Position numbers and translations under genes: made by a program
The notes under the pieces: model-generated
What the model was told of the DNA's origin: nothing
What the model saw: only the letters and a program-made list of their open reading frames with translations
Databases searched by the model: none
Virus record (IMG/VR): IMGVR_UViG_3300025528_000005
Coordinates: 69,139 to 133,138 of that record
Origin: a virus
Strand: one strand, 5' to 3'
Length of the DNA: 64,000 nucleotides
Part shown: positions 1-64,000 of the stretch, piece by piece
Position numbering within the stretch: the stretch's first letter is position 1
How the letters are laid out: the number at the start of each line of letters is the position of its first letter

Positions 1-251
1 GGATTCTGCCTCAGAAATCGACGCAGCTTCTCGACAGGATCCTGAATTTCTGAAGGACGAGGCTTCGGAACCAGGACCCACTGTCCGTCCTTCCAGCAAG
101 GCCATTGATCATCTGGCCAGGTTTCCGGTGGCGCTTCCAGAACCGCTCCTGCTGGGATCAGGAACACGCCATGCTCCAGAGGAGACTCGTCAGCCTCCGT
201 TACTCCGGCAAACATTCCATCACGATCGGTCTGGTACGCGGTCTTCCCCAT
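1..251 (-). CDS. Tail fibre assembly chaperone (partial, runs off the window)
   Basis: Read manually: ATG at 251 gives MGKTAYQTDRDGMFAGVTEADESPLEHGVFLIPAGAVLEAPP..., matching the Tfa-like 'ADESPLExGVxLIP' pattern. Directly downstream of the tail fibre gene. Confidence 0.75.
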   Translation of the reverse strand, partial: MGKTAYQTDRDGMFAGVTEADESPLEHGVFLIPAGAVLEAPPETWPDDQWPCWKDGQWVLVPKPRPSEIQDPVEKLRRFLRQN

Positions 252-254
252 TCC

Positions 255-1070
255 CTAGTATTTGATACAAGCCAAGAGGGCCACGTTTCGAGGCCGAGCT
301 TCCGCTCCACCGCTGGCGTTGATCGTCAGGCCGTGCGTGTGGGCTGCGACGGAGTTTGTCGCGCTGTTCGGCGTTGAGATGAAATATCCATACGAGTCGC
401 TGAGCGATCCTCGGAAAAAGTTCGCGGTGCCCGAAGTCGTCTGAGTCAGAATCAGCCTCGAATAAACATGGCTATGCGCCCCGCCTTCCGTCGTCGATCC
501 AGTATGGTTGTGCGACAGGTTCTGACTTTCCTGTATGCTTCCGAGCTGACGACCGGTATCCAACCCTCTGCCATCATCCCAGCCACGGATAAACTCACCG
601 CGCAAGTCGGGGAGGTTGAAGGTCGTAGACCCGTCTCCGTCCCCAAACATTGTCCCGATCCTTTCGAACAGCCGTGAGTAAGCTACGCGACTAACTGCCG
701 CCCCATTGGCCTTCAGCCAACCTTCCGGAGCTGTTTGGGACGGAAAGTATGCAATCATCCCAGCTGGAGTGATGCGCTCGAGGTCATACGTTGTCAGCGC
801 ATCGCTAATCGGCATCATCAATCGGGAAACGATGACGACGGTAGCCCCCTCGATTGCTGGCTCAGTCAGAACGATCTTCTGTCCATCGGTGCCAGTGAAT
901 GACACCCGTGGATCCAGGTGAATCCCATTATAGTAAACATCGACATGGCCGATGGTATACTCTGCGGGAAACTCCGTTTGTCCAGCCTCTGCCGTGTAGG
1001 GATAGCGCCGTTCCAGCACCATCTGCGTGGCAGGTGGGACTCCGAAGTATCTACGGTCAAATCCAGCCAT
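255..1070 (-). CDS. Tail fibre protein with phage tail collar domain
   Basis: Collar motif PAGMIAYF..APEGWLKANGAAVSR..Y..LF..IGT.FG.GDGSTTFNLPDLRGEFIRGWD.GRG.D.GR, and C-terminal RPRNVALLACIKY. Confidence 0.9.
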   Translation of the reverse strand: MAGFDRRYFGVPPATQMVLERRYPYTAEAGQTEFPAEYTIGHVDVYYNGIHLDPRVSFTGTDGQKIVLTEPAIEGATVVIVSRLMMPISDALTTYDLERITPAGMIAYFPSQTAPEGWLKANGAAVSRVAYSRLFERIGTMFGDGDGSTTFNLPDLRGEFIRGWDDGRGLDTGRQLGSIQESQNLSHNHTGSTTEGGAHSHVYSRLILTQTTSGTANFFRGSLSDSYGYFISTPNSATNSVAAHTHGLTINASGGAEARPRNVALLACIKY

Positions 1071-1079
1071 CAGAGCTCC

Positions 1080-1412
1080 TTACGAAAGGATCAGGACTTC
1101 GACACTGCACGAAACAGCATCGTTCTGATCGGCCGTCACATAGAGAGATTCTCCTGGAAGCAGCACCATCTTCGGACACATGGACGAGCTACCGAATGGA
1201 ATAGGCACCTGGTACAGCTTCTCGGTGTAATTGCCGCTACTGTCGACTGATTCCAGTGTGATCCAGTGGGTGCCGCGGGACGCATCGTCGATATTTGCAA
1301 AGGTGCCAGAGAACACGACAACAGTCGTGCCTACTCCGACAGGGCCGTACAGAAGAGTCCGGCTCGTACCAGCTGTAATCGAAGGAGGGGAGTGGTTGAA
1401 TTGTGTTGCCAT
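1080..1412 (-). CDS. Hypothetical virion/tail protein
   Basis: 110 aa, beta-rich, tightly packed in the tail operon. Confidence 0.6.
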   Translation of the reverse strand: MATQFNHSPPSITAGTSRTLLYGPVGVGTTVVVFSGTFANIDDASRGTHWITLESVDSSGNYTEKLYQVPIPFGSSSMCPKMVLLPGESLYVTADQNDAVSCSVEVLILS

Positions 1413-1415
1413 TGA

Positions 1416-2186
1416 TTAATCGCTTAGGAGAATTGCGTAAATAAGCCCTTCGTCTGCTCTTACTTGAAGCTCAGAAATCAGAGACGCCGTGCTTCGATAC
1501 ACTTCAAAAGAGTCGCCAGACGCTGGAGCGACAGGAAGAGGTGTCTGCCATGAAATCCCTTCTGAATCAGAATTAGTTACGGCACGTGCCAAACCTCTGT
1601 TGCTACCGCTTGTGAATTGAATGATGTACTTTCCAGCGAAAGGCATGCTAACCGACCCGTCGGCACCCGAGAGCATTACCTTGGTCGTCGTGCTGTCTTC
1701 TTCGGCTATCGCCTCCAGAATAGGCATTGTGTAATTGGCGAAACGCCAGGTGTTTTCATCTTTCCTGAACACGACAATCGGATTGCCAGCATCGTCGGTT
1801 GAAGCACAGAGATAGCTGTTGCCGTCCGATTCAGAAGGTGGAAGCAGCTGGTCGACGGAGGTAATGTTGTCCAGCCGGTCCTGGTAGCGAACAAACTGAG
1901 CCAGTGTATCCCGGGTAACTCGGCACTCAATCTCCGTACCAGGGAGGAAGTTCTTCGGCGTCGTTCCTTCTTGGCCTCGAACGCAGTTCAGAAACGTATC
2001 TCCAACAACGTCGAAGACGAAGATCACTTCGATGTCTACGCCGTTGTCGATCGTGACGCGGAAGTACTCGTTCGGGCCTGGCTTCGGAAACGACGCGGCC
2101 GACACCACTTGGATGCTCGTATCCGACGGTCCGAGACTCGTCGCCAGCGTGGTAATAGCGTTGTTGGCGTAAAGTTGTTTAAGCAT
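1416..2186 (-). CDS. Tail/baseplate structural protein
   Basis: 256 aa; the N-terminus (ANNA.TTL..SL...DT.I.V...F.....YF.VT...EV........V.RGQEGT) resembles phage tail-fibre attachment modules. Confidence 0.65.
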   Translation of the reverse strand: MLKQLYANNAITTLATSLGPSDTSIQVVSAASFPKPGPNEYFRVTIDNGVDIEVIFVFDVVGDTFLNCVRGQEGTTPKNFLPGTEIECRVTRDTLAQFVRYQDRLDNITSVDQLLPPSESDGNSYLCASTDDAGNPIVVFRKDENTWRFANYTMPILEAIAEEDSTTTKVMLSGADGSVSMPFAGKYIIQFTSGSNRGLARAVTNSDSEGISWQTPLPVAPASGDSFEVYRSTASLISELQVRADEGLIYAILLSD

Positions 2187-2197
2187 GTATCTAGAGT

Positions 2198-2572
2198 TTA
2201 GACGGTTACGATTTGCGTGGTGCTGGACGCGGTTTGCAAGGCCAGGCTAAGCATCTTGGCCGTCCTAATCATGTTGTTAATGACGATTTGCGGCGTCTCC
2301 GTAGGTCTGCTTGCAGCGTCGATGATTATTTTAGCCTGACTGTGTCTCACAAACCGGTTGCCGAACTTTGGGATCGGCTGCCCCTCCCAGATCCGCAAGC
2401 GCAGAAGCTCATCCTTTCCACACACGCCGACATAGGACCCGAGCTGATCGGTCCCGGTGTTTTCGTACATGAAGATCTCTGCGGGCAGAAAGCTTCCGGG
2501 CAGAACCTCTGCTGTAATGACCCAGTGGTCGTCGTTGAGCTGTGTGGTGATTTGGAGCGAGGACTCGGTCAT
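2198..2572 (-). CDS. Hypothetical virion protein
   Basis: 124 aa ORF, co-oriented in the structural operon. Confidence 0.55.
   Translation of the reverse strand: MTESSLQITTQLNDDHWVITAEVLPGSFLPAEIFMYENTGTDQLGSYVGVCGKDELLRLRIWEGQPIPKFGNRFVRHSQAKIIIDAASRPTETPQIVINNMIRTAKMLSLALQTASSTTQIVTV
2327..2333 (-). promoter_or_regulatory. Late promoter motif TAAAATA
   Basis: About 140 nt upstream of the 1416..2186 gene, inside a CDS. Confidence 0.4.
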
Positions 2573-2675
2573 TGTGGTAAATTACCAGGAAAGTAATGAA
2601 GTATGTCGTTTTATAAGAAAGGCGTCCCTCCCAGACCTAGAAAATCCAAGAGGGCGCCACATTAAGCTTCACCAA

Positions 2676-3152
2676 TCAAGCCATTTCTATAGTCCAGGCG
2701 AAGTGAATTGCGAATTCCGCCGTCTTAGGAATGGCCGGAAATGTTTTGATGTTAAACATCAACCCTGACACTTTAAAGAGACCCGCCTCGTTAATGAGCT
2801 CGCCGTTTGCCGTACCTTGATCAAGGTCGGCAATGAACGTCACGGCAGGCATGGAATTGTCGACATGATAAGACGTATCAACGCTCACAAGTGGGGCGTA
2901 AAGATTGGTCATATTCTGAGCTACGGGTTTCGGAAACTGACCTGCAGGGTCAATTGTCCCTCCTGTTCCAACCCACAGCTTGTTGATTGGATCTGACACC
3001 TGATTTGGAAGATAGAGGCCGGCCAGAAGCACCTGCTTTGACGGAAGAGTGATGACGTTCTCCTCTTCCCAATGCAGCTTCCGAGTGCCGTCCGGAAATA
3101 GCAATTCGACTTTCAGAGTTCCTGCCAGAGGCAGCTTGTTCTTGATTTTCAT
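2676..3152 (-). CDS. Baseplate/tail-fibre-proximal structural protein
   Basis: The pattern EENVIT...GTGG...INEAGLF...FNIKTFPAIPKT resembles phage baseplate/tail-fibre N-terminal modules. Confidence 0.6.
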   Translation of the reverse strand: MKIKNKLPLAGTLKVELLFPDGTRKLHWEEENVITLPSKQVLLAGLYLPNQVSDPINKLWVGTGGTIDPAGQFPKPVAQNMTNLYAPLVSVDTSYHVDNSMPAVTFIADLDQGTANGELINEAGLFKVSGLMFNIKTFPAIPKTAEFAIHFAWTIEMA

Positions 3153-3158
3153 GTAAGG

Positions 3159-5384
3159 TTAATGGGACTCTATCGCATGAACCCTCTTCACTCCGGATCG
3201 ATTGATCACGATGTCGGGTTCGTTGTACTTGTCTCGATAAACTTGAAGCAATCTCGGCGTTGCCACGCTATTCGCGGCATTAATTCCGCCTTCGTTAATC
3301 GCCGTGTCCACATTATTATAGTCCAACCTCCCTCTACTCCTAAGAGCGTAGAACGAAGTTCCGTTCAGACCTCCATCTCGAGTCAGCGGACGATCGTAGG
3401 TGATCAACAAAGGATCGGATTCGCTCACCGGGAAGTAGGATGGAGCATCAACTTCAAAATTAGACGTGACCCAATAGACGCCGATCGCTCGGTGAGTGAT
3501 GCGAATCCCAAGCAGATAATCCCTATCTCGAATGTCATCGACCGTCGGGGCGTAAGTCTCCCAGCCCTTCTCTGGGATTTCGGCTCCGAGATAGAATACG
3601 TCAGGACCTCGGAAGAACAGAGTGTCGAAGTGCTCCCTGAGGATGTCAACCGCAGTGGAGCTACGCTCTTCGTTGATCCCAATGGCGTTGATCGCCTTAG
3701 TTCCAGTGTTGGCTCCGAACAGAGGGAACGACCACAGCTGAGGCGAAGGCGGCGGTTTGTTGACAGCAAGGGACTTATCGATGATGTCCTGCTCGGTCGT
3801 GATGTACAAAGGGATCAGACGGAAGCCGGCCGGAGCCCCCCAGCGCCTTGACGCCATATTGACCGTCAGGCCGTCAATTACGTCAGGATCAACCTGCTTC
3901 TTGTGGAAGCCAATCTGAGAACGTTTGGCCCTCCAGGTTTCCGAGCCTCGAGCAAGAATGGCTCTCATCCAGGCTTCTTCCTGCTCCGTGTTGCCGCGAT
4001 ATTGAGCAACCCAGTTCGTAAAGCCTGTCACTTTCATCCCGTTCGATGACAGGGACTCCGGATCTCCATTGACATAAGGATCTGTTCCGCAGAGCTTGGC
4101 AACGTAGTAGGGAACGTTGAAGCGAATGAATTGCGGGCAGCTTCGATAGGCCGGATCTACGTCGTTGCCTCGATAGAACTGAGCGATTGGCAGACCGATG
4201 TTCTCGCAACGGATAGGATCCACTCTGGTCGTGAACGCTGTTTCAATCAGCGTCAGCGTTTCCGTCAACCGATCGATGGTCCAGATATATATAGGCTGCG
4301 TATAAGTGGGCTTGGCCCGACGAATGATGTCGGACAGCTCTTGATAGGTCTGGATGTTCTGGAAGTTCGAGACGTTGACGTTGACGAGGAACGTGTGCTT
4401 CTTCAAGTAGTTCCTCATCAGATAGTCGAAGTGACTACCTGGAGAGGCGTAGCGGTCCTTCTGACCTTCTGGCAGCGTCGGAATGATCGACGGTGGAATC
4501 TGTAGATTGATCCACCATTCTCCATCGCTCTGATAGTCCTTGATCTCTACCCATTTAGCCAACTCATCTCCGACACGAATCGTGTCCCCGATTGAAACCG
4601 AAGGTGGGAGGCCATACGGGATCACATACTGATTCTGATCGGTGATGACGATGAACTGGTTAGTGTCCAGATAGTTTCGAATATCGATGACAGTTTCCGT
4701 CGACCTGGCCAGAGGGATTCCAAGCGTAAGGTTCAACCCCTTACGCATCACATCCAGGGTCGGGCCCTGGGTGTAGACGTAGAATAGGCCGTACACGAAG
4801 CTGTGAAATGCTTCAGTGGAGTTCTCTGGTTGAACACCGATCAGCTGGCCGTAGTAGGTCGACAGAAGGCGCTCATCGATCTCGGCATCGACGAACCACA
4901 GGGCATATTGCCTTACTCCACCCGGTAGGCTTCGCTGAGAGAAAGCGTACTCTTCGATCGGCCGAGCAAAGGTGATGGTCGTCCTTCCGTCTCGAGTTGT
5001 TTCCAAACCGAAGTCGACGTCCGACTCCAGCGTGGTCGTCGGCAGGAACGGCCTATTGGCAATGAACTTCGCTTCCAGGATGGTCTCAGACAGAGAGTAG
5101 GTGTTAGGCCTGTCCCTGACGGCGCTTGTCGAGTTCACCAGAACAAGTTTGATACTGGAACCGACCGTCAAGCCGATTTTCTCCAGGCTCAGCGTCGAAC
5201 AAAGCTGAAGGAACTGGCTGTAGATTTCCGACGCGCCCTGAGCCTCTGCCTCGAGCAGCAGATTGACCGTCGCCGTATCCTGGAACATGACCGTGAAGAA
5301 GTCAGACAGACCGTACAGGTAGGTCATGTTGACATCGTTCTGGCCAATAGGTAGTCCGGTATCGGTGAAGTTCGAACGGCTCAT
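3159..5384 (-). CDS. Baseplate wedge subunit
   Basis: 741 aa, directly downstream of the J-like wedge gene; GPTL..MRKGLNLTLGIP segment. Confidence 0.55.
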   Translation of the reverse strand: MSRSNFTDTGLPIGQNDVNMTYLYGLSDFFTVMFQDTATVNLLLEAEAQGASEIYSQFLQLCSTLSLEKIGLTVGSSIKLVLVNSTSAVRDRPNTYSLSETILEAKFIANRPFLPTTTLESDVDFGLETTRDGRTTITFARPIEEYAFSQRSLPGGVRQYALWFVDAEIDERLLSTYYGQLIGVQPENSTEAFHSFVYGLFYVYTQGPTLDVMRKGLNLTLGIPLARSTETVIDIRNYLDTNQFIVITDQNQYVIPYGLPPSVSIGDTIRVGDELAKWVEIKDYQSDGEWWINLQIPPSIIPTLPEGQKDRYASPGSHFDYLMRNYLKKHTFLVNVNVSNFQNIQTYQELSDIIRRAKPTYTQPIYIWTIDRLTETLTLIETAFTTRVDPIRCENIGLPIAQFYRGNDVDPAYRSCPQFIRFNVPYYVAKLCGTDPYVNGDPESLSSNGMKVTGFTNWVAQYRGNTEQEEAWMRAILARGSETWRAKRSQIGFHKKQVDPDVIDGLTVNMASRRWGAPAGFRLIPLYITTEQDIIDKSLAVNKPPPSPQLWSFPLFGANTGTKAINAIGINEERSSTAVDILREHFDTLFFRGPDVFYLGAEIPEKGWETYAPTVDDIRDRDYLLGIRITHRAIGVYWVTSNFEVDAPSYFPVSESDPLLITYDRPLTRDGGLNGTSFYALRSRGRLDYNNVDTAINEGGINAANSVATPRLLQVYRDKYNEPDIVINRSGVKRVHAIESH

Positions 5385-5387
5385 AGC

Positions 5388-7787
5388 TTAGATTACCGCG
5401 GAGGAAGTCGTGACGTTGCCCAACAGGAACACGTTGGTCCTGTCGTTGGGATCGAGATAATCGACGATCGTCCCGGTTTGGGGTTCGCCGAGATCCCGAG
5501 TGTATTTCGTATAGGTTACGTCCGGTGGAGTTCGGATACCGGTGATGCCGCCTCTCTCAAGAGCGGCGACGAAATCCGACATCAAGAACGGTGCGCCGGG
5601 CTCCAGGGAAGATAGATATTCCTGGGCTATTTGCTGAACAACACCAGCGCTCGGTCCGATACCGCCGTAACCGACGACCTCGATATCCAGCATGTGGAAG
5701 TTGAAGCCTCGAGCCAGAAGATCCGCACACAGGACGCGATTGAGTTCGTTCTCGAGGTAAGCCTGAATGCTGTCGATATAAGCGAAGTAGGAGATCTCGA
5801 AGCTCGCCGTCTTGTTAGCGTAATTCAACCCAAAGCTGATTCGGTAGGTTTGTCTGGCGCTAAACCCATAGTCATACCAAGGGATGACCGAGCGACAGGT
5901 TAGGGTTCCAGTGGCATCTTCCTCTATCTCTTCCGGAACTATGTAGGTGAATTGGTTGCCGTTGAGAACCTCTGAGATGAGCCAGCGACCATTGTAGGCC
6001 TCCGGAGTTGCTCCAGAAATGGTCACGTAACGGTTCGGTATCTGACCGTGATTAGGCAAAGTGACGGTCACCGTCGTGCCTTCGCAGGTTAGACTGAGAA
6101 TGCTCTGCGACTGCTCATAGGGGTTGGTGACTTCATACTTGATATCATGAGTGATAATCGCCTCACCTGTGGTTTCCGCCTCTGTCCAAAGAGTCGGGAC
6201 GGAGATCGTAAAGGAGCTTGGGAAGGCGACGCTCACAGGGAAGGTTCCGATAATGCGGGGATTGGTCATCCGCATATCGGTACCGCTGCCGGCCTCTGGG
6301 ATGTTCGCCGGGACTGTATAGGTCAACGTGTCCTCGTCGACGACAGTCACGACGTACTCCCCATTATAGGTAATAGGAGCAACCCCGGTGATCATGACCG
6401 GCGTTCCAGATTCAAGGCCGTGACCTTCGGAAGTGACGGTAACCGTGACGCCAGAGCAGGAAATCGCCGAAATTGGCAGCGACTGCTCCAGGCCGGAAAG
6501 CTGCACTTCGTCACCGACCGTCAGGCCGTGAGCATTCGCAGCAACGACGATGGTTGAATCTTCCGGGTGGACTTCCACCGAGGAATACTCGACAGTTGCC
6601 TGGAAGGGGATCGTATCCTCTTCCGAGCCTCCGCTAATCTCGCTTCGTCTCAGTGCATACACCGGTCCGGTGAGCTCAGCCACTCCGGATTCGTCCGTAG
6701 TTAGCTGAACGATCGACGTGGCCAGCGTGTGGTCGCAGTAGACGTCCACCATGCCACCATTGTGGATCAGCACGGGAGCCGTTACGGACTGGACCGTCGG
6801 CAGCGCCGTAACCACTCCTCCGATCGCCGGAAGCTCGTAAGTGAACGTGTTGGCGTCTAGGACAGTGATTCGATACGTGCCGTTGTAGGTCGGCGGCGAG
6901 GCATCGCTGATCAAAACCCTCTGACCGGTAAACCAGCCGTGATTTGGAAGATTAGCGGTCGCCAGGGTTCCTTCAGCCGACAAGTAGGTGAGAAGCCTGG
7001 GTTCTTCAGGATCAAAGACGGCTTTGACCTGGTCTCGGATCATCTCTGGATCGCCGTACCCGATCGGCACGACATGCTCCAGATAGTTGAACTGTTCTCG
7101 GAGGTTGGAGTCGATCGACGGGTTGTTTATCAGGTTGCGCGTCGAGATAGCGGTCTCGGCACGGGAGATGAATTGCTCGTTCGTCTCTCCAGCGATCGAC
7201 GCCTCGGTCAGATAGTTGATCTCGGCCCTAAGGAAATAGGGGTCGAAATTTGAGAAATACAGCAAGCTCCCTGAGCTCAGATTATACGACGGACCCTGTT
7301 GCTCGGCTTGCAGATCGATGTCGATGTACCACTCGTTGACAGAGGCATCGTAGCTCATTGCACTAGCCGGGATAGTCATCGACTGCTGAGGATAGAATCT
7401 CAGCGTGTTGTCCGTCGAGAAGAAGACGTTCGAAGAGATCGTAACGTTCTTCTGCCTGGCAAAGTACAGCCTGGCATTTATGACGGCGAAGGTTCCGAGA
7501 TTGCGTCTCAGGAACCAGTTAGACAGAATATCGTCGACCACCTCCTGAGGAGTGTCGTTGTTCACCCCTCGGAGCGTATTCTGTGAAAAGTAATAGTTCA
7601 GCCCCTTGTTGATCAGGGCTAAAAGAAATGCGCTCGGCCGTAGTACGAGATCCCGAAGCCCCGTCCCTTGACGGAAATCCATATCTGGGAACTGGGCCTC
7701 GAGTATCTTAAGAGCCAGCAGTTCAGCCTGGACAATCTCCTGCTGTGTGGGTTGAATACCGGGTAGAGTCGTGTATAGGCTTGCCAT
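5388..7787 (-). CDS. Baseplate wedge protein (gpJ/gp6-like) with three inserted beta-repeat modules
   Basis: N-terminal DFRQGTGLRDL, A..GET.E.F..R pattern typical of baseplate J proteins; three repeats of HG...G..V.ISxAxPxxYNGxYxV...FTY. Confidence 0.7.
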   Translation of the reverse strand: MASLYTTLPGIQPTQQEIVQAELLALKILEAQFPDMDFRQGTGLRDLVLRPSAFLLALINKGLNYYFSQNTLRGVNNDTPQEVVDDILSNWFLRRNLGTFAVINARLYFARQKNVTISSNVFFSTDNTLRFYPQQSMTIPASAMSYDASVNEWYIDIDLQAEQQGPSYNLSSGSLLYFSNFDPYFLRAEINYLTEASIAGETNEQFISRAETAISTRNLINNPSIDSNLREQFNYLEHVVPIGYGDPEMIRDQVKAVFDPEEPRLLTYLSAEGTLATANLPNHGWFTGQRVLISDASPPTYNGTYRITVLDANTFTYELPAIGGVVTALPTVQSVTAPVLIHNGGMVDVYCDHTLATSIVQLTTDESGVAELTGPVYALRRSEISGGSEEDTIPFQATVEYSSVEVHPEDSTIVVAANAHGLTVGDEVQLSGLEQSLPISAISCSGVTVTVTSEGHGLESGTPVMITGVAPITYNGEYVVTVVDEDTLTYTVPANIPEAGSGTDMRMTNPRIIGTFPVSVAFPSSFTISVPTLWTEAETTGEAIITHDIKYEVTNPYEQSQSILSLTCEGTTVTVTLPNHGQIPNRYVTISGATPEAYNGRWLISEVLNGNQFTYIVPEEIEEDATGTLTCRSVIPWYDYGFSARQTYRISFGLNYANKTASFEISYFAYIDSIQAYLENELNRVLCADLLARGFNFHMLDIEVVGYGGIGPSAGVVQQIAQEYLSSLEPGAPFLMSDFVAALERGGITGIRTPPDVTYTKYTRDLGEPQTGTIVDYLDPNDRTNVFLLGNVTTSSAVI

Positions 7788-7836
7788 GAGGGTAATTCGT
7801 TTGCTTACCCTCTAGTTTAAACTCTTATCCGCGGTT

Positions 7837-8352
7837 CTATTGGTCGCTTAATTTTAGGTCGAGCTCTGGGAACGGCACGGCAATCGAAGCCGTGACGCCG
7901 GCATTCGTCGTCATGCTGAGATAGAGAACGATAGACTCCGTCCCTACGTCGAGGCCGAGGACATCCATTGACGCAAGCTGGCTGGCTGGATCCGTGTTGG
8001 CAACGTTCAAGATGGCCCGAGTCTGAGCCGCCGCATCGTTCACCTGGGTAATGATCTCAGAGTAGAGCAACGTGTCGTTCATGATCTTGTTGGCATGAAC
8101 GGTGTAGCTAGAGAAATGCGTACCTAGATCCGGGTATATGACGTCGCTCCCCTTGCTGGTAAACAGGATCTTGAGGAACAACTGGGCTACCTTCTGGACG
8201 CCAGTGACCTTTCGAGGCTCATTGCTAATATCGAAAAGCAGTTGGCTTTCCGGGAATCCATCCGGGAAGCTGATCATCAGCAAATCATAGGTTCCGCCTT
8301 GAGCCAGGTTCGCCGTCGTTCCGATACGGCTGTTGAAATTCATAATCGCCAT
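7837..8352 (-). CDS. Baseplate wedge protein, gp25-like
   Basis: V.GVQKVAQ.FLK.L.T.KGSD..YP..GT pattern; position just before the J-like gene. Confidence 0.6.
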   Translation of the reverse strand: MAIMNFNSRIGTTANLAQGGTYDLLMISFPDGFPESQLLFDISNEPRKVTGVQKVAQLFLKILFTSKGSDVIYPDLGTHFSSYTVHANKIMNDTLLYSEIITQVNDAAAQTRAILNVANTDPASQLASMDVLGLDVGTESIVLYLSMTTNAGVTASIAVPFPELDLKLSDQ

Positions 8353-8747
8353 TATGCCGTCGCTCCAGGTACGTAATTTCCTCTCAGCATATTGACATAG
8401 AAGAGCTTCATAGCGTCGTAGTAGGCGGCCTCATTACCGGTCTCGCTCTGACCGTCGTCGTAGTACTGGATCTTACCCTTGGATCGGAGCCCGAACTCCC
8501 GCTGAACCGCCACCAGGTGGTGCACCACTTCGACTGCGGCTGCTCCTGGGTAACTGGCGTTCCCCGTCTGACCGCTCAGGGCAAATCGATGCAACTCGGT
8601 ATAGTCGATCTGAGGCAGGTAATCGGCCAATTCCGGACAGCTTCCGGATCCATTCAGATACTCCGCAAGCTCGGAGAAAAACCTGGCCAGCACGCCGTAT
8701 CCGGTGTGAGCCTGTCCGATTGCGGAGTTGGGGTCTAGGTCAGCCAT
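8352..8747 (-). CDS. Hypothetical protein
   Basis: 131 aa, overlapping start/stop junctions with both neighbours. Confidence 0.55.
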   Translation of the reverse strand: MADLDPNSAIGQAHTGYGVLARFFSELAEYLNGSGSCPELADYLPQIDYTELHRFALSGQTGNASYPGAAAVEVVHHLVAVQREFGLRSKGKIQYYDDGQSETGNEAAYYDAMKLFYVNMLRGNYVPGATA

Positions 8748-9447
8748 TCAATCCCATTTCTTGCTGAAGCTTTTTGATTTTCTGTGTCAGCTTAGATTTT
8801 AGGTAGTTCAATCGGTTGATGTTGACCCCCAGGCGATTGGCCAGTTCCGTCGAGGATAGAACCTTCGTGTTTTCGAGAATGAACTTTTCGTCTGGCGTTA
8901 GCTGAGCCATGAGGTGCTGCATCAGAATGGCGTTGTCGTTGAAGTGCGTAAACTCCGCCGGTCTGGCCGAAGCGGATTCGACCAAGTCGGCATAAAGAGA
9001 GTTCTTGAACTTGACGACATGAGGCTTGCTCCAACCGAGTTTCTCGGCAAGCTCAGATTCGGTCGGTTCCCGGTTAAGTTGATCGGTCAGGTCCTGAACC
9101 GCCCGGTTGTACTCATGGAACTTAAGCTGCATGTTTTCCGGGAGCCGGACGGCGTTCTGAAACCGATAATTTAAACGACGGGTTTTTGCTAGCCAGGTAT
9201 ACAGATGGGTTGATAGTGACGCCCCTTTGTTAGGATCGTATGTTTGTATAGCTTTTATCGCCCATTTCTTCGCCTCGGCCGATAATGCCGCTGTTGGAAG
9301 AGATCCTGATTGATTACGCACCTCATTATAAATCAATGGGCTTAGCTGATCGATAAGATCCGCCAGGGCTTTTTTACTACCCGTTGTTTTCCACTTGTGA
9401 TAAAGCTCTTCGTCTTTGCTACTAAACGCGTTGCTCATATATATCAA
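8740..9447 (-). CDS. Phage RNA polymerase sigma-70-family factor (likely late sigma)
   Basis: Region 2 (AIQTYDPNKGASLSTHLYTW), region 3 (LNREPTESELAEKLG) and region 4 HTH (STELANRLGVNINRL). Confidence 0.85.
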   Translation of the reverse strand: MIYMSNAFSSKDEELYHKWKTTGSKKALADLIDQLSPLIYNEVRNQSGSLPTAALSAEAKKWAIKAIQTYDPNKGASLSTHLYTWLAKTRRLNYRFQNAVRLPENMQLKFHEYNRAVQDLTDQLNREPTESELAEKLGWSKPHVVKFKNSLYADLVESASARPAEFTHFNDNAILMQHLMAQLTPDEKFILENTKVLSSTELANRLGVNINRLNYLKSKLTQKIKKLQQEMGLNG

Positions 9448-9468
9448 ATCCGTCCAAATTTCGTTCGT

Positions 9469-9690
9469 TTACTTGTAAATCGAGTAGTAGCTGTAAACGC
9501 TATTCGTGTAGCCAATCAGGAATGCCTGCAGTTTGGCTGAGAACTTTTGATACACGAAGCAGTCGGCAGCCTTAGAAGTCGGTGATATGAGATCGGACGC
9601 CAGCAGAGCTTCAGGAATGACCGATGCTCGAGGCATTCCCCCGATCGGAGGCAGGGAGGGGTCGAGGGTTACGGTAGCGTTATTTGCCAT
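9469..9690 (-). CDS. Small hypothetical protein
   Basis: 73 aa, 2 nt after the hub gene stop. Confidence 0.45.
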   Translation of the reverse strand: MANNATVTLDPSLPPIGGMPRASVIPEALLASDLISPTSKAADCFVYQKFSAKLQAFLIGYTNSVYSYYSIYK

Positions 9691-9692
9691 GT

Positions 9693-12600
9693 TTACTCTT
9701 CAGTATCGTCACTTCTTCCTCTTTCCGACCAAGTTGACTTCACGAATTCCGCCGGATCTTCGTAATCCAGGAAGAGGCTGGCCCCTGGCTCCAAGAGGAG
9801 ATCTGCCGTCAGCAACGGGTTCTGGTAGAACATACCAGTCGCGTTGTAGTTCTGCGGCACCATGTCAATAAATTTTATACCGAACTTGTCTTCTATGGCT
9901 CGCTTGCCTTCGATCGGTCGACAAACTAGGCGCAGGTTTCCGACAGAGGTATTGAAGTCGTTGGCGTCTCCTCCGTAACCTCCATGGTCGGTTAGCTTCA
10001 TCACAGGAACGGGATTGCTTGCACCGAGCGTCCAAACTCCTGCATTACGAGCGATTGGAATAGGTTGCCCGAGCGAGAAGTCGTAGATTTCGTCGGGAGA
10101 TGCCGCTCCAACGCCTAAGACGCTTCGATAGAATTCGTCAGCCGTTGCCTTGGCTACGGGATTACCGATCAGACCGGACCGAACGGCTATGGCCTGGCTG
10201 ACGTCTCCGAACTCGGAGGTATCCGAAACCGGAGGCTCGTCGGTTACTTCAGTGGTCCCGCCTCCCTCCGTCTGTCCAAGATTCTCATTTCTCCAGGTCA
10301 CGTTCAGCATCTTCAGCGTAGTTTGTAGCCACGGGTGAAGATGATGGAGATAGTAGTTCGACATCTCGGTATAGGTCGTCGCTGCGACGATTCCTATCGT
10401 TGTGCCGATAGACCGAGAGGAGATGGTGTGCGTTACCGAGGAGCACAAGCCGTGAAAGCTTGGCTGGTTCGGAGAGTCGTTAATGATATCCATCGGATAT
10501 CCAGGGATGATGTAAGGGTTGAAGATTCCGTCGATTACCCCGCTTCGCGCCTGCGCCACCTGTTTAGTAAACTCGTAGTCAACCGTTGAGAACAACAGCC
10601 TTTCCGACGGGTGAATCATCGACTTCTGGCTGTATGGGTTTAGAACATCCTTGCTCTCGTCCCGCTCACCCTTGAGGACGAGGCCGTCGTCTTGGATGAT
10701 CTTGTAGCCGTATCGGTCAACCCAGGCAGCATACAGATTGAGCAGGTCGATGTACTCAGGGCTACTCTTATCCATCCACGCTTCTTGAGTGACTTCTCCG
10801 TCCTCTTTTGCATCTTTGATCATAAGAGCCAGCCAATATGGCATCATGATCTTTCGATGAAGAACTCCCCTGCCCTGTTCATACTTCCCAGGAATGTTCC
10901 CCGAAGGGCCGGTCGTGTTTTTCAAGTTGACATCTACAGGCGTTTCTCGAGCCTGGCGTGCGTTGGCAATGCCAATACCTACGGCAATGGCTTCCCGGAT
11001 CGAGTGGGGCCCGCGGTAGTTGGTGCCCATGAAATTCGGATCGGTAGGAAGATTGTCATGGAAGGCCGTGATACGTGTCGGGACGATGTCCTCCATCTGG
11101 TCGATGTTGATCGAGTGATACATCTTCGGCAGAAGGACGTTGCAGAGAGGACTAAAGTAAAACGGCATCTGCGGCTTCACGATCGTTTCGACCGCCGCCA
11201 TCTCAATGTTCGCACTTGAAAGCGGATCGTCCGGATTGACGGTCACAGTCGGATCGGCTGGAACGTGTGCCGGGCTGGCCAGGGTTATCATCTCATACTC
11301 AACTGACAGGTAGAAATCCTGGAAGAGCTGGGCAAACGTCGCCATTTCCCCTGAGAAGTTCAGCTGATTGGCAATGGACTGCAGAGCTAGGGTCGTGCTG
11401 ATGGCAGTGATGCTAGGAAGCCTGAACGACGGAGGGACCATGGCAACCGTCTCATCCGTATTGGGAGAAGTTTCATTCTCTGGACAGAACGGCTCCTTGG
11501 AGTCCTGGATGATCTTCTCGAGATAGTAGTGCCCAGATAACCGGTCGAAGAAGCCTATTCCCTCCTCAATCAAAGGCAGGTAGATCTTCTCCATTATGGT
11601 GTTGATGCCGGGGTTTCGGTAACAGGTTTTCTTCAGCTGGTTCCAGAAGTTCATCACCGCCGCAGGCATGCCGATGAGTCGCTTCTCGACGCTCCTCCAG
11701 CGCTGATCAATCTTGGTTACGTCCGCTTTGTCGATATCTGGATTGTCAGGAGATAGAAGATCCTTTGGATCTGTCTGCATCCCGGTCACTCCCTTGAGAG
11801 CATCCAAGAGGCTCTGCCTGGAGTTGAGCGAGACCGGCTGGCTCACGGCCAAATTCGGATTCGGATCCCCGCCGCCGAGCAATGCGTTTCGAACGTAATC
11901 AGACCATTCCAAGGTGACCTGATTAAGCAAGGCGTTCTTGTGAACGCAGCGAAAGCTAATTGTAGCCATACCCTGTTGACGGGACTTGGCGTAGTTGCAA
12001 GCCACGATGTGGCCCCAGAACAGCAGCCTATCGCCACCCAGGTTTTTGTCAGTGAAGAAGATGTGAACCTTGGGTTGATAGTATCGAGCGATATCCATGA
12101 GGCTGGCCTGAGGAGGCACCTGAATGGATGCGGTCGGCAGGTCTCCCATAGTTTGGGAAATCGATATCGCCTCGAACGGGACCTGAACTCCCTCGATGTA
12201 GAGCTTGATGTCCTGGTAAACGACATCAGTTGTATTGATCCCTTCTGGAACTGGATCTTCGACACCGGCCCAAACGCCTTTTCCGGTAAACATGGCGTTG
12301 GTCTCGTCAGGAGTAGGATTGACGCCGTCCCCGGATTGCGCCTCGGCATTCTGCGCTTGAATGTCAGTGGCTAAGGTGTTGTTGATTTCGACGATTTGTT
12401 CGGACAGAGAGGAGCTGGCAGCCCTATAAGAGGACTCTGATATCGTATCCGCAGCTTGGCGAGCCTGAGGGATATAGTTGTTACCGATTTCTGTTGCGGC
12501 TTCGGCAATCGAAGGGCCAAATGACTGAAGGCGAGTCGAAAAATTGCTAACCCCGCTCGCAATTGCCTCACCGGCAGCGTTCTGAATGTTCTCCAGTGAA

Positions 12601-12920
12601 TCCCCGGCACTCGTTTTCTGAGCAAAGACCTCTTCCATGTGGGAAGAAGCCTTTCTTGCGGCGTCTAGAACCGCTCCTCTCTGAGAAGGAGGCGTATTGG
12701 CCAGAGCATAGTCCCTCATCCTATCAATAGGAGCCGTCAAAGACGAAGAGGCTCCAGTGGCGGCAGACGCATTGCGTGCCGCTTCAGTAGCTCTTCTCTG
12801 AATCTGCGGGATCGAAGTTCCTGTCTTGGCTAAAGTTGTGCTTGTGATGTTTGCCAAGGATCGGTTCGAAGCCATGGCAGAATACACAGACCTCGAAACG
12901 ATGGACTCATGAAGTGACAT
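9693..12920 (-). CDS. Baseplate hub protein (gp27/gp44-like) with low-complexity N-terminal extension
   Basis: 1075 aa; LYIEGVQVPF.AISISQ...LPTASI and PYIIPGYP...GL...VTH.IS patterns fit tail hub proteins. Confidence 0.6.
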   Translation of the reverse strand: MSLHESIVSRSVYSAMASNRSLANITSTTLAKTGTSIPQIQRRATEAARNASAATGASSSLTAPIDRMRDYALANTPPSQRGAVLDAARKASSHMEEVFAQKTSAGDSLENIQNAAGEAIASGVSNFSTRLQSFGPSIAEAATEIGNNYIPQARQAADTISESSYRAASSSLSEQIVEINNTLATDIQAQNAEAQSGDGVNPTPDETNAMFTGKGVWAGVEDPVPEGINTTDVVYQDIKLYIEGVQVPFEAISISQTMGDLPTASIQVPPQASLMDIARYYQPKVHIFFTDKNLGGDRLLFWGHIVACNYAKSRQQGMATISFRCVHKNALLNQVTLEWSDYVRNALLGGGDPNPNLAVSQPVSLNSRQSLLDALKGVTGMQTDPKDLLSPDNPDIDKADVTKIDQRWRSVEKRLIGMPAAVMNFWNQLKKTCYRNPGINTIMEKIYLPLIEEGIGFFDRLSGHYYLEKIIQDSKEPFCPENETSPNTDETVAMVPPSFRLPSITAISTTLALQSIANQLNFSGEMATFAQLFQDFYLSVEYEMITLASPAHVPADPTVTVNPDDPLSSANIEMAAVETIVKPQMPFYFSPLCNVLLPKMYHSINIDQMEDIVPTRITAFHDNLPTDPNFMGTNYRGPHSIREAIAVGIGIANARQARETPVDVNLKNTTGPSGNIPGKYEQGRGVLHRKIMMPYWLALMIKDAKEDGEVTQEAWMDKSSPEYIDLLNLYAAWVDRYGYKIIQDDGLVLKGERDESKDVLNPYSQKSMIHPSERLLFSTVDYEFTKQVAQARSGVIDGIFNPYIIPGYPMDIINDSPNQPSFHGLCSSVTHTISSRSIGTTIGIVAATTYTEMSNYYLHHLHPWLQTTLKMLNVTWRNENLGQTEGGGTTEVTDEPPVSDTSEFGDVSQAIAVRSGLIGNPVAKATADEFYRSVLGVGAASPDEIYDFSLGQPIPIARNAGVWTLGASNPVPVMKLTDHGGYGGDANDFNTSVGNLRLVCRPIEGKRAIEDKFGIKFIDMVPQNYNATGMFYQNPLLTADLLLEPGASLFLDYEDPAEFVKSTWSERGRSDDTEE

Positions 12921-13767
12921 TGGCGAAGACGGAATTAAGAGCTAGCATGTACAAGGCACGTTCGAGAGGATGCTTGATCTGAGGCATGTACTCTCGGTAG
13001 TGCTGAGGAATTTGTTCTAACGTGTTCGTATACGATATTAGCAGGTCTAGCCTGTTCTGAGGCACGAGAGATGTCAGAAGCTCCGAACGGACGGGGAGCT
13101 TGGGTGCCGGCAGAGGCTTTATTCCAAGCAGGGAACCTGAATAGGTTTTTGCTAACCACACTAGGAACGGGGACCGGTTTAAGGCCGTGTACTTGACTGT
13201 GATGTTATGTCCTACGGTCAAAGGTTCGGCCAAAGTTAGCGTCTTGCCGGATACGGAATAGGACGACTCCGGCAGCAGAACTCCTTGGATGTAGACATAG
13301 AGGAACTGATACTCCGACTCGTCGAGCTCTAAGGGGAAGTTCGCTTGTCCGACTGCGCCGGAAAACACCGTCGTGGTAATCTCGTATTCCGGATTGATCG
13401 TCACCCGTGTCCCGACTTCAGGTATGGGGTGTCTCGGCCGAGATGCAGCAAAACACTTCTGGCAGATTCCGCCTGGAGCCACGCAAGTGTCGAGCGATCG
13501 AGTTGCGACACGGTAGATACCTTGGAAGAGCAGCTGCTCGATCCGAGCCTTGCTGATCACCTCACCTGTGGCGAGCTCTGTCTCTCCTTCAAGTTCGTAA
13601 TTGACGGCCTGAATCTTACCCAGAGTGGTTCCGCAGTCAGCTTGAGTCACAGCCACGTTAGGGTTGAAGATCATCGTCGCAAAATTGGCGATATCCGGAT
13701 TGTTATCCGGGATGAACTCGAAGATGTTTTCGAACAAAATCAGAGCCGAGTAGCTGCGCATCGTCAT
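12907..13767 (-). CDS. Virion structural protein with Cys cluster
   Basis: 286 aa; C..GGICQKC motif and a YVYIQGVL...SYSVSG beta module. Confidence 0.55.
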   Translation of the reverse strand: MTMRSYSALILFENIFEFIPDNNPDIANFATMIFNPNVAVTQADCGTTLGKIQAVNYELEGETELATGEVISKARIEQLLFQGIYRVATRSLDTCVAPGGICQKCFAASRPRHPIPEVGTRVTINPEYEITTTVFSGAVGQANFPLELDESEYQFLYVYIQGVLLPESSYSVSGKTLTLAEPLTVGHNITVKYTALNRSPFLVWLAKTYSGSLLGIKPLPAPKLPVRSELLTSLVPQNRLDLLISYTNTLEQIPQHYREYMPQIKHPLERALYMLALNSVFANVTS

Positions 13768-15287
13768 AAGAACGCTCCGGATTCAGGAGTCGGAGTCGGG
13801 CCCGATCCAAGCAGCGCTGCCTTCGGCACAGAACGTCCTACACTGCGAGACAGCGTCGGGATGCCAAGATCCTGCAGCCACCTCGTGTTCGGAGAGATGA
13901 CTCCGAGCTTCATAAGGCCGCGCAGTGACATCTCCAGCGACATGGGTTGAGTCGGGATAGATCCTTTCGAATTCAGAAGCGATCCGAGGATGATCCGGAG
14001 ATTGGGCTCACCGAGAGATCCGATTCCGAGATCCAATAGACTCCACGGATTTCGGGCAGCCGCATTGACCATGTTGACGATGCCAATCGCCTGATTCGTC
14101 ACGTTGACGACATCTCGAATGATGTCGGCCACTGGGGACGTCAAGGCATTGAACACCTCAGAAACTGCGCCTCGGACGTTCTGGATAAGCTTCGTTAGCG
14201 AAGACAGCACTCCGTAGATCGGGGAGAACAACGCAGCTCTAATGCCTGCCAGGTTCGCACTGACGCTGTTGAACACGTCGGAAACATTCGACGAGACCGT
14301 TCTGATTGCGCTGCTAGCAGCATCGATACCTCGACTGATGGCGCTTGACGTCGGGTTTGAAGACCGGCTGGCACTCGTTCCTCCGGACAGTCCCCCTCCG
14401 AGATTGGCCATACTTCCGGCTATGTCGCTAATCGTAGAAGCCGGATTCTTGACGACGTCCAGTACGGCCGCGGCCTGGGCCTTTATGCTGTTGATGCCCT
14501 GCTGGCTCAGGAATGAATCCGCGCTGGAAAAGTCAATTAGGCTAGCCGCATTCGACAGAGGTGCGCCAGGCACAACCACTGGCTTCGGGATGATCTGCTT
14601 AGCAAGAAACTGAAACTCGAAGCTGATCAGAGTGTCGTTGCTCGAGTCCTGAGACCAGGACATGTGGGGGATCGTTCCGATGACATCCATATTCGGAAGA
14701 ACGATCTGCAGCAGCTCATAGTTCTGCGCCAGCTGGGTGCCGCGCATGACCTGGCCGTACATCGTCATCCACTTGACGAACCACTCGTTGTCAACAGAGT
14801 CGATCAGTATTCCGGCCATCGTGAATACGATCGGTTGCCGGCCGAAATAGTAGACGACCTCCCCGTCGCCGAACGTCTCGACAATCTGCAGCTTTTCATC
14901 CAGAGAGCAGCGGACCTGAGTTAGGAGAAAATCCGCATAGCCTCCATGCTTTCCGCCGTTAATGGCCTGGTCGAGAGGATTTCCTGCGCCAGTCAGAATC
15001 GGCGGGGTTTCGATTCCCTCTCCGTGACCATGGCGTTGGCTTGAAGCTGCCGGATTCGACGTCAAAAGTCGGATGTAGGCTCTGGTGCCTCGGTCTCCTC
15101 CGAGCTCCTGGTTTTGGAACGCACCGCGACTGCGCATCGTGAAAAGGCGTTCCGTCTGCGGTATCGTGCCGTTGGCGTTCGGAGTAGCCGTACCAGGCTG
15201 TTGCCCTCCAGCAGAGACCAGCGGAGCTATATTGGTTGGAGGAGGCAGCGGGACTGGGAATGCCTGGGCGGCCGTTGCATTAATCAT
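13764..15287 (-). CDS. Tail tube initiator / baseplate-associated structural protein
   Basis: 507 aa after the tape measure gene; EKLQIVETFGD...YYFGR.P..F...G.L.D pattern. Confidence 0.5.
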   Translation of the reverse strand: MINATAAQAFPVPLPPPTNIAPLVSAGGQQPGTATPNANGTIPQTERLFTMRSRGAFQNQELGGDRGTRAYIRLLTSNPAASSQRHGHGEGIETPPILTGAGNPLDQAINGGKHGGYADFLLTQVRCSLDEKLQIVETFGDGEVVYYFGRQPIVFTMAGILIDSVDNEWFVKWMTMYGQVMRGTQLAQNYELLQIVLPNMDVIGTIPHMSWSQDSSNDTLISFEFQFLAKQIIPKPVVVPGAPLSNAASLIDFSSADSFLSQQGINSIKAQAAAVLDVVKNPASTISDIAGSMANLGGGLSGGTSASRSSNPTSSAISRGIDAASSAIRTVSSNVSDVFNSVSANLAGIRAALFSPIYGVLSSLTKLIQNVRGAVSEVFNALTSPVADIIRDVVNVTNQAIGIVNMVNAAARNPWSLLDLGIGSLGEPNLRIILGSLLNSKGSIPTQPMSLEMSLRGLMKLGVISPNTRWLQDLGIPTLSRSVGRSVPKAALLGSGPTPTPESGAFL

Positions 15288-15519
15288 TCGTTTCGTCCCT
15301 CACTTCAAAATCGATTAGTTGCAAAAGAAGCTGTTCCTTCATGACCTGAAGCTGTCCGCTAAGGCCTCCTAGTTGAGGAGGGACATAAGACAACCCTTGT
15401 CTTTGAGCCCGAAGACCGTCAGTTACCCCTCTTACCTGTTGAAGATAGATCTGATACGGCGTCATCTCGACGAGCCGAGGGGTGATGTTCGTCGTGTTTC
15501 TTGCGTTCCTAGTAGCCAT
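15280..15519 (-). CDS. Hypothetical protein
   Basis: 79 aa, coupled to the tape measure stop codon. Confidence 0.5.
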   Translation of the reverse strand: MATRNARNTTNITPRLVEMTPYQIYLQQVRGVTDGLRAQRQGLSYVPPQLGGLSGQLQVMKEQLLLQLIDFEVRDETND

Positions 15520-18500
15520 TATTGCGGTCCACGTGCTCCAGAGACTTTGGCCGTGTCAGGGCCTCCTAGCCAAGGCGGAGCCACTCTGCTTGGAAGAGGG
15601 GGATAGCTTCCTCCTGAACCGATCCTGCGTTCGGCCCCAGGCATGCGATCCACAGCCGCGTCAAACTTGGACACGGCATCTTCAAATTTCTTCGTCGTTT
15701 GCCTCTGATCGAGCGAGTTGATAGTGCTCAACGCGGAGGTGAAGTCCACTTGTCCTGATTTTACGAGCTCCAGGAGTTTGCGCCGCTGTTCCCCGGTTTC
15801 GATCATTGGCGCGATGATCTCCATGACCTTGCTAGTTTCCAGATCCTCCGGAACCTTCAGCGGATCGTCTAGGAGTCGTCCGCCACCAAGGCCTGCTACA
15901 TACTGAAGACCGATGCGATGCATCGCCTCTTCATCTCCTGCTTTCAAGGCCTTCTGGAATTCTCGACGAAGCTTGGAATCGGTGATCAACCTTCCCTTGC
16001 TCGACTTAAGAGATTCCATGCTGATTCCGAGATCGAACGCATCGTTAGAAATGCCGATCGTCCCTTGCTCAGCTGCTCGGCGGATCAGAGCGTTGATTGC
16101 ATCTATGGCGTCAGCTCCGGTCTTGTCTCCTATAACCTTCTTCAAGGCCGCATAACGGGGATCTTCCAGGATCTGGTCGATCGTCCCAAAACTAAGCTCT
16201 CCGGATTGCTTCAGGTTATAAGCCGCGCCTACGGCAGACATGGTGTCGAGCAATCCGAGATTTTCGGATCCCACAGTTTGCTGGAACGCCCTAAGGACCC
16301 TGGACTTAGCCGTCATAGGTTCTGTTTCGGTCAGGACAAATCGAGATGCCCTTCCGGTCTCTTCCATGAACGTTCTATAGGCAGACGTGTCGTCGGTGTT
16401 CAGAACTCGAGCACCAGCTTCACCGAAGTAGTCTCTGTTATTGCCAATAACCCTGGTCAAAGCTCTCCTTCTCTCTTCCGGAGTCGTGGCTCGGAGGAAT
16501 GCTCGGGCATCGGCGTCGCCTTGTCTTGCCAGCTCATTGATCTTTTCAACGACGGAGGTTGTTGTGCTCGACAGTCCGTCGAAGAGTCCGGTCCTAATAA
16601 GACGGAGAGGCTCATTCGTTCTCGGCTCAGTATCGAAGAGAGTCGACACGTCGGAGACTCGTAAGCCTTTGCCGATCGTTCCTCCGAACTGAAGGGAGTC
16701 AACGACTTCCTGTACGGTGTCCGCCAGAGATCCGGACAGTTGAGTGACCGGGAAAACAAGGTTCTCAGCTATGCCTTCTGTCAGGTTACGGCCAAACCGC
16801 ATAAGGGAATGGACAGTACGTCCAATCCGACCACCGTAAGCGAAGTTCTGAGAAATGGCTTGCCGCATCTGTTCCGCAGAGAACTTGTCCGCTCCTCGGA
16901 GCCGTTGAGCAAGTGTCGTCGGGTCGGCCATAGTTGCTTGACTCATGATGATACCCATAGCCTCATCAGGGCTTAGGCCCATCATATGAGTCAGAATTGG
17001 CACAAGGGTTTCAGCATCAAACTTGCCGTTCGCATTCCTAGCGATAGGCAATTGACTCAGGATCGATACGGCCTGATTGATGATTGCCGACGGGCCTTGT
17101 TCACTTAATTGTCTACCGGCCATCTGAGAGCCGAACAGCGACATCTGACCCATGACTCGGAACGGATCCATAGCCACGCTGTGGCCGAACTGCCGAATCG
17201 TATCGGTGAAGCTCTGATTGAAACCTGGAATGGCTCCGCCTGCGGCTCCACCAATGTACTGGTTGTAGAGACCCATCAAGTTGTACGGTGTCTGAGCCGC
17301 CCTCACCATGGCAGACATGGTCGATTGAGTGGCCCCTTCGAGGCCTCCCATGCGGGCCAGCTGAGCTGGTGACAGAAGGCCAACGCGTTGTGCTGCGGCA
17401 AAGCCAGAGTAAACATTAGCTGCGGCCATTTGGCCCAGGTACGGCGTCATACCTGCAGCCTGGAACATATACTGGCCTTGGGCCCCAACCGTGTTCATCA
17501 GTCGCTGAATGGAAACCCCTGCCTGAGATGCCAGATTTCCCAGACCCCGATAGGCCGCAGCCGCGTTGCTGAATTGACCTCCTGTAACTGAGGCACCAGC
17601 CAGGTTGAGCTTCGACAGCTCTTCGATGGCGTTCTTGATATCCGGATCCTTGGAGATCGCCATGATGAGCTTGATCTGCTCGGCGACATCCTTGACCCGT
17701 TGTGTAATCTGCCTCGCCTTGACGTTGTCCATGAGGCCAGCTCGGGCCGACATATCCGCAATGGCTGCGTAGTCAGACGTCGAAAAGGCCATGTCCTGGA
17801 TACCGGCCCGGGTAATTTCCGACGCCATCTCATACGATTCCCGGAATCCAAGACCGCCCCCGGTTACCGGATTACCTGCGGCATCGACAAAGCTTGCGCC
17901 GGCGAAATTGCGGCGAAGATCCCTAGCCTGCATTCGAGTGTTGATGTAGGGATTCCAAAGGGCCTTCTGGCCTCCCCATAGAGCTCCTTGGGCAGCTGCA
18001 ATAGGAAGCAGAAATCCGCCAGCCACGCTTCCGACAACACCGGCTGCAGCGCCCATACCGGCCGCCGCCGCGCCTCTCAATCCGATTGCAGAGGCTAATC
18101 CTCGGCCGAAACCTGAACCGACAGCTCTACCCAAACCAGAGGCAATGCCTCCTCCGGTGAAGTAACCCCCGAAGGTTCTAGGCCCCAGCAAGCGAAAGGC
18201 ACCGCCAAAGGCCAGGGCAGGAGCCAAGATCCGTTGGCCGGCCCAAGCCAGAGAGTCGAACGGTCGGGCAGAAATACCTTCGATAGACGGCTGCTGCTCG
18301 TCGATCGGATTCCCCCAAATTGGCTCTTCGACAAACGGATTGAAAAGCCTGTTCACGCCTCCGAAGAACCCGACGCGACCGTACTGATTGTACGGCTGTG
18401 TTCCTGAGTATCGAGGGCGATAAGGGGCCTCATAGCTAGGAGTCAGAAGGCTAGGATCCATGCCCCAGCCTGGATTCATATAAGCCGGATTCATCGGGCT

Positions 18501-18572
18501 CGAGAACGAGCCTTGAAGACCAGGTGACCGGAAAATGTCAGGAGGACCGAAAGACGGAAAATATGGCAGCAT
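15519..18572 (-). CDS. Tape measure protein
   Basis: 1017 aa, Gly/Ala-rich hydrophobic segments then long helical region; lies between the tail chaperones and baseplate genes. Confidence 0.75.
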   Translation of the reverse strand: MLPYFPSFGPPDIFRSPGLQGSFSSPMNPAYMNPGWGMDPSLLTPSYEAPYRPRYSGTQPYNQYGRVGFFGGVNRLFNPFVEEPIWGNPIDEQQPSIEGISARPFDSLAWAGQRILAPALAFGGAFRLLGPRTFGGYFTGGGIASGLGRAVGSGFGRGLASAIGLRGAAAAGMGAAAGVVGSVAGGFLLPIAAAQGALWGGQKALWNPYINTRMQARDLRRNFAGASFVDAAGNPVTGGGLGFRESYEMASEITRAGIQDMAFSTSDYAAIADMSARAGLMDNVKARQITQRVKDVAEQIKLIMAISKDPDIKNAIEELSKLNLAGASVTGGQFSNAAAAYRGLGNLASQAGVSIQRLMNTVGAQGQYMFQAAGMTPYLGQMAAANVYSGFAAAQRVGLLSPAQLARMGGLEGATQSTMSAMVRAAQTPYNLMGLYNQYIGGAAGGAIPGFNQSFTDTIRQFGHSVAMDPFRVMGQMSLFGSQMAGRQLSEQGPSAIINQAVSILSQLPIARNANGKFDAETLVPILTHMMGLSPDEAMGIIMSQATMADPTTLAQRLRGADKFSAEQMRQAISQNFAYGGRIGRTVHSLMRFGRNLTEGIAENLVFPVTQLSGSLADTVQEVVDSLQFGGTIGKGLRVSDVSTLFDTEPRTNEPLRLIRTGLFDGLSSTTTSVVEKINELARQGDADARAFLRATTPEERRRALTRVIGNNRDYFGEAGARVLNTDDTSAYRTFMEETGRASRFVLTETEPMTAKSRVLRAFQQTVGSENLGLLDTMSAVGAAYNLKQSGELSFGTIDQILEDPRYAALKKVIGDKTGADAIDAINALIRRAAEQGTIGISNDAFDLGISMESLKSSKGRLITDSKLRREFQKALKAGDEEAMHRIGLQYVAGLGGGRLLDDPLKVPEDLETSKVMEIIAPMIETGEQRRKLLELVKSGQVDFTSALSTINSLDQRQTTKKFEDAVSKFDAAVDRMPGAERRIGSGGSYPPLPSRVAPPWLGGPDTAKVSGARGPQ

Positions 18573-18577
18573 ACGGG

Positions 18578-18584
18578 TATTTTA
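18578..18584 (-). promoter_or_regulatory. Late promoter motif TAAAATA
   Basis: Immediately upstream of the tape measure ATG. Confidence 0.55.
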
Positions 18585-18617
18585 GGACGATGCCAGCTCA
18601 GTTTCAGAGGATTGGAT

Positions 18618-18627
18618 TGGTATAAGA
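18618..18627 (+). promoter_or_regulatory. Plus-strand island promoter (TGGTATAAGA)
   Basis: Same motif precedes seven plus-strand units; resembles an extended -10 element. Confidence 0.7.
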
Positions 18628-18661
18628 ATTAAGAAGTAAAACACTCTCTGGAGGAGTTCGT

Positions 18662-19009
18662 ATGGCTAAATTCAAACTTTACCTATACTTCGTTTCTAGG
18701 GCCGATTGGGTGGGCAACATCATGAAAGAAGGCCTGAAGCCGACTTCAATTCATGGAAGCGATGAAAAAGGGATACTGCTCTTCTTCAATCCTGCCGATG
18801 CAAAGCAGCATGGCATTCACGAGCTAGGCGAAGACGCACACGTTCTTCAGGTCAACTGCACTGGCTTGAAGCCGACCGCATTCCAAGACTTCTACGAGCT
18901 TCGTGAGAAAGCTACGAATCCCGTGCTTGGTCAGCACATCTTTTTCACAGAACCGATCGATCCGGTTCGCATCAAGGATCTGTCCGTCATTCAGGAGGAA
19001 GCTTTATGA
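18662..19009 (+). CDS. Small protein with possible degenerate ADP-ribosyltransferase/KptA-like fold
   Basis: RBS GGAGGAG. LY[F]VS....NIMKEGLKP...GILLF resembles the LYH.T....I...GL.P ART signature, but the His is replaced. Confidence 0.5.
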   Translation: MAKFKLYLYFVSRADWVGNIMKEGLKPTSIHGSDEKGILLFFNPADAKQHGIHELGEDAHVLQVNCTGLKPTAFQDFYELREKATNPVLGQHIFFTEPIDPVRIKDLSVIQEEAL

Positions 19010-19095
19010 ATTCCCTGTCGGAAATCCCCACTCTGTTCCTTCCTCTCTACGTCATCGCCGCCTTGGCGATTGCGTATTTGACTGACCACGAATGA
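19006..19095 (+). CDS. 29 aa single-TM peptide (not in the ORF track)
   Basis: AGGAGG RBS and ATGA overlap with the upstream stop; MNSLSEIPTLFLPLYVIAALAIAYLTDHE. Confidence 0.55.
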   Translation: MNSLSEIPTLFLPLYVIAALAIAYLTDHE

Positions 19096-19128
19096 TCTTG
19101 TCACAAACAGCAGTAGGACCTATGATCA

Positions 19129-19335
19129 ATGCCGAAAATGTCGTCGGAGGTCTTTGTCGCCTTCCGTAGCATCGGAGTCGAAGAGGCCCAGGCTCAAGCA
19201 GCCGCGGAAGCTCTGAACAGATCGGATGAGATCGTGGACACGCTAAAAACAGACATGCTCGCTTTGAAGTGGATGGTCGGGACGAACGTCGCCTTGACCC
19301 TGATACTTCTTGGGAAACTCCTTCTGCTTCCATAA
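19129..19335 (+). CDS. DUF1640/CCDC90-like coiled-coil plus C-terminal TM protein
   Basis: AFRSIGVEEAQAQAAAEAL...LKTDMLALKWMVGTNVALTL pattern. Confidence 0.65.
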   Translation: MPKMSSEVFVAFRSIGVEEAQAQAAAEALNRSDEIVDTLKTDMLALKWMVGTNVALTLILLGKLLLLP

Positions 19336-19341
19336 CAGCAG

Positions 19342-19371
19342 AAAGGGCCGCCTTATGGGCAGCCCTTTTTT
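19342..19371. terminator. Intrinsic terminator, probably bidirectional
   Basis: AAAGGGCCGCC-TTAT-GGGCAGCCCTTTTT between convergent genes. Confidence 0.7.
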
Positions 19372-19376
19372 CGCTT

Positions 19377-19757
19377 CTACGGTTTTTGTAGAAGTTTGTC
19401 GACTCCGGAAACGTGTAGTTTCCCCATCTTGTCCTTGAACAGCTTGAGCTCCGAGTTTTTGACGACGTTCTGATAGTACTCCAACATCTCCATCTCTTTC
19501 GCGGTTTGCTCAGGCAGTTCGACGTTCAGCAGCAGAGATAGTGTCTGAGTCCAGATGGTCTTGATGGCCTTGGCCCAGTCTCTGCGCCTGTTCGGATCCT
19601 CGATGCTCGGATTGGTCAGCGTCAGCAGCATGACCATCTCCAATTTTTTAGCCTCGAGTTGAGCCTCTTTGATGAGGTACTCCCTGTAAACCCGATCTTG
19701 AATGGTGCCGAGCTTCGGAAGTTTGACCCCCGAGAGATGCAACTTCATCCGCTGCAT
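19377..19757 (-). CDS. Tail assembly chaperone, C-terminal (gpT-like) part
   Basis: In the -1 frame relative to 19772..20347, and open through the slippery site. Confidence 0.7.
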   Translation of the reverse strand: MQRMKLHLSGVKLPKLGTIQDRVYREYLIKEAQLEAKKLEMVMLLTLTNPSIEDPNRRRDWAKAIKTIWTQTLSLLLNVELPEQTAKEMEMLEYYQNVVKNSELKLFKDKMGKLHVSGVDKLLQKP

Positions 19758-19771
19758 CGCCCAGGGGTGTT

Positions 19772-20347
19772 TTAAAAATTTTCCTCACCGTCCTGGCACG
19801 CGGCGTAGACCTTGGCGTCGAAGTCGTTCAAAGCCGTCAGGAGAGCTCCGATCACTGGGCCCGGCAGGCGTTTGACGAACTTAGCTCGATCTTCAACAGA
19901 CAGAGATCTCAGATCCTTGCCTTGGAACATAGCCAAGCCATACTGAAGGTTCAGGACCGCCCTTTTTTCCGTCAAGGTAGAGACCAAGTTAGCCTTAGTG
20001 GCGTCAACCACCGCGGAAATTTGCTCGATCTCCTCTGCTGTGCGGGTACGGAACCGAACGCGCAGTTTACCACGAACCGTGACGTCTTCCGAATACTCTC
20101 CGGAGAAAATGATCTCATCGAAGATACGGGCAAGCTCGTCCGGATCATACTTAGGCGTCTTTTCACCCTCAGCCTCTTCGTTCTCATTCTTTTCGGCCGC
20201 AACCTTTTCGTCTTCATCTTGTGACGCCACAAGGGTGGGGTCGAGCTGAGCCGCGGGCTTTGCAGTTGGCTTACTCACTGCCCCTAGTGCGCCGGCACCC
20301 TTACGGGGCTTAACTTCCACCGGGTCGGTGAACTCAAAATCTGACAT
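19772..20347 (-). CDS. Tail assembly chaperone (gpG-like)
   Basis: 191 aa upstream of the tape measure gene; ends GAA AAT TTT TAA. Confidence 0.7.
   Translation of the reverse strand: MSDFEFTDPVEVKPRKGAGALGAVSKPTAKPAAQLDPTLVASQDEDEKVAAEKNENEEAEGEKTPKYDPDELARIFDEIIFSGEYSEDVTVRGKLRVRFRTRTAEEIEQISAVVDATKANLVSTLTEKRAVLNLQYGLAMFQGKDLRSLSVEDRAKFVKRLPGPVIGALLTALNDFDAKVYAACQDGEENF
19775..19781 (-). promoter_or_regulatory. -1 programmed ribosomal frameshift slippery heptamer A AAU UUU
   Basis: X XXY YYZ heptamer immediately before the stop; the -1 frame reads ...KFLKHPWAMQRMKL into the next ORF. Confidence 0.8.
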
Positions 20348-20377
20348 GTCGTATTCCTTTCTGAAATCAGAGTTTAA

Positions 20378-21994
20378 TCAAAATTCAAAGGCGGATGCGT
20401 CATCTGCCGCTGCCGCCTCATCTACGTAGATGAATTTACCGCATTGTATCATGTACGCGACGTTGGCGAAAACAATACTGTGCAGCCAATCATCACAAGT
20501 TCCTTCGTCTTTTCTGTAAACACGTCTACCGGACAGGGTTATTTCTTCCGTTACCGACAGAGCGTCTTTCCAGAAATCAGCCATGATTTCCCAGCATGGC
20601 GTTTCGAACTTTGAGATGCCCATCTTCGACTTGATGATCATCGTATCCATGTTCTGAGTCCGGTCAGCCGAGAAGAATCCGCCCGCCTTGTCAAAGCGCA
20701 AGGCATGCTTAGCGGCTACGTATTGAACCAGGTGAGCTCGGTCGGCACCTAGGTCACGTTGGAAGATCTGGCCTTGGAGCACACCAACGCCTCGATCAGA
20801 TCCCAGCATAGAACATTTATACTGGCGAAAGAGGTACTTCGCCCTTTCAACCTGTTCGAGAATGTCGATTCCATCCAATCGCTCAGCGTAGAGCAAGTAG
20901 CACTTACCCAGCGAATCATATCCAAGCACAGAGAAGACCGTATACGAATCCGTCGAGCCGCTCACTGACCAGTCGCAACCGAGGAACGTGCATATGATGT
21001 TCCGATCGTCCATCGGGAAACCTTTGTCGAATTCCCGGCGGCTTGGGTTGCAACAGGCCATCGCCTCTTTGAGAGAGAGGATTCGACCTGAGAGGCCGCT
21101 AGGAACCCCGAAAACCTCGTTAGCGAGCTTGGTCTGATTGTAGGTCTTGACCTTGGTTTGAATGTCTTTCCATTGCTTCGGCCTGGATCGGGCGGGGATG
21201 ATGACCTGAGGCAGGTGAAAGCCTAGGTGATCCTTCTCAGATGGCCGTCCCGCCATCCAGGTGCCGTTCTTGACGTTGAGAAGCTTACCACAGTAGACAC
21301 ACCCAGGGCCTTCTGGATTGTCCGTCATTTTCAAGCACGCTTCGAACGTGTTGGGGATTGTGTAGCGGTTGCAATGCTCGCACTTAATCACCCACTCGCT
21401 CATGTTCGAGCGTTCGAATTTGATCGTAAGCGTGTTGTTGGACGTCTTGGCCGTGCCTGTGTTGCGGATGAAGCCGTAATCGGATGCCGACAAGGTTTCT
21501 GCAAGAATGGGTCCGGCTTCAAGGCTCTGATCCTGGATCTCGTCGTTAAAAAGAGCGTCCGCCGAAATACCACGAATCCGGTCGGCGTCCTGTTCCGTGT
21601 CCGCATAGCCAAGGAAGATTCGGCTACCGTTGTTCAGCGACTTCTCGAAGATGTTTTTTCTCGAGGAGGAGTCGATGAAGTGCTTCTTGACGATAGGGGA
21701 GTTCAGAAACGGGTCTAGATACTGGGTTGAGAAGCGGGATGTTTGCTGCGCAAGAGGGCTGATGAACAGCGTCGAAAAGAACGATCGAATTATGCTGTTC
21801 GACGTGATGTTCCCGCCGAGGGACACGGACTTCCCAATCTGCCGCCCAGCCATAAGCGTCATCTCGGGTGGCGAGATGTCATAGATCAGCTCGAAAGGTT
21901 TGTACTCCTCTAAGTCGAGAGGCTTTCCTTTGAGTTGAAGGATAGCTTTTGCGAGCTGGGAGGGTTTAAGTTTAAGGATTCGTTCAACAGCCAT
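20378..21994 (-). CDS. Terminase large subunit
   Basis: Walker A-like AGRQIGKS, Walker B FNDEIQD, Zn ribbon CEHC/CVYC, nuclease acidic residues (GCDW...DDWLHS). Start taken at MAVERIL; the ORF track extends it to 22036. Confidence 0.9.
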   Translation of the reverse strand: MAVERILKLKPSQLAKAILQLKGKPLDLEEYKPFELIYDISPPEMTLMAGRQIGKSVSLGGNITSNSIIRSFFSTLFISPLAQQTSRFSTQYLDPFLNSPIVKKHFIDSSSRKNIFEKSLNNGSRIFLGYADTEQDADRIRGISADALFNDEIQDQSLEAGPILAETLSASDYGFIRNTGTAKTSNNTLTIKFERSNMSEWVIKCEHCNRYTIPNTFEACLKMTDNPEGPGCVYCGKLLNVKNGTWMAGRPSEKDHLGFHLPQVIIPARSRPKQWKDIQTKVKTYNQTKLANEVFGVPSGLSGRILSLKEAMACCNPSRREFDKGFPMDDRNIICTFLGCDWSVSGSTDSYTVFSVLGYDSLGKCYLLYAERLDGIDILEQVERAKYLFRQYKCSMLGSDRGVGVLQGQIFQRDLGADRAHLVQYVAAKHALRFDKAGGFFSADRTQNMDTMIIKSKMGISKFETPCWEIMADFWKDALSVTEEITLSGRRVYRKDEGTCDDWLHSIVFANVAYMIQCGKFIYVDEAAAADDASAFEF

Positions 21995-22092
21995 GTATTT
22001 ACGATTTGATACCCGTATTATAGCCTTTTGCCTCAAATCCCCAATTTCACACTGTTTTAAGCTCCTTCAATTCAATTCAGAAGCCCTCCTGT

Positions 22093-22102
22093 TGGTATAA
22101 GA
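22093..22102 (+). promoter_or_regulatory. Plus-strand island promoter (TGGTATAAGA)
   Basis: Recurrent motif about 75 nt upstream of the 22175 gene. Confidence 0.7.
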
Positions 22103-22174
22103 ACTACGAAGACATTCACGTCTTCTTCGCCGAACCTATCGGCAACTCCCTTAACTGCGAGGAGTAAGCTGGCA

Positions 22175-22927
22175 ATGCGAGCCGTAATATCGGCAATCTA
22201 TCCTGTGCTCATCCAGCCATTCATCAGCACCGAGGAGGTCCGTTATTACATCAACGGATTCTATGTCCACAGTGATCCAAACGAAGGTCTTCGGATCGTC
22301 GCCACCGACGGTCACCGATTGGGTGTCTTCCACGACCGCGAAGGTTTGTGGGAAGGCCCGACGAACGCCGGGATGATCGTCAAGCTAAGCAAGCCTGCGC
22401 TCGACATTCTGAAGGACAAGAAGTCCAGGACGCCGCTTAAGAAGTGGCTGGTTGTTGAGGGCGACATCAAGGCTAACTCCGCGACGATCATCGAGGGGGA
22501 TGATCCTCTGGACAACCCGAGGCTTGTGGCAACATTCCACGACGTCCTCATAGATGGAACCTACCCCGATTACACCAAGGTTGTTCCTTCCATCACGAAG
22601 CGGGACTTCAAACCGGCCAGCTACAACCCGAAGTATCTCGCCGACTTCTCTCGGGTCCTGCCGAAGATGGGGGCCCGGTGCATCCGCCTTGTCTCGGAAG
22701 ACGAGGCTGGCCCATCGCTCGTTCTGACGAGCCGAGATGACTTCTTCGGTGTCCTGATGCCTATGCGGCCGGGATGGGAAGAGTCCAACTATTATCCGGA
22801 CTTCTGGACCCGCAAGCCTTCTCACAAGGGGATGAAGCTGGTCAGAGGTGGAAAGAAGAAGTCGGCTGCCTTGGAGGAGGTCGAAACCAAAGTGGCGGAA
22901 ACCAACTCTCAACCGGACGCTGCCTAG
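22175..22927 (+). CDS. DNA polymerase III beta (sliding clamp)-like protein, shortened
   Basis: E.RYYING.....LRIVATDGHRL and LIDGTYPDY..VVP are hallmark DnaN motifs; only about 200 aa are clamp-like. Confidence 0.75.
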   Translation: MRAVISAIYPVLIQPFISTEEVRYYINGFYVHSDPNEGLRIVATDGHRLGVFHDREGLWEGPTNAGMIVKLSKPALDILKDKKSRTPLKKWLVVEGDIKANSATIIEGDDPLDNPRLVATFHDVLIDGTYPDYTKVVPSITKRDFKPASYNPKYLADFSRVLPKMGARCIRLVSEDEAGPSLVLTSRDDFFGVLMPMRPGWEESNYYPDFWTRKPSHKGMKLVRGGKKKSAALEEVETKVAETNSQPDAA

Positions 22928-23017
22928 TCTGCGACCGTCTTGTGGCCGCCGGCGTCAGGAAGATGCTGGCGGTCTTCAACTTACCCGTTTGTTAATAACT
23001 CTCTGAAGGAGTGCATC

Positions 23018-23158
23018 ATGAAGCTGAACTGGAACAAAGTCGTCTTCGTCGCTGTGAGCGCGTTTGCAGCGATCGGGTTTGTCGCATCCGTCGTAGCAAA
23101 TCAGGAGCCTCTCCCTGCTCCGGAACGCATCCAAATCCTGTACGTCCCAGCCGAGTAA
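23018..23158 (+). CDS. Small membrane/secreted peptide
   Basis: AAGGAG RBS; MKLNWNKVVFVAVSAFAAIGFVASVVA hydrophobic segment. Confidence 0.6.
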   Translation: MKLNWNKVVFVAVSAFAAIGFVASVVANQEPLPAPERIQILYVPAE

Positions 23159-23168
23159 GGAGTCTGAG

Positions 23169-23642
23169 ATGTTCTCAAAGCTTGCGAAAGCCGTAACGTG
23201 CCTTGCTGTCCTTTTGGTATACGCGGCTCTGCTCTCCCCGGCTTATGCCCAGCAAGTCAACGTCGTACACGTCCACCCGAGCGGGTGGGTTGACTACGTG
23301 TACTTTGATCGAGGGAGGGGTCGGTACCTGTACTCAGCCTTTGACTCAAACTCGATCTACGAGAGGCATGGCCTGACCTTCGTGAATGTCAGGCAGTACT
23401 ATCGTACCGAGATAATCACGAAGGCCAACGAGGATTACGCAGACGACGTTGTAGACTTCGACCCTGCATACGATCACATCTACGCTCTTGACTGTGTGAA
23501 CGGTCGATATCTGACTGTTCGCACGGAAGAGTTCTATCAAAGTGGCAACAGCCGAGTGTTCGACTTCACCGGACTCCGTCAACCCTGGATACGGATACAC
23601 AGGTATGATGACTTCTGGTTTCTAGCAACCAAAGTCTGCTAA
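23169..23642 (+). CDS. Secreted/periplasmic hypothetical protein
   Basis: AAGGAG RBS; signal peptide ending in AYA|QQ. Confidence 0.65.
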   Translation: MFSKLAKAVTCLAVLLVYAALLSPAYAQQVNVVHVHPSGWVDYVYFDRGRGRYLYSAFDSNSIYERHGLTFVNVRQYYRTEIITKANEDYADDVVDFDPAYDHIYALDCVNGRYLTVRTEEFYQSGNSRVFDFTGLRQPWIRIHRYDDFWFLATKVC

Positions 23643-23692
23643 GTAGTCACTTGGGCCCTTTTCAGGGCCCTTTTCTTTTGGAGACCAGTAAC

Positions 23693-24157
23693 GTGAAGCT
23701 GTCTAACGGTTACACCGTCAACACAATTCCTGACTTCTCGAACATCCCTTCTGAGCAAAAAGAGCGTTGCCGGCAGTGGATTGATGCTTTGCGTTCAGGA
23801 GAGTATCGTCAACAAACTGGCGCTCTGAAGGTTCCTGAAGGTTTTTGTTGCCTTGGAGTAGCCTGTGACGTAGCTCGTAAGAATGGGTTCGGAAAATGGA
23901 GGGAGTTCAAAAAGGTCTCCGTGTACGCTGATGAAACCGGAGAATCTAATGTCGTCCTAACTAAGGGAGTGCAAGACTTTTTCGGTATTCTTGGTCCGGA
24001 CGGTTTCCGGATAACCCTCTCACCTCCTGGACTAGAAGACTTCAGAACGTGGAGGCTCGTAGATCTTAACGATGGAAAGATAGCATCTTTCACTGAGATC
24101 TCCGACATCATCGAAATCGCTATCAACGGTGGCCTTAACGTAGCTTCGGTTTCTTAA
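23693..24157 (+). CDS. Conserved phage hypothetical protein
   Basis: W..ALRSG.Y.Q..G.L....FCCLGVACD motif; GTG start after a GGAG RBS. Confidence 0.7.
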   Translation: MKLSNGYTVNTIPDFSNIPSEQKERCRQWIDALRSGEYRQQTGALKVPEGFCCLGVACDVARKNGFGKWREFKKVSVYADETGESNVVLTKGVQDFFGILGPDGFRITLSPPGLEDFRTWRLVDLNDGKIASFTEISDIIEIAINGGLNVASVS

Positions 24158-24215
24158 ACCTCTGTGCCTCGAGAGGCCTTTTCCTGCATCTTCAGAAAGA
24201 AAGGAACGATGATCC

Positions 24216-24893
24216 ATGCAGATCATTGCTCAGCAATCGATTCCCAAAATCGAAGACTCCGCCGCCAGGGTCACGGTCATTCTTCGTCGACATGAAAACG
24301 GTACCTACTGCACTCAGATCCGCAATGATGATACCGGAAACTTCTTTTCCGGTCATTACGACCTATCCCTGCCAGAAGCCTGGGCGGATTTCGGCGAACG
24401 GATCTCGGACATCTGGCCTCGGCTCGACGGTCGATACGTCCCCGAGCTCCCTCCTCTCATCAAACCTAAAGAGATCACGCTGATCCGTGCAACCGGGCCG
24501 TTACGAGGAGCGTCGGTCAATGTCGACGAACCGATTATCGTCAGAACCTACGATGAGGCCGATCGGGTGATCCGTAGGATCGCCGAGACGGCTCCGTTGG
24601 AGGGAGAAGGGTACGACAAGGTCGACATCGTCGTGGCGTTCGAGGACGGCCATGTCTTCCATGGCCGTTACGATGCGGTTCGAGAGGATCGGTCTCGGTC
24701 GGAAATGCTCCAGCAGCACATACGTGAGCACGCCCAGTTTCTGGCGGGGCTCTACAGGCCGTCCTGGGTCAACAAAAACAAGGACGGCGAGGAGATCTAT
24801 CTCCAGGCCATGGCCAGGTATGAGAAGGACGGCACGGCCCAAGCAGCCCGAGAGTTTCTCGCCAAGTACGACGTCGGTCAACGGACGGGTTGA
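24216..24893 (+). CDS. Polyvalent-protein-associated domain protein (LPD25-like C-terminus)
   Basis: GYDKVDIVVAFEDGHVFHGRYD resembles LPD25; the N-terminal FFSGHY...EA..DF..R module recurs in mobile-element proteins. Confidence 0.5.
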   Translation: MQIIAQQSIPKIEDSAARVTVILRRHENGTYCTQIRNDDTGNFFSGHYDLSLPEAWADFGERISDIWPRLDGRYVPELPPLIKPKEITLIRATGPLRGASVNVDEPIIVRTYDEADRVIRRIAETAPLEGEGYDKVDIVVAFEDGHVFHGRYDAVREDRSRSEMLQQHIREHAQFLAGLYRPSWVNKNKDGEEIYLQAMARYEKDGTAQAAREFLAKYDVGQRTG

Positions 24894-25618
24894 CAATGTC
24901 TACCGGGTCCGCAAGAGAGCAGCAAAGCACCATAGACGATAGCAACGCTAAGCTGCTCTCTCTCATATCGGAGATGGGGGTTCCGGCTCCCGTCGTCTCC
25001 GCGCTGCTCGAGATGGGTGGTCATCAAATGAACCTGGACGATGCCAGGTTTCTAAGAGGGCCGATCCTCTATCACAAGGGTCCGAGCAACTGGGGAAAGA
25101 CCATCCCGAAATGGATGTTCGACCAGGTGCGGGCAGAGCGTACCGAGATTGCTCTTGGTAAGCTCCGTATGCCGGTCGGGCCCACCGAAATTGCCGTGGT
25201 CATGTACCCCGCGGCCATGGAGGCACCCCTTCACTACCTCTCGACCCAGCTCTACCTGTGGGCCTCCACACATGCGGCGGCCCGCTACTATAGGAAGCCG
25301 GTCGAGGAGTACTGGAAAATGCTCAATCAAGAACCGATTCCTGACAGGGAGGTTCTCGAACCCAAAGGCCTTCTCTATCAACATTACAAGGAACTGGCCT
25401 CCGAGATCCGTCGTAAGGTCATCAATGCACAAGTCAGGAGGGAGAGACACCAGAAGAGCATGGAAAGAAGGAATGTGGTCCGCCACAGAAAGCCCTCTCG
25501 AACCTCAGAAATCCCTATCGAGGTCAGTGAACCGAAACCACCTGGGCGGAGGTCTAGCAACCATGACGTTCAGCCTAGCCTCTTCTCGTGGCTGCTAAAA
25601 GGAATCGTTGGCGAATGA
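24890..25618 (+). CDS. Hypothetical protein
   Basis: 242 aa, overlapping junction with the upstream gene. Confidence 0.6.
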   Translation: MTMSTGSAREQQSTIDDSNAKLLSLISEMGVPAPVVSALLEMGGHQMNLDDARFLRGPILYHKGPSNWGKTIPKWMFDQVRAERTEIALGKLRMPVGPTEIAVVMYPAAMEAPLHYLSTQLYLWASTHAAARYYRKPVEEYWKMLNQEPIPDREVLEPKGLLYQHYKELASEIRRKVINAQVRRERHQKSMERRNVVRHRKPSRTSEIPIEVSEPKPPGRRSSNHDVQPSLFSWLLKGIVGE

Positions 25619-25644
25619 GCAACCCAGTAACGAAGGATTAACCA

Positions 25645-26028
25645 ATGTCTGCTTACATAGTCGAGAACGGCACTATTCAAAGAGCTCTTTACGCTCTCCA
25701 ATCTCTTCGAAGGCCGTTTTATGGCAAGGATCTCACAAAGGACGAAGACCTTGCCGAACTCGGTCAAGAGCTGTACCGGCTCAACACCAAAGCGGTGAAC
25801 GCCCGCTATCGCAGTAGACGACGGGTTCCGAAGTACGTGCACGAACCCGTCGATCCAACAACGTCGGTCATGCAGCTCTACAAATCCCTTTGCTGCCTCA
25901 TCTACCAATGCTCGGAAGACAAGGCCGACAGAACCTTCCTATACAAGGAACTGTTGCGAGCAAGGGCCGACCTGGCCGTTCGACTGCTATCCGAGACGCA
26001 GGAATATCGCGCCTGTGGCTGGTTATAA
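25645..26028 (+). CDS. Conserved phage/plasmid hypothetical protein
   Basis: MSAYIV...LN..AVNARY...KSL.CL.YQCSE pattern. Confidence 0.7.
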   Translation: MSAYIVENGTIQRALYALQSLRRPFYGKDLTKDEDLAELGQELYRLNTKAVNARYRSRRRVPKYVHEPVDPTTSVMQLYKSLCCLIYQCSEDKADRTFLYKELLRARADLAVRLLSETQEYRACGWL

Positions 26029-26110
26029 GCGTGCAATCAAACTAGGCCTTGTTACAAGGCCTTTTTTAGACGACGGCTATATTTTGTCACTTCAACAAAT
26101 TGCAAATCCT

Positions 26111-26120
26111 TGGTATAAGA
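26111..26120 (+). promoter_or_regulatory. Promoter of the Ubl cassette (TGGTATAAGA)
   Basis: Recurrent motif. Confidence 0.7.
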
Positions 26121-26197
26121 GTTGCGGACAAAGGATAGTTATAGCCGGCTATTCAGTCCTCTCTCTTTAGCCTTTTTACTAGAGGTATTGTTTTAAT

Positions 26198-26404
26198 ATG
26201 TCCAACGTTACTACGACCAAGTTCATCGTCACCTCGACCGACACCGAATACAGCATCCCTGGGAACTGGACTGCCCAGCAGATCAAGGATAACTATGCAT
26301 CCCAGGTTCCCGGTATCACCAACATGGTGGCTGAAGAAACCTACGAGGATGGCGGTGCGACCCGTCTGATCGTTTTCAAGCCGCGCACTGGCAACAAGGG
26401 CTGA
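26198..26404 (+). CDS. Ubiquitin-like protein (PRTRC protein C-like)
   Basis: 68 aa with beta-grasp-like pattern and C-terminal FKPRTGNKG; heads an E2/JAB/E1 cluster. Confidence 0.8.
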   Translation: MSNVTTTKFIVTSTDTEYSIPGNWTAQQIKDNYASQVPGITNMVAEETYEDGGATRLIVFKPRTGNKG

Positions 26405-26432
26405 TAGCTCCGAGCTACGGGCTTGAATCGTG

Positions 26433-26463
26433 AAATAGGGCGCCCTTCGGGGCGTCCTATTTT
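26433..26463 (+). terminator. Strong hairpin terminator after the Ubl gene
   Basis: AAATAGGGCGCCC-TTCG-GGGCGTCCTATTT with a UUCG loop. Confidence 0.75.
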
Positions 26464-26532
26464 GTTCGGCTTTTTTTAGTCACAGGTAGGAGCGGATTAC
26501 AAAAAGCCGAACCTCGTATTCAAGGAATCATA

Positions 26533-27453
26533 ATGCGAACAGCACTTATACCTCATGTAACGACAGGGCCACGGGCCCGAGCCATCAGGATACGGAGCGA
26601 ATGTAGTCGACGCATTCAACAGTATTGCCGAGACAGAGTTATCGAACTGAAGCTTGCCACTAAGCAGTTTTCATACGACTTCGACTTCACCTCTGGCGGC
26701 ACACCGACACGACGCTCTCTGGTACGCTTCAAGACTCTGCTTTCCCGGGCCATCGAAAAACAGCTTCCCTATGTGGAATACACTCAGAAGCCGTTTTTCG
26801 AAATACTGGGCCGATCAACTTTCTCAATCACTCTGTTATCCCGGCCAGTCCGATACTCCGGAAGCTACTATGGGTTTTCCAGGCTGGATATTACTTCTAA
26901 AAGACTGCTTTGCGAAGATAGTCGCTTTGGTAAAACCGTTGAACGTTACGTTCAATATCTCAGGTACATATGTTTGAAGCACGCCGTACCGATTTCGATC
27001 CATTCCTCTGGACATTCTCATCTCTCTGTAGAATCCAGGGCCAGATATTATGAGATTCTCAGTTCAAACTATGACGCATTAAAAACAGAGTCTCCGGAGG
27101 TACAGTACGAGGTCAAAATCATGGCTCAAATCGTGTACTGGAGTCATCTTCCGTACAACGACCTGGTTCGGGCTAATCACCCCCGTCTACTGTCGCTGGA
27201 TGAGTTCATCGCAAACCGGCTCGAGCACGAGCCGGCCAGTACGGTGTTCTCACAATCTGAGTGGCATTCGAAAAATATCGCAGATGAACCCCTCCTGAGT
27301 TCGAAGGATTTTCTAGAAGGATATAGTCGTTACTGGGTTCCAGAGAAGGTATTCTACTACCTCCCTCAGATCATATCCACTCTTCGAACTTTAACCCGTA
27401 AGACCAGCTATGTTTCTTCAGCTTTTAGCATCGGAGCTCCTGAAGGCTCCTGA
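26533..27453 (+). CDS. Hypothetical protein in the Ubl cassette
   Basis: 306 aa, aromatic-rich, no recognised motif. Confidence 0.6.
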   Translation: MRTALIPHVTTGPRARAIRIRSECSRRIQQYCRDRVIELKLATKQFSYDFDFTSGGTPTRRSLVRFKTLLSRAIEKQLPYVEYTQKPFFEILGRSTFSITLLSRPVRYSGSYYGFSRLDITSKRLLCEDSRFGKTVERYVQYLRYICLKHAVPISIHSSGHSHLSVESRARYYEILSSNYDALKTESPEVQYEVKIMAQIVYWSHLPYNDLVRANHPRLLSLDEFIANRLEHEPASTVFSQSEWHSKNIADEPLLSSKDFLEGYSRYWVPEKVFYYLPQIISTLRTLTRKTSYVSSAFSIGAPEGS

Positions 27454-27667
27454 CCTCAATTCCGACCTAGTTGATGGAGAAGCTGTAGTCTCTCGCATTC
27501 CTAGGATTCAAACTCTCGAAGATTTGGAGGTGCTTGGAAAGTACCGGCGCAGGACCTATAACAGCGAGGATTTGCGAGCGATAAACTTGCATCTCATGGA
27601 ATCGGAGTTCTTTAAAGCCAAGCACTTTCAAGGTGATGCGCTCAATTTCGAAGAGGATTTTGTATGA
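27410..27667 (+). CDS. Small hypothetical protein in the Ubl cassette
   Basis: 85 aa, overlapping both neighbours. Confidence 0.5.
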   Translation: MFLQLLASELLKAPDLNSDLVDGEAVVSRIPRIQTLEDLEVLGKYRRRTYNSEDLRAINLHLMESEFFKAKHFQGDALNFEEDFV

Positions 27668-28398
27668 GCGATATGGAAGCGATTGAAACATCGCCAATGG
27701 CGGAGGAGCCTAAGGTTGAAGTCCTGCTTCAGGATGTTCAAATCTTTACTGATCACGTCAAAGTTATTCTAAATGGCGGTGTAGAAAAGGCCATATCTTT
27801 GAATGATTTTCGGAATATCCTCAATTCCGTCATTGGTATTCACGAAGACCAAAAATTGGAAGGATTTAATCTTCCGTCCAATGTGTTCTATTTTGCCAAG
27901 TCGGGAAACGAGATTCAGCTAAGTTGCTACTATCAAGCCCGAAAGGCAGTTATCCAGTACTACGACAAAAAGATGCCCATTGTCATGCCGAACGTGATAA
28001 TCAGCCACGTTCTCGAAAGGACAGGGGAGAAGATCTGGCGAGTGCGATCATCGAAGTACTTTTGCACGGATTTCAGTGTCTCTCGATTGCCTCGGGACTT
28101 CATCAATCGACTTGATCATAGTAATCACATCTTCCTGCTACCTATGTCGAATACATATGACAATGGGAATATGTGTTATGGCGGAAATCAAATGATCAGT
28201 CGGTTCTCGGAGAACAATCTGCGTGGACTGGATTGGTACTACCAGTATATGTTCGAATCCCCTTTCAATGACGACCTTGGCGTCTATGCGATAAGAAGAT
28301 CCATGCCTCCAAAAGAGTGGTATGCACTTCTCTCGGAGCTGGCTAAAGAGGACAAGCCTTTTCCTTACGAGAAGCTCACGGGATACTCCCCGGCATAA
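27664..28398 (+). CDS. Prokaryotic E2-family enzyme (Prok-E2_D / PRTRC protein B-like)
   Basis: LLPMSNTYDNGNMCYG with candidate catalytic Cys, followed by FESPFNDD. Confidence 0.7.
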   Translation: MSDMEAIETSPMAEEPKVEVLLQDVQIFTDHVKVILNGGVEKAISLNDFRNILNSVIGIHEDQKLEGFNLPSNVFYFAKSGNEIQLSCYYQARKAVIQYYDKKMPIVMPNVIISHVLERTGEKIWRVRSSKYFCTDFSVSRLPRDFINRLDHSNHIFLLPMSNTYDNGNMCYGGNQMISRFSENNLRGLDWYYQYMFESPFNDDLGVYAIRRSMPPKEWYALLSELAKEDKPFPYEKLTGYSPA

Positions 28399-28426
28399 TA
28401 TTCAATCTATTCATTAAGGAGTTAAC

Positions 28427-29707
28427 ATGCGTGTACTAGCGCCTCATATGAGCTGCGTTGTAAACATGCCGCTCAGCGATGACGAGCCAAACGAGCTCGA
28501 ACAGGCCATCGCCGATGGCTATACTGAAATCTATGTAATTACCGCGGACGGCATCATCAAGCACCACAAGCTGCGCGGCGAGAATCGTTACATCCGAGTC
28601 AAGGTCAACAGTATCCCTGGCTTTGAAGCTCCTAAGCTTCCTCAAGCTATCAACTTCTTGCCGGCCGGCAAAATCCCCAAGGAGTTGTTCGATCAGATTC
28701 TCGCCTTCTTCTATGGTGTTATGAAGAAGAATGGCGACAAAGCTCTAGAGGCGATGGCATGGATCTGCTACAGCCAAGAGCGGGGTTATCACATTATCAT
28801 CCCTGATCAGCAGATCTCAGCAGCGTCGGTTCGTTACGACTGGTCTTCTGTTCCGGCCGGGACGTCGATCATCGTCGACATCCATTCTCACAACAACATG
28901 AACGCCTTCTTCTCAGGCACCGACAACAATGACGATCGGGCGAATATCTCGTTCTCTGGCGTGGTTGGTAAGATGAACCAAACGGTTCCCGAAACCGTAT
29001 GGCGTTTCAATTACCAGGATCGCAAGTTCGAGGCCAAATTCGAAGACATCTTCGATGTGGCACCGGTTGAAGTCCCGGACGAGTGGCTCGATAAGGTGGA
29101 TGTGTCGACTCCTCGTATCACTTATGTAGGAGGTGGAAAGTGGCCGTCCTCCACGTTGGACAAGAAAGGCCGGGCCGATCACCTGAAGCCATATCAGTTC
29201 CGCAAGAAAGAGGATCTCGAGAAAGATCTCATCAATGGCAACCGAGCAGGGCCTCAACTACAGGCTCGCAATAGGGCTTTGATGGCAACAGGTCATCTCG
29301 ATTTCGACTCTGACTTTTGGGGCATGGGAGACGAAGCCGGTATGTTGGCCAACGGCTACGTTGCCGGGGGTAAGAACCTGGGAAAAGCCGTGGGCGAGGA
29401 GGACGGAAGCAACGAGGTCGCTGACCCCTTCTCGCCTAACTTCAACGATGACGAGGCTGATCTCGACCTCTCCTTTCACCCTCGCTACGATGAGCTTGTG
29501 TGCAATCAAGGCAAGGGGGTGGCCGAAGCGTACTGCGTAATCGACCACTACATGTCGGAACTCGCCGGTCAAGATGAGCTCCTACAGGGGCTGATCTCGG
29601 ACATGTTCGATCTAAGTTCGGACTCTGCCCAGATCCGGATCTTCCGCCAGCTCTATCAGCACCTGTCTCCGTCGGCTCAAGAAAGCCTCGCTTCCAAAGG
29701 CTTCTAG
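28427..29707 (+). CDS. JAB/MPN+ metalloprotease (PRTRC protein A-like) with acidic C-terminal extension
   Basis: EAMAWI...DIHSHNNMNAFFSGTDNNDD, giving the E...HxH...S..D JAMM motif. Confidence 0.85.
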   Translation: MRVLAPHMSCVVNMPLSDDEPNELEQAIADGYTEIYVITADGIIKHHKLRGENRYIRVKVNSIPGFEAPKLPQAINFLPAGKIPKELFDQILAFFYGVMKKNGDKALEAMAWICYSQERGYHIIIPDQQISAASVRYDWSSVPAGTSIIVDIHSHNNMNAFFSGTDNNDDRANISFSGVVGKMNQTVPETVWRFNYQDRKFEAKFEDIFDVAPVEVPDEWLDKVDVSTPRITYVGGGKWPSSTLDKKGRADHLKPYQFRKKEDLEKDLINGNRAGPQLQARNRALMATGHLDFDSDFWGMGDEAGMLANGYVAGGKNLGKAVGEEDGSNEVADPFSPNFNDDEADLDLSFHPRYDELVCNQGKGVAEAYCVIDHYMSELAGQDELLQGLISDMFDLSSDSAQIRIFRQLYQHLSPSAQESLASKGF

Positions 29708-29712
29708 CTACT

Positions 29713-29743
29713 AAAGCCTCTGAATGACTCAGAGGCTTTTTTT
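29713..29743 (+). terminator. Intrinsic terminator
   Basis: AAAGCCTCTGA-ATGAC-TCAGAGGCTTTTTTT. Confidence 0.8.
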
Positions 29744-29769
29744 AGCCAGTCAAGCTAAGGCCTTGTTTT

Positions 29770-29779
29770 CGGTATAAGA
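29770..29779 (+). promoter_or_regulatory. Promoter of the E1 gene (CGGTATAAGA)
   Basis: Variant of the recurrent motif. Confidence 0.65.
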
Positions 29780-29818
29780 ACAATGTACAGGCCTGTACAT
29801 TTTCCTTAAGGAGTTTTC

Positions 29819-30919
29819 ATGTTCCGCTTTACACCTCGCACCATTCCTTCGAAGATCTTCGTTATCGGCTGCGGAGGTACGGGATCTCGTCTTGTCCCGC
29901 TTCTGACTCAGTTCATCGCTTCGATCAGCAAAGACAAGAACCCTCGAGGCTGGCTGGATGATCCGACGATCTTTCTCATCGACGATGACGTAGTCGAACA
30001 GAAGAACCTGCAACGTCAGAATTTCGTCATGGCTGACGTCGGCAAGCACAAGGCTTCGGTTCTGGCTCAACGATATGGGCGTGCTTATGGGGTCAATGTA
30101 GTCCCTGTTCTGAAGCGTGTCGTTGGCCTAAATTCTGGGGAGCTGTTCAAGGACGTAACAGGAGATCCGTCGTTCTACAATTCCCTCGTTATTATGTGTG
30201 TAGATACGGCTGATGCTAGACGGGCGATCATCAACATGGTCGACTACAACAGCTCGTCTAAAGATCTTGGCCAAGGAGCCTTCTTTATCGATGCTGGAAA
30301 CGAAGATAACTTCGGGCAAGTCCGCTTCTTCAATCACTCTGCCTGCATTCCTGGAAAAGGCTTGATGGACAGCAAGGATATACCGAAGATGTCTCCTATA
30401 GTCCTTGATCTTCCTGCCATTCCGATAGATATTGATTATTACGAAAATCTCACCGACATGCCTGGTCAAGGAAGTTGCGCGGATCTAGACCAGACTCTGG
30501 CGATCAATGCCATCATGGCGGCGGAGATCATGGGTATCGTGCAAAATTACTATTACTGCAAGCCGATGACCTACTATCAGGTCTCCCTCAGTCTGGATGG
30601 GGCCCGGTCTACGACCTACCTCACGGCCAATGAACTTCTTCGAATTAATAAAACTCAGGCGGTTTCCAGGTATGGAAAGCTTTCTCTATATAACATGTCA
30701 CTGCTGAACGTCGGTAAGTATCTAGAGAGATTCAAGACTGAGACGGAAAAAGCGTTGGCAAAGATGAACGCCACAGTGGTTGCCGAAGAGGCTATTGAAG
30801 ATGTTTCTAAAAAGACCACTGAACCGGCAAAGAGTCGGAGTCGTGAGGCAGAAGTCATAGAGGCGACCTCGATGGAATCTCTACCTTCTGAGGGAGAGAC
30901 TCTTGAGGCTCCTTTCTGA
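29819..30919 (+). CDS. ThiF/E1-like activating enzyme
   Basis: IGCGGTG, IDDDVVE.KNL.RQNF, CVD...R, IDAGN, and candidate active-site Cys in GSCAD. Confidence 0.9.
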   Translation: MFRFTPRTIPSKIFVIGCGGTGSRLVPLLTQFIASISKDKNPRGWLDDPTIFLIDDDVVEQKNLQRQNFVMADVGKHKASVLAQRYGRAYGVNVVPVLKRVVGLNSGELFKDVTGDPSFYNSLVIMCVDTADARRAIINMVDYNSSSKDLGQGAFFIDAGNEDNFGQVRFFNHSACIPGKGLMDSKDIPKMSPIVLDLPAIPIDIDYYENLTDMPGQGSCADLDQTLAINAIMAAEIMGIVQNYYYCKPMTYYQVSLSLDGARSTTYLTANELLRINKTQAVSRYGKLSLYNMSLLNVGKYLERFKTETEKALAKMNATVVAEEAIEDVSKKTTEPAKSRSREAEVIEATSMESLPSEGETLEAPF

Positions 30920-30928
30920 CGGCTAAAT

Positions 30929-30957
30929 AAAAGCCCGGTTCATAGCCGGGCTTTTTT
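30929..30957. terminator. Bidirectional intrinsic terminator
   Basis: AAAAGCCCGG-TTCATAG-CCGGGCTTTTTT. Confidence 0.8.
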
Positions 30958-30976
30958 AGCTTCGCAGGGGATAGGC

Positions 30977-31396
30977 CTAAGTCGTCCGTTCTCGGCTTGC
31001 TTCAGTGAGATTGTCAACGACCGCGAAGGAAGCGAGTTCGGTCCCGTCCTGTCGAAGCATGATCAACGTACCCTCTGCCTTGTTCCATTGCCAGCTGCCC
31101 AAGGCCTCGTCTTCGAGATTCCGAAGGTAGGTATAGATGGACGTTGAGACCACCTCGACCTGAGCCTGGATAGCTCCGTAAGCGTAGAGGGTGTAGGTTC
31201 CCGTCGATTGAGGCGTAAAGGTGAAGTTATAGAGTCCGTGGATTCCGACGTCTGTCACGGTGACCTCTGTCGTGGTGACAACGGCTCCATCCCTGAGTAA
31301 CACCAAGTCTGCCGGACCCTGTTCTCCGGTTTCTCCGGTCGGACTGAGGAGGGTCAGAACGACGGGAGTGTTTGCTTCTACTGTTCGATGAATCAT
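30977..31396 (-). CDS. Hypothetical virion protein (Ig-like)
   Basis: GLYNFTFTP...GTYTLY beta-sandwich pattern; last gene of a late operon. Confidence 0.55.
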   Translation of the reverse strand: MIHRTVEANTPVVLTLLSPTGETGEQGPADLVLLRDGAVVTTTEVTVTDVGIHGLYNFTFTPQSTGTYTLYAYGAIQAQVEVVSTSIYTYLRNLEDEALGSWQWNKAEGTLIMLRQDGTELASFAVVDNLTEASRERTT

Positions 31397-31938
31397 AGGC
31401 TTTCCATGTGCTCGATATAGGTCTTGATTGCCTTCTTCTTAGCCTCGGTATCTGCAGGCGTCTGACCATGTTCGAGCATGGCCTCTGGGACAAAATCGAA
31501 AGGTTCGATCGGTTTCGAATATCCTTCTTGCCGAAGAAGGTAGGCGATTGCTGCAGTGAATGACAGCGGGAAGGTCACTGGTAGATCGTTTGCCTGCCTG
31601 ATCTTCTTCACTTCGGATATGGCAAAGGCCAACTCGAGACTCGTCGGCATAGGTACCGTCTCAAAATCAGCGACGTGATTGTTGATGACCTCAGTAGCAT
31701 GTAGCATGAAAGTGACGTCATCGAAGAACAGGTCAGGCTCTTGCTCGAGAATCTTAAGGACAGTAAGTTTCTCGAGAAGCAGGTCATCCATGATCAAGCC
31801 TAGCTCAATGCTTAGCGTTTCCGGCTCCCAGTCTACCCAGACGCCTTTGCCGAAGAGACGGTCCAGGTTGGCCTTGATATGGGAGATTGGTGCCTGCCCC
31901 ATCGAGGCTTCGGCTTGTTTTAGAAGCAGTTCAGACAT
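31393..31938 (-). CDS. Hypothetical virion protein
   Basis: 181 aa, with an N-terminal LLKQAEA motif. Confidence 0.6.
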   Translation of the reverse strand: MSELLLKQAEASMGQAPISHIKANLDRLFGKGVWVDWEPETLSIELGLIMDDLLLEKLTVLKILEQEPDLFFDDVTFMLHATEVINNHVADFETVPMPTSLELAFAISEVKKIRQANDLPVTFPLSFTAAIAYLLRQEGYSKPIEPFDFVPEAMLEHGQTPADTEAKKKAIKTYIEHMESL

Positions 31939-31952
31939 AGGCGTGCTACTGA

Positions 31953-32393
31953 TTATTCCTCATCGGGATTATCACCGCCAAATAGACGGCCATGGCGAGT
32001 CCGATCGTATCTCCCCGCTCGGCGATGGATATGATCGGCGATACGTTGATCCTTGCCGATACGCCTGTCTTGGTCCTTGTTGTAGCTGTGACCTATGTAA
32101 ACACCTCCCAGCGCCCCAGCGCCTCCACCGATGCCCGTAGCCATAGCGGTACGCTTAACTTTCTGGAGAAAAGGGTTTTTACGACTGGCGACTAAACCTA
32201 CGCCAAGGCCTACGGCTGCTCCTAAGGTGCCAAGCGCCTTAATCGCAGGTCTCGTATTACGCCTATTTTCTTCGTTATAGATACGCTTACGTGCTTCGTC
32301 AGTGGCCGCAAATTCGCCGGTTTCATCATGATAATGAACACCTGGCTCCAGCTCACGCCAGGCGGCTATTTTCTCAAGGTATCTGTTCATCAT
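31953..32393 (-). CDS. Tagged putative internal head protein
   Basis: Starts MMNRYLEKIAA; two Gly/Ala hydrophobic segments. Confidence 0.65.
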   Translation of the reverse strand: MMNRYLEKIAAWRELEPGVHYHDETGEFAATDEARKRIYNEENRRNTRPAIKALGTLGAAVGLGVGLVASRKNPFLQKVKRTAMATGIGGGAGALGGVYIGHSYNKDQDRRIGKDQRIADHIHRRAGRYDRTRHGRLFGGDNPDEE

Positions 32394-32396
32394 GAT

Positions 32397-32708
32397 TTAG
32401 CGATAGAAGATGTTCGGTTTATCACCGACCTTTTTCTTGAAGGTCTCGTTCACGGCAGGATGGCCACTGTTCGGTTGAGCGTGCAGCTTGTTCGCCGTTC
32501 GGACTAGTTTATCATGATCATGGAGCGCACGTTCTCCCCGGGGAAGACTTGATGGCGCACTGACGACACGGCCCTGGTGGTTGAGGAGAACTCCCTTGGT
32601 CCGTTGCAGCCGGTTGGCCGCGGCCATGCCCAGCTGCGCCAAGCGGCTGCCAATGTTTTCAGGGCTGCGGATTAGCGCAGAGGCTTTCTCGAGGTATTTG
32701 TTGGTCAT
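32397..32708 (-). CDS. Tagged putative internal head protein
   Basis: Starts MTNKYLEKASA; basic. Confidence 0.6.
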   Translation of the reverse strand: MTNKYLEKASALIRSPENIGSRLAQLGMAAANRLQRTKGVLLNHQGRVVSAPSSLPRGERALHDHDKLVRTANKLHAQPNSGHPAVNETFKKKVGDKPNIFYR

Positions 32709-32718
32709 AAGTTAAATA

Positions 32719-32952
32719 TTAAATCATCCTCTTAGACTTAAGAAGTCTCTTCTCAACATGTTTATTCAGAAGATTTCGCATAGATCTTTCATAGTACGAA
32801 CTTAGTGTAGACCCTAATCCCGGCCGTAGTTTTTCACCCTGGGTATATAGGACTCTCGCATCATGGGATATAGCTTTATCTACTAACCGTTCCAGAAGGT
32901 TATATTGGTCCCGGTAGGAGTCGGCGATCTTGATCAGATACCTGTTGGTCAT
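32719..32952 (-). CDS. Tagged putative internal head protein
   Basis: Starts MTNRYLIKIAD. Confidence 0.55.
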   Translation of the reverse strand: MTNRYLIKIADSYRDQYNLLERLVDKAISHDARVLYTQGEKLRPGLGSTLSSYYERSMRNLLNKHVEKRLLKSKRMI

Positions 32953-32956
32953 AACC

Positions 32957-33847
32957 TTAGACGTTCTGGATCAGATCGCAGATCAAACGCTGCAAATCAA
33001 GAGGTAGGGTTTCGAGAACCTGCTTAGCGTTCATGGGGCCGGCGTCGATTTCCTTGGCGACGTCTTCCCCGATGTACTGAGCAATTCGGTCGCGTCCGAC
33101 ACGGAGAATGCTTTCGTAAGGAACTTCCTTGCCGCAAAGCTTGACGTTCAGACTGGTGACAACCGCCGCCTCCTTAGTGAGGATCGCTTCACGATAGAAG
33201 TCGAAACCCTTGGCATGCAGGCCGGCCTCCTTGTCCATCTGAGTGACCGTCGAGCAGATATCCTGGATGGTCTCTGACTTCATCGTCAAGGTATCGAGGC
33301 GATTCAGAGCGCTAGCAATCTTGACGAAGTCAGGATTCTTGGTGGCTTGAAAACGGGCTGCCAAAGCCTTTACAGCCGCTTCCTTACTCAAGAACCCATG
33401 TCCGGAATAGCGAAGAACGTTCTCGGACGGTTCAACACCGACGGCTTGGGCTTCCTTATAGAGCTCGGCGGCTCGATCAGCCAGGCGTTGAGGATCGGGA
33501 AAGCCGGTACCTTCGCCGTCAAAGGCAGCTTGTTTAGTCAGGTACTCTGCCTTGAGATCTCGGCCGGCATTGGCTTTGCGTTCGTTCGCCGCTTTCACCA
33601 GCTTGTCTGAGAGGTCGGAAACGACATCCTCGACGCCGTAGAGCCGAACGGCCTTAGCCACTTTCTCGATCGAGAAAACGTCAACAGGCTTGTATTCAAC
33701 AGCCTCGTGGTACTTCAGCTGCAAAGCCGTAGCGATGCAAGAATCTCGGTTGCTGAGAGGCATCTCTTGATCGACGTGAGCCTCCTTCACCAACGGCAGT
33801 GCTTCTGGAACGAGCGTAAGGATTTCCTTAAGAGTATATGCGAGCAT
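32957..33847 (-). CDS. Hypothetical head protein rich in K-x-A motifs
   Basis: VKEAH, TKQAA, YKEAQ, SKEAA, DKEAG and TKEAA repeats. Confidence 0.65.
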   Translation of the reverse strand: MLAYTLKEILTLVPEALPLVKEAHVDQEMPLSNRDSCIATALQLKYHEAVEYKPVDVFSIEKVAKAVRLYGVEDVVSDLSDKLVKAANERKANAGRDLKAEYLTKQAAFDGEGTGFPDPQRLADRAAELYKEAQAVGVEPSENVLRYSGHGFLSKEAAVKALAARFQATKNPDFVKIASALNRLDTLTMKSETIQDICSTVTQMDKEAGLHAKGFDFYREAILTKEAAVVTSLNVKLCGKEVPYESILRVGRDRIAQYIGEDVAKEIDAGPMNAKQVLETLPLDLQRLICDLIQNV

Positions 33848-33858
33848 CTTGATTCCGG

Positions 33859-34479
33859 TTAATTGCTTTGTCCTGTCATCTTGCGTCCGGCAGCGGTGTT
33901 GAATCGAACAGTCTCTTGCATGGCCGTATCCGCAGCAATCGTTTCGCTCTTCTGAGCAATGCGGTCTAGGAACTTGTTAAAAGCCGAGCTATTCTCGGCA
34001 CGTAGGGAATTCTGCAGGTTGCGCTTGGCGAGCGTATGTAAGGCAGCTTCGTCGCTTGGATTCTGAGCAACTGAGAGGAGTTTATCTCGAAGCTCTTTCT
34101 TTTCAGCCTGAGCGTTCAGACGGCGCAAAGCAGACATGCTGAGTGCTGAAACCGCGCCAGCGGTGGCTCCGAGAGCAATCGCTGCGGGAGTCGGTCGACC
34201 TCCAGAGAACAGCTTGGCCGTCGTCTTCGACGCCGTGGCGCCCGTGATGCCTCCGAGGATGCCATGCCAAAGCATGCTCTTTCCCATGCCTCGAAGCTCG
34301 TGTCGACTGAAGCCTGGATGAATGCCGTCGTGAATGGCCTGTGCGTGTCGCTTGATCATATCGATCTTCGACTGCAAAGACAGGCTGTTGAAAATAGGGT
34401 CGTCGAGAATCTGGTGAAGGTCGATTCCTTCGTTGCGATAGAAGTTCAGCAGACTCAGGACAATTTGTTCGTCGTTCAT
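33859..34479 (-). CDS. Hypothetical virion protein with hydrophobic hairpin
   Basis: 206 aa; two Gly/Ala segments; internal NKFLDRIA. Confidence 0.6.
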   Translation of the reverse strand: MNDEQIVLSLLNFYRNEGIDLHQILDDPIFNSLSLQSKIDMIKRHAQAIHDGIHPGFSRHELRGMGKSMLWHGILGGITGATASKTTAKLFSGGRPTPAAIALGATAGAVSALSMSALRRLNAQAEKKELRDKLLSVAQNPSDEAALHTLAKRNLQNSLRAENSSAFNKFLDRIAQKSETIAADTAMQETVRFNTAAGRKMTGQSN

Positions 34480-34501
34480 TAGGTGCGGTTCCTGACCTTG
34501 C

Positions 34502-34508
34502 TATTTTA
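34502..34508 (-). promoter_or_regulatory. Late promoter motif TAAAATA
   Basis: Upstream of the 34479-30977 operon. Confidence 0.6.
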
Positions 34509-35132
34509 ACAGAAAGCTTGCGTCTTCCTGCGGCGAACCGCCTCAAGAACCTTGAGAGGATCGTGAGTCAGTCCTCCGGTAAGCATGGGGTTGATGGAGA
34601 ATTTAGTCTTGACCAATCCGGGGAGAGTGTCGGGTTCCGGAAGGTATCGGCTTTCGATGAAGGCAAAATCCCAGCACCCTCTGACGGCAAAACAGCAAAT
34701 GGCTAGGATATCGAACTCGCCTTTGACCAGGTTAGTGGAGGTGACCTCACCTAGACCATTGACCTTGACCACGCGACGGTCGGTGTTCTTGACAAGGACC
34801 GTACCTTGCCAGGTCCCATTCATCGTGTCCTCCTTGATGGAGCTGGTGGCAACCGATTTCACTTCCATCGTTATCGGGCAACCTCGATAAAGGATCTTGA
34901 GATCACCTCTTTCAACATCTCGGTCGGGGATCTTAACCACCTCTTCAACTCCATCCAGGCCAATCAGCCTCCTGCGCAGCATCATCTCCGCCAGATATCC
35001 CTGCATGTACCCACGCAGAGACGGATTCTCATCCATGAGAGTTTCGATGTCGGACGTAGAAACGCCGGCTAAGATCGACGTTCCAGAGACTGTGTTGGGA
35101 GTGTGGTTGAATTCCTCGAAGCTACTGTCCAT
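34506..35132 (-). CDS. PD-(D/E)xK restriction-endonuclease-like protein
   Basis: G..AE...IPD.D..RGDL......MEVKS catalytic pattern. Confidence 0.6.
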   Translation of the reverse strand: MDSSFEEFNHTPNTVSGTSILAGVSTSDIETLMDENPSLRGYMQGYLAEMMLRRRLIGLDGVEEVVKIPDRDVERGDLKILYRGCPITMEVKSVATSSIKEDTMNGTWQGTVLVKNTDRRVVKVNGLGEVTSTNLVKGEFDILAICCFAVRGCWDFAFIESRYLPEPDTLPGLVKTKFSINPMLTGGLTHDPLKVLEAVRRRKTQAFC

Positions 35133-35378
35133 GCGTTGTTAAAGAGGAAATCGATTCTAAGGCCGTTTTTAGGCCCGTAGAGCGATTTTTATGCCAAGGT
35201 GGCTATCTCGGTATATCTCAGGTCCTTTAAACGCTCCTGAGCTCGATTTGAGGCCTTTCTGACAGCTTGTAGGTCTCCAGGGATTCCGATTGAATATTTG
35301 ACAAGTACGGGAGACGGAGGTTAGCGGTCAAAACGGGCTGTAAAGCCGCGCCAGCCTTGGCGCTTCTACGATTGGTCC

Positions 35379-35385
35379 TATTTTA
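35379..35385 (-). promoter_or_regulatory. Late promoter motif TAAAATA
   Basis: Upstream of the nuclease gene, at the origin edge. Confidence 0.45.
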
Positions 35386-35419
35386 AGGCCTGGTTTACGC
35401 CACGGTCGAGGTGCCGCGA

Positions 35420-35965
35420 GGGCAGGTTCTGTCCAAGTCTGTCCAAAAACGGCAGGACAGGGAGCTTTGCGTTTTTCCTTATAAATCAAGCACTTTCAGA
35501 TTTCGCGTCCAATTTGTCCAATTCTCTCAGAAAAATTGGACACACGAAAACCCTTGTGGATAAAGGGAAAGATAGTGATTTGTCCAAAAATTTGGAATTT
35601 TTAGGGAAACATACATATCACTTTACTTTTGACCCTTAGAACTTGTGAAATCATTCTCCTCTATATATATAAATATAAATATTTTTTAAAACCTCAAATA
35701 TAATAATATATAAAGAGGGCCGTATTTTTTGAATTCTAGTGAGTTGAGCTCATAACAAACCTGATATATGTTTTCCTGAAAAAGGCAAATTTTTGGACAA
35801 ACTGGGACTTTTCCCTTTATTCATGCGGGGTTTCGTGTGTCCAATTTTTCTGAGGGAATTGGACAGCCAGGACAGAACCTGCATTAAGTCCTTGATTTTC
35901 AAGAAGTTTTTGAAATTTAAACTTGGACAGCTTTTTGGACAGTCCAGGACAAACCTGGACAGTCG
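35420..35965. repeat. Probable replication origin: inverted arms with TGTCC/GGACA iterons around an AT-rich core
   Basis: About 14 iteron copies; an imperfect inverted repeat of about 80 bp (35515-35592 vs about 35787-35865); a perfect 13 bp IR at 35422-35434/35870-35882; A/T core at about 35661-35715. Confidence 0.75.
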
Positions 35966-35997
35966 AGGCTTCCAACCTTCTTTCTTCGTAGGTAACC

Positions 35998-36438
35998 ATG
36001 CTAGAAGACCCCTTCATTGGAACCAAAATAGAACTTCTAACTGTTCTAAGCCGAGACTCAGAGCGGTCCTCTGGAACGGCTCTCTACTACCATTGCCGGT
36101 GCATTTGCGGAAACACGAAGTCCTTTCTTAAGCAGCGGTTAACCTCTGGCAGGGTTTACTCCTGCGGGTGTTCCAAGCCGGCACAGAAAAGACGAGTCTT
36201 TGAGCCTGGCTTAAAGCTCGGCCTCTGGACCTTGCTCGAGAAGGATTCCGACAGGTCGAACAAGTCTGTTGTTTACTGGAGGTGCCAGTGCGACTGCGGG
36301 ACCGTCAGATCTGTCTCCTCCCCTAGCCTGAGTGCCGGCCTGTCCCAGTCCTGTGGTTGTCTTCGAAAGTCCGGGAACCGGAAGGTAACCTCGCGGCTCG
36401 GCCGACCTCGAAGCCGCAGTACCGAGAGTCAAGAATAA
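35998..36438 (+). CDS. Cys-rich tandem-repeat protein (DNA-binding module of HNH/AP2 homing endonucleases, no nuclease domain)
   Basis: Two copies of L(T/W)(V/T)L...(Y/W).C.C.CG.....L..G.(S/V).SCGC. Confidence 0.7.
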   Translation: MLEDPFIGTKIELLTVLSRDSERSSGTALYYHCRCICGNTKSFLKQRLTSGRVYSCGCSKPAQKRRVFEPGLKLGLWTLLEKDSDRSNKSVVYWRCQCDCGTVRSVSSPSLSAGLSQSCGCLRKSGNRKVTSRLGRPRSRSTESQE

Positions 36439-36447
36439 TGAACTTTC

Positions 36448-36457
36448 TGGTATAAGA
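36448..36457 (+). promoter_or_regulatory. Promoter of the RT unit (TGGTATAAGA)
   Basis: Recurrent motif. Confidence 0.7.
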
Positions 36458-36459
36458 GG

Positions 36460-36550
36460 ATTGCAGCGAGGCCTTCGCTGTAAAGGTGCTCCCCTGTCGT
36501 GAAACAGTGTAGTATTCGCCGCAAGGCAAAATGTGTTGTATCATAGGGGA
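36460..36550 (+). ncRNA. Candidate RT-associated structured RNA, 5' part
   Basis: Hairpin TGCAGCGAG-GCC-TTCGCTGTA, GCC-GCAA-GGC GNRA hairpin, and segments complementary to 38241-38300. Confidence 0.45.
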
Positions 36551-36559
36551 ATAGCTTAC

Positions 36560-36688
36560 ATGCATCGTTTGATCGCTATTCTTCGTCTCACCCAAAAGGT
36601 TCTGACGTTGGCTGCACGGATCGTTGCCGTGGCGCTAGTCGTCGTGAGCCAATATGTTGGGCTAGACGAATCTAAAGCTACTGCTTAA
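36560..36688 (+). CDS. 42 aa hydrophobic peptide (not in the ORF track)
   Basis: AGGGGA RBS; MHRLIAILRLTQKVLTLAARIVAVALVVVSQYVGLDESKATA. Confidence 0.45.
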   Translation: MHRLIAILRLTQKVLTLAARIVAVALVVVSQYVGLDESKATA

Positions 36689-36756
36689 TCGCTCTTTTTT
36701 CGTTTAGCTCTGTTAGCAACCGCGGTTAGTAACTGACCGCTTCATCGAGGTTCAAG

Positions 36757-37377
36757 ATGGAAAGTCTGACAACCTCGGCAAGGAATGTGCCGAAGATGTC
36801 TACTCCAACTCTGGAGGTTCGAAGGAACTACTACGTCATTCCGGATGGTCAAAGATACCACTACTTCCCTATCACGGTATCTGACGACCGTGAACGACCG
36901 TTTATAAGGTTCTCTAAGGCTCCTCCCGTCCTTATGGAGGGTATCGCCATCATAGGAGAACCCAGGTCCCGGAGAGCGCCTCGTCTGTATCACGTCCCTT
37001 TGCAGGACCTGATGCGTGGCCTCATTCGTAAATCCAGAGAGATCAAACCTGCTAATCGAGTAGCGACCAATGGAAGTACAGGAAACCCAACAGACCACAA
37101 CTCCTCAGACGGTTCAGACCAGGCGACAACTTCGACTGGCGGAGAATGTGCCGATAGAACCGTTCAACGTGTCGACCAACAGCGAGCTGGCGACCTTATT
37201 GAAATGGAAGTCTGCGAAGCTGCTGACCTTGCTTGGACGGAACAAATCGACGCACTACTCCACCATCTATCTGAAAAAGAAGGGGAAGAGTGGGAAATTG
37301 CGGATCCTGCACAATCCAGACAGGTTGATGAGAGCAGTGCAATACAGGATCTTGAAAGAGATTCTGGAGAAAGTTGA
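36757..37377 (+). CDS. Hypothetical protein overlapping the RT 5' end (or structured RNA)
   Basis: GAGG RBS and a plausible first 100 aa; the last 308 nt overlap the RT in another frame. Confidence 0.4.
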   Translation: MESLTTSARNVPKMSTPTLEVRRNYYVIPDGQRYHYFPITVSDDRERPFIRFSKAPPVLMEGIAIIGEPRSRRAPRLYHVPLQDLMRGLIRKSREIKPANRVATNGSTGNPTDHNSSDGSDQATTSTGGECADRTVQRVDQQRAGDLIEMEVCEAADLAWTEQIDALLHHLSEKEGEEWEIADPAQSRQVDESSAIQDLERDSGES

Positions 37378-38206
37378 AGTACCTGGATACATCCATGCTT
37401 TTGAGAGGGGCAGGAGTATCCCGACCATGGCTCGAGCTCATGTTGGCAAAGGCCTGGTCATTAGCATTGACCTAAAGGATTTCTTCACCTCTATCAAGCA
37501 GTACCATTTGTTTCAGATTTTCAAGCACCTGGGTTTTGGAGATGCACCGGCTCGGACCCTCTCCGAGCTCTGCACCTATCAAGCCTTCGTCCCGCAAGGC
37601 GGGTTGACCAGCCCCAAGCTGAGCAACATCGTCACGGCGCTGACGTTCGGACCGATTCTCAAGGAGTATTGTGACCGGAACGGCTATACGATCACAATCT
37701 ACGCGGATGACGTTACGATCTCGGCGAACGAAGATCTGATCGGCAAATACGGGATTGGTGCTGTTGAAGAAATCCTCCAATTTGTATCAGACACGGTCTC
37801 CTCCTTCGGCTTCCGAGTGAACCGCAGGAAGACCAAACTGATGCGCCCTTTCCAACGACAGTATGTATGCGGCGTCGTTGTGAACCGCACGATCAATCTG
37901 CAAAAAACTGAGCGTCGCAAACTCAGAGCCATGGTGTACAACGTGAAGCGTCACGGTGTCGAAGCAGAGGCCGCACGCAGCGGTCTCACGCCGAGCGCGT
38001 TCATCAGTCGACTCATGGGGCGATTGAACTGGTTCAGCCAGCTGAATCCCGAAGCTGGTGCTCGCTTGTTGTCAAAGCTTAGAGAAGTCGTTGAGGAGCA
38101 AGGCCAACCCAACGCCAGAGCTGGAGAAGTAGAAGCGATTGTGTCTTCAGACAGCTCAAGCACCGCACCAGGTGCCTCGACCGCATCCGATGCGCCCTGG
38201 AGCTAG
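37070..38206 (+). CDS. Retron-type reverse transcriptase
   Basis: K.R.L.NP, HAFERGRSI..MARAH (NAxxH-like), DLKDFFTSI, PQGGLTSPKLSN, YADD, and VCGVVVN (VTG-like); no maturase or endonuclease domain. Confidence 0.92.
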   Translation: MEVQETQQTTTPQTVQTRRQLRLAENVPIEPFNVSTNSELATLLKWKSAKLLTLLGRNKSTHYSTIYLKKKGKSGKLRILHNPDRLMRAVQYRILKEILEKVEVPGYIHAFERGRSIPTMARAHVGKGLVISIDLKDFFTSIKQYHLFQIFKHLGFGDAPARTLSELCTYQAFVPQGGLTSPKLSNIVTALTFGPILKEYCDRNGYTITIYADDVTISANEDLIGKYGIGAVEEILQFVSDTVSSFGFRVNRRKTKLMRPFQRQYVCGVVVNRTINLQKTERRKLRAMVYNVKRHGVEAEAARSGLTPSAFISRLMGRLNWFSQLNPEAGARLLSKLREVVEEQGQPNARAGEVEAIVSSDSSSTAPGASTASDAPWS

Positions 38207-38400
38207 TTTTCTAAGGTCTTTCTAGGCAAAAAGACCCGGTCTGTTTCACGAACGCACCAATTCCTGCAACTGCAGTATCCTTCGTTAAAGGGGGAGAGCA
38301 TTATGGGTTACACAATCCCGGGCCCGCAGCCGGCCCGCTCACAGGCTGCACCAAGTTCAATGTCTCAGTGTTAGCATCATAGACGAAGATCAGCGATATT
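38207..38400 (+). ncRNA. Candidate RT-associated structured RNA, 3' part
   Basis: GGTCTTT/AAAGACC and GCAGCC/GGCTGC hairpins; CTGTTTCACGA is complementary to 36497-36507. Confidence 0.45.
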
Positions 38401-38428
38401 GCTCCGGGGAAACCCGGAGCCTCTTTTT
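38401..38428 (+). terminator. Terminator of the RT unit
   Basis: GCTCCGGG-GAAA-CCCGGAGC-CTCTTTTT. Confidence 0.8.
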
Positions 38429-39533
38429 AGCCTAGATGAACTCCAGCTTCGTCTACAATGACGAAGTGACCGGATTTTCTCATCTCCACCGAGCCACTCT
38501 CTATTGTAAATGTGCCTCCATCAAACTCTGATTGGATGCCGCTTGAATTCATGATGGTTGTAGCGCCATCTTCGTGCTCTAAAAGAATCTTCTCTCCGTC
38601 AATCGTGACGATTTGGCGATCATCGAAGTTCGCCTGAATCATTGATTCGTTGATCGTAATGGTATTCCGATCTCCGAAGCTAAAGGTAAGCTGAGCTCCG
38701 GTCGCCTTCATCCGGGTGAACGTCCCTCCGGCTTTGATCCAGACTTCCTCATTCCCATTGAGCTCGACCGTTCGGCGCATAATCTCTTCGCCGCCGTCCG
38801 TGATCTGCTCCTTGAAGATCACTGAATTCGTCCCCGGAGCTGATCCTGCGTTTTGATGATCTGTTTTTATAGCTTCGGCTAAGGCCGTATCTCCGTAGTA
38901 GAGGTGATACTGATAGTCCTCAACCTTGCTGCTGGCAAAGCTATTCGTGTACCCCGTATATCGGTAGATCCGACCACGAAGGTTCTTGATCACGTCAGAC
39001 GATACGTCGGTGAAGTGCTCCCAGTTTCGAGACACAACCCTAACCAGGTCGTCCAACTTCGACAGGAAAATCTCTGAGAGCCTCGAGCTTCGCAGTAGAA
39101 CGGATCCGGCTCGAAGAAGGGCTACCATGCCTCCACCTATCGATGACAGGACACGATCACCGACCACCATGTCTCTAGGCTTGTTCTGGTCACTGGATAT
39201 GTTGGTGCCGCCTGGATTGTAGTTTCCAGTATCGATAAGCGTCTGTCCGGTATCGATTGAAATCGGGAAGGCATCGTGGGCTGCCTGAATTCGACCTAGG
39301 TAACCAGTGATCACCGGGTAGCCCAAGGTGTAGTCAAGCTTCACTCGATCCCCTAGCATTGGGGTTACCCTATCCCCTGCCCTGCTCGCCCCTCCCGAGA
39401 GCTGCTCCCACTGAACCCCATCCAGGTTCTGTCCTGAGAGAGTCTGGACTTTACAAACACGTCGATTGGGATCGACTTGTAATACGGTTCCTTCGTCGAA
39501 GTCCGAGTTAGGTTTTACTGGGTTCTTGAACAT
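38427..39533 (-). CDS. Baseplate central spike (gp5/gpV-like OB fold plus beta-helix)
   Basis: G.V..VDP.RR.CKV...P..GDRV.L....GYP OB pattern; C-terminal ITINES/VTIDGE/TTIMNS/FTIESG beta repeats. Confidence 0.75.
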   Translation of the reverse strand: MFKNPVKPNSDFDEGTVLQVDPNRRVCKVQTLSGQNLDGVQWEQLSGGASRAGDRVTPMLGDRVKLDYTLGYPVITGYLGRIQAAHDAFPISIDTGQTLIDTGNYNPGGTNISSDQNKPRDMVVGDRVLSSIGGGMVALLRAGSVLLRSSRLSEIFLSKLDDLVRVVSRNWEHFTDVSSDVIKNLRGRIYRYTGYTNSFASSKVEDYQYHLYYGDTALAEAIKTDHQNAGSAPGTNSVIFKEQITDGGEEIMRRTVELNGNEEVWIKAGGTFTRMKATGAQLTFSFGDRNTITINESMIQANFDDRQIVTIDGEKILLEHEDGATTIMNSSGIQSEFDGGTFTIESGSVEMRKSGHFVIVDEAGVHLG

Positions 39534-39546
39534 GCGGGCCGAGTAA

Positions 39547-39555
39547 TGGTATAAG
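39547..39555 (+). promoter_or_regulatory. Plus-strand island promoter (TGGTATAAG)
   Basis: Recurrent motif, divergent from the spike gene. Confidence 0.6.
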
Positions 39556-39618
39556 TAAGGTAGGAACGGAGTTTGCCGCTCCGCGTAATCATTTTAACAA
39601 TACCTTCTCCTTCAAATC

Positions 39619-40401
39619 ATGAAAATCCAGATCAAGTCGGATCTCCATAAGGAGACCCGTCCACAGGCCTATCGTGCCCAGGATGGGAATAGTAAATCCA
39701 TTATGCACCCGGATGCTGACATACTCATTCTTGCCGGGGATATTACCGACTACGCCAATCGTTTTGCCCTATATCACGAGCTCACGCGCTTCGATCGCCC
39801 AATCCTTTACGTTCCCGGCAATCACGAGTACTACCGGGCCGATCACGTCCGATTCGTGCTCCCGGAGCTCAAGGCTCTCTACAAGGGTACCAACGTCACC
39901 GTCCTCGATCGGGACTTCGTGAACATCCGAGGTGTTGCCTTCATCGGGGCGACGCTCTGGACCAATCTCACGGATCCGCTGAAGGCCGAGTCGGCCAGGA
40001 ATTCCTTGAACGACTTCCGTGTGCCTGGTCTTGATCCTGGCTGGTATACGATGCAGCACATCGAGGCGGTCAAGTTCCTCAAGCAAGCTTTGGAGTTGCA
40101 CTCGCATCTGAAGCGAGTCGTGATCACTCATCATGCGCCGAGCCACCTCTCGATCCATCCGCGATACGTCAACAACCAGCTGAACTGCTGCTTCGTTTCA
40201 AACCAGTCGGACCTGATGCTCGATTATGAGCCGCAGCTCTGGGTTCATGGACATACCCACGACCCTTTCGATTACAACATCGGTAAGACCCGTGTGATCT
40301 GTAATCCGAAGGGTTATCCCGGTGAAAAGGCACAGACACGCCTCTCTGATCCGGAGCCGCCTACCCTTATCTACAACGAGGACCTCATCGTCGAAATCTG
40401 A
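39619..40401 (+). CDS. Calcineurin-like metallophosphoesterase
   Basis: SDLH, LAGD, PGNHEYY, THHAP and HGHTH motifs. Confidence 0.92.
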   Translation: MKIQIKSDLHKETRPQAYRAQDGNSKSIMHPDADILILAGDITDYANRFALYHELTRFDRPILYVPGNHEYYRADHVRFVLPELKALYKGTNVTVLDRDFVNIRGVAFIGATLWTNLTDPLKAESARNSLNDFRVPGLDPGWYTMQHIEAVKFLKQALELHSHLKRVVITHHAPSHLSIHPRYVNNQLNCCFVSNQSDLMLDYEPQLWVHGHTHDPFDYNIGKTRVICNPKGYPGEKAQTRLSDPEPPTLIYNEDLIVEI

Positions 40402-40533
40402 AACCGCAGAGAGGAGGATGGCCTTAGGAATGGAGTGGAGTATCAGACACCGAGCCTTCCGCAGTCAGTGGCAAGGCTAATTCTAGTGCGACCACAATTT
40501 TAGAGAGGGAGTCCGCCACAGAAAGGAGGAGTA

Positions 40534-40977
40534 ATGTCTCGCCCACCATCCTTCCAGCAAGTCGCCCGACTCGCCGTGGAAGGAGTCGATAGCATTCTCG
40601 CGGAGTCAGAACGACGTTTCGGACCAGTTCCAAGGAAGCTCACCCGGTTCGAGATAAACGACCTCCACGAGATTCGAACTCTGCTCACAGAGTTTCTAGC
40701 TGGCGTTTATTCCCGGCCGCAACCAACCCCACCGCAACAACCACAACAACAACCATATGAGGATAGATATGACGCAAGACTTAGAGATGAGAGAGAACCT
40801 GCGCAGGCACGTTATCATCAGCGCGGACAGAATGGTCGAGGAGGCGATCGAGAAGTTTGGGCCTATGAAGCTCGAGATGTCCCTCCAAGACGAGATCCAC
40901 TTTCACATCGCCCTTATTCTGCTGAACCGAGTGATGCTGCGTCGCTACGGCTTCGTTCCTTCCCTTCTGAGAGATAG
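40534..40977 (+). CDS. Hypothetical protein
   Basis: GGAGGAG RBS; helical N-terminus; the low-complexity tail overlaps the next ORF. Confidence 0.5.
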   Translation: MSRPPSFQQVARLAVEGVDSILAESERRFGPVPRKLTRFEINDLHEIRTLLTEFLAGVYSRPQPTPPQQPQQQPYEDRYDARLRDEREPAQARYHQRGQNGRGGDREVWAYEARDVPPRRDPLSHRPYSAEPSDAASLRLRSFPSER

Positions 40978-40984
40978 CCTATGA
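40769..40984 (+). CDS. Small hypothetical protein
   Basis: GAGG RBS; its stop overlaps the macrodomain start. Confidence 0.5.
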   Translation: MTQDLEMRENLRRHVIISADRMVEEAIEKFGPMKLEMSLQDEIHFHIALILLNRVMLRRYGFVPSLLRDSL

Positions 40985-41484
40985 TCCAAGAACACGTCGG
41001 AGATCTCCTACGGGTGCCGAATGGCATCATCGTCCATGGCTGCAATGCGAAAGGCGTCATGGGCAGCGGCGTGGCTAAGCAGATCCGAGCGACCTGGCCA
41101 GGCTGCTATGCCGTCTACCGCAAGGAGTATGAACGCGCCGGCCTGAAGGTCGGAGACGTCATCTTCTACAAAGTCCATGACCATCTTCTTATCGCCAATG
41201 CCATCACTCAGGAGACCTTCGGTCGGAATCCGAACGTCGTCTATGTCGATTACGATGGTGTCCGTTCGTGCTTTGAAAAAATCGCAGTGATGGCTCGCTG
41301 GAAGGAACTTCCGGTCCACTTTCCGCTTATAGGATGTGGCCTGGCAAACGGGAGTTGGGACGTCGTCTCGCAGATCATCGACTATGTCGTCCCGGATCCC
41401 ATTGAGAAGCATCTTTGGGTCCCATCGGAACCTCCGCCAGCCGCAGCTTCTGCGAAGCTTCAACTTGAACAAACCGCTGCTTGA
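40981..41484 (+). CDS. Macrodomain (ADP-ribose binding/hydrolase) protein
   Basis: GDLL...IIVHGCNAKGVMGSGVAKQI and FPLIGCGLANGSW. Confidence 0.9.
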   Translation: MIQEHVGDLLRVPNGIIVHGCNAKGVMGSGVAKQIRATWPGCYAVYRKEYERAGLKVGDVIFYKVHDHLLIANAITQETFGRNPNVVYVDYDGVRSCFEKIAVMARWKELPVHFPLIGCGLANGSWDVVSQIIDYVVPDPIEKHLWVPSEPPPAAASAKLQLEQTAA

Positions 41485-41573
41485 TGAGGAAGGTTATGAA
41501 AGTTGTCGACTTCATCGTGGGGCCAGTCCTCATCCTCTTGGATGAAGCTAAGTGGACCTAAACGTTAACTGAA

Positions 41574-41605
41574 AGAAGCCCCGGTGTAACGCCGGGGTTT
41601 CTCCT
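41574..41605 (+). terminator. Intrinsic terminator
   Basis: GAAGCCCCGG-TGTAACG-CCGGGGTTTCTCCTTT. Confidence 0.6.
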
Positions 41606-41619
41606 TTGAAAGGAGAGAT

Positions 41620-42003
41620 ATGAAAGCCAAAGCCTACAAGGTTAAGTGCCACTGCAGCAACGAATATGCCGAGTGTCCATCCGTTGCAACGTTTGAGGTC
41701 GACGAGAAGTTGGCCAAGGAGATCGGTCGGCTGGCTCAGCTTGTCAAGGATAATGACCTGCATACGGTCGAAAAATACTGCTACCGAGCCACCTGGCACT
41801 GGATTGATCCGGACGATTTCGAAGGACTGGAAGAGGCAGATGAAAAAGAGGATCGCAACACGATGCGATCGGAATGCGACATTCTCTGCATCTCTAATGA
41901 CGAATTTTGGTTCCGGTGCTACCAGAAGCATCATGATGACCTGATCACCACGGAAGGCCAAAGCATCATCGATCTCTTAAAGCACTTCGAAATCCCCGGT
42001 TAG
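41620..42003 (+). CDS. Acidic hypothetical protein
   Basis: AAGGAG RBS; 127 aa. Confidence 0.65.
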   Translation: MKAKAYKVKCHCSNEYAECPSVATFEVDEKLAKEIGRLAQLVKDNDLHTVEKYCYRATWHWIDPDDFEGLEEADEKEDRNTMRSECDILCISNDEFWFRCYQKHHDDLITTEGQSIIDLLKHFEIPG

Positions 42004-42075
42004 AACCGGACCCTCTGCCTCGACGGAGGCACAACCATCCTGTAGATTCACATCGAAAGAAAGGATATTGTCTCT

Positions 42076-42690
42076 ATGTCTGTCAGCATGGGGATGAAGA
42101 TGCTCGACCACCCTGAACGCTGGACGCTGGAAGAGTTTCTGACCTGGGAAGGGAAGCAGCCAGAGCGGTACGAGCTGGTCGACGGGCAACCTCGTATGAT
42201 GGCCGGAGGAACCCTGGCCCACAGCGTCATACAGAGCAACATCACTACCATCTTGAACCTCGGACTCCGTGATAATCCGTGCCGGCCCCATGGCGATAAC
42301 CTGCGAATTCCCATTCCTAAGACGGGAAACGTCCGAATGCCTGACGCAGCGATAGACTGCGGTTCGTTCGATCAGAAATCGAGGACGGCCATCGAACCGG
42401 CAGTCGTCGTCGAGGTTCTGTCGAATTCCAACCGCTGGCAGGACGTGCTTCAGCTTCTCGAGGACTACGACAGCGTCCCGTCCATTCAATGCTACATCAT
42501 GATCGAGCAGGACAAGTGCTGGGTTAGGGTCTATGAGCGAAACGAATCAAGCCGACTCACACCCACGGCTACTTATATGTCACTAGAGGATCGGTTCGTC
42601 ATCCCTACGTTCAACATCGAGGTTAAGCTTAGCGAGCTGTACGACCGGATCACTTTCGAAACCAGGGAGACGGAAGAGGCACAGGAGTAG
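42076..42690 (+). CDS. Uma2/DUF820-family PD-(D/E)xK protein
   Basis: RYELVDG...MAGGT..HS, PDAA..C, VVVEVLS.S, and Y..VPS...Y..I.QD. Confidence 0.9.
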   Translation: MSVSMGMKMLDHPERWTLEEFLTWEGKQPERYELVDGQPRMMAGGTLAHSVIQSNITTILNLGLRDNPCRPHGDNLRIPIPKTGNVRMPDAAIDCGSFDQKSRTAIEPAVVVEVLSNSNRWQDVLQLLEDYDSVPSIQCYIMIEQDKCWVRVYERNESSRLTPTATYMSLEDRFVIPTFNIEVKLSELYDRITFETRETEEAQE

Positions 42691-42715
42691 TTCGGATACT
42701 GGTCTCCAGGGGGAA

Positions 42716-42744
42716 TAAAAAAACCCCGGCGCAATGCCGGGGTC
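42716..42744 (-). terminator. Terminator after the tail tube gene
   Basis: CCCCGGC-GCAAT-GCCGGGG with an A-run on the + strand (U-tail on the - strand). Confidence 0.7.
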
Positions 42745-42818
42745 GCCCTCCGTCAGAAAGGAGCAAACGAACGGAGGGTCTTGAGCGTGGTTCTGACGCC
42801 TTTTTTTAGTCTTTATAA

Positions 42819-43490
42819 TCAGGCGAATGAGACCGGAACCGGGCGATCGAACTGAATCATGATGTTCTCGACAATGACCGGAGCCTGGCTGGCAATCTGG
42901 AAGGAGTAGTTCTGGAACATTGCATATTCCAGATACACCGCACTCAGCACCTTGCCGTAGCCATCGCCCCCACCACGAGTCTTGAACAGCATCAGCAGTC
43001 CGAAAGGTACGGCAAAATACTCCGAATCCAGATTCATCATGATTTCAGGGTTCGGGCTTTCCGCACCGGGACTTCCATAACCTGCGACGTTCTGAATGGG
43101 CCGATAGGCCACCTTGCTCAGAGCATGCAGAATGTTGGATTGGTCCGCCAGCATCTTGCTCAAAGAGAGAGCGTGCTGTGTCTTACCACGGGTGAAGAAG
43201 GATCGGTTCGAGCCGATCTCATAGAGACGCTGCAGGCCAGAGTCAGCCTGGAAGGAGATACCGTCGACCAGGCCTATAGGCGTAAGAATCGAAGCGTCAC
43301 CGCTCAGACCCGTAAAGCGTGCCGGGCCTGCGTAGAGAATTGTGCTGTCAGGAGTAGCTGAGAACTGGCTAAATCGCTCGTAGCCGTCTTCGTTCAAACG
43401 GTCTACGTAATCGCCTTTCCAGTCCCAGGATGTGCTGAAGTTCGAATCCCGAGCAGTGGGTAGAACGTCATTTTCCGGCGTAGCGGCCAT
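42819..43490 (-). CDS. Tail tube protein
   Basis: Follows the sheath gene; RLYEIGSNRSFF and Y.F.IAS...VI.EN..IQF patterns. Confidence 0.75.
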   Translation of the reverse strand: MAATPENDVLPTARDSNFSTSWDWKGDYVDRLNEDGYERFSQFSATPDSTILYAGPARFTGLSGDASILTPIGLVDGISFQADSGLQRLYEIGSNRSFFTRGKTQHALSLSKMLADQSNILHALSKVAYRPIQNVAGYGSPGAESPNPEIMMNLDSEYFAVPFGLLMLFKTRGGGDGYGKVLSAVYLEYAMFQNYSFQIASQAPVIVENIMIQFDRPVPVSFA

Positions 43491-43558
43491 GTATATTCCT
43501 TAAATAATGAGTCGGCCGCAGGGGCGGCCATAGACAGATAGGCAAAGTCTTCGATCTG

Positions 43559-43565
43559 TATTTTA
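43559..43565 (-). promoter_or_regulatory. Late promoter motif TAAAATA
   Basis: Upstream of the tail tube gene. Confidence 0.65.
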
Positions 43566-43641
43566 GTCAGATATTCCGAGACTAAAGAAAAACCGCTACG
43601 GCTAAGCGTAGCGGCTTCAAGACTATCCGAGCTTATTGTTA

Positions 43642-46278
43642 TTAGACGGTCAGGAAGATGTTCACGTAGTTCATCGGAACACCAATCTCTGCCCTTAGCT
43701 CGCAGTCCACGTTGTCTCGGTTGTCGGGATTCTGCTCGAGCCTCAGGATCTGTAGAGACAGCAGAGGAGGACCGATCTTCGGCAGCTTCTGACCCATCAG
43801 CAGAGAACCGCCGGCAGTGATCGTCTGACGCAGGGTATTCAGGCTGTCCGGAGTGATGTTCCAAGTTCCGATGAAACCCTGCAGGATCTGCACGAAGTAG
43901 TAGCTCAAGAAGTCGATGTTCTTGACCTGCTGAATTTCGCGGTACTGCAGCACGCTCATATCCGTGGTCAGTTCGTGACGGACATACGGCGTCGAGGTCT
44001 GGGTCTGCTGCACGAACAGGAAGGTTCCCGCCTCAGCCATCGTATCCATCTGAGCCCGGGTGAAGTAGAAGTTCGAGTGGCTCAGCGTCGAGATACCGGC
44101 GACCGAGATGTTGGTGAAACCTTGTTGGACCGGGAAGCCTGCGATCATACCGGCAACCGTGCACGACAGGTAGTAGCCCGGCAGATTCTTCACGGTACCG
44201 TTGATGTTGATACCGCAGATATCCGGCATCACATTGACGATACGACGAGAGCGATAGGTCAAGCTCTGGGCTGCCACAGCCTGGGCCTGTTGGGCCTTGG
44301 TCAGAGACCGGGTGATGTAATAGTTCACGCCAGTCGCGGTACCGAGAGCCTGGATAGCGATTTGCTGGTTGTTCAGGACTTGCAACACCTGAGCCGTACC
44401 GACAGGATCTGGGCTACCGATACCAGCTGTGATGTGAACGATGTCTCCCGGTGTCACGCCATCGCTGATGAAGGTGGCGTTCGAAGCCGTCAGGACATAG
44501 TTGCCGGCGATCTGAGTGATCGTGTTGTTGCCACCGTTCGAGTTAACCAGAGTCTCCGAGTATGGACCAACATTGTTGCTGGTCGGCAGGGCGTGGTTGA
44601 CGATAGCCATGCGCCAGGATGCCATCTCAGGCGTCGACATCTGTTCGACATGGGTCTTGAACAAGGCAAGGATGGCCGGATCCTGGGTAAGCGGAACCAG
44701 AGCATAAAGCTCGGCACCTTCAGCCATATCCAGAGCATCTTGATAGCCGAGCAGATCGTTGCTCGAGACGGCGATGGCGCAAACTTGTGTGGTCGTGTTG
44801 GCCATGGCCAATTGCACGCCAAGCGCCAGCGGGTTCTCGTCAGTCGGATCTCCGAGCGTACCCACGATGTCATCCGGGTTGGCGATCTCCAGCACCGTGC
44901 CGGACAGATCCTTACGCAGAGCCTTGTAGGCGATGTTCACCGCCCCGCTGATCACGGTACCGTAGGCAACGCGAGGCTGCGGGTTGATGACGATCTGACC
45001 AGTAGTACCGGTGGCCGAAGTGTCGTAGTTCTGATAGGCACCGATCATTTCCGGCAGCCGCTGGTTATTGTAGAGCTTCCGAGTCCGCACGATCATGGAA
45101 GCGACGCGCGTAATCTTAGCGGAGCTCACGGCCGTGACGATCGGATTGCTCAGTCCGGTGAACTCGAGGTTGCCGGCGTCAACTGTTCCGATGGTCGTGT
45201 AGAGATCGCTACCCCCGGCACCAGCACCTTCGATGATGATCTGATCCCCGTCAGAGAAACCGTCGACGGAATCCACCGTGATGTCGGTAGCATTTGCAGC
45301 AGCCGGAGCAGCGAGCGTGGTCGTGGCGCTGAGATCCGACGGCAGCATGTCGGCGATGTTCAAGGTTTGGATTTCTTCGGTCAGATCAATGACACTCACG
45401 ACGCTCGAGGTGAAGATCACAGTGTCACCGCTGGTGCTCTCATATTGGATTTCGAGCTCGTCACCAGGCTCGACACGCAGCGTCGAGGTGTTCGGATTGA
45501 TATTCGAGATCTCAAGCTTGGTGATCGTCGCCGACGCGTTGGAAGTACCGGCATCGGTCTCCAGAGAGACCGTGGTTCCAGTGATGTTGGTAATCGTAGT
45601 GATAAGATCTGCTCCGGCAACACCGGCACCGGTTACTCGCACCGGATCCCCAACGGTGAACTGGTAAGCGTTAGTGACGTTGAGCAGTTCATCCGAACCG
45701 GCAGTCGCCTCAGCTGGACTCTGAGCCGCAGCCATGGTCAGCTGGCTAAGGCCGCTGGCGCCGGTGAATTGCGTAGCCAGGGTTTCGATCCGGGCATCGT
45801 TCAAGTAGACCTGGATCGAATCCACCTCCACTTCCTGACCTGGCTTCTGACCAGGGAGGATAAAGGTGTTCTGAACCTGGTTATTGGCGATGAAGCCGGT
45901 CTTGGTGACAGTCGCCTCAGAAACGTCGGTACTGGCCGCCGTGTCCAGGGTCACCTGATATCCGGACACTTCCACAACCTTGGCAGTCAGAGTTGCTCCG
46001 GACGCAGCGGCTCCGGAAACCAGGACAGTATCGCCGACCGCAAACGGAGATTGCTCCTCGAGAGTGAGGATTGCAGAACCGGCGGTCATGCTACCGACGG
46101 CCGACACGGGGGACAGGGCCGTGGTTTCAATCAGGGAAGAGGTGGAACCAGCAACGTAGGCCAGAACATTGTAGCAGGGGCCGATGATGCAGGCGTTAAG
46201 GTTGGGAGTGACGTTCGCCACGCCACCAGCTTGTGCTAATTGCTGATAGACGAGAACGCTGGGTAAGACGTAAGCCAA
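43642..46278 (-). CDS. Tail sheath protein
   Basis: YVLPSVLVYQ N-terminus; conserved C-terminus (GYY...VAG......QQGFTN, G..LF.Q, VRH.LTTD....RE). Confidence 0.88.
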   Translation of the reverse strand: MAYVLPSVLVYQQLAQAGGVANVTPNLNACIIGPCYNVLAYVAGSTSSLIETTALSPVSAVGSMTAGSAILTLEEQSPFAVGDTVLVSGAAASGATLTAKVVEVSGYQVTLDTAASTDVSEATVTKTGFIANNQVQNTFILPGQKPGQEVEVDSIQVYLNDARIETLATQFTGASGLSQLTMAAAQSPAEATAGSDELLNVTNAYQFTVGDPVRVTGAGVAGADLITTITNITGTTVSLETDAGTSNASATITKLEISNINPNTSTLRVEPGDELEIQYESTSGDTVIFTSSVVSVIDLTEEIQTLNIADMLPSDLSATTTLAAPAAANATDITVDSVDGFSDGDQIIIEGAGAGGSDLYTTIGTVDAGNLEFTGLSNPIVTAVSSAKITRVASMIVRTRKLYNNQRLPEMIGAYQNYDTSATGTTGQIVINPQPRVAYGTVISGAVNIAYKALRKDLSGTVLEIANPDDIVGTLGDPTDENPLALGVQLAMANTTTQVCAIAVSSNDLLGYQDALDMAEGAELYALVPLTQDPAILALFKTHVEQMSTPEMASWRMAIVNHALPTSNNVGPYSETLVNSNGGNNTITQIAGNYVLTASNATFISDGVTPGDIVHITAGIGSPDPVGTAQVLQVLNNQQIAIQALGTATGVNYYITRSLTKAQQAQAVAAQSLTYRSRRIVNVMPDICGININGTVKNLPGYYLSCTVAGMIAGFPVQQGFTNISVAGISTLSHSNFYFTRAQMDTMAEAGTFLFVQQTQTSTPYVRHELTTDMSVLQYREIQQVKNIDFLSYYFVQILQGFIGTWNITPDSLNTLRQTITAGGSLLMGQKLPKIGPPLLSLQILRLEQNPDNRDNVDCELRAEIGVPMNYVNIFLTV

Positions 46279-46366
46279 TTTTTACTCCAAATATGGGTAG
46301 ATAAATGTCGTTCGGCCCAGACTTGGTCAGTCTCTGACCGGAAATTTCTTTCGCGTTGTATGCTTG

Positions 46367-46373
46367 TATTTTA
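46367..46373 (-). promoter_or_regulatory. Late promoter motif TAAAATA
   Basis: Upstream of the sheath gene. Confidence 0.65.
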
Positions 46374-46400
46374 GCTCGGAGTTCCGGCTTCTGACCTAGA

Positions 46401-46994
46401 TCATGTCTTAGAATCGTGAAGCGACATATTGATAGCCTTGAGGAGAACTCCATCATTTCGGACTTTCCACTGCTCTTCTTTGATGTAGGGGAACTGGATC
46501 TGCACCTGGAACTTTTCGTCGTTTTCCGCCTTGCTTAACAGCTGGCAATCGCTGATCTGCATTGGCAACCCGAATTCCTTGAATCCTTGGCTGTCGCACA
46601 GCATGGGCCGAGTCCAAGCAATGAAATGAGAGACCATATCCGTAAGGAGTTCGCAGACACCGAGTTGGCGAGCTTCGATCAAAATCTGTGCCGTACCACT
46701 ATAGAGAATCATATTGATCCGGCTGTCGATGCCTCTGGTTTCTGAGTACGGCTTCCCCGTTGCCATGTTGTCGCTAACCCCAGTCTTGTCCATGCGATAG
46801 GTACCGCGACTGACAAGTATGCGAGGGCGCTCCTCAAGAGGGATCTTGTGGAGGTTATTGATATCCTCAATCTCGACACTACGTTTTTTAGGATCCTCGT
46901 CCCAGACGACCTTGTTCCTCTCTCCGTAGACCGAGAAGTAGTAACGCAGCGGGACCAGAATCAGAGTTGGGATGGTGAGCGGACTGAATTGCAT
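46401..46994 (-). CDS. Tail terminator/neck protein
   Basis: Position between the neck and sheath genes; 197 aa. Confidence 0.55.
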   Translation of the reverse strand: MQFSPLTIPTLILVPLRYYFSVYGERNKVVWDEDPKKRSVEIEDINNLHKIPLEERPRILVSRGTYRMDKTGVSDNMATGKPYSETRGIDSRINMILYSGTAQILIEARQLGVCELLTDMVSHFIAWTRPMLCDSQGFKEFGLPMQISDCQLLSKAENDEKFQVQIQFPYIKEEQWKVRNDGVLLKAINMSLHDSKT

Positions 46995-47869
46995 TAGACA
47001 GTGTACTGATCGGGAAATTCAGGAAGATTTCTCTTCACAAGCTGATACTCGACGTCCCCTCGGCTCAACTGAGTCAGCACCATCATCTGCCGAACCTGGT
47101 TGCCTTGAAGCTCTGTCGGAGTGAGGCGGTCGACCTTGTAGATGTTCCAATCTCCGGTCCGAACGATTATGTCATCCGGCCGAATGTCTGGCATAGATAT
47201 CGTCCAGGCACCGATTTGATTCGGTTCGTAGTTGCCGAAGTAGGTTTTGACCAACGGCTTAGAAGAGGCATCGTACTGGATGTAGAGTGGGGCCGGGTTG
47301 AAGTAGCCACCTTCGAAGCTCGTGCCTAAGCAGTTCGGACAATGGTCGTCCATTGTCTTTTCGAGCTCGTGGTTCCAGCAGGAACGACACCTCTCCCCGT
47401 AGGTTTTGCGACGAAACAGATACGATTTGATGCCAGCGAAACGACTGAGCAGCCAATACTCTCGACGCTGAATCTCGATACTGCGCAGCTCCACCCACCG
47501 ACGCTGCCCGACCTTCCAGGTAGTCGGATCAGATCGCAATGTCGTGTTGTTGCGGTCTAGCAAAATGGCTTCGACCACGTAATAGCCGTGCGTGTTCTTA
47601 GAGTACTCCTGTGTCGTCGGGTCTATCAGGTAGGTGCCGTCGATAGGCGTTGTATTCAGCTTCTCGAAATGCCCATCTTCAACCGGGCTGAAGTAGACGT
47701 TGAAGAGGCACGGACCGAACGAAGCCGGTACTGACCATTCGACGGCTATCTGTCTATACCAGCTCGGATAGACCTTCACCTGGATGCGCTCGTTACGCTT
47801 TTGCGTTGTGAGAGCCGGCTTTGCAGTGAGGATCCAGAATCCGAGAGAAGGAGAAACACTGAAGGACAT
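46994..47869 (-). CDS. Head closure/neck protein with Zn-ribbon insertion
   Basis: RRKTYGERCRSCW...CPNCLGTSFEGGY and P.IRPDDIIVR. Confidence 0.6.
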   Translation of the reverse strand: MSFSVSPSLGFWILTAKPALTTQKRNERIQVKVYPSWYRQIAVEWSVPASFGPCLFNVYFSPVEDGHFEKLNTTPIDGTYLIDPTTQEYSKNTHGYYVVEAILLDRNNTTLRSDPTTWKVGQRRWVELRSIEIQRREYWLLSRFAGIKSYLFRRKTYGERCRSCWNHELEKTMDDHCPNCLGTSFEGGYFNPAPLYIQYDASSKPLVKTYFGNYEPNQIGAWTISMPDIRPDDIIVRTGDWNIYKVDRLTPTELQGNQVRQMMVLTQLSRGDVEYQLVKRNLPEFPDQYTV

Positions 47870-47890
47870 GAACGGTAAAACGTTGTATTT

Positions 47891-48334
47891 TTACCACAGC
47901 GGGAAATTGGAATAATCGGAGCCTACAGAACCAAAACCCGATTCCATGTTCAAATTGGCCTTTAGACGGACCGCGGATTCTTTAAATTCCTGCCCAAACT
48001 TCGAGGCCAGATTCGAATAAAGTTCGGCTCGTTCTTCGATCGGGACCTGGAGGCCACCGTCGGCGTATGCCATGGTATTTCTGGCCAGCAGCAACGACTT
48101 ACCGTCCATCATCTTCCAGATCGTTCCCATGAGAAGAACGGCCTTGGAAGGGAATGTTGCCAGATTGTAGCGTGTCAGCGGAGCGATGGCGTTGAACTCC
48201 TCCGCCGCCAGGTCCATGCAGAGCTGGATATAGGTGTCGGTGAACTCCTCCCCGTCGATCAAATAGTTGTTCGGAGCGTAGTCACTGACGTACTCTCGAA
48301 CCTCCAGAACAGTTAGAACCTGGGGCGTAGCCAT
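47891..48334 (-). CDS. Head-tail adaptor protein
   Basis: 147 aa helical protein at the start of the neck cluster; LLARN...YADGG. Confidence 0.55.
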   Translation of the reverse strand: MATPQVLTVLEVREYVSDYAPNNYLIDGEEFTDTYIQLCMDLAAEEFNAIAPLTRYNLATFPSKAVLLMGTIWKMMDGKSLLLARNTMAYADGGLQVPIEERAELYSNLASKFGQEFKESAVRLKANLNMESGFGSVGSDYSNFPLW

Positions 48335-48346
48335 ACGTGCTCCCGA

Positions 48347-48826
48347 TTACTCAGCAGCCTTCGAGGCCTTGCGACCACGCTTAGGAGCGGCTTCGGTCTT
48401 GGCTTCAACCGGCTCAGAGACTTCGTCGACGACGGCCTCTGCCTCTTCAGAGGTCTCCGGCTGCCGCCCGACAGCTTCAGACGTCGCCACCGCTTCCCTC
48501 TCAGCCTTCTCCTGAGCTTCCCTGGCCTTCTCTGCCCTATATTCTTCTGACGTCATGCCGCGATAGGGATTCACGGTTTCAATGACCTTGACGCCCCCGA
48601 CCGGTTCTTTAATTTCCGGCTTCTTGTCGGTAATCTCGATCCAATCTCGTTCAAGGGCGTATGCAAAGTCGGGGTGGTCTACGTCTTCCGCGCGAATTGC
48701 CTTGAATCCACCTCGATTGATAATCAAGAAGCCCTGTTTAAACTGAAGGTTCGTGTCGGTCTTGTTGACGACGTAAAGTTGCTTGTTCATAAGTTTGGTC
48801 CTTTCTAAATTAACGATCGTACCCAT
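48347..48826 (-). CDS. Hypothetical virion protein
   Basis: Acidic tail ending KRGRKASKAAE. Confidence 0.6.
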   Translation of the reverse strand: MGTIVNLERTKLMNKQLYVVNKTDTNLQFKQGFLIINRGGFKAIRAEDVDHPDFAYALERDWIEITDKKPEIKEPVGGVKVIETVNPYRGMTSEEYRAEKAREAQEKAEREAVATSEAVGRQPETSEEAEAVVDEVSEPVEAKTEAAPKRGRKASKAAE

Positions 48827-49133
48827 CAGGATTCCGGTACATGGAGTCGATCTTTTTAAGAATCTGATTGTCTTTGTGTTGATGATACTTATGAAGACCG
48901 AGAAATCCGGCGGTTCCGAGAGCTCCGCCTACAACACCGGTCTTGGCTCTCGTTTGAAACGATCGGCCTGCTTCGACTCGGGCCCGGCGCTCCGCTCGCT
49001 GCGGCGTAATACCCTTCTTGGCAGCGTGTGAGAGAATGTCAGACTTGACCTTCCACTCTCTGGCAGAATGACCGGAGAGACGGTCAAGAAATTTCACTAC
49101 CTTCGAGATATAGCGGTTCGCTTTGCCGGCCAT
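48810..49133 (-). CDS. Tagged-family basic protein with TM segment
   Basis: Likely start MAGKANRYISKVV (degenerate tag), downstream of a TAAAATA motif; GVVGGALGTAGFLGL. Confidence 0.55.
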   Translation of the reverse strand: MAGKANRYISKVVKFLDRLSGHSAREWKVKSDILSHAAKKGITPQRAERRARVEAGRSFQTRAKTGVVGGALGTAGFLGLHKYHQHKDNQILKKIDSMYRNPDGYDR

Positions 49134-49161
49134 GTTGAGGGGAAATCCTTGGATACCCTCA

Positions 49162-49168
49162 TATTTTA
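49162..49168 (-). promoter_or_regulatory. Late promoter motif TAAAATA
   Basis: Upstream of the neck operon. Confidence 0.6.
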
Positions 49169-49213
49169 ACGTCATCGGCTAAACTGCGCCACTTAGAGAA
49201 CGACAGTGCCTTT

Positions 49214-49222
49214 TGGTATAAG
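49214..49222 (+). promoter_or_regulatory. Plus-strand promoter (TGGTATAAG)
   Basis: Recurrent motif. Confidence 0.6.
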
Positions 49223-49504
49223 GATGATGGCAGGGAAGGACGGTACCCATACGCCGCAAACAACCGAGGTATCGCACCTGTCGTTTGGAGGATATCTTGA
49301 CAACGACCGCTAACTGTTCAACGCAGGTCAACCAACGCCGCTACACCCTAACCTTCCATGTTTGTAAACCGGTCTAGGGCTCAGGTCCCCTCTGGGGCCT
49401 GGGCTTTATTTAGCTTCGATAGTCCGGATTGCTTCTGCGCAGGCTTGACGACGCTCATGACCTTACTTAAAATTCGTAATGTCCAGTTAACTACAGATAG
49501 GAAT

Positions 49505-51004
49505 ATGACATCACCGGGCTCTAACAAGCGTCGTAAGTGGACGCCTGAAAGCTTTGTAGAGTTTTGCATTAGCAAATACGGAGATAAGTACGACTATTCG
49601 AACACGGCCTTTCTAACCGTCAATAAAAGGATTTCAGTCCGCTGCCGAATCCACGATTGCGTCTTTACTCCATTTGCTCACGACCACTTACGGGGCCGAG
49701 GCGGATGCCCCAGGTGCAAAGCCGATGCAACGGGAGAAAGAATACGAGCTCTTCGAGGGATTACCAGGGAGTCTTTCTTAGAAAGGGCTCGAAAGGTACA
49801 CGGGGACAAGTATGACTATTCACGGGCAGTGATCGGTCGATCGGTAGACAAGATTGAAGTTATCTGTCCGATACATCAAATCTCCTTCTTCCCGACGATT
49901 GCAAACCATTTGAACAACGGTACGGGATGTCCGGAGTGCGGAAGGGAAGCTATTGGCAAAAAACACGCTTTGTCCCCAAAGGAATTCATCGCCAGAGCAA
50001 AGGAAGTCCATGGTGATAAATACGACTATTCCCTTGTTTCGTTTGATAGACTGCACGACAAGGTAAGGATCATATGTAGCAAACACGGTGAGTTTACCCA
50101 GCTTGCGTATGACCACCTAGGAGGTCATGGATGCGAGAAATGTGGAGGTCTTTCATCGGAACCCGTTCAGGAAATTCTGACTATCCTTGAGTCTTACGGG
50201 CTCGAAGCCTTACCTGAGATAGCTCTTCCTAATGGATCAAAACTGGATATCTACATCCCCTCTCTTCGAATTGCCATAGAATATAACGGTTTAAGATGGC
50301 ACACCGAAGAGTTTAGGCCTGACAGAAAGTACCATCTTAAAAAGACCCTCGAAGCTAACCAATACGGTATTCATCTTATCCATATCTGGGAGGACGACTG
50401 GGTTTTCGGAAAGGAAAAGACGATCTCCTGGCTTAAGTCTCAACTAGGGCTTTCTGATAGAAAGTTCAACGCGAGAGACTTGGAAGTTCGTCTAGCTTCC
50501 ATGAAAGAAATAGGGGCGTTCGTAGACAAGCATCATATGCAGGGTAAGCCTTCTGCGTGCGAACTGTGTTACGGGTTGTACACTAAAGAAGGAATGCTGG
50601 TTGCAGCCATGATGTTTTCATCCAAGAACTGCCCTCCGGGAGAGATCTGTCTCGAAAGATTTTGTTCAGACGGACATGTTCGAGGCGGATTTAGTAAGCT
50701 CCTGTCTGCGTTCAAGAGAGAGCACGGATCTCGTTTCGAGAAAATAGTCAGTTTCTCCGATCGGTCGTGGAGCACTGGAAAGGTATACCATTCTACCGGA
50801 TTCACCTTGGTAGGTCACGGAGAACCCAGATATTGGTGGGTAAGAGGCCAAAGAAGGTACGATCGTAGAGCCTTCCAAAGGAAGGAACTTCCAAAACGCT
50901 TAGAGACGTTTGACGAAACGTTATCAGAAGCAGAAAACTGTCGTCGTAACGGCTATAGAAAGCTTTACGATTGCGGTGTGACTAAGTGGGAGTTGAAACT
51001 CTAG
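49505..51004 (+). mobile_element. Free-standing homing-endonuclease-like gene (DUF723-type repeats, PD-(D/E)xK nuclease, GNAT/Mom-like C-terminus)
   Basis: Three K.HGDKYDYS...I.C..H..F.......G.GCP.C repeats; LDIYIP...IAIEYNG..WH; C-terminal HH.QG...GLY...F...ERFC...GGFSKLL...SFSD. Confidence 0.8.
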
Positions 51005-51009
51005 AAATG

Positions 51010-51036
51010 AAAAAGCCCGGATTATCCGGGCTTTTT
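51010..51036. terminator. Bidirectional intrinsic terminator
   Basis: AAAAAGCCCGG-ATTAT-CCGGGCTTTTT. Confidence 0.85.
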
Positions 51037-51055
51037 CTTTACCTCGTAGAGGCGG

Positions 51056-51949
51056 TTAGAAGTTCAGGACAACGACTCCGTTGACGTTGCCGATACCTAC
51101 GCCGACCGCTTCGTAGGAGGTGAACTCGATGATGTCCTGTTCGACCTTCAGGAACACGGTGGCATCCTGGAGGGCGTAGAACTGACCGAGGTATTCCTGC
51201 GGAGCAAAGACGAGGCACTGGGTATCCGGCAGAATGTCGTGCTTGTTGGTCACGATCACCTTGTAGCCGAAGAAGGTGTCCAGCGTACCCTGACCGCGGA
51301 ACAGATCCGAGGCAGCAGGCGAACCGATTTCAGTGGAGGGGAAGGCCAGCAGATCAGCGTACATCGACTGCGTCATCAGCAGGCAGCCGACAGGCAACTG
51401 GTGACGGAGCATGTTCTTGATGCCTGCCACCAGATTAGCCTTCGTGAAACCGCCAGAAATGTTGAACACATTGTTGTTGTCGGTGGCCATCTGGATGACG
51501 TTGTCATAGAAGTTTCTGTCTTCCTGCTTCTGCATGTCCTTGACGCTGTTTTCCTGCAGCACGGTACGGATGTCCGTGCGGTAGGTAGCCAGCTCGAACT
51601 TGCTCTTCTTGAACGAAGCAGAAGAGATCTTCTGGAAGGTCACCGGATAGCGGGCTGTTTTCCAGTAACGGATCTCAGCGCGGCCCAGGAACGGCAGGTT
51701 GGCAGCAATCGAATCCGGTTCCTTTTCGACGATGATCGTCGGCTCTTCCGTCACCTGACGGTCGAGTTCGGCAGCCGTGACACTAATCGGGTTCAGAACC
51801 TTGCGGGTGAAGCCGTCTTCACGGAGCTTTTGGCGCACAAAGGCCGAGATGGCAACGCCGGCTTCCTTAGTCAGACCTTGATCGATCTTGTCCAGGAAGG
51901 ACTGGTTCAGAAACTGAACGTTGATAGTTTCGAGGTTGTATCCGCTCAT
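51056..51949 (-). CDS. Major capsid protein
   Basis: 297 aa after the scaffold and decoration genes; HK97-like organisation; strong terminator follows. Confidence 0.8.
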   Translation of the reverse strand: MSGYNLETINVQFLNQSFLDKIDQGLTKEAGVAISAFVRQKLREDGFTRKVLNPISVTAAELDRQVTEEPTIIVEKEPDSIAANLPFLGRAEIRYWKTARYPVTFQKISSASFKKSKFELATYRTDIRTVLQENSVKDMQKQEDRNFYDNVIQMATDNNNVFNISGGFTKANLVAGIKNMLRHQLPVGCLLMTQSMYADLLAFPSTEIGSPAASDLFRGQGTLDTFFGYKVIVTNKHDILPDTQCLVFAPQEYLGQFYALQDATVFLKVEQDIIEFTSYEAVGVGIGNVNGVVVLNF

Positions 51950-51967
51950 TTTTATTCTTCCCCCTTA

Positions 51968-52402
51968 TTAAACCTTGAGCACGACCAAGTGAGCGGTCTG
52001 GGGGTTGGGGCCCGATACAGCCGCAACGACGTCGAGAACATACGCATTGATCGGCTCGGAGCCATCGGTCGCGGCGGCAGTCAGCACACCGTTCTTGACA
52101 GTCAGAGCCTGGCCGGGCGTGTAGCTCCCTGCCTCGTAGTTCGAAACCTTGGCGATGAAGTTGTCCCAGAGGACCACCGCTTGACCGGCGTTTGCGGCAG
52201 AACCGCTGTCGCCGTTACCGACAACCACGAGGCCGGTCAGAGCCACGGGGCTCGCACCGACCTTCTCGACGGTGTTGTCAGTCGATTTGGTGACCCAGTC
52301 ACCGTTGACGAGGGTTTCCCCTGCCTTGATAGGCTCGGATCGATCGAGCGAGCCGTCATACGGCCAGCCGCGGATGATCTCCGCCACACGTTCCATCAAC
52401 AT
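51968..52402 (-). CDS. Head decoration/cement protein
   Basis: 144 aa directly upstream of the capsid gene; GDWV...Y.PG..LTV..G.L pattern. Confidence 0.65.
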   Translation of the reverse strand: MLMERVAEIIRGWPYDGSLDRSEPIKAGETLVNGDWVTKSTDNTVEKVGASPVALTGLVVVGNGDSGSAANAGQAVVLWDNFIAKVSNYEAGSYTPGQALTVKNGVLTAAATDGSEPINAYVLDVVAAVSGPNPQTAHLVVLKV

Positions 52403-52493
52403 ATTTTTATTCCTTTAAGCAAATATGCTTTTGTTATTACTGTGACCAAGTCACCTAATTGACTTGGTCCTAGAATTGCGCTACTGCTAAACC

Positions 52494-52500
52494 TATTTTA
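52494..52500 (-). promoter_or_regulatory. Late promoter motif TAAAATA
   Basis: Upstream of the decoration and capsid genes. Confidence 0.65.
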
Positions 52501-52541
52501 ATGCAGAAAAACGGCTCCGATTATTTCGGAGCAAAAACCGA

Positions 52542-52844
52542 TTATTTCTTCTTCTGAAAGCGATTGCGAATTGCAGCTTCCGCGGCGCCGAGAGAACCGA
52601 GAACGGCTGCGCCCTTGCCGGCCGCTTTAAGCGTCCGTGCACTGAAGGGTTTCATGTTCGGAAACTTCTTCAGATCAGGGGACCCTGGACGTTTTGCCCA
52701 GTCGACAAGATCTTCTTTGAACTGATTGGAGATAGACCACGTACCGGCAACGTTTGCTCCCAGCAGTCCACCTGCGATAGCCGAATTGCGGACGCTGTAT
52801 TTCTTTTCCTTGTCGGCGGCGATTTTCTCTAAGTACTTGTTCAC
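52542..52844 (-). CDS. Tagged putative internal head protein
   Basis: Starts (GTG) MNKYLEKIAA; two Gly/Ala hydrophobic segments. Confidence 0.65.
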   Translation of the reverse strand: MNKYLEKIAADKEKKYSVRNSAIAGGLLGANVAGTWSISNQFKEDLVDWAKRPGSPDLKKFPNMKPFSARTLKAAGKGAAVLGSLGAAEAAIRNRFQKKK

Positions 52845-52852
52845 GGAGATTG

Positions 52853-53170
52853 TTATTGGGAAGACGAGCTTTTCGATTTCATGGCGGCGTTCAAAGCCGA
52901 GAGACCACCGACGACGCCGGCATAGCCGAGAGAGCTGCGCCCCACGGCTCGTCTCTTGAAAGCTCGATCAAGGATGGGAGAAACTTGGCGACCCAGGGCA
53001 CCGGAGCGGTTCAATCGCTGAACCATGCTCTTGTGATTCTGCAGGCCGATCGCTGCACCTAATGCACCGCCGACCGCGCTGGCAGGGATCGCCTTCTTTG
53101 CAACGTCGGAGACTTTGTTGTTCTCGCCCTTGTCATGCCGGGCGAGTTTCTCGAGGTACTTGTTCGTCAC
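52853..53170 (-). CDS. Tagged putative internal head protein
   Basis: Likely GTG start giving MTNKYLEKLAR; two Gly/Ala segments. Confidence 0.65.
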   Translation of the reverse strand: MTNKYLEKLARHDKGENNKVSDVAKKAIPASAVGGALGAAIGLQNHKSMVQRLNRSGALGRQVSPILDRAFKRRAVGRSSLGYAGVVGGLSALNAAMKSKSSSSQ

Positions 53171-53175
53171 GATGA

Positions 53176-53781
53176 CTAGCTGAGGATGAACTCCAACAAA
53201 GGATCCGTCTGAGGACGGGCTACCCCGGCGGGAGCCCCAAGGCTCCACGGTTCATCCGCAACGGATGCAACCTTAGTCAGCACTTCTGGATTAAGACGCT
53301 TCAGCTCAGCCAGGTCCTCGTTGGTAAAAGCACCGACCGAAGCCAGCTTGCTCAAAGACTCCGGCAGCTCCGGTTCTTCTTCTTTCGCTGCAGACGCCTC
53401 GGTTACAGCTTTTTCCAGATCTTCGTAGAGCTTGGCATTCTCGGTCTCGAGCTCGGCAACACGTCCTTCGAGAGCTTCGATGTACGTTGCTGCCTTCTCT
53501 AGGAGATCGGCCGTCGGATTGGTCTCCGGTTCGAGAGTGATGTTGGTGAGCTCACGAACGTTGATGTTCGCAGCCTTGACTAACTTCACCGCCTCTTCCA
53601 TGTCGATGCCCTTGTCCGTCAGCGCAGACAGGGCCTCTTTTTCCATAAGAGTCTGGAGAACTTCGAAGCGAGCGTCTTCTTCAGACAGCCCAGCTTCCTT
53701 CAACATCTCGATTGCGACGCTCTCTGGAGTCAGGCGAAGTTCCGCGGCCTGTTCGCGGAGAGTTTGTGCGACGTTACTCAT
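53176..53781 (-). CDS. Scaffold-like coiled-coil head protein
   Basis: Acidic helical protein with EKEAL, EKAA and KLAS motifs. Confidence 0.6.
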   Translation of the reverse strand: MSNVAQTLREQAAELRLTPESVAIEMLKEAGLSEEDARFEVLQTLMEKEALSALTDKGIDMEEAVKLVKAANINVRELTNITLEPETNPTADLLEKAATYIEALEGRVAELETENAKLYEDLEKAVTEASAAKEEEPELPESLSKLASVGAFTNEDLAELKRLNPEVLTKVASVADEPWSLGAPAGVARPQTDPLLEFILS

Positions 53782-53805
53782 TTCGTTGTTAATCCTTGCC
53801 CGTCA

Positions 53806-54270
53806 TTAGGTACGGGCATGTTCAATTGCCTTGTTAATTTTAACTGCGGCGTAATCTGTAGCGAGGTTCGCTCCTCCTATTAGGCCGATATATTTGGCCT
53901 TCCCAAGAGGACCGGAAAAATTCATTCGTGGCTTAACGAAGCGATCGAGCGCAGCTGAGGCCCCGACTCCAGTTCCGACGAGAACGCCGGTTTGAGCTAT
54001 CTCTTTCTTTCGTTCGGGGCTCAGGAATTCCGCACGTTTTTCCCTGCGACCGCTATAAAGCTTTTTCGCCCCGTAGGCTGCACTACCTACGATCGAGGCT
54101 GGCACTACAACGCGGCGGAGAAATTTGTTGGCCCGATTTTGAGAGGGATTGATAAGCTTGGCCTTGTTAGCTCGATGTTCGAGATCCGGATCCGAGTGAA
54201 TTCGCACAACGTTTCCTTCCGGATCAACGTCGATAATAGCCGCAAGCTTTAGAAGATATTTATTGCTCAT
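53806..54270 (-). CDS. Tagged putative internal head protein
   Basis: Starts MSNKYLLKLAA; internal EKRAE; three hydrophobic segments. Confidence 0.65.
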   Translation of the reverse strand: MSNKYLLKLAAIIDVDPEGNVVRIHSDPDLEHRANKAKLINPSQNRANKFLRRVVVPASIVGSAAYGAKKLYSGRREKRAEFLSPERKKEIAQTGVLVGTGVGASAALDRFVKPRMNFSGPLGKAKYIGLIGGANLATDYAAVKINKAIEHART

Positions 54271-54354
54271 TGTCGGGCTTAACCCTTGTTGATCAAGGGA
54301 TTGTTCTTATAAGCGAAAACTCCCCTCACGTCGTCGCAAGGGGAGTCTCTGTAC

Positions 54355-55509
54355 TTACTCTCCGTAGATCTCGGCGGCCTTAGCGTTCACCAGCTCGACA
54401 GCCTTGTCAAAATCCACGCCGGACGCAACCAGAGCGTCAAGGGCAGCCTTCTTTTCCTGACCACGGCGGGCAGCCATCGCAGCTCCTCCGGCCACGGCAC
54501 CCGCGGCGCCAGCACCGATGCCGATCTTAGCCGCGCGGCTCAGACCCTTCTTGGCGGGAGCCATCAGCGCACGGCCGGCAGCGGGGACCAGAGCGTTCGC
54601 CTTCTTCACCATCTCAACGGCCTGGTCGAAGTCCACGCCTCGATCGAGCAGAGCACCCAAGGCAGCCTGCTTGATCTGCACGCTTTCCTCACGCTCGATC
54701 TCTTCGGCAGCAGCCTTGACCATTTCGACAGCAGACTCGAAGTCATAACCATCGTTAACCAGAGCGATAACGGCAGCAGCCTTTTCCTGCTCGTCGGTCG
54801 GAACTTGATTAGGCACAGCCTGGTCTTCAACCCCGCCTTCTGCCGCAGTGATCGGAGCAGCCTTAGCTTCCACGCCTTGGCCGTGAGGGGTAGCACCTTG
54901 AGCGACTGCGTCGGCGATGATGCCTTCCAGAATCTGGTTGATCGTTCCTTCGTTCTTGATGCCATCGCCAGTCGGCATAGGCTTGATCTTGGCGTCGTCT
55001 TCAGCAACGACTTGCGCCGAATTGACGATGTTCTTCTGGGGCACAGACCCAGGGGCCACACCGTCATGCAGGTTGACGTCGCCGGCTTCAGCCAGCTTTT
55101 CCAGGAGGGCGTCAGCCAGAGCCTTACCGGCCTCAGCAGCTTCTTTCTTCATTTCAGGTTCCTTGTCAGTGGTGTTAGTAGTAAGTTTGAGGGCGGCAAC
55201 CTTGCTCATCACCTCTTGCGCCAGGGCAGCACCTTGAAGACGTGCTTCCTTGCAATGCTCCTTCTCCTTGTCGTTGACCTTCTTAGCGTCTTCGACGTCT
55301 TTTTCAGCGGCCTCTATGGCCGCCTTCGCCTTGGAGATGTTCTCCTTGGCGCTTTCGTGTTCTTTGTCCTCTTCCTTCTCCAGAGCCTTAGCCTCTTCGG
55401 TCATTTCCGCTTCCTTATTCAGGCCTGCGGTTTTCTCGAGATCCGAGAGAAGTTCATCCAAAGTCATAGTCATCATTAGTCCTTTTAAGGTGGCCTCCAT
55501 GTGCTGCAA
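54355..55509 (-). CDS. Capsid scaffolding protein
   Basis: Ala/Glu/Lys-rich; three repeats of EK.AA..AL...G.DF..AVE(M/L)V; many K-x-A motifs. Confidence 0.7.
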   Translation of the reverse strand: MQHMEATLKGLMMTMTLDELLSDLEKTAGLNKEAEMTEEAKALEKEEDKEHESAKENISKAKAAIEAAEKDVEDAKKVNDKEKEHCKEARLQGAALAQEVMSKVAALKLTTNTTDKEPEMKKEAAEAGKALADALLEKLAEAGDVNLHDGVAPGSVPQKNIVNSAQVVAEDDAKIKPMPTGDGIKNEGTINQILEGIIADAVAQGATPHGQGVEAKAAPITAAEGGVEDQAVPNQVPTDEQEKAAAVIALVNDGYDFESAVEMVKAAAEEIEREESVQIKQAALGALLDRGVDFDQAVEMVKKANALVPAAGRALMAPAKKGLSRAAKIGIGAGAAGAVAGGAAMAARRGQEKKAALDALVASGVDFDKAVELVNAKAAEIYGE

Positions 55510-55538
55510 TAGAGACCTCTTGAAATTTTTGTTTCGAA

Positions 55539-57038
55539 TTAACAGCGCTTCTTAATCAGCCGCACCATTGCGCTTTCGGCGAGGCGGTACGTTGATCGAT
55601 AATCATCGGCGCGTTTTTCGACTAAACCTATTTTAATCTCTCCAGCTTGGTGAGAAGCCTGATTTCTCCTCATCTTCTGCTCAATCATCTGTGTGATGTA
55701 CCATTTTGCAGCCAACGCCGCCCCTCCGATAATCATCAGAGTCTTTACGATCCCAGGAAGTCCTCCTGGTGTTTGTGATTGAGGCAATAGATTCTGCTGG
55801 CGGAATCGCTCGTAAGGAGTCATCTCAACGTGTGGGCCATTACCGACAAAACCTACGTTGGTTCCAGGTATGTAAGTCGATCCGTTCACATGAACGAAAG
55901 CTCGATCAGTGACATACTCTGGGAGCAATGACGCTTGTTTCACGGAAGGCATCAAAGCCGAGATGATAGCAGGATTGGGCCCCTGCGGTTCTCCAAAGTC
56001 CTTCTCAGCCATAGGAAGCCCTTCGATTCCGACTTCCTTGATGTAGCCAGCCACCAAGTCTCCAATCCCTTCTCCTTGCTTGCCCATCGTCTTTCGAGCG
56101 ATAAGCTCCGACAGCCAGCTAATCGAAGGGCTGATTCCTAGATGAGCCAGGGATTCGAGCACGGGTTTGAGCTCGTAGTTTCGAAGAATGTCGAGCGCCC
56201 TCTCGTCCGGGTCCGAAACCTTGTCAAGCACCGCATCGAGATTTGGATCGGCGTCGATCACCACACCGTCCGTGACCTCTTTGATGAACTCACTGAGCTT
56301 TTTGAGCGTAGCTGTCTTTTCGGTCAGACCTTCAACTTCAGCGAGTTCGGCGGAACCTATGACACGTCCTTCGTCAGAAGCGACTTTCTGCAAAACGGAG
56401 CTGGTAACGTCGGCCGGCCGAATTACGATGGAAATATCGAAAAATTTAAGCGGGGCAACGTTCAAGGCCATGACCTTGCGTCCGTCAGGATAAATGCGCC
56501 CTAGCTCTTCGGAGAGGTGTTCGCAGTACTCCTGTCGGGAATGAGCCCGGTTACCGCATATGCTGCAAACGTCGTAAGGCGTGCGGCACGCCATAGACGT
56601 AGCAGGGTAGTCTCCTCGCTCAATGCGTTCGATGACGTCTCGGCCTTTGTCTTTGTCGATCCAAGCAATGAGCTCGACCCGGTGCATGCGATCGTTGTAG
56701 ATGGCGAAGACCACCTGGCCGATCGCCTTGGCAGGATCCTTGTTGATGTGATTGCGGAAGACGTGCGCCGGCGACGTTTCGAACGTCTTGTAGTAATCCA
56801 GGAGCGTGTTCTCTGGGAAATAGTCCTGGTTCCGATTGGCGCCGAAATACTCCCCTGCCCCCATCGCCAGGATGTGGAGGTAGACCTTGTTGGGCTCCGG
56901 GTGAATGCGAGAGATGTATTCGACGATCTTGCTGTCCGCCGCGGCCTTGATGAGGCCGGAGCGGTCGGTACCATCGATGATCCGGATAGCAGGTTCGTTC
57001 TCGGCGAAGTAGGGATCCGACTTGATAAGCTTAAGCAT
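55539..57038 (-). CDS. Putative prohead maturation protease
   Basis: Position before the scaffold gene; H(VFRN)H, ATSMAC and F.DIS.V..PAD patterns; CSICG Zn knuckle. Confidence 0.55.
   Translation of the reverse strand: MLKLIKSDPYFAENEPAIRIIDGTDRSGLIKAAADSKIVEYISRIHPEPNKVYLHILAMGAGEYFGANRNQDYFPENTLLDYYKTFETSPAHVFRNHINKDPAKAIGQVVFAIYNDRMHRVELIAWIDKDKGRDVIERIERGDYPATSMACRTPYDVCSICGNRAHSRQEYCEHLSEELGRIYPDGRKVMALNVAPLKFFDISIVIRPADVTSSVLQKVASDEGRVIGSAELAEVEGLTEKTATLKKLSEFIKEVTDGVVIDADPNLDAVLDKVSDPDERALDILRNYELKPVLESLAHLGISPSISWLSELIARKTMGKQGEGIGDLVAGYIKEVGIEGLPMAEKDFGEPQGPNPAIISALMPSVKQASLLPEYVTDRAFVHVNGSTYIPGTNVGFVGNGPHVEMTPYERFRQQNLLPQSQTPGGLPGIVKTLMIIGGAALAAKWYITQMIEQKMRRNQASHQAGEIKIGLVEKRADDYRSTYRLAESAMVRLIKKRC
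55629..55635 (-). promoter_or_regulatory. Late promoter motif TAAAATA
   Basis: Upstream of the scaffold gene, inside the protease 3' end. Confidence 0.55.
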
Positions 57039-58341
57039 TATTCTTGCGTGAGTGATTGAACAGGGCTGCTCCGGCTGCGGCCATACCCAGGCCGCCTACC
57101 GCCCTACCGAGCCCTTTCGCAAACCGGCCCTTGTTGTGAGCGATGTACTCACCGATCTCCCGGGCCGAGTTGCGTCGGTAGTTCTTCGATCCTTTGATGT
57201 ACTCCGTGCCGATCCCGTGCTCGCCCCGCTGGACGTGAACGTTCGTCTGGAAGTTCTTGTAGATCATATTCTTCTGCGCCTTCTGCACGCTCTTAGGCTG
57301 GATTTTGTAGAAGAGGTTGCCCTCCATCTTCCGGAACATCGTCTTGACCTCGGGGTTCGTCACGCCTCGATATTCCTGACGCCAGGTCGGCAAATTGATT
57401 TTTGCGACGTACTTGTTCTGACCGGTCAGATGGCGCTTCATCGCCTTTCCGAGCGCCTTCCTCTGCTCCCGGATCAGGTCGGCCTGGTTCTTGACCTTCC
57501 CGGCAGAGATGGCTTCCTGCTGCGCGGCGTAGTTCTGGGCGTGAAACTTCCGCTTCTCCGCGAACACCAGATTCTTGTTCTTCTCGCCGAGACCAACGAC
57601 TCCGGAGACACCCTTATCGGAACGGTTGGGCTTCAAGCCCTGCCTCTTGATGTTGGCGATGTTCTCCGCGGTCGAGCCGTGGTAGAGTGTTTCACGGCCG
57701 GTCAGATGGCCGCGATCGAACTGATTCTTCGTGATCTTGAGACCGGAGTAGACGCCGGCCGCCCCCGCCGCCTCGCCATAATAGGCCTTCTCATCCTCAG
57801 CCCGTTTCTCCTGGCCTTGAGCCTTCAGTTCTCGATGGATGCCTCGAAGCGCAGCAAGGGCCTTTCGGTCCAGCTCTGCTTGCAGCGCGGCACGATCTCG
57901 GTTGTCCTTATTGGTTTTGTAATTGGCCGCGCTGACGCCTAGGCCCGTCGCGCTGATTCCGAGAGAGGCCTTTGCGGAAAACGGAGTCTCCTTCCACGTC
58001 TTGGCCAGATGCTTTCCAACACCGGCCAAGCTTGCCGCTTTATCGAGAAACGGATTTGCGTCCGCCAAGGCCTTGCGTTTGAGATGCTGATAGCTGAGCT
58101 CGAGCGCCTTGCCGGCCGCCGCACCTTTGGCAGCACCGACTATGGTGTTCCTTACTCCTCTCAAGCCGAGACGAAAATTTCCCTCGTCTCCCTGACGAGT
58201 TGTGCTCAGCGCACCGTCCAATGCCCCGCCTGCTCCAAAGGCCGTGGTCATAGGATTCCGCCGACCGGCATTGACCGCTTCTCGGGCCATTCGGCCGTAC
58301 TGTCGCAGATCAGCTACCTTCTCAAGGTATTTGTTAGACAT
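57031..58341 (-). CDS. Tagged putative internal head protein with ADP-ribosyltransferase-like domain
   Basis: Starts MSNKYLEKVAD; TLYHGSTAENIANIKRQGLKP...LVFA....A.NYA. Confidence 0.7.
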   Translation of the reverse strand: MSNKYLEKVADLRQYGRMAREAVNAGRRNPMTTAFGAGGALDGALSTTRQGDEGNFRLGLRGVRNTIVGAAKGAAAGKALELSYQHLKRKALADANPFLDKAASLAGVGKHLAKTWKETPFSAKASLGISATGLGVSAANYKTNKDNRDRAALQAELDRKALAALRGIHRELKAQGQEKRAEDEKAYYGEAAGAAGVYSGLKITKNQFDRGHLTGRETLYHGSTAENIANIKRQGLKPNRSDKGVSGVVGLGEKNKNLVFAEKRKFHAQNYAAQQEAISAGKVKNQADLIREQRKALGKAMKRHLTGQNKYVAKINLPTWRQEYRGVTNPEVKTMFRKMEGNLFYKIQPKSVQKAQKNMIYKNFQTNVHVQRGEHGIGTEYIKGSKNYRRNSAREIGEYIAHNKGRFAKGLGRAVGGLGMAAAGAALFNHSRKNNA

Positions 58342-59098
58342 AGGCTTTAGGAGAAAACGAAGACGCCGACGAAGTTTGAGCGTAGCGGGATTCGAGTTCC
58401 GTCAGGGTCCTGATCGTCTGAGGGTCGATACCTTCACCGTGAACAGCGTTGGCCAGAATCGATGATAGCAGATTGGCATCAGTGGCGACGTGAGGAGCGA
58501 ACTTGAAGATCGTCTCAGCGTAGTTCATGACCTTCTCTTGCTTGGCCTGACGCAAGATCGGGTTCATCGAGATGGCTCGACGCAGTGCTTCGACAAACTG
58601 GTTATGCATCTTGCTGTTCGCAATGCTCTTGGCAGCCGTAGCCAAACCAGAAACGCCGAGACCCAGGGTGACACCAGCCAAACCCTTTCCAATTCCCTTG
58701 GTGAACTCACCAGCCAGATCGGATACATTGAAACCGAAGGCTGCGCTCTTGGTTAGCAGCTCTTCGTAAAACCCTTCGAGAAATTCAAGCGCCTTCTCCT
58801 CGTCGCCGGCGCACTTTTCCAAAGCCAGCTGTTTGATCTTTTCAAGCATTCCTGTTCCTTTAAAATCTGCCGACTTCGTCTGAAAATCGGCTTTTACCTT
58901 CTGTATTGCAGTTTCGTGAGAGACCGGACGAAGCTTTCCCGTCGTTCCCTTCACGCTGATCCTATTTGTTGTATTCGGCATATTTGGTTTTGCCGCCGAA
59001 ATTGCACCGCCTCCGATGCCAAACCCGAGGCCACTTCGAGGATAAGTTCTGGGGCTGCCTAGAAACCCTCGCACCTTTTGAGCAGAGATCGTCGGCAT
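58334..59098 (-). CDS. Hypothetical head protein
   Basis: LTKSAA motif and TM-like segment; the real start may be MLEKIKQ at 58849. Confidence 0.6.
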   Translation of the reverse strand: MPTISAQKVRGFLGSPRTYPRSGLGFGIGGGAISAAKPNMPNTTNRISVKGTTGKLRPVSHETAIQKVKADFQTKSADFKGTGMLEKIKQLALEKCAGDEEKALEFLEGFYEELLTKSAAFGFNVSDLAGEFTKGIGKGLAGVTLGLGVSGLATAAKSIANSKMHNQFVEALRRAISMNPILRQAKQEKVMNYAETIFKFAPHVATDANLLSSILANAVHGEGIDPQTIRTLTELESRYAQTSSASSFSPKAYV

Positions 59099-59101
59099 CG
59101 C

Positions 59102-59920
59102 TTATTTTTTCTCCGTCTTTCTCGGCGACCACTTGTCCATGACCTTCTTACCGACATAGGCCGCTGCGACCGGCGCGGCGGCGGCCAGGCCATAGCTCGC
59201 CATGTTTTTCGACACGACCTTCTTCAGGAACTGGTTCGCCGCCTTTCCGCCCTTGTGCGCCTTGATGCCTTTGTAGGCGTGATAGTTCGCTGCACCTTCT
59301 TCCCGGAGAACAAGGGCACCTGGAATGGCTGCTACGGCAGGGGCGTAGTCTCTGGTTTTCTCGTTGGACAGAGCTCCGACGGTTGCCAGTTCAAACACAC
59401 CGTGCGATCGAGGATGTCGGCCGATCATCGTACCGACACGCTTTAGCTTGGCATGGGTCTGGAGATCTTTGGCGTGTCCCAGCTCGTGCATGATGATGTC
59501 TTTGTTGACGGTCTTTCTCGAGCCGAGACCTGGCTTTTTCACTCCGGCTATGAATCCTCGGCCCCCGGAGGGATTGTAGATATATCCCGGCGCACCACGA
59601 ACGTTGGAGTGTGAAACAGTGTTGGCCGAACGGGGGTCCAGCTTTTCCCTGCGTTTCATATGCTCTCGGGTGTTGAACGTGACGTTCTTGTGCAGATTGT
59701 TGTCTCGCATGAACTTCTTGATCGTACCGTGATCCGACACGCCCGTATCATTGATAGTGGCCCTAATTTTACGGCTAGTGTAATTCGATAGGAGTGCAAC
59801 CGGAACCTTTCCGACACCTCCTGCTATGAGCGCACCGTACGCCTTTCCAAACTCCGTGCCGGGGTTCTTACGCTTAGGCTCTTCCCCCTTCTCCGCGATT
59901 TTCTCCAGGTACTTGTTCAT
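59102..59920 (-). CDS. Tagged putative internal head protein with zincin (HExxH) metalloprotease motif
   Basis: Starts MNKYLEKIAE; IIMHELGHA...LREEGAANY. Confidence 0.7.
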   Translation of the reverse strand: MNKYLEKIAEKGEEPKRKNPGTEFGKAYGALIAGGVGKVPVALLSNYTSRKIRATINDTGVSDHGTIKKFMRDNNLHKNVTFNTREHMKRREKLDPRSANTVSHSNVRGAPGYIYNPSGGRGFIAGVKKPGLGSRKTVNKDIIMHELGHAKDLQTHAKLKRVGTMIGRHPRSHGVFELATVGALSNEKTRDYAPAVAAIPGALVLREEGAANYHAYKGIKAHKGGKAANQFLKKVVSKNMASYGLAAAAPVAAAYVGKKVMDKWSPRKTEKK

Positions 59921-59932
59921 GCGTACCTGCTC

Positions 59933-61072
59933 CTAGTCGCGCTGAAGCGCAGACCACACGTCGTTTGAACGACCGGTCTTAGCGTCCCGACCTGGGTCGT
60001 ACATGGCAGCATCCATGGCAACCGAACCGGCTCCATAGAGAGCCGTACCGAGTCCTAGACCCTTAGCCGCAGTGAATGTCTTCGGGGTAAAAGGCTTGCC
60101 AGTCACTTTGGATTTCACAGAGCCAGCCATGTTCTGAACCTTGGTGACGCCGGGTCCGAAGGTGTTGTGAATCGAGCGGCCGGCCATGCGGGCGGGAACT
60201 TTAGCTACGGCCTTGAAGGGAGCAACCATTGCCTTCCCAAGAATCTTCCCTGCTCCGCTGGCAAGAGAGCCGATAAACGCTTCCTTGGTCAGTTCCTGTG
60301 ACACTTCCTCGGCTCTCTTCTGAAGCGCCGATCGTCTCGCAGCCTCGGCAACAATGCGCTTGGCTTCTTTGAACAGCCCGGCGAGAGCGTTGACGTCCTT
60401 AAGTTCGGCTTCCTTGAAGAGTGCATGGCCACCGAAGTCACGATGAGGCTTCAACTCGCCCGTCACGAGGACGGACAGCTGGGCGTACTCCTCTCCGTCT
60501 ACGACCGAAGCGAGCTTGTCCATGCCCTTCTCGTCGTCGGCCACAACCTTGGCCAGTTTGACGAGACGATCGTTGATTACGAGTTTCTGGGCTTCGAGAT
60601 CTTCCAGGGCCTGGCGGTTCATGGCCGCTTCCTTGATGAAGTACGCCATCTTCTCCTGTTCTTCCCGGAGACGCTTTTCTTCGTCGACAATCTCCTTCTC
60701 GACCCCAGTAAGAACCTGGTTGGTGTAAGGATCTGCATCAGCGGTGGCAGCAGGACGCATGGCCGTTGTCACGGTCTGCTCCTCGTGCCAGCCAGCCTGC
60801 TTTTCGACATCATCCGGGACCGTCACCAGGCGCATGACTTCGGCGTACTTAGCCAGAGGAAATTCAACGGTGCGATCGTCGGACATGCTGAGCACCTTCA
60901 GATAGGCAATCGTATTAGTCGCTTCGACCGCTCGCTTGATCTGATCGGAGTTGAGCTGCGCCGCGGCGGCTTGCTTAGCCAATCCGAGGCTGAGTGGGAT
61001 TTTGTTGTTCAGGAACTGCTCTACGACAGTGACGGAAATGTCACGAAGCTGTTCCGAGGTGATCTGGGTCAT
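59933..61072 (-). CDS. Hypothetical head/core protein
   Basis: 379 aa; LN..QIKR.VE..NT pattern; VEKQAG, IKEAA, FKEA and TKEAF motifs. Confidence 0.65.
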   Translation of the reverse strand: MTQITSEQLRDISVTVVEQFLNNKIPLSLGLAKQAAAAQLNSDQIKRAVEATNTIAYLKVLSMSDDRTVEFPLAKYAEVMRLVTVPDDVEKQAGWHEEQTVTTAMRPAATADADPYTNQVLTGVEKEIVDEEKRLREEQEKMAYFIKEAAMNRQALEDLEAQKLVINDRLVKLAKVVADDEKGMDKLASVVDGEEYAQLSVLVTGELKPHRDFGGHALFKEAELKDVNALAGLFKEAKRIVAEAARRSALQKRAEEVSQELTKEAFIGSLASGAGKILGKAMVAPFKAVAKVPARMAGRSIHNTFGPGVTKVQNMAGSVKSKVTGKPFTPKTFTAAKGLGLGTALYGAGSVAMDAAMYDPGRDAKTGRSNDVWSALQRD

Positions 61073-61106
61073 ATTTGTTCTCGATTAACGGCAGCGTTTA
61101 CTGCTC

Positions 61107-61113
61107 TATTTTA
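61107..61113 (-). promoter_or_regulatory. Late promoter motif TAAAATA
   Basis: Upstream of the 61072 gene. Confidence 0.6.
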
Positions 61114-61130
61114 GCCTCGAGCCGAGATTC

Positions 61131-61868
61131 TTACTTCTCGGCCGAGTTATCCTGGTTCAGATCGGTATATCCCTTGAACTCTGGGATTTCCGTTGTTTCA
61201 GAAGCTTCCGGAGCCTCATCCAAAAGGCTTTCTTCTTCTCGGTTCAAATCGGCATAACTACCGAATTCAGGTACGACTTCGGCCAGAGCCAATTCGATAT
61301 CTTTCTTGGCCGCGTCAGAATCCATGACCCAGACCTTGAGCAGGCGAGCGATGTCCATTGACATCTTCGACCATTTGACACCCTCTTTGCTGGACTCCGA
61401 CGAGTTCCCAGAAAACAGGCTCTCCTTGGCCTTGAAGACGGACATCGTGAAGAGCTCTTTTAAACCGTCGATCGGACTGATGTTGACGGCTTTCCCGAGA
61501 CGCCATTCAATGAAATCCAAGCCCTGGCTGAGTGCCCAGAGTTTCATCATGTGTTCATCTCGATCCTTGACATCGAGCAGTTCGAGCTTGCTGAGTTTGT
61601 CTAGATCAGCGACGTCATAAAACACCGCTGCATACATCTGGATGACGTCGGCGGGGATTTCGAGAATGTCGGAGATACGTTGAAAATCGCTGCTGGCCAG
61701 AAGACAGGCTTCTATATACCGACGCTTCAGAGCGCTCTTGTTGAGCTCCAAGGCTTTGGCATACAGAGCCTTCTCGGCACTATCGTCTGCGGACAGAATT
61801 GTGTCTACGAGAGGATCAGCGCCGAGGGTGTTATTCTTGATAAGTAAGGCCCTGGCATTAACACGCAT
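61131..61868 (-). CDS. Hypothetical protein
   Basis: 245 aa helical protein in a late operon. Confidence 0.6.
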   Translation of the reverse strand: MRVNARALLIKNNTLGADPLVDTILSADDSAEKALYAKALELNKSALKRRYIEACLLASSDFQRISDILEIPADVIQMYAAVFYDVADLDKLSKLELLDVKDRDEHMMKLWALSQGLDFIEWRLGKAVNISPIDGLKELFTMSVFKAKESLFSGNSSESSKEGVKWSKMSMDIARLLKVWVMDSDAAKKDIELALAEVVPEFGSYADLNREEESLLDEAPEASETTEIPEFKGYTDLNQDNSAEK

Positions 61869-61882
61869 TTATGTCGTTATGA

Positions 61883-63733
61883 CTATTCGGTATCGATGGT
61901 CGAGGCCGAAGCAGCCATCTCTTGCAGCTTAAGGTAGTTGTCGCCAAGCAAGCGATACACGCTCTTCATGCTAGCCAGGAATGCAAAGGTAGAGTCGGCG
62001 TCGCTGTTGCGAGACAGTTGATCGATATGAACTCGAGCCATGAACATGATACGGCCGAGCTTATCGATTGCTTCTTCGATGCTGGGCAGGTACTCCTGAA
62101 TTTGCTCGTGCATGTTCGGTACCTGCAGAAGCTCGGAGATGATCGTAGCCTCAGTGACCTGAGCGTCGCCAAGCTCCATCGACTTCTGGATGTGAGACAA
62201 GAACGCACCGTTAGGAGCGACGTCGTCGTTGTGCTCCGGCAGAATGCCGTATTGAGGAACTTCAGCCGGATTGTAGTCCGTGCTCGATGCCTGCTTGCTC
62301 AGATAGATTCGAGTGAACTTGGTGGCCTTAGCTTCCTTGACGAAGTTCTCCGCTGCGACAGGATCGATTCCCTCCCTGACAACGAGGATCTCCATCACCT
62401 TCGGCTCTTGACCGACAGGCTTTCCGTTCACCGTAAACTCGACACCGTCGTAACCGAGATTGAGCTCAGCTCCAAGGTACTGAACGGCCGCCAATTCCCG
62501 TTTGGTGACAGCGCAGTTCAGGTGATCTTCACATTCGAAGGAGATGTTGTCGCCGAGCTTCAGAACGACGCAGTTATACGGAACATACAGAGTAGCGCCT
62601 GCCCCTTCCGCAATCTTCCCGAAGTTGCGGTAGCCGAGAATTCGAGTGAAGTTTGACGTGCCGTAGTCGCTTATGGACACATCCACGCCGTAGGCATTGA
62701 GAGTGACGCGGCTGACTTTGAAGGGGCCCAGGAACGTACCATCGGCCAGCGACAGGAGGATCGTGTCTCCATTGGCGCAATCCCTCAGCAGAACCGGAGG
62801 GCGATAGTCGAACAGTCGATCAAGAACCTCCTTGCGATCGAGATCTTCGCCCTGAGCGATGAATCGTTCGCACAAGGCATAGTCACCGTTAGTGAACAGG
62901 GCGAGAGACCGATTTCCGGACGGAGCCAGCTTGTTCATCTTAGGAATGAATGCGTCTCGACTCGTCCCGTTTTCCATAACGATAGTGTAGTCCCGATCTC
63001 CGTCGAGGTTGGTGATTTCCCGGAAGAGTCCCCGAGTGTTGTAGTTCTGCATGGTTACCGCAACACGACGACCTGGCTGTTCGCCGACGACGTGGTATCC
63101 GGCATTCAAAATGTTAGAGATACCTTCCGGATCTAAGGTCGGATTGGCATCGGTCACAACCGAAATCGGGACGGCATTTGTCTCGGCCGCAAGACTTTGA
63201 GGCTGAGGTTTGAGGACGTCGAAGATGGCCTTTAGACCGAAGAGCTTATCGAGATTGTCGTAGACTGACTTCTCCGCAGCGAGCTTCTCAAACGTTGCCT
63301 TCTTGACGTAATCAGGCAGAACCGCCAGAAAGTCGATCAGACGGCTCGAGCTGGCATAGACATACTTGCCAGTGCGAGGTGGGTTGATGAGTTGATAGAC
63401 AGACGGGTTGGTAACCACGCTGTCCGGAATCTTGTTCGGTCTGCCCTGCTCGAGCTGGCTGGAAGCAATGACGAGAGCGACGGTCTTCTTCGTCAAAGGG
63501 AAGAACCTGTTCTTGGACGAGAAGAAGATGGAGTCGATCGGGTAGACGTTGTCGTTTTTCGAAACAACGGGAATGTAGAAAATGTCGCCGCCCGACCTTA
63601 GAACGAATACGCCAACCTTTGTGCCGCTATCCTCTTCGAGCTCTTCTGTCACATCTTGGAAATTGATAATTAAAGATCCGAGCTCAGGCACCGTCTGTAG
63701 CAGCTTGGCCAAGGCGATATCAGAAAACTCCAT
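61883..63733 (-). CDS. Large hypothetical virion/head protein
   Basis: 616 aa downstream of a TAAAATA motif; SKQAS and KEAK motifs. Confidence 0.65.
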   Translation of the reverse strand: MEFSDIALAKLLQTVPELGSLIINFQDVTEELEEDSGTKVGVFVLRSGGDIFYIPVVSKNDNVYPIDSIFFSSKNRFFPLTKKTVALVIASSQLEQGRPNKIPDSVVTNPSVYQLINPPRTGKYVYASSSRLIDFLAVLPDYVKKATFEKLAAEKSVYDNLDKLFGLKAIFDVLKPQPQSLAAETNAVPISVVTDANPTLDPEGISNILNAGYHVVGEQPGRRVAVTMQNYNTRGLFREITNLDGDRDYTIVMENGTSRDAFIPKMNKLAPSGNRSLALFTNGDYALCERFIAQGEDLDRKEVLDRLFDYRPPVLLRDCANGDTILLSLADGTFLGPFKVSRVTLNAYGVDVSISDYGTSNFTRILGYRNFGKIAEGAGATLYVPYNCVVLKLGDNISFECEDHLNCAVTKRELAAVQYLGAELNLGYDGVEFTVNGKPVGQEPKVMEILVVREGIDPVAAENFVKEAKATKFTRIYLSKQASSTDYNPAEVPQYGILPEHNDDVAPNGAFLSHIQKSMELGDAQVTEATIISELLQVPNMHEQIQEYLPSIEEAIDKLGRIMFMARVHIDQLSRNSDADSTFAFLASMKSVYRLLGDNYLKLQEMAASASTIDTE

Positions 63734-63767
63734 GAATTAGTCCTCAAAGTATATAGAGATATGCTGC

Positions 63768-63774
63768 TATTTTA
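63768..63774 (-). promoter_or_regulatory. Late promoter motif TAAAATA
   Basis: Upstream of the 63733 gene. Confidence 0.6.
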
Positions 63775-63803
63775 ACGTGCCGAGCCGGAAACCCTTTCCA
63801 GAC

Positions 63804-64000
63804 CTAGCAGCCAACCGTGACCTGATTGTGTCCGGAAGCAGCTGTTCTGGACGGTCCTTTAGTAGATTGAGATGGCGTCGGATTAGCCGTTGGAACATAG
63901 CCAGTAGGAGACGCCCCGTTGTTTGCTATCTCGTAGGCACGGCCGTAACAGATGCTATTAGCGTATTGCTCGGGGGTAATACCTGTTCGGACGTCCCTGG
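63804..64000 (-). CDS. 3' end of a CDS entering from the window edge
   Basis: Only frame that stays open, reading ...GITPEQYANSICYGRAYEIANNG...VTVGC* (read manually). Confidence 0.4.
   Translation of the reverse strand, partial: RDVRTGITPEQYANSICYGRAYEIANNGASPTGYVPTANPTPSQSTKGPSRTAASGHNQVTVGC

What the first reader, a model, noticed from the sequence alone, without database searches (positions are those of the whole stretch)
26111..30957. Complete phage-encoded ubiquitin-like conjugation cassette (Ubl, E2, JAB, E1, plus two unknown genes)
Seen: a 68 aa Ubl ending in KG, an E2-like protein with candidate Cys (SNTYDNGNMCYG), a JAB protease with intact HSH..S..D, and a ThiF/E1 with GxGGxG and SCAD. 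Known: this composition matches PRTRC-type cassettes of plasmids/ICEs, whose substrates are unknown. Bacterial Bil and CBASS Cap2/Cap3 systems use E1/E2/JAB chemistry in anti-phage defence. Inference: the phage may conjugate its own Ubl to host or virion proteins, or use the JAB to strip host defensive conjugates. The two unassigned genes (26533..27453, 27410..27667) are candidate E3/adaptors or substrates.
Basis: partly seen in the sequence, partly recalled or inferred. Interest (0 to 1): 0.8.

Follow-up and report, generated by a model that had tools for sequence, protein, structure and literature searches.

The report
Phage ubiquitin-like tagging cassette, polyubiquitin-style
A clade of large lytic-type phages, including cultured Salmonella and Vibrio phages, carries a conserved six-gene kit that almost certainly attaches a small ubiquitin-like protein to other proteins. 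It is a stripped-down, very divergent relative of the never-tested plasmid "PRTRC" cassette, and in some of these phages the tag gene is a head-to-tail repeat like eukaryotic polyubiquitin.

Summary
All six plus-strand ORFs exist as described, in a 168-kb IMG/VR phage record.

The 68-aa protein folds as a beta-grasp (AF2 pLDDT 88.7). It is a remote homologue of PRTRC protein C / Pfam Prok_Ub, with the same terminal G-x-K-G.

The E2 (Prok-E2_D), the JAB (full JAMM motif) and the E1 (ThiF) keep their active-site residues in all 17 related cassettes examined.

New points:
- The cassette is a fixed, syntenic module next to the terminase in a clade of 145-187-kb phages. This clade includes Salmonella phage Arash, where the tag gene is annotated in the wrong frame, and Vibrio phage D69.
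- The tag gene carries 1, 2, 3 or 5 tandem repeats, or short C-terminal caps, so it needs cleavage after K-G.
- The tag gene has its own conserved promoter and terminator.
- The two unknown genes evolve about twice as fast as the enzymes and match no known family.
- The JAB gene is twice split by homing-endonuclease ORFs.

ParB, PRTRC-E and PRTRC-F (alpha-hel2) are absent, so this is a variant of PRTRC rather than a member. The target and the biological role remain unknown.

This scan has already found PRTRC-like cassettes in other phages on other DNA, but none from this clade.

The parts
26084..26119 (+). Promoter-like element of the tag gene: TTCAACAA-type upstream box followed by an extended -10 box, TGGTATAAG (26111-26119).
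   Evidence: TGGTATAA occurs 6 times in the window, all on the plus strand and each upstream of a plus-strand unit (18618, 22093, 26111, 36448, 39547, 49214), against 0.59 expected. A TGGTATAA box lies upstream of the tag gene in 11 of the 13 loci listed; L014 has TGTTATAA and L016 shows none.
26126..26159 (+). Hairpin in the 5' leader of the tag mRNA (GGAC...GTCC around a TAGCCGGCTA palindrome).
   Evidence: Predicted fold; z-score is only -1.04. The sequence is conserved in L005, L006 and L008. Function unknown.
26198..26404 (+). Ubiquitin-like tag, 68 aa, single beta-grasp with a flexible tail ending R-T-G-N-K-G followed by stop.
   Evidence: AF2 with 61 sequences: pLDDT 88.7, strand-strand-helix-strand-strand. 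The fold hit list is dominated by MoaD, ubiquitin, Fubi, FAT10, ISG15, SUMO and NEDD8, with Z 4-5.3. hhalign to PRTRC_C: 96.2% probability, E 2e-9, C-termini in register. 67 relatives found in 1.84 billion representative proteins.
26430..26475 (+). Intrinsic-terminator-like hairpin (16 pairs) plus T-run directly after the tag gene.
   Evidence: Scan. A hairpin followed by a run of 6-8 T stands at the same place in all 14 loci folded, across clades.
26466..26511 (+). Second hairpin, whose 5' arm is the terminator T-run. The loop holds an invariant TAGGAGC.
   Evidence: RNAalifold on 8 loci: 16-pair helix, with double-sided compensatory changes at 5 pairs. Role unknown.
26533..27453 (+). pX, 306 aa, unknown fold. 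It is the positional equivalent of PRTRC protein F and evolves fast.
   Evidence: No Pfam, NCBIfam, PHROG or PADLOC hit. Only 2 relatives in 5.8 billion protein clusters. 36% identity where the enzymes are 61-63%. AF2 pLDDT 54.5. A gene of 199-320 aa sits at this position in the 13 distinct loci inspected.
27410..27667 (+). pY, 85 aa, acidic and unknown. It overlaps the end of pX by 44 nt, and its stop overlaps the E2 start (ATGA).
   Evidence: Conserved in the window clade. An 81-95-aa ORF overlapping pX and abutting the E2 gene is present in the 13 distinct loci inspected.
27664..28398 (+). E2-like protein (Prok-E2_D), candidate catalytic Cys171 in P-x2-N-x-Y-x5-C-x-G-x-N.
   Evidence: Pfam 25.6 bits against cut-off 25. 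Cys and motif are kept in all 12 distinct loci checked. The Cys aligns with the Cys of PRTRC_B.
28427..29707 (+). JAB/JAMM metallopeptidase with an N-terminal extra domain and a long, poorly conserved acidic C-terminal region.
   Evidence: E108, H153-x-H155, S163 and D166 give the full E...HxHx7Sx2D motif. hhalign to PRTRC_A: 99.2% probability. The HxH-x7-S-x2-D part is found intact in 15 of 17 loci and is interrupted by LAGLIDADG ORFs in the other two.
29819..30919 (+). E1-like adenylating enzyme (single ThiF domain) with conserved Cys220 (S-C-A-D-L) and a roughly 100-aa C-terminal tail.
   Evidence: GCGGTGS and NLxRQNF are kept in all 17 loci. The Asp of C-V-D is invariant in the four-sequence alignment, and these sites align with E. 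coli ThiF 1zud. hhalign to PRTRC ThiF: 99.5% probability, with Cys220 opposite its Cys. SCADL is present in all 17 loci.

Best explanation
This is an active ubiquitin-like protein-conjugation system carried as a fixed module by a clade of large, apparently virulent phages. It is a divergent, ParB-less derivative of the PRTRC / Iyer-2006 'type 6d' cassette.

Proposed mechanism:
1. The 68-aa beta-grasp tag is made from its own promoter. A hairpin terminator behind it lets only part of the transcription run on into the enzyme genes, so the tag is produced in excess.
2. In relatives where the tag is encoded as 2-5 head-to-tail copies, or with a short C-terminal cap, the JAB peptidase cuts after the invariant Lys-Gly to expose the terminal glycine.
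3. The E1 adenylates that glycine with ATP and probably takes it as a thioester on Cys220.
4. The tag passes to Cys171 of the E2 and from there to amino groups of target proteins.
5. The fast-evolving pX and pY act as specificity or adaptor factors.
6. In this phage the tag is already made in mature form, so the intact JAB most likely also removes or edits conjugates.

Shown here: fold, homology, conserved active sites, repeat architecture, synteny, and the conserved promoter and terminator.

Inferred, not shown: every chemical step, the role of pX and pY, and the target.

My leaning on the target is host or defence proteins during establishment of infection (about 45%), phage or virion proteins (about 30%), or something else (about 25%).
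For: Tag:
- Beta-grasp model, pLDDT 88.7, with Ubl and MoaD folds filling the hit list.
- G65, K67 and G68 are invariant over 61 family members.
- The family is homologous to PRTRC_C / Prok_Ub, whose members also end in G-[TA]-K-G, one of them with a 3-residue cap.

Polyubiquitin-like genes:
- Two repeats in P0011-15, P0032, L020, L021 and L023-25.
- Three repeats in Vibrio phage D69.
- Five repeats in P0052/L014.

Enzymes:
- Complete JAMM motif in the window; its HxH-x7-S-x2-D part is intact in 15 of 17 loci.
- E1 P-loop and NLxRQNF arginine-finger motif in all 17 cassettes; the Mg-binding Asp is invariant in the four-sequence alignment and aligns with ThiF.
- E1 Cys220 is kept in all 17 cassettes, and the E2 Cys171 motif in all 12 distinct loci checked.

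Synteny and regulation:
- Order tag-pX-pY-E2-JAB-E1 is identical in all 17 loci and matches PRTRC C-F-B-A-ThiF.
- The promoter box and the terminator hairpin around the tag gene are conserved across clades whose tags are only 32-50% identical.
- The pY stop overlaps the E2 start (ATGA) in the window, L005 and L006.

Other:
- LAGLIDADG ORFs sit inside the JAMM-coding DNA in two loci. Homing elements usually target conserved, needed genes.
- Contigs of two metatranscriptome libraries cover the cassette at 99% identity or more. This is weak evidence, because DNA carry-over is not excluded.
- The GenBank record of phage Arash labels the E1 and E2 homologues 'structural protein', from particle mass spectrometry. 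That shows at least that they are made.
Against: - No biochemical data exist for any PRTRC-type system, so every step is by analogy.
- The E2 assignment is weak: Pfam is 0.6 bits above the cut-off and hhalign to PRTRC_B gives only 10% probability.
- The equivalence of E1 Cys220 to the ThiF/MoeB catalytic Cys was not shown; the ThiF alignment stops before it.
- Some bacterial systems (Bub) use Ser/oxyester chemistry or lack an E1 cysteine (PMC11601596), so thioester relay is not guaranteed.
- The co-fold of E1 with the tag gave no verdict.
- The Arash 'virion' proteome lists 116 proteins, including ribonucleotide reductases, so it does not prove packaging.
- The phage has its own RNA polymerase beta subunit and sigma factors. 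The promoter class therefore does not fix the time of expression.
Confidence: 0.68

Rival explanations
1. Virion-directed use. The tag is covalently attached in stoichiometric amounts to phage structural or assembly proteins, as decoration, cross-link or assembly control, and the cassette is a morphogenesis module.
For: - In every locus with flanks, the cassette lies between the terminase and a minus-strand block that contains homologues of Arash proteins labelled structural.
- Multi-copy tag genes, and a separate high-output transcription unit for the tag, suggest bulk demand.
- The Arash E1 and E2 homologues are labelled structural.
- Precedent from established knowledge: lambda-like tail assembly protein I is a Ubl paired with a JAB (PMC1779556).
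Against: - The tag promoter belongs to the same class as plus-strand accessory units (reverse-transcriptase operon, HNH endonuclease, clamp-like gene). It is not found before the minus-strand structural operons.
- PRTRC relatives live on plasmids and ICEs, which have no virions.
- The Arash particle preparation was not clean.
Confidence: 0.25
2. Counter-defence by deconjugation or decoy. The main role is for the JAB to strip host Bil or CBASS (Cap2) conjugates, or for the tag and E1 to jam such host systems.
For: - Bil and type II CBASS use E1/E2/JAB chemistry against phages (PMC11601596, PMC10097602).
- pX and pY evolve fast, as expected in an arms race.
Against: - A peptidase alone would be enough for stripping, yet all six genes are retained in all 17 loci.
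- The JAB co-varies with a tag that has its own distinctive T-G-x-K-G tail, and it must process that tag's repeats.
- PADLOC Bil and CBASS models do not match the JAB, the E2 or the tag.
Confidence: 0.07
3. Sulfur-carrier system. The small protein is a ThiS/MoaD-type carrier that E1 converts to a thiocarboxylate, for thiolation of a cofactor, tRNA or DNA rather than for protein tagging.
For: - MoaD chains are among the best fold matches (Z 5.3 and 4.8).
- The E1 is a single ThiF-type domain whose closest solved relative by sequence is E. coli ThiF.
- Capped carriers trimmed by JAB are known from established knowledge (CysO/Mec, QbsE/QbsD).
Against: - A conserved E2-fold protein with an invariant Cys has no role in sulfur relay.
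- There is no rhodanese, cysteine desulfurase or sulfur-acceptor enzyme in the cassette.
- Genes with 2-5 tandem tag copies fit a consumed modifier better than a recycled carrier.
Confidence: 0.06
4. Partition or maintenance module, as the name 'ParB/ThiF partitioning cassette' used for PRTRC in a temperate Burkholderia phage suggests (PMC13366799).
For: Canonical PRTRC is linked to a ParB-family gene.
Against: - No PRTRC-type ParB anywhere in this 168-kb record.
- Arash has no lysogeny genes.
- No relative of this E2 was found in 185,579 species genomes, so there is no sign of a resident prophage or plasmid state.
Confidence: 0.02

Closest known systems
PRTRC system (ParB-Related, ThiF-Related Cassette; NCBIfam TIGR03734-03742), which is operon type 6d of Iyer, Burroughs & Aravind 2006 (PMC1779556). 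Example: Aromatoleum aromaticum EbN1 plasmid 1.
   Same: - Four homologous components in the same order: Prok_Ub tag ending G-x-K-G, Prok-E2_D E2 with the Cys in register, JAB with full JAMM motif, and a single-domain ThiF E1 with the S-C motif.
- A 300-360-aa gene sits between the tag and the E2.
- Carried by mobile elements, and function never tested.
   Different: - No ParB, no PRTRC-E and no alpha-hel2 protein F. pX and pY are unrelated by profile comparison.
- There is an extra small gene, pY.
- The JAB is 426 aa with a long acidic tail, against about 220 aa.
- All scores are below NCBIfam equivalog cut-offs.
- The tag gene is often multi-copy.
- The host element is a large lytic-type phage.
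Canonical PRTRC in temperate phages (B. gladioli phage AB2, BgVeeders33; PMC13366799), and the phage PRTRC-like cassettes noted earlier in this scan.
   Same: A phage-borne Ubl/E2/JAB/E1 set of unknown function.
   Different: - Those cassettes keep ParB and proteins E and F, and sit in early or lysogeny-linked operons of small temperate phages.
- This one is a ParB-less core beside the terminase of 145-187-kb phages.
- BgVeeders33 E1 is only 24.5% identical.
- No look-alike of this clade is in the scan's records.
Bil (BilABCD) anti-phage ubiquitination system (PMC10557695, PMC11601596).
   Same: Separate tag, E2, JAB and E1 genes, with the tag conjugated through a C-terminal glycine. It is the precedent that such bacterial systems make real isopeptide conjugates.
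   Different: [quoted passage not shown]
- Here the E1 is a single ThiF domain and the tag a single beta-grasp.
- No PADLOC match apart from the E1 nucleotide loop.
- Bil is host-encoded defence, whereas this is phage-encoded.
Bub (6E / DUF6527) operons (PMC11601596).
   Same: Tags with 1-3 beta-grasp domains, and a JAB that cleaves a tag precursor to expose the reactive C-terminus.
   Different: - Bub uses fused proteins (Ubl-E2, JAB-E1 or E2-E1), a catalytic Ser in the E2, an E1 without a catalytic Cys, and the BubE serine protease.
- None of these features is seen here.
Eukaryotic polyubiquitin and ubiquitin-fusion genes.
   Same: Head-to-tail tag repeats with no spacer or a short one, a terminal cap residue, and one case of a tag fused to a longer C-terminal protein. 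All of these need cleavage after the terminal Gly.
   Different: - An analogy in gene architecture only.
- The tail is T-G-x-K-G rather than L-R-G-G.
- The processing enzyme is expected to be a JAMM peptidase encoded in the same cassette.

Membership tests
PRTRC system / Iyer 2006 type 6d | Small Prok_Ub (PRTRC_C) beta-grasp tag with conserved C-terminal glycine. | tested here: met
   The window protein alone gives no Pfam or NCBIfam hit. Its family does: 19 of 61 members hit TIGR03738 and 14 of 61 hit PF14454. hhalign gives 96.2% probability, E 2e-9, end to end. The model is a beta-grasp.
PRTRC system / Iyer 2006 type 6d | Prok-E2_D (PRTRC_B) E2-fold protein with conserved Cys. | tested here: inconclusive
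   Pfam 25.6 bits against cut-off 25. TIGR03737 15.2 bits against cut-off 131. hhalign gives 10% probability but 188 co-linear columns with the Cys opposite Cys. The E2 fold itself was not modelled.
PRTRC system / Iyer 2006 type 6d | JAB peptidase with JAB-N (DUF2016) domain (PRTRC_A). | tested here: inconclusive
   The JAB part is clearly met: PF14464 32.9 bits, TIGR03735 E 1.6e-20 though below cut-off, hhalign 99.2%. DUF2016 is not detected by Pfam. The hhalign alignment reaches back only to PRTRC_A residue 31.
PRTRC system / Iyer 2006 type 6d | PRTRC-type ThiF E1. | tested here: met
   Best NCBIfam hit is TIGR03736 at 95.8 bits, below the equivalog cut-off of 144.75. hhalign gives 99.5% probability over 227 columns.
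PRTRC system / Iyer 2006 type 6d | Alpha-helical protein F (Pfam alpha-hel2) between the tag and the E2. | tested here: not met
   No PF14456 match in the whole record. hhalign of pX and pY against four PRTRC_F proteins gives probability of 0.5% or less. Only the position is shared.
PRTRC system / Iyer 2006 type 6d | Linked PRTRC ParB-family protein and protein E. | tested here: not met
   No TIGR03734 match in the 168-kb record. The genes upstream of the tag give no ParB or PRTRC_E hit.
Bil (BilABCD) | [quoted passage not shown] | tested here: not met
   The E1 is 366 aa with one ThiF domain at residues 11-263. The tag is a single 68-aa beta-grasp. PADLOC matches only the E1 nucleotide loop, to CBASS E1-E2 models.
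Bub (6E / DUF6527) | Fused Ubl-E2 / JAB-E1 or E2-E1 proteins, plus the DUF6527 (BubE) protease. | tested here: not met
   All genes are separate and none of the six proteins gives a DUF6527 hit. The E2 has a conserved Cys, not Ser.
Type II CBASS Cap2/Cap3 | E2-E1 fusion (Cap2) next to a CD-NTase, with the CD-NTase itself as the conjugated substrate. | tested here: not met
   The E2 and E1 are separate genes. There is no CD-NTase in the cassette, and only weak PADLOC E1-E2 hits over residues 11-126 of the E1.
ThiS/MoaD-ThiF/MoeB sulfur relay | Carrier and adenylyltransferase working with sulfurtransferase or acceptor enzymes; no E2. | tested here: not met
   The E1 adenylation residues align with ThiF. 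However, an E2-like gene is present in all loci and no sulfur-handling gene is present. The chemistry itself is not testable here.

The most novel reading that the evidence does not exclude
These large phages run their own 'ubiquitylation' during infection. A polyubiquitin-like precursor is cut into tags that are attached in bulk to specific proteins. The targets are either host defence or takeover proteins chosen by the fast-evolving pX/pY pair, or the phage's own virion proteins as a covalent coat. This would be the first function for the whole PRTRC family and the first viral Ubl-conjugation pathway in bacteria.
Probability: 0.3. Interest if true: 0.9.

Novelty: new variant of a known kind. 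Interest (0 to 1): 0.6.

Why it matters
Bacterial ubiquitin-like conjugation has so far been shown experimentally only for host defence systems (type II CBASS, Bil, Bub). The PRTRC / type-6d family has been predicted since 2006 and is widespread on plasmids, ICEs and phages, but it has no known function or target.

This clade offers a compact six-gene version in cultured phages with tractable laboratory hosts:
- Salmonella phage Arash on S. Typhimurium ATCC 14028.
- Vibrio phages D69, D148 and D181.

It also offers natural precursor substrates (2-5 tag repeats) for the peptidase, and existing particle proteomics for Arash. Those data were searched without the true tag ORF, because the deposited annotation has it in the wrong frame.

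If the phage tags host or virion proteins, that would add a new layer to phage-host conflict and give a first handle on PRTRC biology.

Tried and rejected
- **Co-fold of E1 (residues 1-300) with the tag:** score 0.45, best control 0.27, so below the required margin. The verdict was 'no answer' and it is not used as evidence either way.
- **AF2 of pX with 5 sequences:** pLDDT 54.5. The exhaustive PDB fold search gave best Z 5.7, at noise level. No fold is assigned.
- **Other searches for pX:** ESM Atlas gave no usable hit and the search for homologous proteins gave only 2 relatives.
- **pX and pY as diverged PRTRC_F:** rejected for lack of any profile signal. There are only marginal links between the pX/pY of different phage clades (window clade against L016: E 3e-4 and 9e-4). 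Homology of the positional equivalents is therefore likely but unproven.
- **pX-pY fusion by programmed frameshift:** rejected. The overlap is in the +1 frame in some clades and in the -1 frame in others.
- **His155 of the E2 as a catalytic residue:** rejected. It is Gln in L016 and Arg in L021.
- **Searches that found nothing or little:**
  - PHROGs gave only two weak matches to families of unknown function, for the JAB and the E1 (E about 1e-3).
  - Megablast against 50,697 phage records gave no match.
  - Single-sequence PDB searches gave nothing useful.
  - A pattern scan of 185,579 species genomes for the E2 found none. This method can miss distant copies.
- **Sigma-70 consensus scan:** it missed the tag promoter. 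The promoter was found by aligning upstream regions.
- **Arash paper numbering:** the Table 2 protein numbers could not be mapped reliably onto the GenBank gp numbers. I do not claim which cassette proteins were detected beyond the GenBank 'structural protein' labels.
- **RNA-library contigs:** they show presence only. Depth differences were not used.

Full report
**1. The observation**

- Pfam places three of them in Prok-E2_D (25.6 bits, cut-off 25), Prok-JAB (32.9 bits) and ThiF (51.1 bits).
- The best NCBIfam models are PRTRC_B, PRTRC_A and PRTRC_ThiF. All three score below the curated equivalog cut-offs.
- The 68-aa, 306-aa and 85-aa proteins hit nothing in Pfam, NCBIfam, PHROGs or PADLOC.

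The window lies in a 168,216-bp IMG/VR virus record estimated 92% complete. It carries a large terminase, a tape-measure-like gene, a tail-fibre-like gene and a head-protease gene. The record also encodes an RNA polymerase beta subunit and two sigma-70-like proteins.

**2. The tag**

A profile of the 68-aa protein and six close relatives, searched against 1.84 billion representative proteins, found 67 relatives.

- Nearly all are 62-73 aa and end in [R/K]-T-G-[T/N/S]-K-G.
- In a 61-sequence alignment, G65, K67 and G68 are invariant.

AlphaFold2 on that alignment gives pLDDT 88.7, a strand-strand-helix-strand-strand topology and a flexible seven-residue tail. An exhaustive structural comparison gives modest Z scores (5.4 at most), as expected for 68 residues. 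The hit list, though, is filled by MoaD, ubiquitin, Fubi, FAT10, ISG15, SUMO and NEDD8, alongside the GB1 and protein L domains of the same strand-strand-helix-strand-strand topology.

The window protein itself matches no family model, but its relatives do:

- 19 of 61 family members hit TIGR03738 (PRTRC_C).
- 14 of 61 hit Pfam Prok_Ub.
- A profile-profile comparison with plasmid PRTRC_C proteins gives 96.2% probability, aligned end to end with R-T-G-N-K-G opposite A-A-G-T-K-G.

So the refutation criterion 'not a beta-grasp' is not met.

**3. Polyubiquitin-like genes**

The most telling new feature is the gene architecture of the family.

- Six of the 67 representative proteins (P0011-15, P0032) and five of the 17 loci carry two head-to-tail tag copies.
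- Vibrio phage D69 carries three.
- P0052/L014 carries five. Each copy ends in T-G-T-K-G, and the last is followed by one to five extra residues.
- One member carries a 134-residue C-terminal extension.

These architectures only make sense if a peptidase cuts after Lys-Gly to expose the glycine. The only peptidase in the cassette is the JAB.

**4. The enzymes**

| Enzyme | Conserved features |
|---|---|
| JAB | E108, H153-x-H155, S163, D166, which is the complete JAMM signature |
| E1 | GCGGTGS, N-L-x-R-Q-N-F and the Asp of C-V-D, aligned with the ATP/Mg site of E. coli ThiF |
| E1 | Cys220 in S-C-A-D-L, opposite the conserved Cys of PRTRC ThiF |
| E2 | P-x2-N-x-Y-x5-C-x-G-x-N and S-P-F-N-x-D |

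- The E2 Cys is kept in all 12 distinct loci checked. An upstream His is not: it is Gln or Arg in two loci.
- The E1 P-loop, N-L-x-R-Q-N-F and S-C-A-D-L motifs are intact in all 17 related cassettes. The HxH-x7-S-x2-D part of the JAMM motif is intact in 15 of them. The C-V-D Asp is invariant in the four-sequence alignment.
- The other two have the JAB gene interrupted, exactly within the JAMM-coding DNA, by LAGLIDADG endonuclease ORFs at two different positions.

**5. A conserved module of a phage clade**

Relatives were collected in three ways: tblastn against GenBank phages, look-ups of tag-encoding contigs, and a pattern scan of IMG/VR.

In all 17 loci the order is tag, pX (199-320 aa), pY (81-95 aa), E2, JAB, E1. 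pY overlaps the end of pX, and in the window, L005 and L006 its stop overlaps the E2 start.

- Contigs reach 145-187 kb.
- Where flanks are available, the cassette is transcribed divergently from the terminase and runs towards a minus-strand block.
- In Arash, that block's members are labelled structural.

Salmonella phage Arash has the whole cassette, with E1 32.9% identical. Its deposited annotation calls a 72-aa ORF in another frame. The true 66-aa tag ORF (L002:107-307, ending R-R-T-G-T-K-G) is not annotated. Arash has no lysogeny genes.

No relative of the E2 was found in one genome each of 185,579 prokaryotic species. This was a pattern-based scan, so it is not proof of absence.

**6. 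Relation to PRTRC**

On plasmids the order is ParB, E, C, F, B, A, ThiF. By Pfam these correspond to C = Prok_Ub, F = alpha-hel2, B = Prok-E2_D, A = DUF2016 + Prok-JAB, and ThiF.

- The phage cassette shares C, B, A and ThiF in the same order.
- It has no ParB and no alpha-hel2 anywhere in the record.
- pX and pY show no profile similarity to protein F.

It is therefore a divergent variant of the PRTRC core, not a member in the NCBIfam sense. It is not Bil (single-domain E1, single beta-grasp tag), not Bub (no fusions, no DUF6527, Cys rather than Ser) and not Cap2/Cap3 (PMC11601596, PMC10557695).

**7. The two unknown genes**

| Compared with the window | tag | E2 | JAB | E1 | pY | pX |
|---|---|---|---|---|---|---|
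| L005, % identity | 78 | 61 | 61 | 63 | 47 | 36 |
| L020, % identity | 58 | 48 | 49 | 47 | 35 | 27 |

In the Arash and Vibrio clades the positional equivalents are no longer recognisable by pairwise comparison and are only marginally linked by profiles.

The region 26001-28000 has the lowest G+C of the window, 0.468. A fixed position combined with fast divergence fits specificity factors, adaptors or substrates in an arms race. This is an inference.

**8. Regulation**

- Upstream of the tag gene, 11 of the 13 loci listed have a TGGTATAA box, preceded in most by a TCAACAA-like box. L014 has TGTTATAA and L016 has none.
- In the window the TGGTATAA motif occurs six times, against 0.59 expected. 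All six are on the plus strand and each precedes a plus-strand unit: a clamp-like gene block, the tag, the reverse-transcriptase operon noted by an earlier report, a 260-aa gene, an HNH endonuclease and a small ORF.
- None of the six precedes the minus-strand structural operons.
- Directly after the tag gene, all 14 loci folded have a strong hairpin followed by a run of 6-8 T.
- In the window clade and the L020-L026 group (8 loci) a second hairpin, using the T-run as one arm, shows compensatory changes at five pairs.

The tag is therefore a separate, probably high-output unit with read-through into the enzyme genes. Because the phage encodes its own polymerase subunit and sigma factors, the time of expression cannot be deduced.

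Contigs from two metatranscriptome libraries cover the cassette. One of them runs from 26189, nine bases before the tag's ATG, through the terminator to 27316. DNA carry-over cannot be excluded.

**9. Interpretation**

The best-supported reading is a working Ubl-conjugation pathway:

1. JAB matures, and probably also removes, the tag.
2. E1 adenylates Gly68 and likely forms a Cys220 thioester.
3. E2 Cys171 carries the tag.
4. pX and pY direct it to targets.

Confidence is about 0.68. No step has been shown for any PRTRC-type system.

The target is open:

- Placement beside morphogenesis genes and the bulk supply of tag speak for virion proteins.
- The promoter class, the presence of PRTRC relatives on plasmids and ICEs, and the fast-evolving accessory genes speak for host-directed or establishment functions.
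- A pure sulfur-carrier role, a pure deconjugase role and a partition role are each unlikely, for the reasons given under the rival explanations.

**10. Novelty**

- Phage-borne canonical PRTRC was recorded in 2026 for a temperate Burkholderia phage and called a 'partitioning cassette' of unstudied function (PMC13366799).
- This scan has noted PRTRC-like cassettes in many other phages, but none resembling this clade and none with multi-copy tags.
- Full-text searches found no paper on a phage-encoded ubiquitin-like conjugation system of this kind.

What is new here:

- The clade, with cultured members.
- The ParB/E/F-less architecture with pX and pY.
- The polyubiquitin-like tag genes.
- The conserved tag transcription unit.
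- The mis-annotated Arash tag gene.

Noticed in passing
L002:102-320 (Salmonella phage Arash, OQ632216, gp251c): The deposited CDS gp251c (72 aa, hydrophobic nonsense) is in the wrong frame. The real gene is the 66-aa tag ORF at L002:107-307, ending RRTGTKG. Any proteomic search made against the deposited annotation could not have found the tag.
   Followed up: yes
L003:5929-6942 (Vibrio phage D69, OZ195729): The E1 reading frame is open from 5929, overlapping the JAB stop at 5954, and encodes the GCGGTGS loop. The first ATG/GTG/TTG is only at 6187, where the deposited CDS starts, so that CDS lacks the ATP loop. The true start must be non-canonical, or E1 is made by coupling or frameshifting from the JAB gene.
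   Followed up: partly
L006:7579-10078 and L016:10250-12891: The JAB gene is split inside the JAMM motif, after HSHNTMG in L006 and after DIH in L016, by two different LAGLIDADG endonuclease ORFs. These are probably group I introns or inteins. L014 has an HNH gene between the JAB and E1 genes. L020-L027 have a gap of roughly 540-930 nt between the JAB and E1 reading frames.
   Followed up: partly
window 18618, 22093, 26111, 36448, 39547, 49214: The promoter-like box TGGTATAAG occurs six times, all on the plus strand (0.59 expected), each before a plus-strand unit. These units include the reverse-transcriptase operon and an HNH endonuclease gene. It appears to be a distinct promoter class of this phage.
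   Followed up: partly
window 26466-26511 and the same place in L005, L006, L008, L020-L022, L026: There is a second hairpin behind the tag terminator. The T-run pairs with a downstream A-run, the loop has an invariant TAGGAGC, and five pairs show compensatory changes. It may affect read-through or RNA stability.
   Followed up: partly
window 26001-28000: This stretch has the lowest G+C of the whole window (0.468 against 0.50-0.575 elsewhere) and covers the tag, pX and pY.
   Followed up: no
window 22175-22927: The first gene of the plus-strand block upstream of the cassette has a short match to the central domain of the DNA polymerase III beta clamp (27.5 bits, cut-off 27). L005 has the same gene, followed by three DUF8296 genes.
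   Followed up: no
window 30977-31396 (-): The minus-strand gene that converges on the E1 gene appears by eye to share a C-terminal ..WQW.K..G.L.M....G.E.A.F.V.D......RER.. stretch with Arash gp245. gp245 is labelled a structural protein in the GenBank record and sits at the same place after the Arash cassette.
   Followed up: no
E1 and JAB C-termini (window 30620-30919; 29120-29707): Both enzymes carry long, poorly conserved acidic tails. The E1 tail ends in a conserved [D/E]-x-P-F (EAPF, DFPF, DIPF). The JAB ends in a conserved helical segment. These may be docking motifs.
   Followed up: no

Follow-up and report, generated by a model that had tools for sequence, protein, structure and literature searches.

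The window analysed here, a stretch of 64,000 nucleotides, belongs to the genome (168,216 bp) of an uncultured virus from a bioreactor metagenome, and eight of its genes begin with the pattern M-(x)-N-[KR]-Y-L-x-K-[ILVA]-[AS], a variant of which is found in a ninth gene. The phages that bear this tag form one clade, uncultured and with genomes of 170-190 kb, in which the eight-residue peptide N-K-Y-L-E-K-I-A stands at the extreme N-terminus of dozens of accessory proteins that are strongly basic and unrelated to one another. The tagged genes of the window, their untagged neighbors and the head-assembly genes are the following:

31953..32393, minus strand: tagged gene 1, 146 aa, MMNRYLEKIA..., pI 9.9, two Gly-zipper segments, decayed internal copy NPFLQKVK
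32397..32708, minus strand: tagged gene 2, 103 aa, MTNKYLEKAS..., pI 10.8
32719..32952, minus strand: tagged gene 3, 77 aa, MTNRYLIKIA..., pI 10.1
33859..34479, minus strand: untagged gene, 206 aa, with NKFLDRIA (33955-33978) 39 residues from the C-terminal end
48810..49133, minus strand: variant-tag gene, 107 aa from the ATG at 49131-49133, MAGKA-NRYISKVV..., pI 10.6, family conserved in relatives
51056..51949, minus strand: major capsid protein (MCP), 297 aa, phrog_2522 (5e-17), 51.5% identity to Arash gp226 MCP
52542..52844, minus strand: tagged gene 4, 100 aa, GTG start, M-NKYLEKIA..., pI 10.3, Gly-zipper
52853..53170, minus strand: tagged gene 5, 105 aa, GTG start at 53168-53170, MTNKYLEKLA..., pI 11.1, Gly-zipper
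53176..53781, minus strand: acidic scaffold-like protein, 201 aa, pI 4.3, one G-I-D-x-E-E-A-V-K-L-V-K helix-hairpin module
53806..54270, minus strand: tagged gene 6, 154 aa, MSNKYLLKLA..., pI 10.2, Gly-zipper, internal copy NKFLRRVV
54355..55509, minus strand: scaffold-like protein, likely start 55467, 370 aa, pI 4.8, Ala/Glu/Lys-rich
55539..57038, minus strand: prohead protease, 499 aa, phrog_18299 (2e-10), T4 gp21/herpesvirus assemblin fold
57031..58341, minus strand: tagged gene 7, 436 aa, MSNKYLEKVA..., pI 10.3, three-module fusion
58334..59098, minus strand: untagged basic protein, 254 aa, between two tagged genes
59102..59920, minus strand: tagged gene 8, 272 aa, MNKYLEKIAE..., pI 10.3, N- and C-terminal Gly/Ala segments
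61883..63733, minus strand: putative portal, 616 aa, at the head of the cluster, homologue of Arash gp218

The eight ORFs that an earlier note on this DNA had listed as tagged do all begin with the motif and all lie on the minus strand, with two corrections to the starts, namely that 52542-52844 begins with GTG and that the gene at 52853 begins at the GTG given above and not at the upstream GTG of a 131-aa ORF. A looser pattern, N[KRP][YF][LI]x[KR]xx, matches the window 14 times, always on the minus strand, against 0.6 matches in shuffles, and in the whole genome a helicase encoded outside the window holds the only other good copies, two in number and both internal. The degenerate copy that had been reported at 48810, N-R-Y-I-S-K-V-V, is present five residues past an internal ATG, and its M-A-G-x-x-N-[RK]-Y-L-S-K-T arrangement is kept in relatives. 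Likewise, the internal copies NPFLDKAA (58033-58056) and NKFLDRIA were confirmed, and two further ones were found, NPFLQKVK (32154-32177) and NKFLRRVV (54106-54129). The description of the cargoes as otherwise unrelated and mostly basic also holds, the eight of the window falling into eight separate BLAST clusters and all nine tagged or variant-tag proteins having a pI of 9.9-11.1, compared with 4.3-6.3 for most of their structural neighbors. Gly/Ala hydrophobic segments, which had been ascribed to most members, are present in seven of the nine. Weak homologues of tagged gene 1 in three relatives (L027, L031 and L047) carry the tag as well, and an H-E-L-G-H motif occurs in four of the five family members of tagged gene 8.

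In the product of tagged gene 7 a putative ADP-ribosyltransferase (ART)-fold domain occupies residues about 200-415 and is followed by a Gly-zipper tail. The AF2 model of this domain (pLDDT 92.3) retrieves from the PDB exclusively members of the ART superfamily, but the matches are weak (Foldseek E of at least 0.18), the comparison with Tpt1/KptA giving a Z of 8.1 over 85 residues and that with a pertussis-like S1 subunit a Z of 7.1; the Pfam PARP match of the protein (3e-4) is under the curated cut-off. R31, H36, E146 and E210 are invariant in the alignment of the domain.

Across the window and the related IMG/VR contigs about 159 tagged proteins were collected, which form 74 sequence clusters and include SNF2 helicases, the putative ART-fold enzyme, HExxH proteins, a ligase-like protein and many glycine-zipper proteins. 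Codon usage of the tag varies synonymously among the copies, as had been noted for the window, and also among relatives whose GC content goes from 40 to 53%, every synonymous codon being in use at each position. Given this free codon variation and the persistence of an unchanged tag throughout that GC range, selection on the tag acts at the level of the peptide. An explanation without any protein-level function, in which the tag would serve as an RNA element or one for translation initiation, or else be the remnant of a duplicated ancestral gene, could draw on the A-rich first codons, which are common for efficient initiation. Nevertheless, this explanation is extremely improbable and close to refuted by the codon data, by the lack of conservation in the regions upstream of tagged genes, by a conservation that stops exactly at eight residues in front of dissimilar cargoes, and by the decay of the tag once it becomes internal. 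Conservation drops sharply past the Ala of the tag, which is 8-10 residues in length, and the tag is constrained only while N-terminal. The 436-aa protein of tagged gene 7 illustrates this point, being composed of three modules that are each a separate tagged gene in relatives, where the tags of the modules align onto the decayed NPFLDKAA (residue 96) and EKRAEDEK (around residue 177). The untagged gene at 33859..34479 probably contains a small tagged module that became fused, since relatives match its residues 3-124 only. The modular system of tag plus cargo envisaged in the earlier note is thus strongly supported by the 74 cargo clusters, the retention restricted to the N-terminus, the decay upon fusion and the existence of untagged cargo homologues, the same cargo families being present without the tag in more distant lineages.

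The tag is restricted to one clade of large phages. A start codon lies 1-3 codons upstream of the motif in 152 of the 194 instances from IMG/VR loci (78%), whereas in cellular genomes the same measure gives 11 of 115, which is chance level, and a search of 596 Gb of cellular genomes found no multi-copy N-terminal use of the motif. The cultured sister phages Arash and D69 have neither the tag nor any of the tagged genes. They do hold syntenic homologues of every untagged neighbor, the protein at 58334..59098 aligning with Arash over residues 158-241 only and with D69 over residues 100-238, and they have homologous protease, scaffold-like and capsid proteins yet no tag. The tagged genes are accordingly accessory insertions. 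This comparison also bears on whether a single dedicated enzyme or chaperone might recognise or modify the tag, with its two invariant lysines as acceptors, in a RiPP-like system or by ubiquitin-like conjugation, for which the Ubl/E1/E2/JAB cassette at 26-31 kb of the window would be a candidate. Homologues of the cassette are found in the tagless Arash and D69 too, and the Pfam-matched members among the 26 ORFs of the tag clade that are missing from both phages (a dCMP deaminase, a DHHA1 protein, an SLT transglycosylase, a reverse transcriptase, a ligase-OB protein and a tail fibre) include no peptide-modifying enzyme, which leaves such a role very unlikely.

In four complete genomes, about 16 of the 27 N-terminally tagged genes are located in an interval of about 12 kb bounded by the putative portal gene and the MCP gene, where they surround a gp21-fold protease and acidic scaffold-like proteins. 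The AF2 model of the protease (pLDDT 80.7) superposes on T4 gp21 (5JBL_B) over 131 residues with an rmsd of 2.8 (VIA Z of 11.4) and on the VZV protease, an assemblin, with a VIA Z of 11.7. H97 and S148, invariant among 41 diverse homologues, are likely to constitute the catalytic pair, and the protein carries an inserted CxxC...CxH motif. Directly downstream of the protease gene, in the place that gene 22 occupies in T4, lies the gene at 54355..55509, in whose product the module G-[VY]-D-F-[DE]-x-A-V-E-[ML]-V occurs three times; composition and position are what mark this protein and the neighboring acidic proteins as the putative scaffold. The first 44 residues of the scaffold-like protein at 53176..53781 are found only in the tag-bearing clade, and clade-specific conservation singles out no receptor for the tag. 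Family searches gave no match for the product of 61883..63733, which is designated a putative portal on the basis of size and position.

The denomination of the tagged proteins as a head-region family applies to most of them, with the exception of the three genes at 31953-32952, which lie outside the head gene cluster, beyond the tail-sheath gene, and adjoin homologues of Arash gp242/gp243, themselves downstream of the PAAR spike gene. In relatives, too, some tagged genes are outside the head cluster. The tail-proximal location of these three genes, the glycine-zipper segments in seven of the nine window proteins and the hydrophobic pattern at positions i, i+1, i+4 and i+5 of the tag, which judging from its sequence is typical of helix-helix packing, would agree with an assembly handle for a virion or ejection structure other than the scaffold core, for example glycine-zipper proteins whose amphipathic tag helices bundle them together into an inner body or trans-envelope channel, or that lodge in the lumen of the tail or in the baseplate. 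We consider this unlikely, as a general loading signal better fits a tag shared by helicase, ligase-like and putative ART-fold enzymes, and the majority of the tagged genes fall within the interval from the putative portal gene to the capsid gene. The hydrophobic Gly/Ala segments, which suggest membrane association, could also point to a role of the tag within the infected cell, in which late proteins that are not packaged would use it as a localisation, membrane-targeting or complex-recruitment motif. Such a role appears decidedly unlikely for a tag that is hydrophilic and amphipathic, corresponds to no signal peptide and is borne by enzymes that are soluble, the SNF2 helicase for instance; moreover, the motif is not used in this way in any cellular genome searched, and known packaged proteins offer a parallel for the strongly basic cargo and for the insertion of its genes among those of head assembly.

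Based on the context of gp21-fold protease, scaffold-like and capsid genes, on the basic cargo, on the putative ART-fold enzyme and on the likeness to the capsid-targeting sequence (CTS) of T4, capsid targeting is the best reading, and we estimate at roughly 0.55 the probability that the tag is an address label comparable to that of the T4 internal proteins. Weighing against this reading are the tagless sister phages, whose protease, scaffold-like and capsid proteins are homologous, the failure of clade-specific conservation to point out a receptor, and the tagged genes located away from the head cluster. We hypothesize that M-(x)-N-[KR]-Y-L-E-K-[IVL]-A would be a portable N-terminal address tag. 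Folded into a short amphipathic helix that has Y, L, I and A along one side and K, E and K along the opposite one, it would attach accessory proteins to the scaffolding core while the prohead assembles. The tagged proteins would bind this core, be present in the virion and be injected. The cargo may be regarded as a variable kit of glycine-zipper proteins, the ART-fold enzyme and an HExxH protein, to which relatives add an SNF2 helicase and a ligase-like protein. Small basic glycine-zipper proteins could possibly be DNA-associated or membrane-inserting ejection proteins; these zipper segments are the only features that suggest that the cargo may be membrane-active and injected, as the earlier note had it. 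One part of that interpretation, the removal of the tag by the prohead protease, finds no support in the sequence, which has no conserved cleavage site behind the tag. The position that comes next varies (S, A, E, G, K or L), with Glu in only 24 of the 159 copies, and about 18% of them lack the Glu within the tag; as the equivalent of Glu10 is not conserved and the internal Glu is often absent, a cleavage of the T4 style is not readable from the sequence.

As to how capsid targeting might operate, it is conceivable, if quite unlikely, that the tag mimics the N-arm of the coat protein, in which S-F-L-D-K-I-D (residues 17-23 of the MCP) is tag-like in the N-arm alignment. This segment is conserved group-wide, tagless phages included, and is among the very few non-tag occurrences of [YF]-[LI]-[ED]-K-[ILV] seen in the genome. 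The cargo would then take the scaffold helix-hairpin modules (G-V-D-F-D-x-A-V-E-M-V repeats) that would normally hold the coat N-arm. If this were so, any protein with the eight residues would co-assemble into the prohead with no need for a dedicated receptor, and, together with the T4 CTS, one ancient and widespread principle of cargo loading would be suggested for large tailed phages.

Among known systems, the cargo-loading peptides of encapsulins are, like the tag, short, conserved and terminal, and load diverse cargo by binding the interior of an HK97-fold shell; however, they usually stand at the C-terminus and make direct contact with the shell protein, and encapsulins are cellular nanocompartments without DNA, protease or scaffold. 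DarB of phage P1 offers an N-terminal signal for capsid loading, the role that we infer for the tag, and its first 30 residues suffice for packaging a foreign protein into the capsid of a myovirus for delivery to the host (PMC9024508). In contrast to the tag, that signal serves a single cargo, the Dar proteins of P1 have no shared consensus and P1 has no separate scaffold. The propeptides of phiKZ and SPN3US are likewise N-terminal and, in a large myovirus whose protease is of the gp21 type, are proposed to target proteins to the prohead, SPN3US gp53 and gp54 sharing identical 15-residue N-termini (PMC5694885), and this group also encodes a multisubunit RNA polymerase and has hydrophobic segments in its ejection proteins, which in the present phages are candidates. 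These propeptides are mostly of 80-130 residues, are shared by paralogues only and end at [S/A/G]-x-E (PMC5694885), whereas the tag has 8-10 residues, non-homologous cargo and no [S/A/G]-x-E motif; a long propeptide of this type is excluded by the 8-10-residue conservation and the non-paralogous cargoes.

The T4 CTS, MKTYQEFIAE (PMC8442874), is carried by IPI, IPII and IPIII, which are internal proteins, and by Alt (Mullaney & Black 1996, summarised in PMC9026906 and PMC8442874), and in it targeting is affected by residues 4 and 7, processing by residues 8 and 10 (PMC9026906). Aligned from the Met with MNKYLEKIAE it is identical at M1, Y4, E6, I8 and A9, with F7 replaced by K, in a peptide too short for a statistical claim of homology, and this five-position likeness could be convergence or chance. 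In both cases a peptide of about ten residues at the extreme N-terminus is common to accessory proteins that are basic, evolve fast and are otherwise unrelated; a prohead protease of the gp21 fold and a separate acidic scaffold (putative in the present phage) are encoded in the same gene order, and the putative ART-fold cargo parallels Alt. The tag differs in the invariance of N2, K3 ([KR] in the window pattern), L5 and K7, in the additional residue after the Met in half of its copies, and in the lack of a conserved Glu where T4 has its [L/I]-x-E cleavage site, so that removal of the tag is not evident. Its core is also far more conserved, being invariant across phages whose proteases are 48-58% identical, and it is found on many more types of cargo, helicase and ligase-like enzymes included, in a phage whose 297-aa MCP and multisubunit RNA polymerase genes are not T4-like.

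The tag under study is the N-terminal peptide M-(x)-N-[KR]-Y-L-x-K-[ILVA]-[AS], with the core N-K-Y-L-E-K-I-A, and the rest of a tagged protein is referred to as its cargo. The earlier note held that this peptide opens eight ORFs of the window, and translation placed the motif right at each of the eight starts.

Tagged starts in the window, genes named by window coordinate
gene 31953, minus strand, opens with MMNRYLEKIA
gene 32397, minus strand, opens with MTNKYLEKAS
gene 32719, minus strand, opens with MTNRYLIKIA
gene 52542, minus strand, opens with M(GTG)NKYLEKIA
gene 52853, minus strand, opens with M(GTG)TNKYLEKLA, GTG at 53168-53170
gene 53806, minus strand, opens with MSNKYLLKLA
gene 57031, minus strand, opens with MSNKYLEKVA
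gene 59102, minus strand, opens with MNKYLEKIA

For gene 52853 the tag held, with this GTG as the start and not the GTG that opens the long ORF further upstream. The degenerate copy described at 48810 was also recovered (NRYISKVV), but offset by five residues from an internal ATG, in an arrangement conserved in relatives. A loose pattern scan of the window returned 14 matches, on the minus strand only, against 0.6 in shuffled sequence, and the whole single-contig virus record (168,216 bp) adds just two more good copies, both internal to a helicase. The description of the cargoes as otherwise unrelated is borne out by the lack of BLAST similarity among the eight, and that of the members as basic by a pI of 9.9-11.1 in all nine proteins (those listed and the 48810 product), compared with 4.3-6.3 for most of their structural neighbours. 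PHROGs and Pfam family searches gave no match for the small tagged proteins, and an ESM Atlas search with 32957-33847 gave no usable one. Codons were also said to differ between copies; in fact every synonymous position varies, and because of this variation a signal acting at the RNA level is excluded. The view of a head-region family applies to the members in the head gene cluster and fails for three genes (31953-32952) that lie outside it, adjoining homologues of gp242 and gp243 of the cultured sister phage Arash.

A scan of IMG/VR with the back-translated consensus recovered 94 stretches, mostly contigs of 40-190 kb and often with 2-5 copies per locus. An ATG, GTG or TTG lies 1-3 codons upstream in 152 of the 194 distinct motif instances, and N, K/R, Y, L, K and A are near-absolutely conserved, with conservation dropping off sharply past the Ala, figures that are somewhat inflated by the selection of these loci through the tag consensus itself. 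BLAST clustering of the tagged proteins with a length of 40 aa or more (159 in number) gave 74 clusters, 50 being singletons. Among their cargo are SNF2 helicases that pass Pfam thresholds, a ligase-OB-like protein of 454 aa and many glycine-zipper proteins, as well as both the ADP-ribosyltransferase (ART)-fold and the HExxH families known from the window. Each complete relative (170-193 kb, terminal repeats present, GC content 40-50%) carries 6-7 N-terminally tagged genes. Four genomes together contain 27 of these, and about 16 fall within the interval of approximately 12 kb from the putative portal gene to the capsid gene. When bacterial and archaeal genomes (596 Gb) were scanned with the tag pattern, there were 115 single matches, none in multi-copy use, with a start-like codon near 11 of them, which is the chance level. 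A literature search found no paper with NKYLEK and none on this tag.

The proteases of Arash, a Salmonella phage, and of D69, a cultured sister phage from Vibrio, are about 44% identical to that of the window, and in both phages each untagged gene tested has a syntenic homologue. Neither contains homologues of the nine tagged genes, copies of the tag or another recurrent N-terminal 5-mer. Since the untagged genes are syntenic and the tagged ones absent, the latter are accessory insertions. A link between the tag and the ubiquitin-like cassette of the phage is unlikely, because Arash and D69 carry the cassette yet have no tag. A dedicated modifying enzyme was also sought, and the phylogenetic profile yielded no recognisable co-occurring enzyme, with several clade-specific ORFs being without functional assignment. 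A reverse-transcriptase gene (37070-38206, plus strand) is common to three tag-bearing complete relatives (47-59% identity) and was not found in Arash or D69.

The setting of the tagged genes in the head cluster involves the following features.

61883-63733, minus strand, putative portal
55539-57038, minus strand, 499-aa protein with a PHROG head-maturation protease match and thousands of homologues
54355-55509, minus strand, acidic, Ala/Glu/Lys-rich protein of 370-384 aa, directly downstream of the protease, with three repeated helix-hairpin modules
53176-53781, minus strand, 201-aa acidic protein with one helix-hairpin module
51056-51949, minus strand, major capsid protein

The model of protease residues 1-330 (pLDDT 80.7) matches the fold of herpesvirus assemblins (Z 11.7) and of T4 gp21 (Z 11.4; 131 residues, rmsd 2.8), with H97 and S148 invariant; these matches came from the fold search alone, phmmer against PDB sequences giving none. 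An invariant C-x-x-C ... C-x-H cluster (C158, C161, C172, H174; residues 158-174) is inserted in the gp21/assemblin fold, and a C-terminal extension of 250 residues has a hydrophobic segment close to its end. By composition and position, the two acidic proteins are scaffold-like. The gene order, namely putative portal, small proteins, protease, scaffold and capsid, is the same as the 20-67-68-21-22-23 order of T4.

The N-arm of the major capsid protein contains S-F-L-D-K-I-D (residues 17-23), resembling the tag core Y-L-E-K-I-A and kept in all relatives including the tagless Arash and D69; apart from this arm, the [YF][LI][ED]K[ILV] class is nearly restricted to tags in the genome. A 548-aa HNH/homing endonuclease (phrog_559, 1e-101) is encoded on the plus strand at 49358-51004, with the capsid gene on one side and, on the other, the minus-strand structural genes downstream of it (48810-49133 onward). 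A 407-aa GTG ORF at 51239-52462 (plus strand), antisense to the capsid gene and an adjoining 144-aa gene, misleads a longest-ORF gene caller and is almost certainly not a gene.

DNA near-identical to that of this uncultured phage is found in bioreactor metagenomes, with partial matches in soil and compost metagenomes. The window region is also present in two metatranscriptome libraries, whose contigs cannot show transcription, its ends or its level. In one run (X5, 54370-55613) contig breaks fall at gene-like boundaries and the deepest contig (15.8x) spans the scaffold-like gene, a weak hint of real late transcripts.

We hypothesize that the tag may be a capsid or virion loading signal, a reading to which we assign a probability of roughly 0.55; a handle for assembling another virion structure and an intracellular localisation motif are both conceivable alternatives. 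A receptor was looked for among segments with high conservation within the tag clade but a different sequence in Arash and D69, and nothing prominent emerged; the sole clade-specific segments are the first 44 residues of the 201-aa acidic protein and the first ~120 of the scaffold-like protein. A complex prediction that combined residues 1-40 of the 59102 gene product (the tag, supplied as an alignment) with the scaffold-like protein of 370 aa and the acidic one of 201 aa scored 0.02, which is evidence neither way. Virion mass spectrometry of Arash classed 116 of 252 proteins as 'structural' (PMC10585845), and is no test of tag packaging because Arash lacks the tag.

The 436-aa protein (57031-58341, minus strand) consists of three fused modules, which relatives encode as separate, individually tagged genes. 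From its tag onward, a module of about 105 aa aligns onto residues 96-173, with NPFLDKAA at the tag position in the window, and likewise the ART-fold protein of about 260 aa aligns onto residues 168-413, where EKRAEDEK is the only remnant, while the leading tag of the fusion protein is intact. A comparable case lies about 5 kb past the right end of the window.

L234:5002-6906, plus strand (genome 138140-140044), 634-aa protein with a LigD-type 3'-phosphoesterase domain (at the Pfam cut-off) and an SNF2 helicase

Two internal, moderately preserved tag copies (NKYIEKAA, NRYLVKIA) mark its phosphoesterase/SNF2 junction, and in relatives the tag stands at the start of both the helicase and the ligase-like protein. 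The N-terminal position of the tag matters. Close to the helicase gene are a gene for a ligase-OB protein, the split beta' genes of an RNA polymerase and a beta gene. Among database homologues of the ART-fold cargo, near ones open with the tag and distant ones are untagged, including WYL-domain fusions (P0032-P0042, about 435 aa); one untagged homologue, in L236, is flanked by an untagged SNF2 helicase and by a paralogue that matches WYL weakly. Another homologue, P0008, ends in ...ENRYLNKVAE..., which resembles the following gene's tag joined in frame, a further case of tagged modules linked by read-through or fusion.

Should the tag be a capsid address label, it would rank among the clearest natural examples, with an invariant eight-residue core, reuse on no fewer than 74 cargo types and a spread through an entire clade of environmental phages, and virion cargo could be read straight from metagenomic sequence. 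The cargo would then be a set of injected proteins, comprising helicase, ligase-like, ART-fold and HExxH enzymes together with small basic glycine-zipper proteins, hinting at phage actions in the first seconds of infection, and the tag would offer a minimal transferable handle to load foreign proteins into phage capsids, as the capsid-targeting sequence (CTS) of T4 already does. If the loading reading is wrong, the tag is still a strongly selected short linear motif in need of a partner. The record of fusion and decay reveals how such tags evolve.

The closest known system is the T4 CTS, MKTYQEFIAE, by which the internal proteins and Alt reach the scaffold core and which gp21 afterwards removes (PMC8442874, PMC9026906). 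Its positions 4 and 7 are important for targeting, and positions 8 and 10 for its processing (PMC9026906). When aligned at Met, MNKYLEKIA and MKTYQEFIAE have M1, Y4, E6, I8 and A9 in common, and further points of agreement with T4 are the basic cargo of tag-bearing phages, its fast turnover, a putative ART-fold enzyme among it (model pLDDT 92.3; matches in the ART superfamily only, the best being Tpt1/KptA, Z 8.1) and a gp21-fold protease. In contrast to the CTS, the tag has no matching cleavage site, Glu following it in just 24 of 159 copies and Glu within it not being universal. Herpesvirus-type [VLI]-x-A|S and T4-type [LI]-x-E sites at the tag end both misfit the conserved positions. Shared N-terminal tags of other sequence (MNRYDIALGKKPPP, MNWYKxIKxA) occur in other large-phage DNA, some nearer the T4 CTS and several apparently with Tyr at position 4, and the tag described here is a sequence-distinct instance of such shared N-terminal tags in large phages.

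Follow-up and report, generated by a model that had tools for sequence, protein, structure and literature searches.

In a 64,000-nucleotide stretch of viral DNA (IMG/VR record IMGVR_UViG_3300025528_000005, positions 69,139 to 133,138; hereafter the window), we identified a single transcription unit at positions 36448-38428 that comprises a promoter, the gene for a small hydrophobic peptide (SP), ORF-X, the gene for a retron-clade reverse transcriptase (RT), a structured trailer and a terminator (Table 1). The leader and the trailer of this unit carry complementary segments that covary among related phages. Our preferred reading, to which we give nearly an even chance, is that SP, ORF-X and the RT form a phage-specific, previously unclassified retron-like three-gene module that is closest to the type VI retrons, and that the whole operon mRNA would serve as its 'hybrid RNA'.

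Table 1. Features of the transcription unit, in window coordinates.
Feature	Position	Strand	Details
Extended -10 promoter, TGGTATAAG	36448..36456	+	Predicted start near 36463; RNA-library contigs begin at 36472/3
5'-terminal leader hairpin	36462..36482	+	In MFE and centroid folds
Long-range helix, 5' arms	36485..36507	+	Outer GGTGC 36485-89, C-rich internal loop TCCCCTG, inner 11-mer 36497-36507; covary with the trailer arms, at least 12 sequence variants
SP (42-aa hydrophobic/amphipathic peptide, candidate toxic effector)	36560..36688	+	Ribosome site AGGGGA 36545-50
Second long-range helix, 5' arm (SP codons 5-10)	36572..36588	+	15/17 complementary to 38381-38397
Hairpin 17 nt upstream of ORF-X start	36722..36740	+	8 bp, triloop UAA; RNAalifold, 18 loci: compensatory changes in 8/8 pairs
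ORF-X (206 aa), predicted RT partner	36757..37377	+	Beta-barrel domain (residues 10-100), disordered linker, acidic C-terminal helix
Dual-coding overlap	37070..37377	+	ORF-X C-terminus, frame -1, over RT residues 1-103; open-frame conservation
Retron-clade RT (378 aa)	37070..38206	+	YADD intact at 37700-37711; Pfam RVT_1 2.8e-22
Trailer hairpin directly 5' of the 3' arm	38215..38236	+	Conserved loop CURGGYAAAA; candidate first template
Long-range helix, 3' arms	38241..38258	+	Inner CTGTTTCACGA 38241-38251, bulge AC, outer GCACC 38254-58; covariation
Structured trailer body	38259..38380	+	Folding z-score -2.4; purine-rich motif 38287-38300; conserved hairpins with compensatory changes
Second long-range helix, 3' arm (just before the terminator)	38381..38397	+	Complement of 36572-36588
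Intrinsic terminator	38401..38428 (also given as 38401-38420)	+	Common to the convergent 368-aa gene; RNA-library contigs end at 38394/5

The transcript of the three-gene module is one RNA of approximately 1.9-1.95 kb. Each of two metatranscriptomes contains a single 1923-nt contig (36472-38395) that runs unbroken from leader to trailer, and in the DNA sequencing runs one contig spans both flanks of the unit. The promoter falls short of the full sigma-70 consensus; the extended -10 sequence TGGTATAA is present in 6 copies in the window vs. 0.6 expected, all on the + strand and all preceding + strand gene blocks, and it is kept upstream of the unit in most relatives. The 5'-terminal leader hairpin is retained in the related locus L001 with a different stem (CAACAG/CTGTTG). 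On re-checking, the coordinates and sequences given in a preliminary description of this DNA proved accurate, and its assignment of a retron-type phage RT to a transcription unit of its own is borne out by the promoter, the terminator, the RNA contigs and the retron HMM matches of the RT.

Retron RTs are marked by NAxxH in region X and VTG in region Y (PMC7736814), and by this general criterion the phage enzyme is a retron RT, with the motifs in the variant form MAxxH and VCG. The YADD motif, the region X histidine (H124) and the region Y glycine (G268) are invariant among 16 relatives. PADLOC retron RT models match the protein at 1e-68 to 1e-37, and its closest solved relative is the Ec86 RT (8e-32). 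Comparison of the profile scores does not place it in the type VI clade (RT_VI, 190 bits, is outscored by RT_III-A at 228 and RT_XIII at 230), and every NCBIfam match of the RT falls below that model's own cut-off. Comparison with retron, DRT, UG, diversity-generating retroelement and group II sets, carried out as profile and repeat searches, favoured the retron side. A group II intron RT was rejected (TIGR04416 scores 46.6 bits vs. a cut-off of 300, and Rfam finds no intron RNA), as were a diversity-generating retroelement (no direct repeat longer than 23 nt in 35900-39600) and a DRT/UG RT (the best 25 of the 46 PADLOC matches are all retron RT models, and Drt2, with E = 0.009, reaches 15 bits vs. 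a cut-off of 390).

The two ends of the RNA can pair with each other. In the leader, TCGTGAAACAG is exactly complementary (11/11) to the inner trailer arm across approximately 1.75 kb, with GGTGC/GCACC nested outside, which confirms the principal pairing of the preliminary description; within the one window such an 11-mer is ordinary, being one of 7 comparably sized inverted pairs within 3.7 kb. We compared the arms across loci by exact and ungapped complement searches, with shuffles and swapped partners as controls, and by this cross-locus comparison the pairing is beyond chance. A leader site 24-49 nt past the promoter pairs with a trailer site 10-110 nt past the RT stop codon in at least 12 different sequences from syntenic phage loci, so that complementarity is kept in the homologues while the sequence varies. 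Pairing of at least 11 nt was found in 17 of 49 cognate loci vs. 29 of 2352 swapped pairs (~1%), and cognate arms match at 10-13 of 13 positions, compared to a mean of 5.6 for swapped arms. The helix consists of 11-14 bp plus an outer 5-6 bp across an asymmetric loop, the GGTGC/GCACC extension being likewise conserved in relatives, and in every clade 10-35 nt separate its 5' arm from the predicted RNA start. The arms flank the three ORFs, and the earlier proposal that the stem encloses the coding region holds. A third pair proposed at the same time (36457-66 with 38270-81) is not kept even in the 80%-identical L001 and lies mostly upstream of the RNA start; the suggested pairing of TGCTCCCCT with AGGGGGAGAGCA is conserved, but weakly.

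At the inner end of the helix, the window's clade has a Y.U mismatch followed by opposed G residues, such that, in this clade only, a G 2 nt past the 5' arm faces a G before the 3' arm; outside the window's clade, no strictly conserved G at a fixed offset was found. The stem is missing from about half of the RT family, and several of these stem-less loci are also without a trailer (L004 and L005, 55 nt only). A universal dependence of the RT on the helix is thus excluded. The RT stop codon directly adjoins the 3' arm in some clades, where coding sequence would have to serve as template. Contigs of the public sequencing runs, which cannot reveal cDNA or msDNA, gave no sign of either. On sequence grounds, the stem is a plausible candidate for the a1/a2 equivalent of a split msr/msd.

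Several further RNA structures surround this helix. The second long-range helix is present in three sequence variants (the window, L008/9 and L010-13/L049) and crosses the first, so that a pseudoknot is needed or the two helices alternate. The hairpin upstream of ORF-X is also found in clades without the long-range stem and is the most widely conserved RNA element. For the trailer hairpin adjoining the 3' arm, pair counts give moderate support (4 of 7 pairs changed on both sides, 80% of cells paired), and RNAalifold returns no consensus for this A-U-rich element; as a candidate msd, its 7 bp are far below known msd stem lengths. The whole structured trailer measures approximately 220 nt. A 23-aa ORF within it (38303-38374) was rejected as coding on the grounds of unconserved peptide lengths (8-30 aa) and of an ATGG located inside a conserved hairpin. 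Rfam gave no match to a retron or intron RNA at the gathering threshold or the E-value threshold, and no compact msr-msd was found in the leader; instead, the covarying repeat encloses three ORFs. We judged less likely a permuted model that assigns the msr role to the trailer and the msd role to the extreme 5' end of the leader, because the 5' arm is preceded by only 10-20 nt in most clades. In L008-L015, L049, L032 and L035, the loop of the template-side hairpin repeats the SP start region in direct orientation; the repeat fails in L001, L007 and L078, and in the window it applies only to an upstream AUG. Production of a cDNA antisense to the SP start region, as proposed for type VI, is a lead only.

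An SP-like ORF of 36-59 aa, of the same character and in the same place, is present in every locus of the family. SP has no match in Pfam, PHROG or PADLOC, and no catalogued retron effector (types I-XIII) was found in the unit, with SP, ORF-X and the convergent gene lacking PADLOC, Pfam and NCBIfam matches. The preliminary description was wrong in stating that no recognisable toxic effector is present, as the hydrophobic 42-aa candidate is kept family-wide and fits the small-protein toxin logic of type VI (bioRxiv 10.1101/2025.10.22.683967). By analogy, SP may be a membrane-damaging toxin. Its reading frame is inside structured RNA, within the long-range repeats, and its ribosome site is masked by predicted pairing; in the folds, the C-rich loop of the leader can pair alternatively with that site.

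ORF-X is conserved as a protein, with 261 representatives among 1.84 billion proteins. The AF2 model of its N-terminal domain has a pLDDT of at least 95, and Foldseek comparison to PDB and AFDB gave no convincing match (all E > 0.1); the best VIA-align score (Z = 4.6) is to generic split barrels and PilZ-like folds. No HTH family matches ORF-X, and its model, a beta-barrel with a single long helix, is not that of an HTH protein. Prediction of the ORF-X/RT complex yielded a score of 0.69 vs. 0.00 for the best control, a mark that was reached by 58 of 80 solved complexes and by 2 of 110 mismatched pairs, counts that apply only roughly here because the alignments were own-built. In the predicted complex, the contact surface includes both YADD and VCG, and the RT cleft is filled by the acidic C-terminal helix of ORF-X. 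ORF-X may be an inhibitor of the RT. The end of ORF-X overlaps the RT gene. The frame one nucleotide behind the RT frame is open for 190-370 nt in nearly all loci of at least 45% identity, whereas the other frame is closed, and synonymous shuffles leave the overlap frame open in just 0-2% of trials per locus (25 loci). Clean examples of overprinting are rare, and this conserved overlap of approximately 300 nt is one whose function can be tested; it sets the RT N-terminus against a helix predicted to plug the same enzyme.

Type VI retrons (Retron-Vpa2, Retron-Sen3) comprise a hybrid RNA, an SP toxin, an HTH protein and an RT (bioRxiv 10.1101/2025.10.22.683967, 10.64898/2026.04.27.721009); the a1/a2-like repeats of the hyRNA surround the SP reading frame, and msDNA derepresses SP (bioRxiv 10.1101/2025.10.22.683967). 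The phage module shares with them the order of structured leader, small hydrophobic peptide, regulator protein and retron-clade RT, a peptide frame within RNA closed by a1/a2-like inverted repeats, a peptide ribosome site that is masked by RNA structure (predicted here), and a protein partner that is proposed to restrain the RT. It differs from them in the span of the repeats (the whole operon, ~1.75 kb, vs. ~470 nt in type VI), in a leader without a compact msr-msd, in the partner (a beta-barrel plus acidic helix with a ~300-nt RT overlap vs. an HTH protein), in the best HMM matches of the RT (XIII and III-A), and in its carrier, which is a large phage and not a bacterium. Canonical retrons consist of an msr-msd ncRNA, an RT and an effector, and fall into 13 types (Mestre et al. 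2020, PMC7736814). Similarly to these, the phage module has a retron-clade RT, with regions X and Y in variant form, an inverted repeat whose first arm is close to the RNA start, opposed Gs where the stem ends on the inside, and a hairpin that adjoins the 3' arm on its 5' side. In contrast, the phage repeat encloses three frames, compared to a 150-250-nt ncRNA upstream of the RT, the phage RNA extends 60-190 nt past the 3' arm, and the module has no catalogued effector family. RTC3 and RTC5 are viral retron-like RT clades from a metagenome survey, the available part of which describes them by RT phylogeny only, without RNA, partner genes or mechanism (PMC13681634); like the RT analysed here, they are retron-related RTs of head-tail phages.

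Under the preferred reading of a type VI-like phage module, the RNA ends would be held by the a1/a2-like helix and, in the window's inner clade, the second helix would clamp the SP coding start to the 3' end. The closed RNA would keep SP untranslated, with the C-rich leader loop masking the ribosome site and the first codons paired with the trailer, and the RT would be restrained by ORF-X through the acidic C-terminal helix placed in its nucleic-acid cleft. On a trigger, the RT would prime where the long-range helix ends on the inside, with the adjacent trailer hairpin as template, and cDNA synthesis may continue into the 3' end of the RT's own gene. Either the cDNA itself or cleavage of its template by RNase H would remodel the clamp, leading to the production of SP and to membrane damage. 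The role of such a module may be phage-vs-phage exclusion or infection timing. A more committed version, which we hold as possible but somewhat doubtful, is that of an 'inside-out' retron, in which the a1/a2 stem closes the complete operon mRNA, a leader G serves as primer, the RT copies from the trailer in the direction of its own gene and may enter it, the membrane peptide is turned on by the cDNA, and the overprinted inhibitory helix throttles the RT; such an element would be an early-gene weapon of large lytic phages and not a bacterial defence.

Alternatively, the 5'-3' pairing might be purely post-transcriptional control that closes the mRNA, blocks SP translation and protects the 5' end, with the RT not using the helix at all and acting on another RNA, for example one from the host or a competitor, or the hairpin that precedes ORF-X. 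We regard this, the main rival of our reading, as a substantial possibility, although short of an even chance. Long-range pairing between mRNA ends has precedents in the fold-back inhibition of hok and the 3'UTR-5'UTR pairing of icaR. As in those cases, the mRNA of a small hydrophobic peptide would be closed end to end, with the initiation region among the targets, whereas hok and icaR lack a reverse transcriptase and their pairing closes around one short gene; we found no antisense sRNA that would partner the phage unit. The clade-specific distribution of the stem, compared to the universal presence of SP, ORF-X and the RT, speaks for purely regulatory pairing, and so do the intact RTs of loci without a trailer, the wide conservation of the hairpin upstream of ORF-X with its full set of compensatory pairs, the targeting of the SP initiation region by both the second helix and the C-rich loop, and the recovery of the unit as its own contig in RNA libraries, which is consistent with a stabilised RNA. 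However, purely regulatory pairing leaves unexplained the fixed-loop hairpin adjoining the 3' arm, the opposed-G junction, and the combination of this design with a retron-clade RT, whose known relatives all prime from such a stem.

It is improbable that the trailer is a separate small RNA, either a type I antitoxin-like riboregulator or a retron ncRNA downstream of the RT, that is processed or made from its own promoter and pairs in trans with the leader at two sites. Helices in crossing order would be topologically unproblematic if formed in trans, the trailer folds into a structure that includes conserved hairpins, and in L025 a TGGTATAAG promoter lies directly past the RT stop codon; but the L025 clade has no leader complement, the window has no promoter motif within the RT 3' end, and the RNA contig is continuous from leader to trailer in two runs. 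Much less probable still is the self-mobilising element entertained in the preliminary description, in which the RT would prime at the stem and copy the whole cassette, and the cDNA would spread or build genes. A processive RT starting from the 3' arm of a stem that encloses the coding region would enter its own gene, but mobility is unsupported: the RT and trailer are single copy in the 168-kb genome, the cassette occupies one syntenic site in all relatives, including divergent phages, beside the same convergent gene and a metallophosphoesterase, 185,578 of 185,579 prokaryote species genomes lack the family, and no joints or alternative junctions were seen in DNA or RNA contigs. Finally, an origin of the complement by chance, as the number of comparable inverted pairs near the unit might suggest, or as an inverted repeat that acts in the DNA, for example in recombination, is already refuted by the comparison of loci, given that recombinase sites would keep their sequence whereas the variants found here change sequence and keep complementarity, and that no relative or contig has the inverted arrangement.

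The relatives of the module were recovered by alignment-based scans; a DNA search of the phage collection and a single-protein scan of viral contigs detected none. The module is carried by a family of large phages and is essentially phage-only. Because almost only large phages carry the family, the question becomes of what use the RT is to the virus, with rival exclusion, counter-defence and timing as the options. A compact ncRNA that precedes the RT is the defining feature of retrons; if our reading is true, a stem around 1.7 kb of coding RNA widens that definition, and msr-like and msd-like parts can sit far apart on one RNA, which would be relevant to retron-based DNA writing with long or remote templates. 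The layout of the module offers a new, testable route by which reverse transcription may control a small toxic peptide.

The preliminary description proposed that the leader and trailer of the RT unit (36448-38428, + strand) pair end to end across the coding region. In the window by itself the 11-nt complement on which this proposal centred is unremarkable (3.7 kb hold seven inverted pairs of about this length, this one included), and we therefore gathered syntenic relatives for comparison, through exact-protein look-up (loci L001-L009), from viral contigs (L010-L037) and from metagenomes (L047-L097). In this set, the exact complement (11-14 nt) of a segment 10-110 nt past the RT stop lies in the leader, 24-49 nt past the promoter motif. 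The helix sequence varies by lineage (TCGTGAAACAG in the window, CCATGAAACAG in the 80%-identical relative L001, and at least 10 further versions), and every version is significant against shuffles (p <= 0.015). Complements of at least 11 nt were found in 17 of the 49 distinct cognate leader/trailer pairs vs. 29 of 2352 non-cognate (swapped) pairs, most of the latter representing close relatives with a common variant, or A/T runs. Cognate arms paired at 10-13 of 13 positions, whereas swapped arms averaged 5.6. This recurrence with changing sequence indicates that the leader/trailer pairing is real and under selection.

The outer helix of the preliminary description (GGTGC/GCACC) likewise held up, appearing elsewhere as CAGGC/GCCUG or GGGC/GCCC, always across an asymmetric internal loop. 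The third proposed leader/trailer pair was rejected because L001 lacks it and most of it falls before the RNA start, and the suggested TGCTCCCCT/AGGGGGAGAGCA contact shrinks to some 4 bp elsewhere. In every clade, the RNA is predicted to start only 10-35 nt from the 5' arm of the main helix, which is thus placed like a1 in retrons. In the window's clade, the inner end of the helix consists of a Y.U mismatch followed by opposed G residues; in this clade only, the junction is reminiscent of the two Gs that face each other in retron a1/a2 stems (PMC7736814).

Parts of the RT unit and associated elements in the window
Feature	Position	Strand	Basis or remark
Leader	within RT unit 36448-38428	+	sequence
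SP (candidate toxic peptide), 42 aa	36560-36688	+	ORF
ORF-X, 206 aa	36757-37377	+	ORF
Reverse transcriptase (RT), 378 aa	37070-38206	+	ORF, Pfam RVT_1
Trailer, ~220 nt	after RT, up to intrinsic terminator	+	sequence
Intrinsic terminator	38401-38420	+	end of trailer; bidirectional, common to convergent gene
TGGTATAA sites	18618, 22093, 26111, 36448, 39547, 49214	+	motif search of window
Second long-range helix	36572-36588 / 38381-38397	+	SP codons 5-10 vs. pre-terminator segment, 15/17 complementary
Hairpin upstream of ORF-X	36722-36740	+	17 nt 5' of ORF-X; compensatory changes in 8/8 pairs

A generic sigma-70 scan found no promoter for the RT unit. The extended -10 motif TGGTATAA at 36448 occurs 6 times in the window (0.6 expected), each time on the + strand before a + strand gene block, and most relatives also have it ahead of their homologous unit; it probably serves as the promoter motif for one temporal gene class of the phage. 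The RNA is predicted to start at ~36463. Each of two metatranscriptome runs, which belong to different studies, yielded one 1923-nt contig (36472/3-38394/5), which by itself proves neither transcription, strand nor ends; its ends coincide with the predicted start and the terminator, and it includes both pairing arms. The flanks of the unit were on separate contigs or absent in both RNA libraries, and in two DNA runs a single contig spanned the whole stretch. The conserved promoter motif, the terminator and the RNA-library contigs thus agree with the single transcription unit initially described.

The RT matches Pfam RVT_1 (2.8e-22), and its best PADLOC matches are all retron RT models (RT_XIII, 1.4e-68; RT_III-A, 2.7e-68; followed by RT_II-A, 2.5e-62, and RT_VI, 1e-56); among solved structures, the retron Ec86 RT is nearest (7.8e-32). 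All NCBIfam retron models score below their curated cut-offs, and the NCBIfam group II intron and Drt2 models far below theirs. Across 16 aligned relatives, no change occurs in YADD, in the H of region X (MAxxH) or in the G of region Y (VCG). As judged from this alignment, the protein carries in variant form the retron hallmarks, regions X and Y, defined by Mestre et al. (PMC7736814). We conclude that it is a retron-clade RT that fits no catalogued type.

SP is a hydrophobic or amphipathic helix of 36-59 aa that occupies the same place in every locus of the family. The conserved protein ORF-X has 261 representatives in a set of 1.84 billion; its AlphaFold model comprises a beta-barrel (residues 10-100, pLDDT >= 95), a disordered linker and a long acidic helix (149-175), and fold searches identified no convincing relative. 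In nearly all loci with RT identity >= 45%, the ORF-X and RT genes overlap by 190-370 nt, with the RT always in frame +1 relative to ORF-X and the third frame closed. When the RT was shuffled among synonymous codons, the ORF-X frame stayed open in just 0-2% of trials per locus (25 loci), which indicates that the overlap is selected. A separate ribosome site and ATG serve the RT in most loci, often right after an in-frame stop, so the RT starts independently, not by frameshifting. Complex prediction places ORF-X 149-187 against RT 66-95, 110-117, 176-182, YADD 211-214 and VCG 267-269, with a score of 0.69 vs. 0.00 for the best of 3 controls; 58 of 80 solved complexes score this high, as do 2 of 110 mismatched pairs, counts that are only rough because we used our own alignments. 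The prediction supports, but does not prove, ORF-X binding to the RT. The segment 37201-37317 encodes, in two frames, both sides of part of this predicted interface (ORF-X helix 149-187 and RT 44-83, with RT 66-83 belonging to the predicted contacts).

The second long-range helix recurs with other sequences in L008/9 and in L010-13/L049; it crosses the main helix, so that a pseudoknot or alternating formation would be required. Its 3' arm is also 86% complementary (38375-38388) to 38447-38460, past the terminator in the convergent gene end, and this pairing would give a larger hairpin round the terminator, on DNA or read-through RNA. The trailer body folds better than shuffles (z = -2.4) and contains conserved hairpins with compensatory changes. 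In the window's clade, a trailer hairpin with the conserved loop CURGGYAAAA precedes the 3' arm of the main helix by 2-6 nt; 4 of its 7 pairs are altered on both sides. A 23-aa trailer ORF was not counted as a gene because its apparent start codon is inside a conserved hairpin. In the leader folded alone, the C-rich loop that separates the two 5' arms pairs with the SP ribosome site. A 7-codon upstream ORF (36526-36549; ATG TGT TGT ATC ATA GGG GAA TAG) stops within the SP ribosome site, and AGGCAAAA, which precedes its start, is also the loop of the trailer hairpin. The hairpin upstream of ORF-X is found even in clades without the long-range stem. In L025 (3586-3800), from a clade without the leader complement, a TGGTATAAG promoter directly follows the RT stop, so the structured trailer of ~200 nt may be an RNA gene of its own.

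The window comes from a tailed phage, with genes for a large terminase, a head maturation protease and a tail sheath; the genome, one virus record of 168,216 bp with a completeness of about 92%, has a single copy each of RT and trailer. Among 185,579 prokaryote species genomes, a relative with >= 40% identity was found in only one, a 2.9-kb MAG contig, all other matches being ordinary bacterial retron RTs (<= 35% identity); by this search the family is in effect phage-only. Directly upstream of the promoter lies a 146-aa HNH endonuclease ORF (35998-36438; PHROG 374, 1.9e-20), probably a homing endonuclease insertion; no gene is called at this position in L002 and L005. DNA assemblies from 2 runs branch within a repeat region rich in GGACA/TGTCC (branching at 35807-35849; region 35800-35850, also 35420-35965), and ~20 metagenome or virus contigs of relatives stop 100-900 nt upstream of the RT unit; this repeat may break assemblies, or mark a genome end or origin. 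In most relatives examined, the unit is followed by a convergent gene without assigned function (38427-39533, - strand; 345-373 aa) and a metallophosphoesterase (39619-40401, + strand; PHROG 1649, weak PADLOC PDC-S10 match).

Our best reading, held tentatively, is that the long-range stem would act as the equivalent of a1/a2, setting the trailer hairpin as the first template to be copied. The main rival, to which we give a lesser but considerable weight, is that the pairing solely regulates SP translation and mRNA stability. The limitation of the stem to some clades favours such a role: on the RT tree it was found in 14 of 14 window-clade members tested and in four further clades, and it is missing from about half of the RT family, including some loci without any trailer. 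Less likely than either are a trailer RNA acting in trans, which we consider improbable, self-mobilisation of the cassette, which is very improbable, and a chance or DNA-level repeat, which we effectively discount.

Among described systems, the type VI retron comes closest (bioRxiv 10.1101/2025.10.22.683967). [quoted passage not shown] The phage module has gene order and logic in common with it. In the phage module the closing stem spans the whole operon, there is no compact msr-msd, the partner protein is not HTH, and the RT falls outside the type VI clade by HMM score. Given these four differences, we file the phage module as a new retron variant rather than as a member of type VI.
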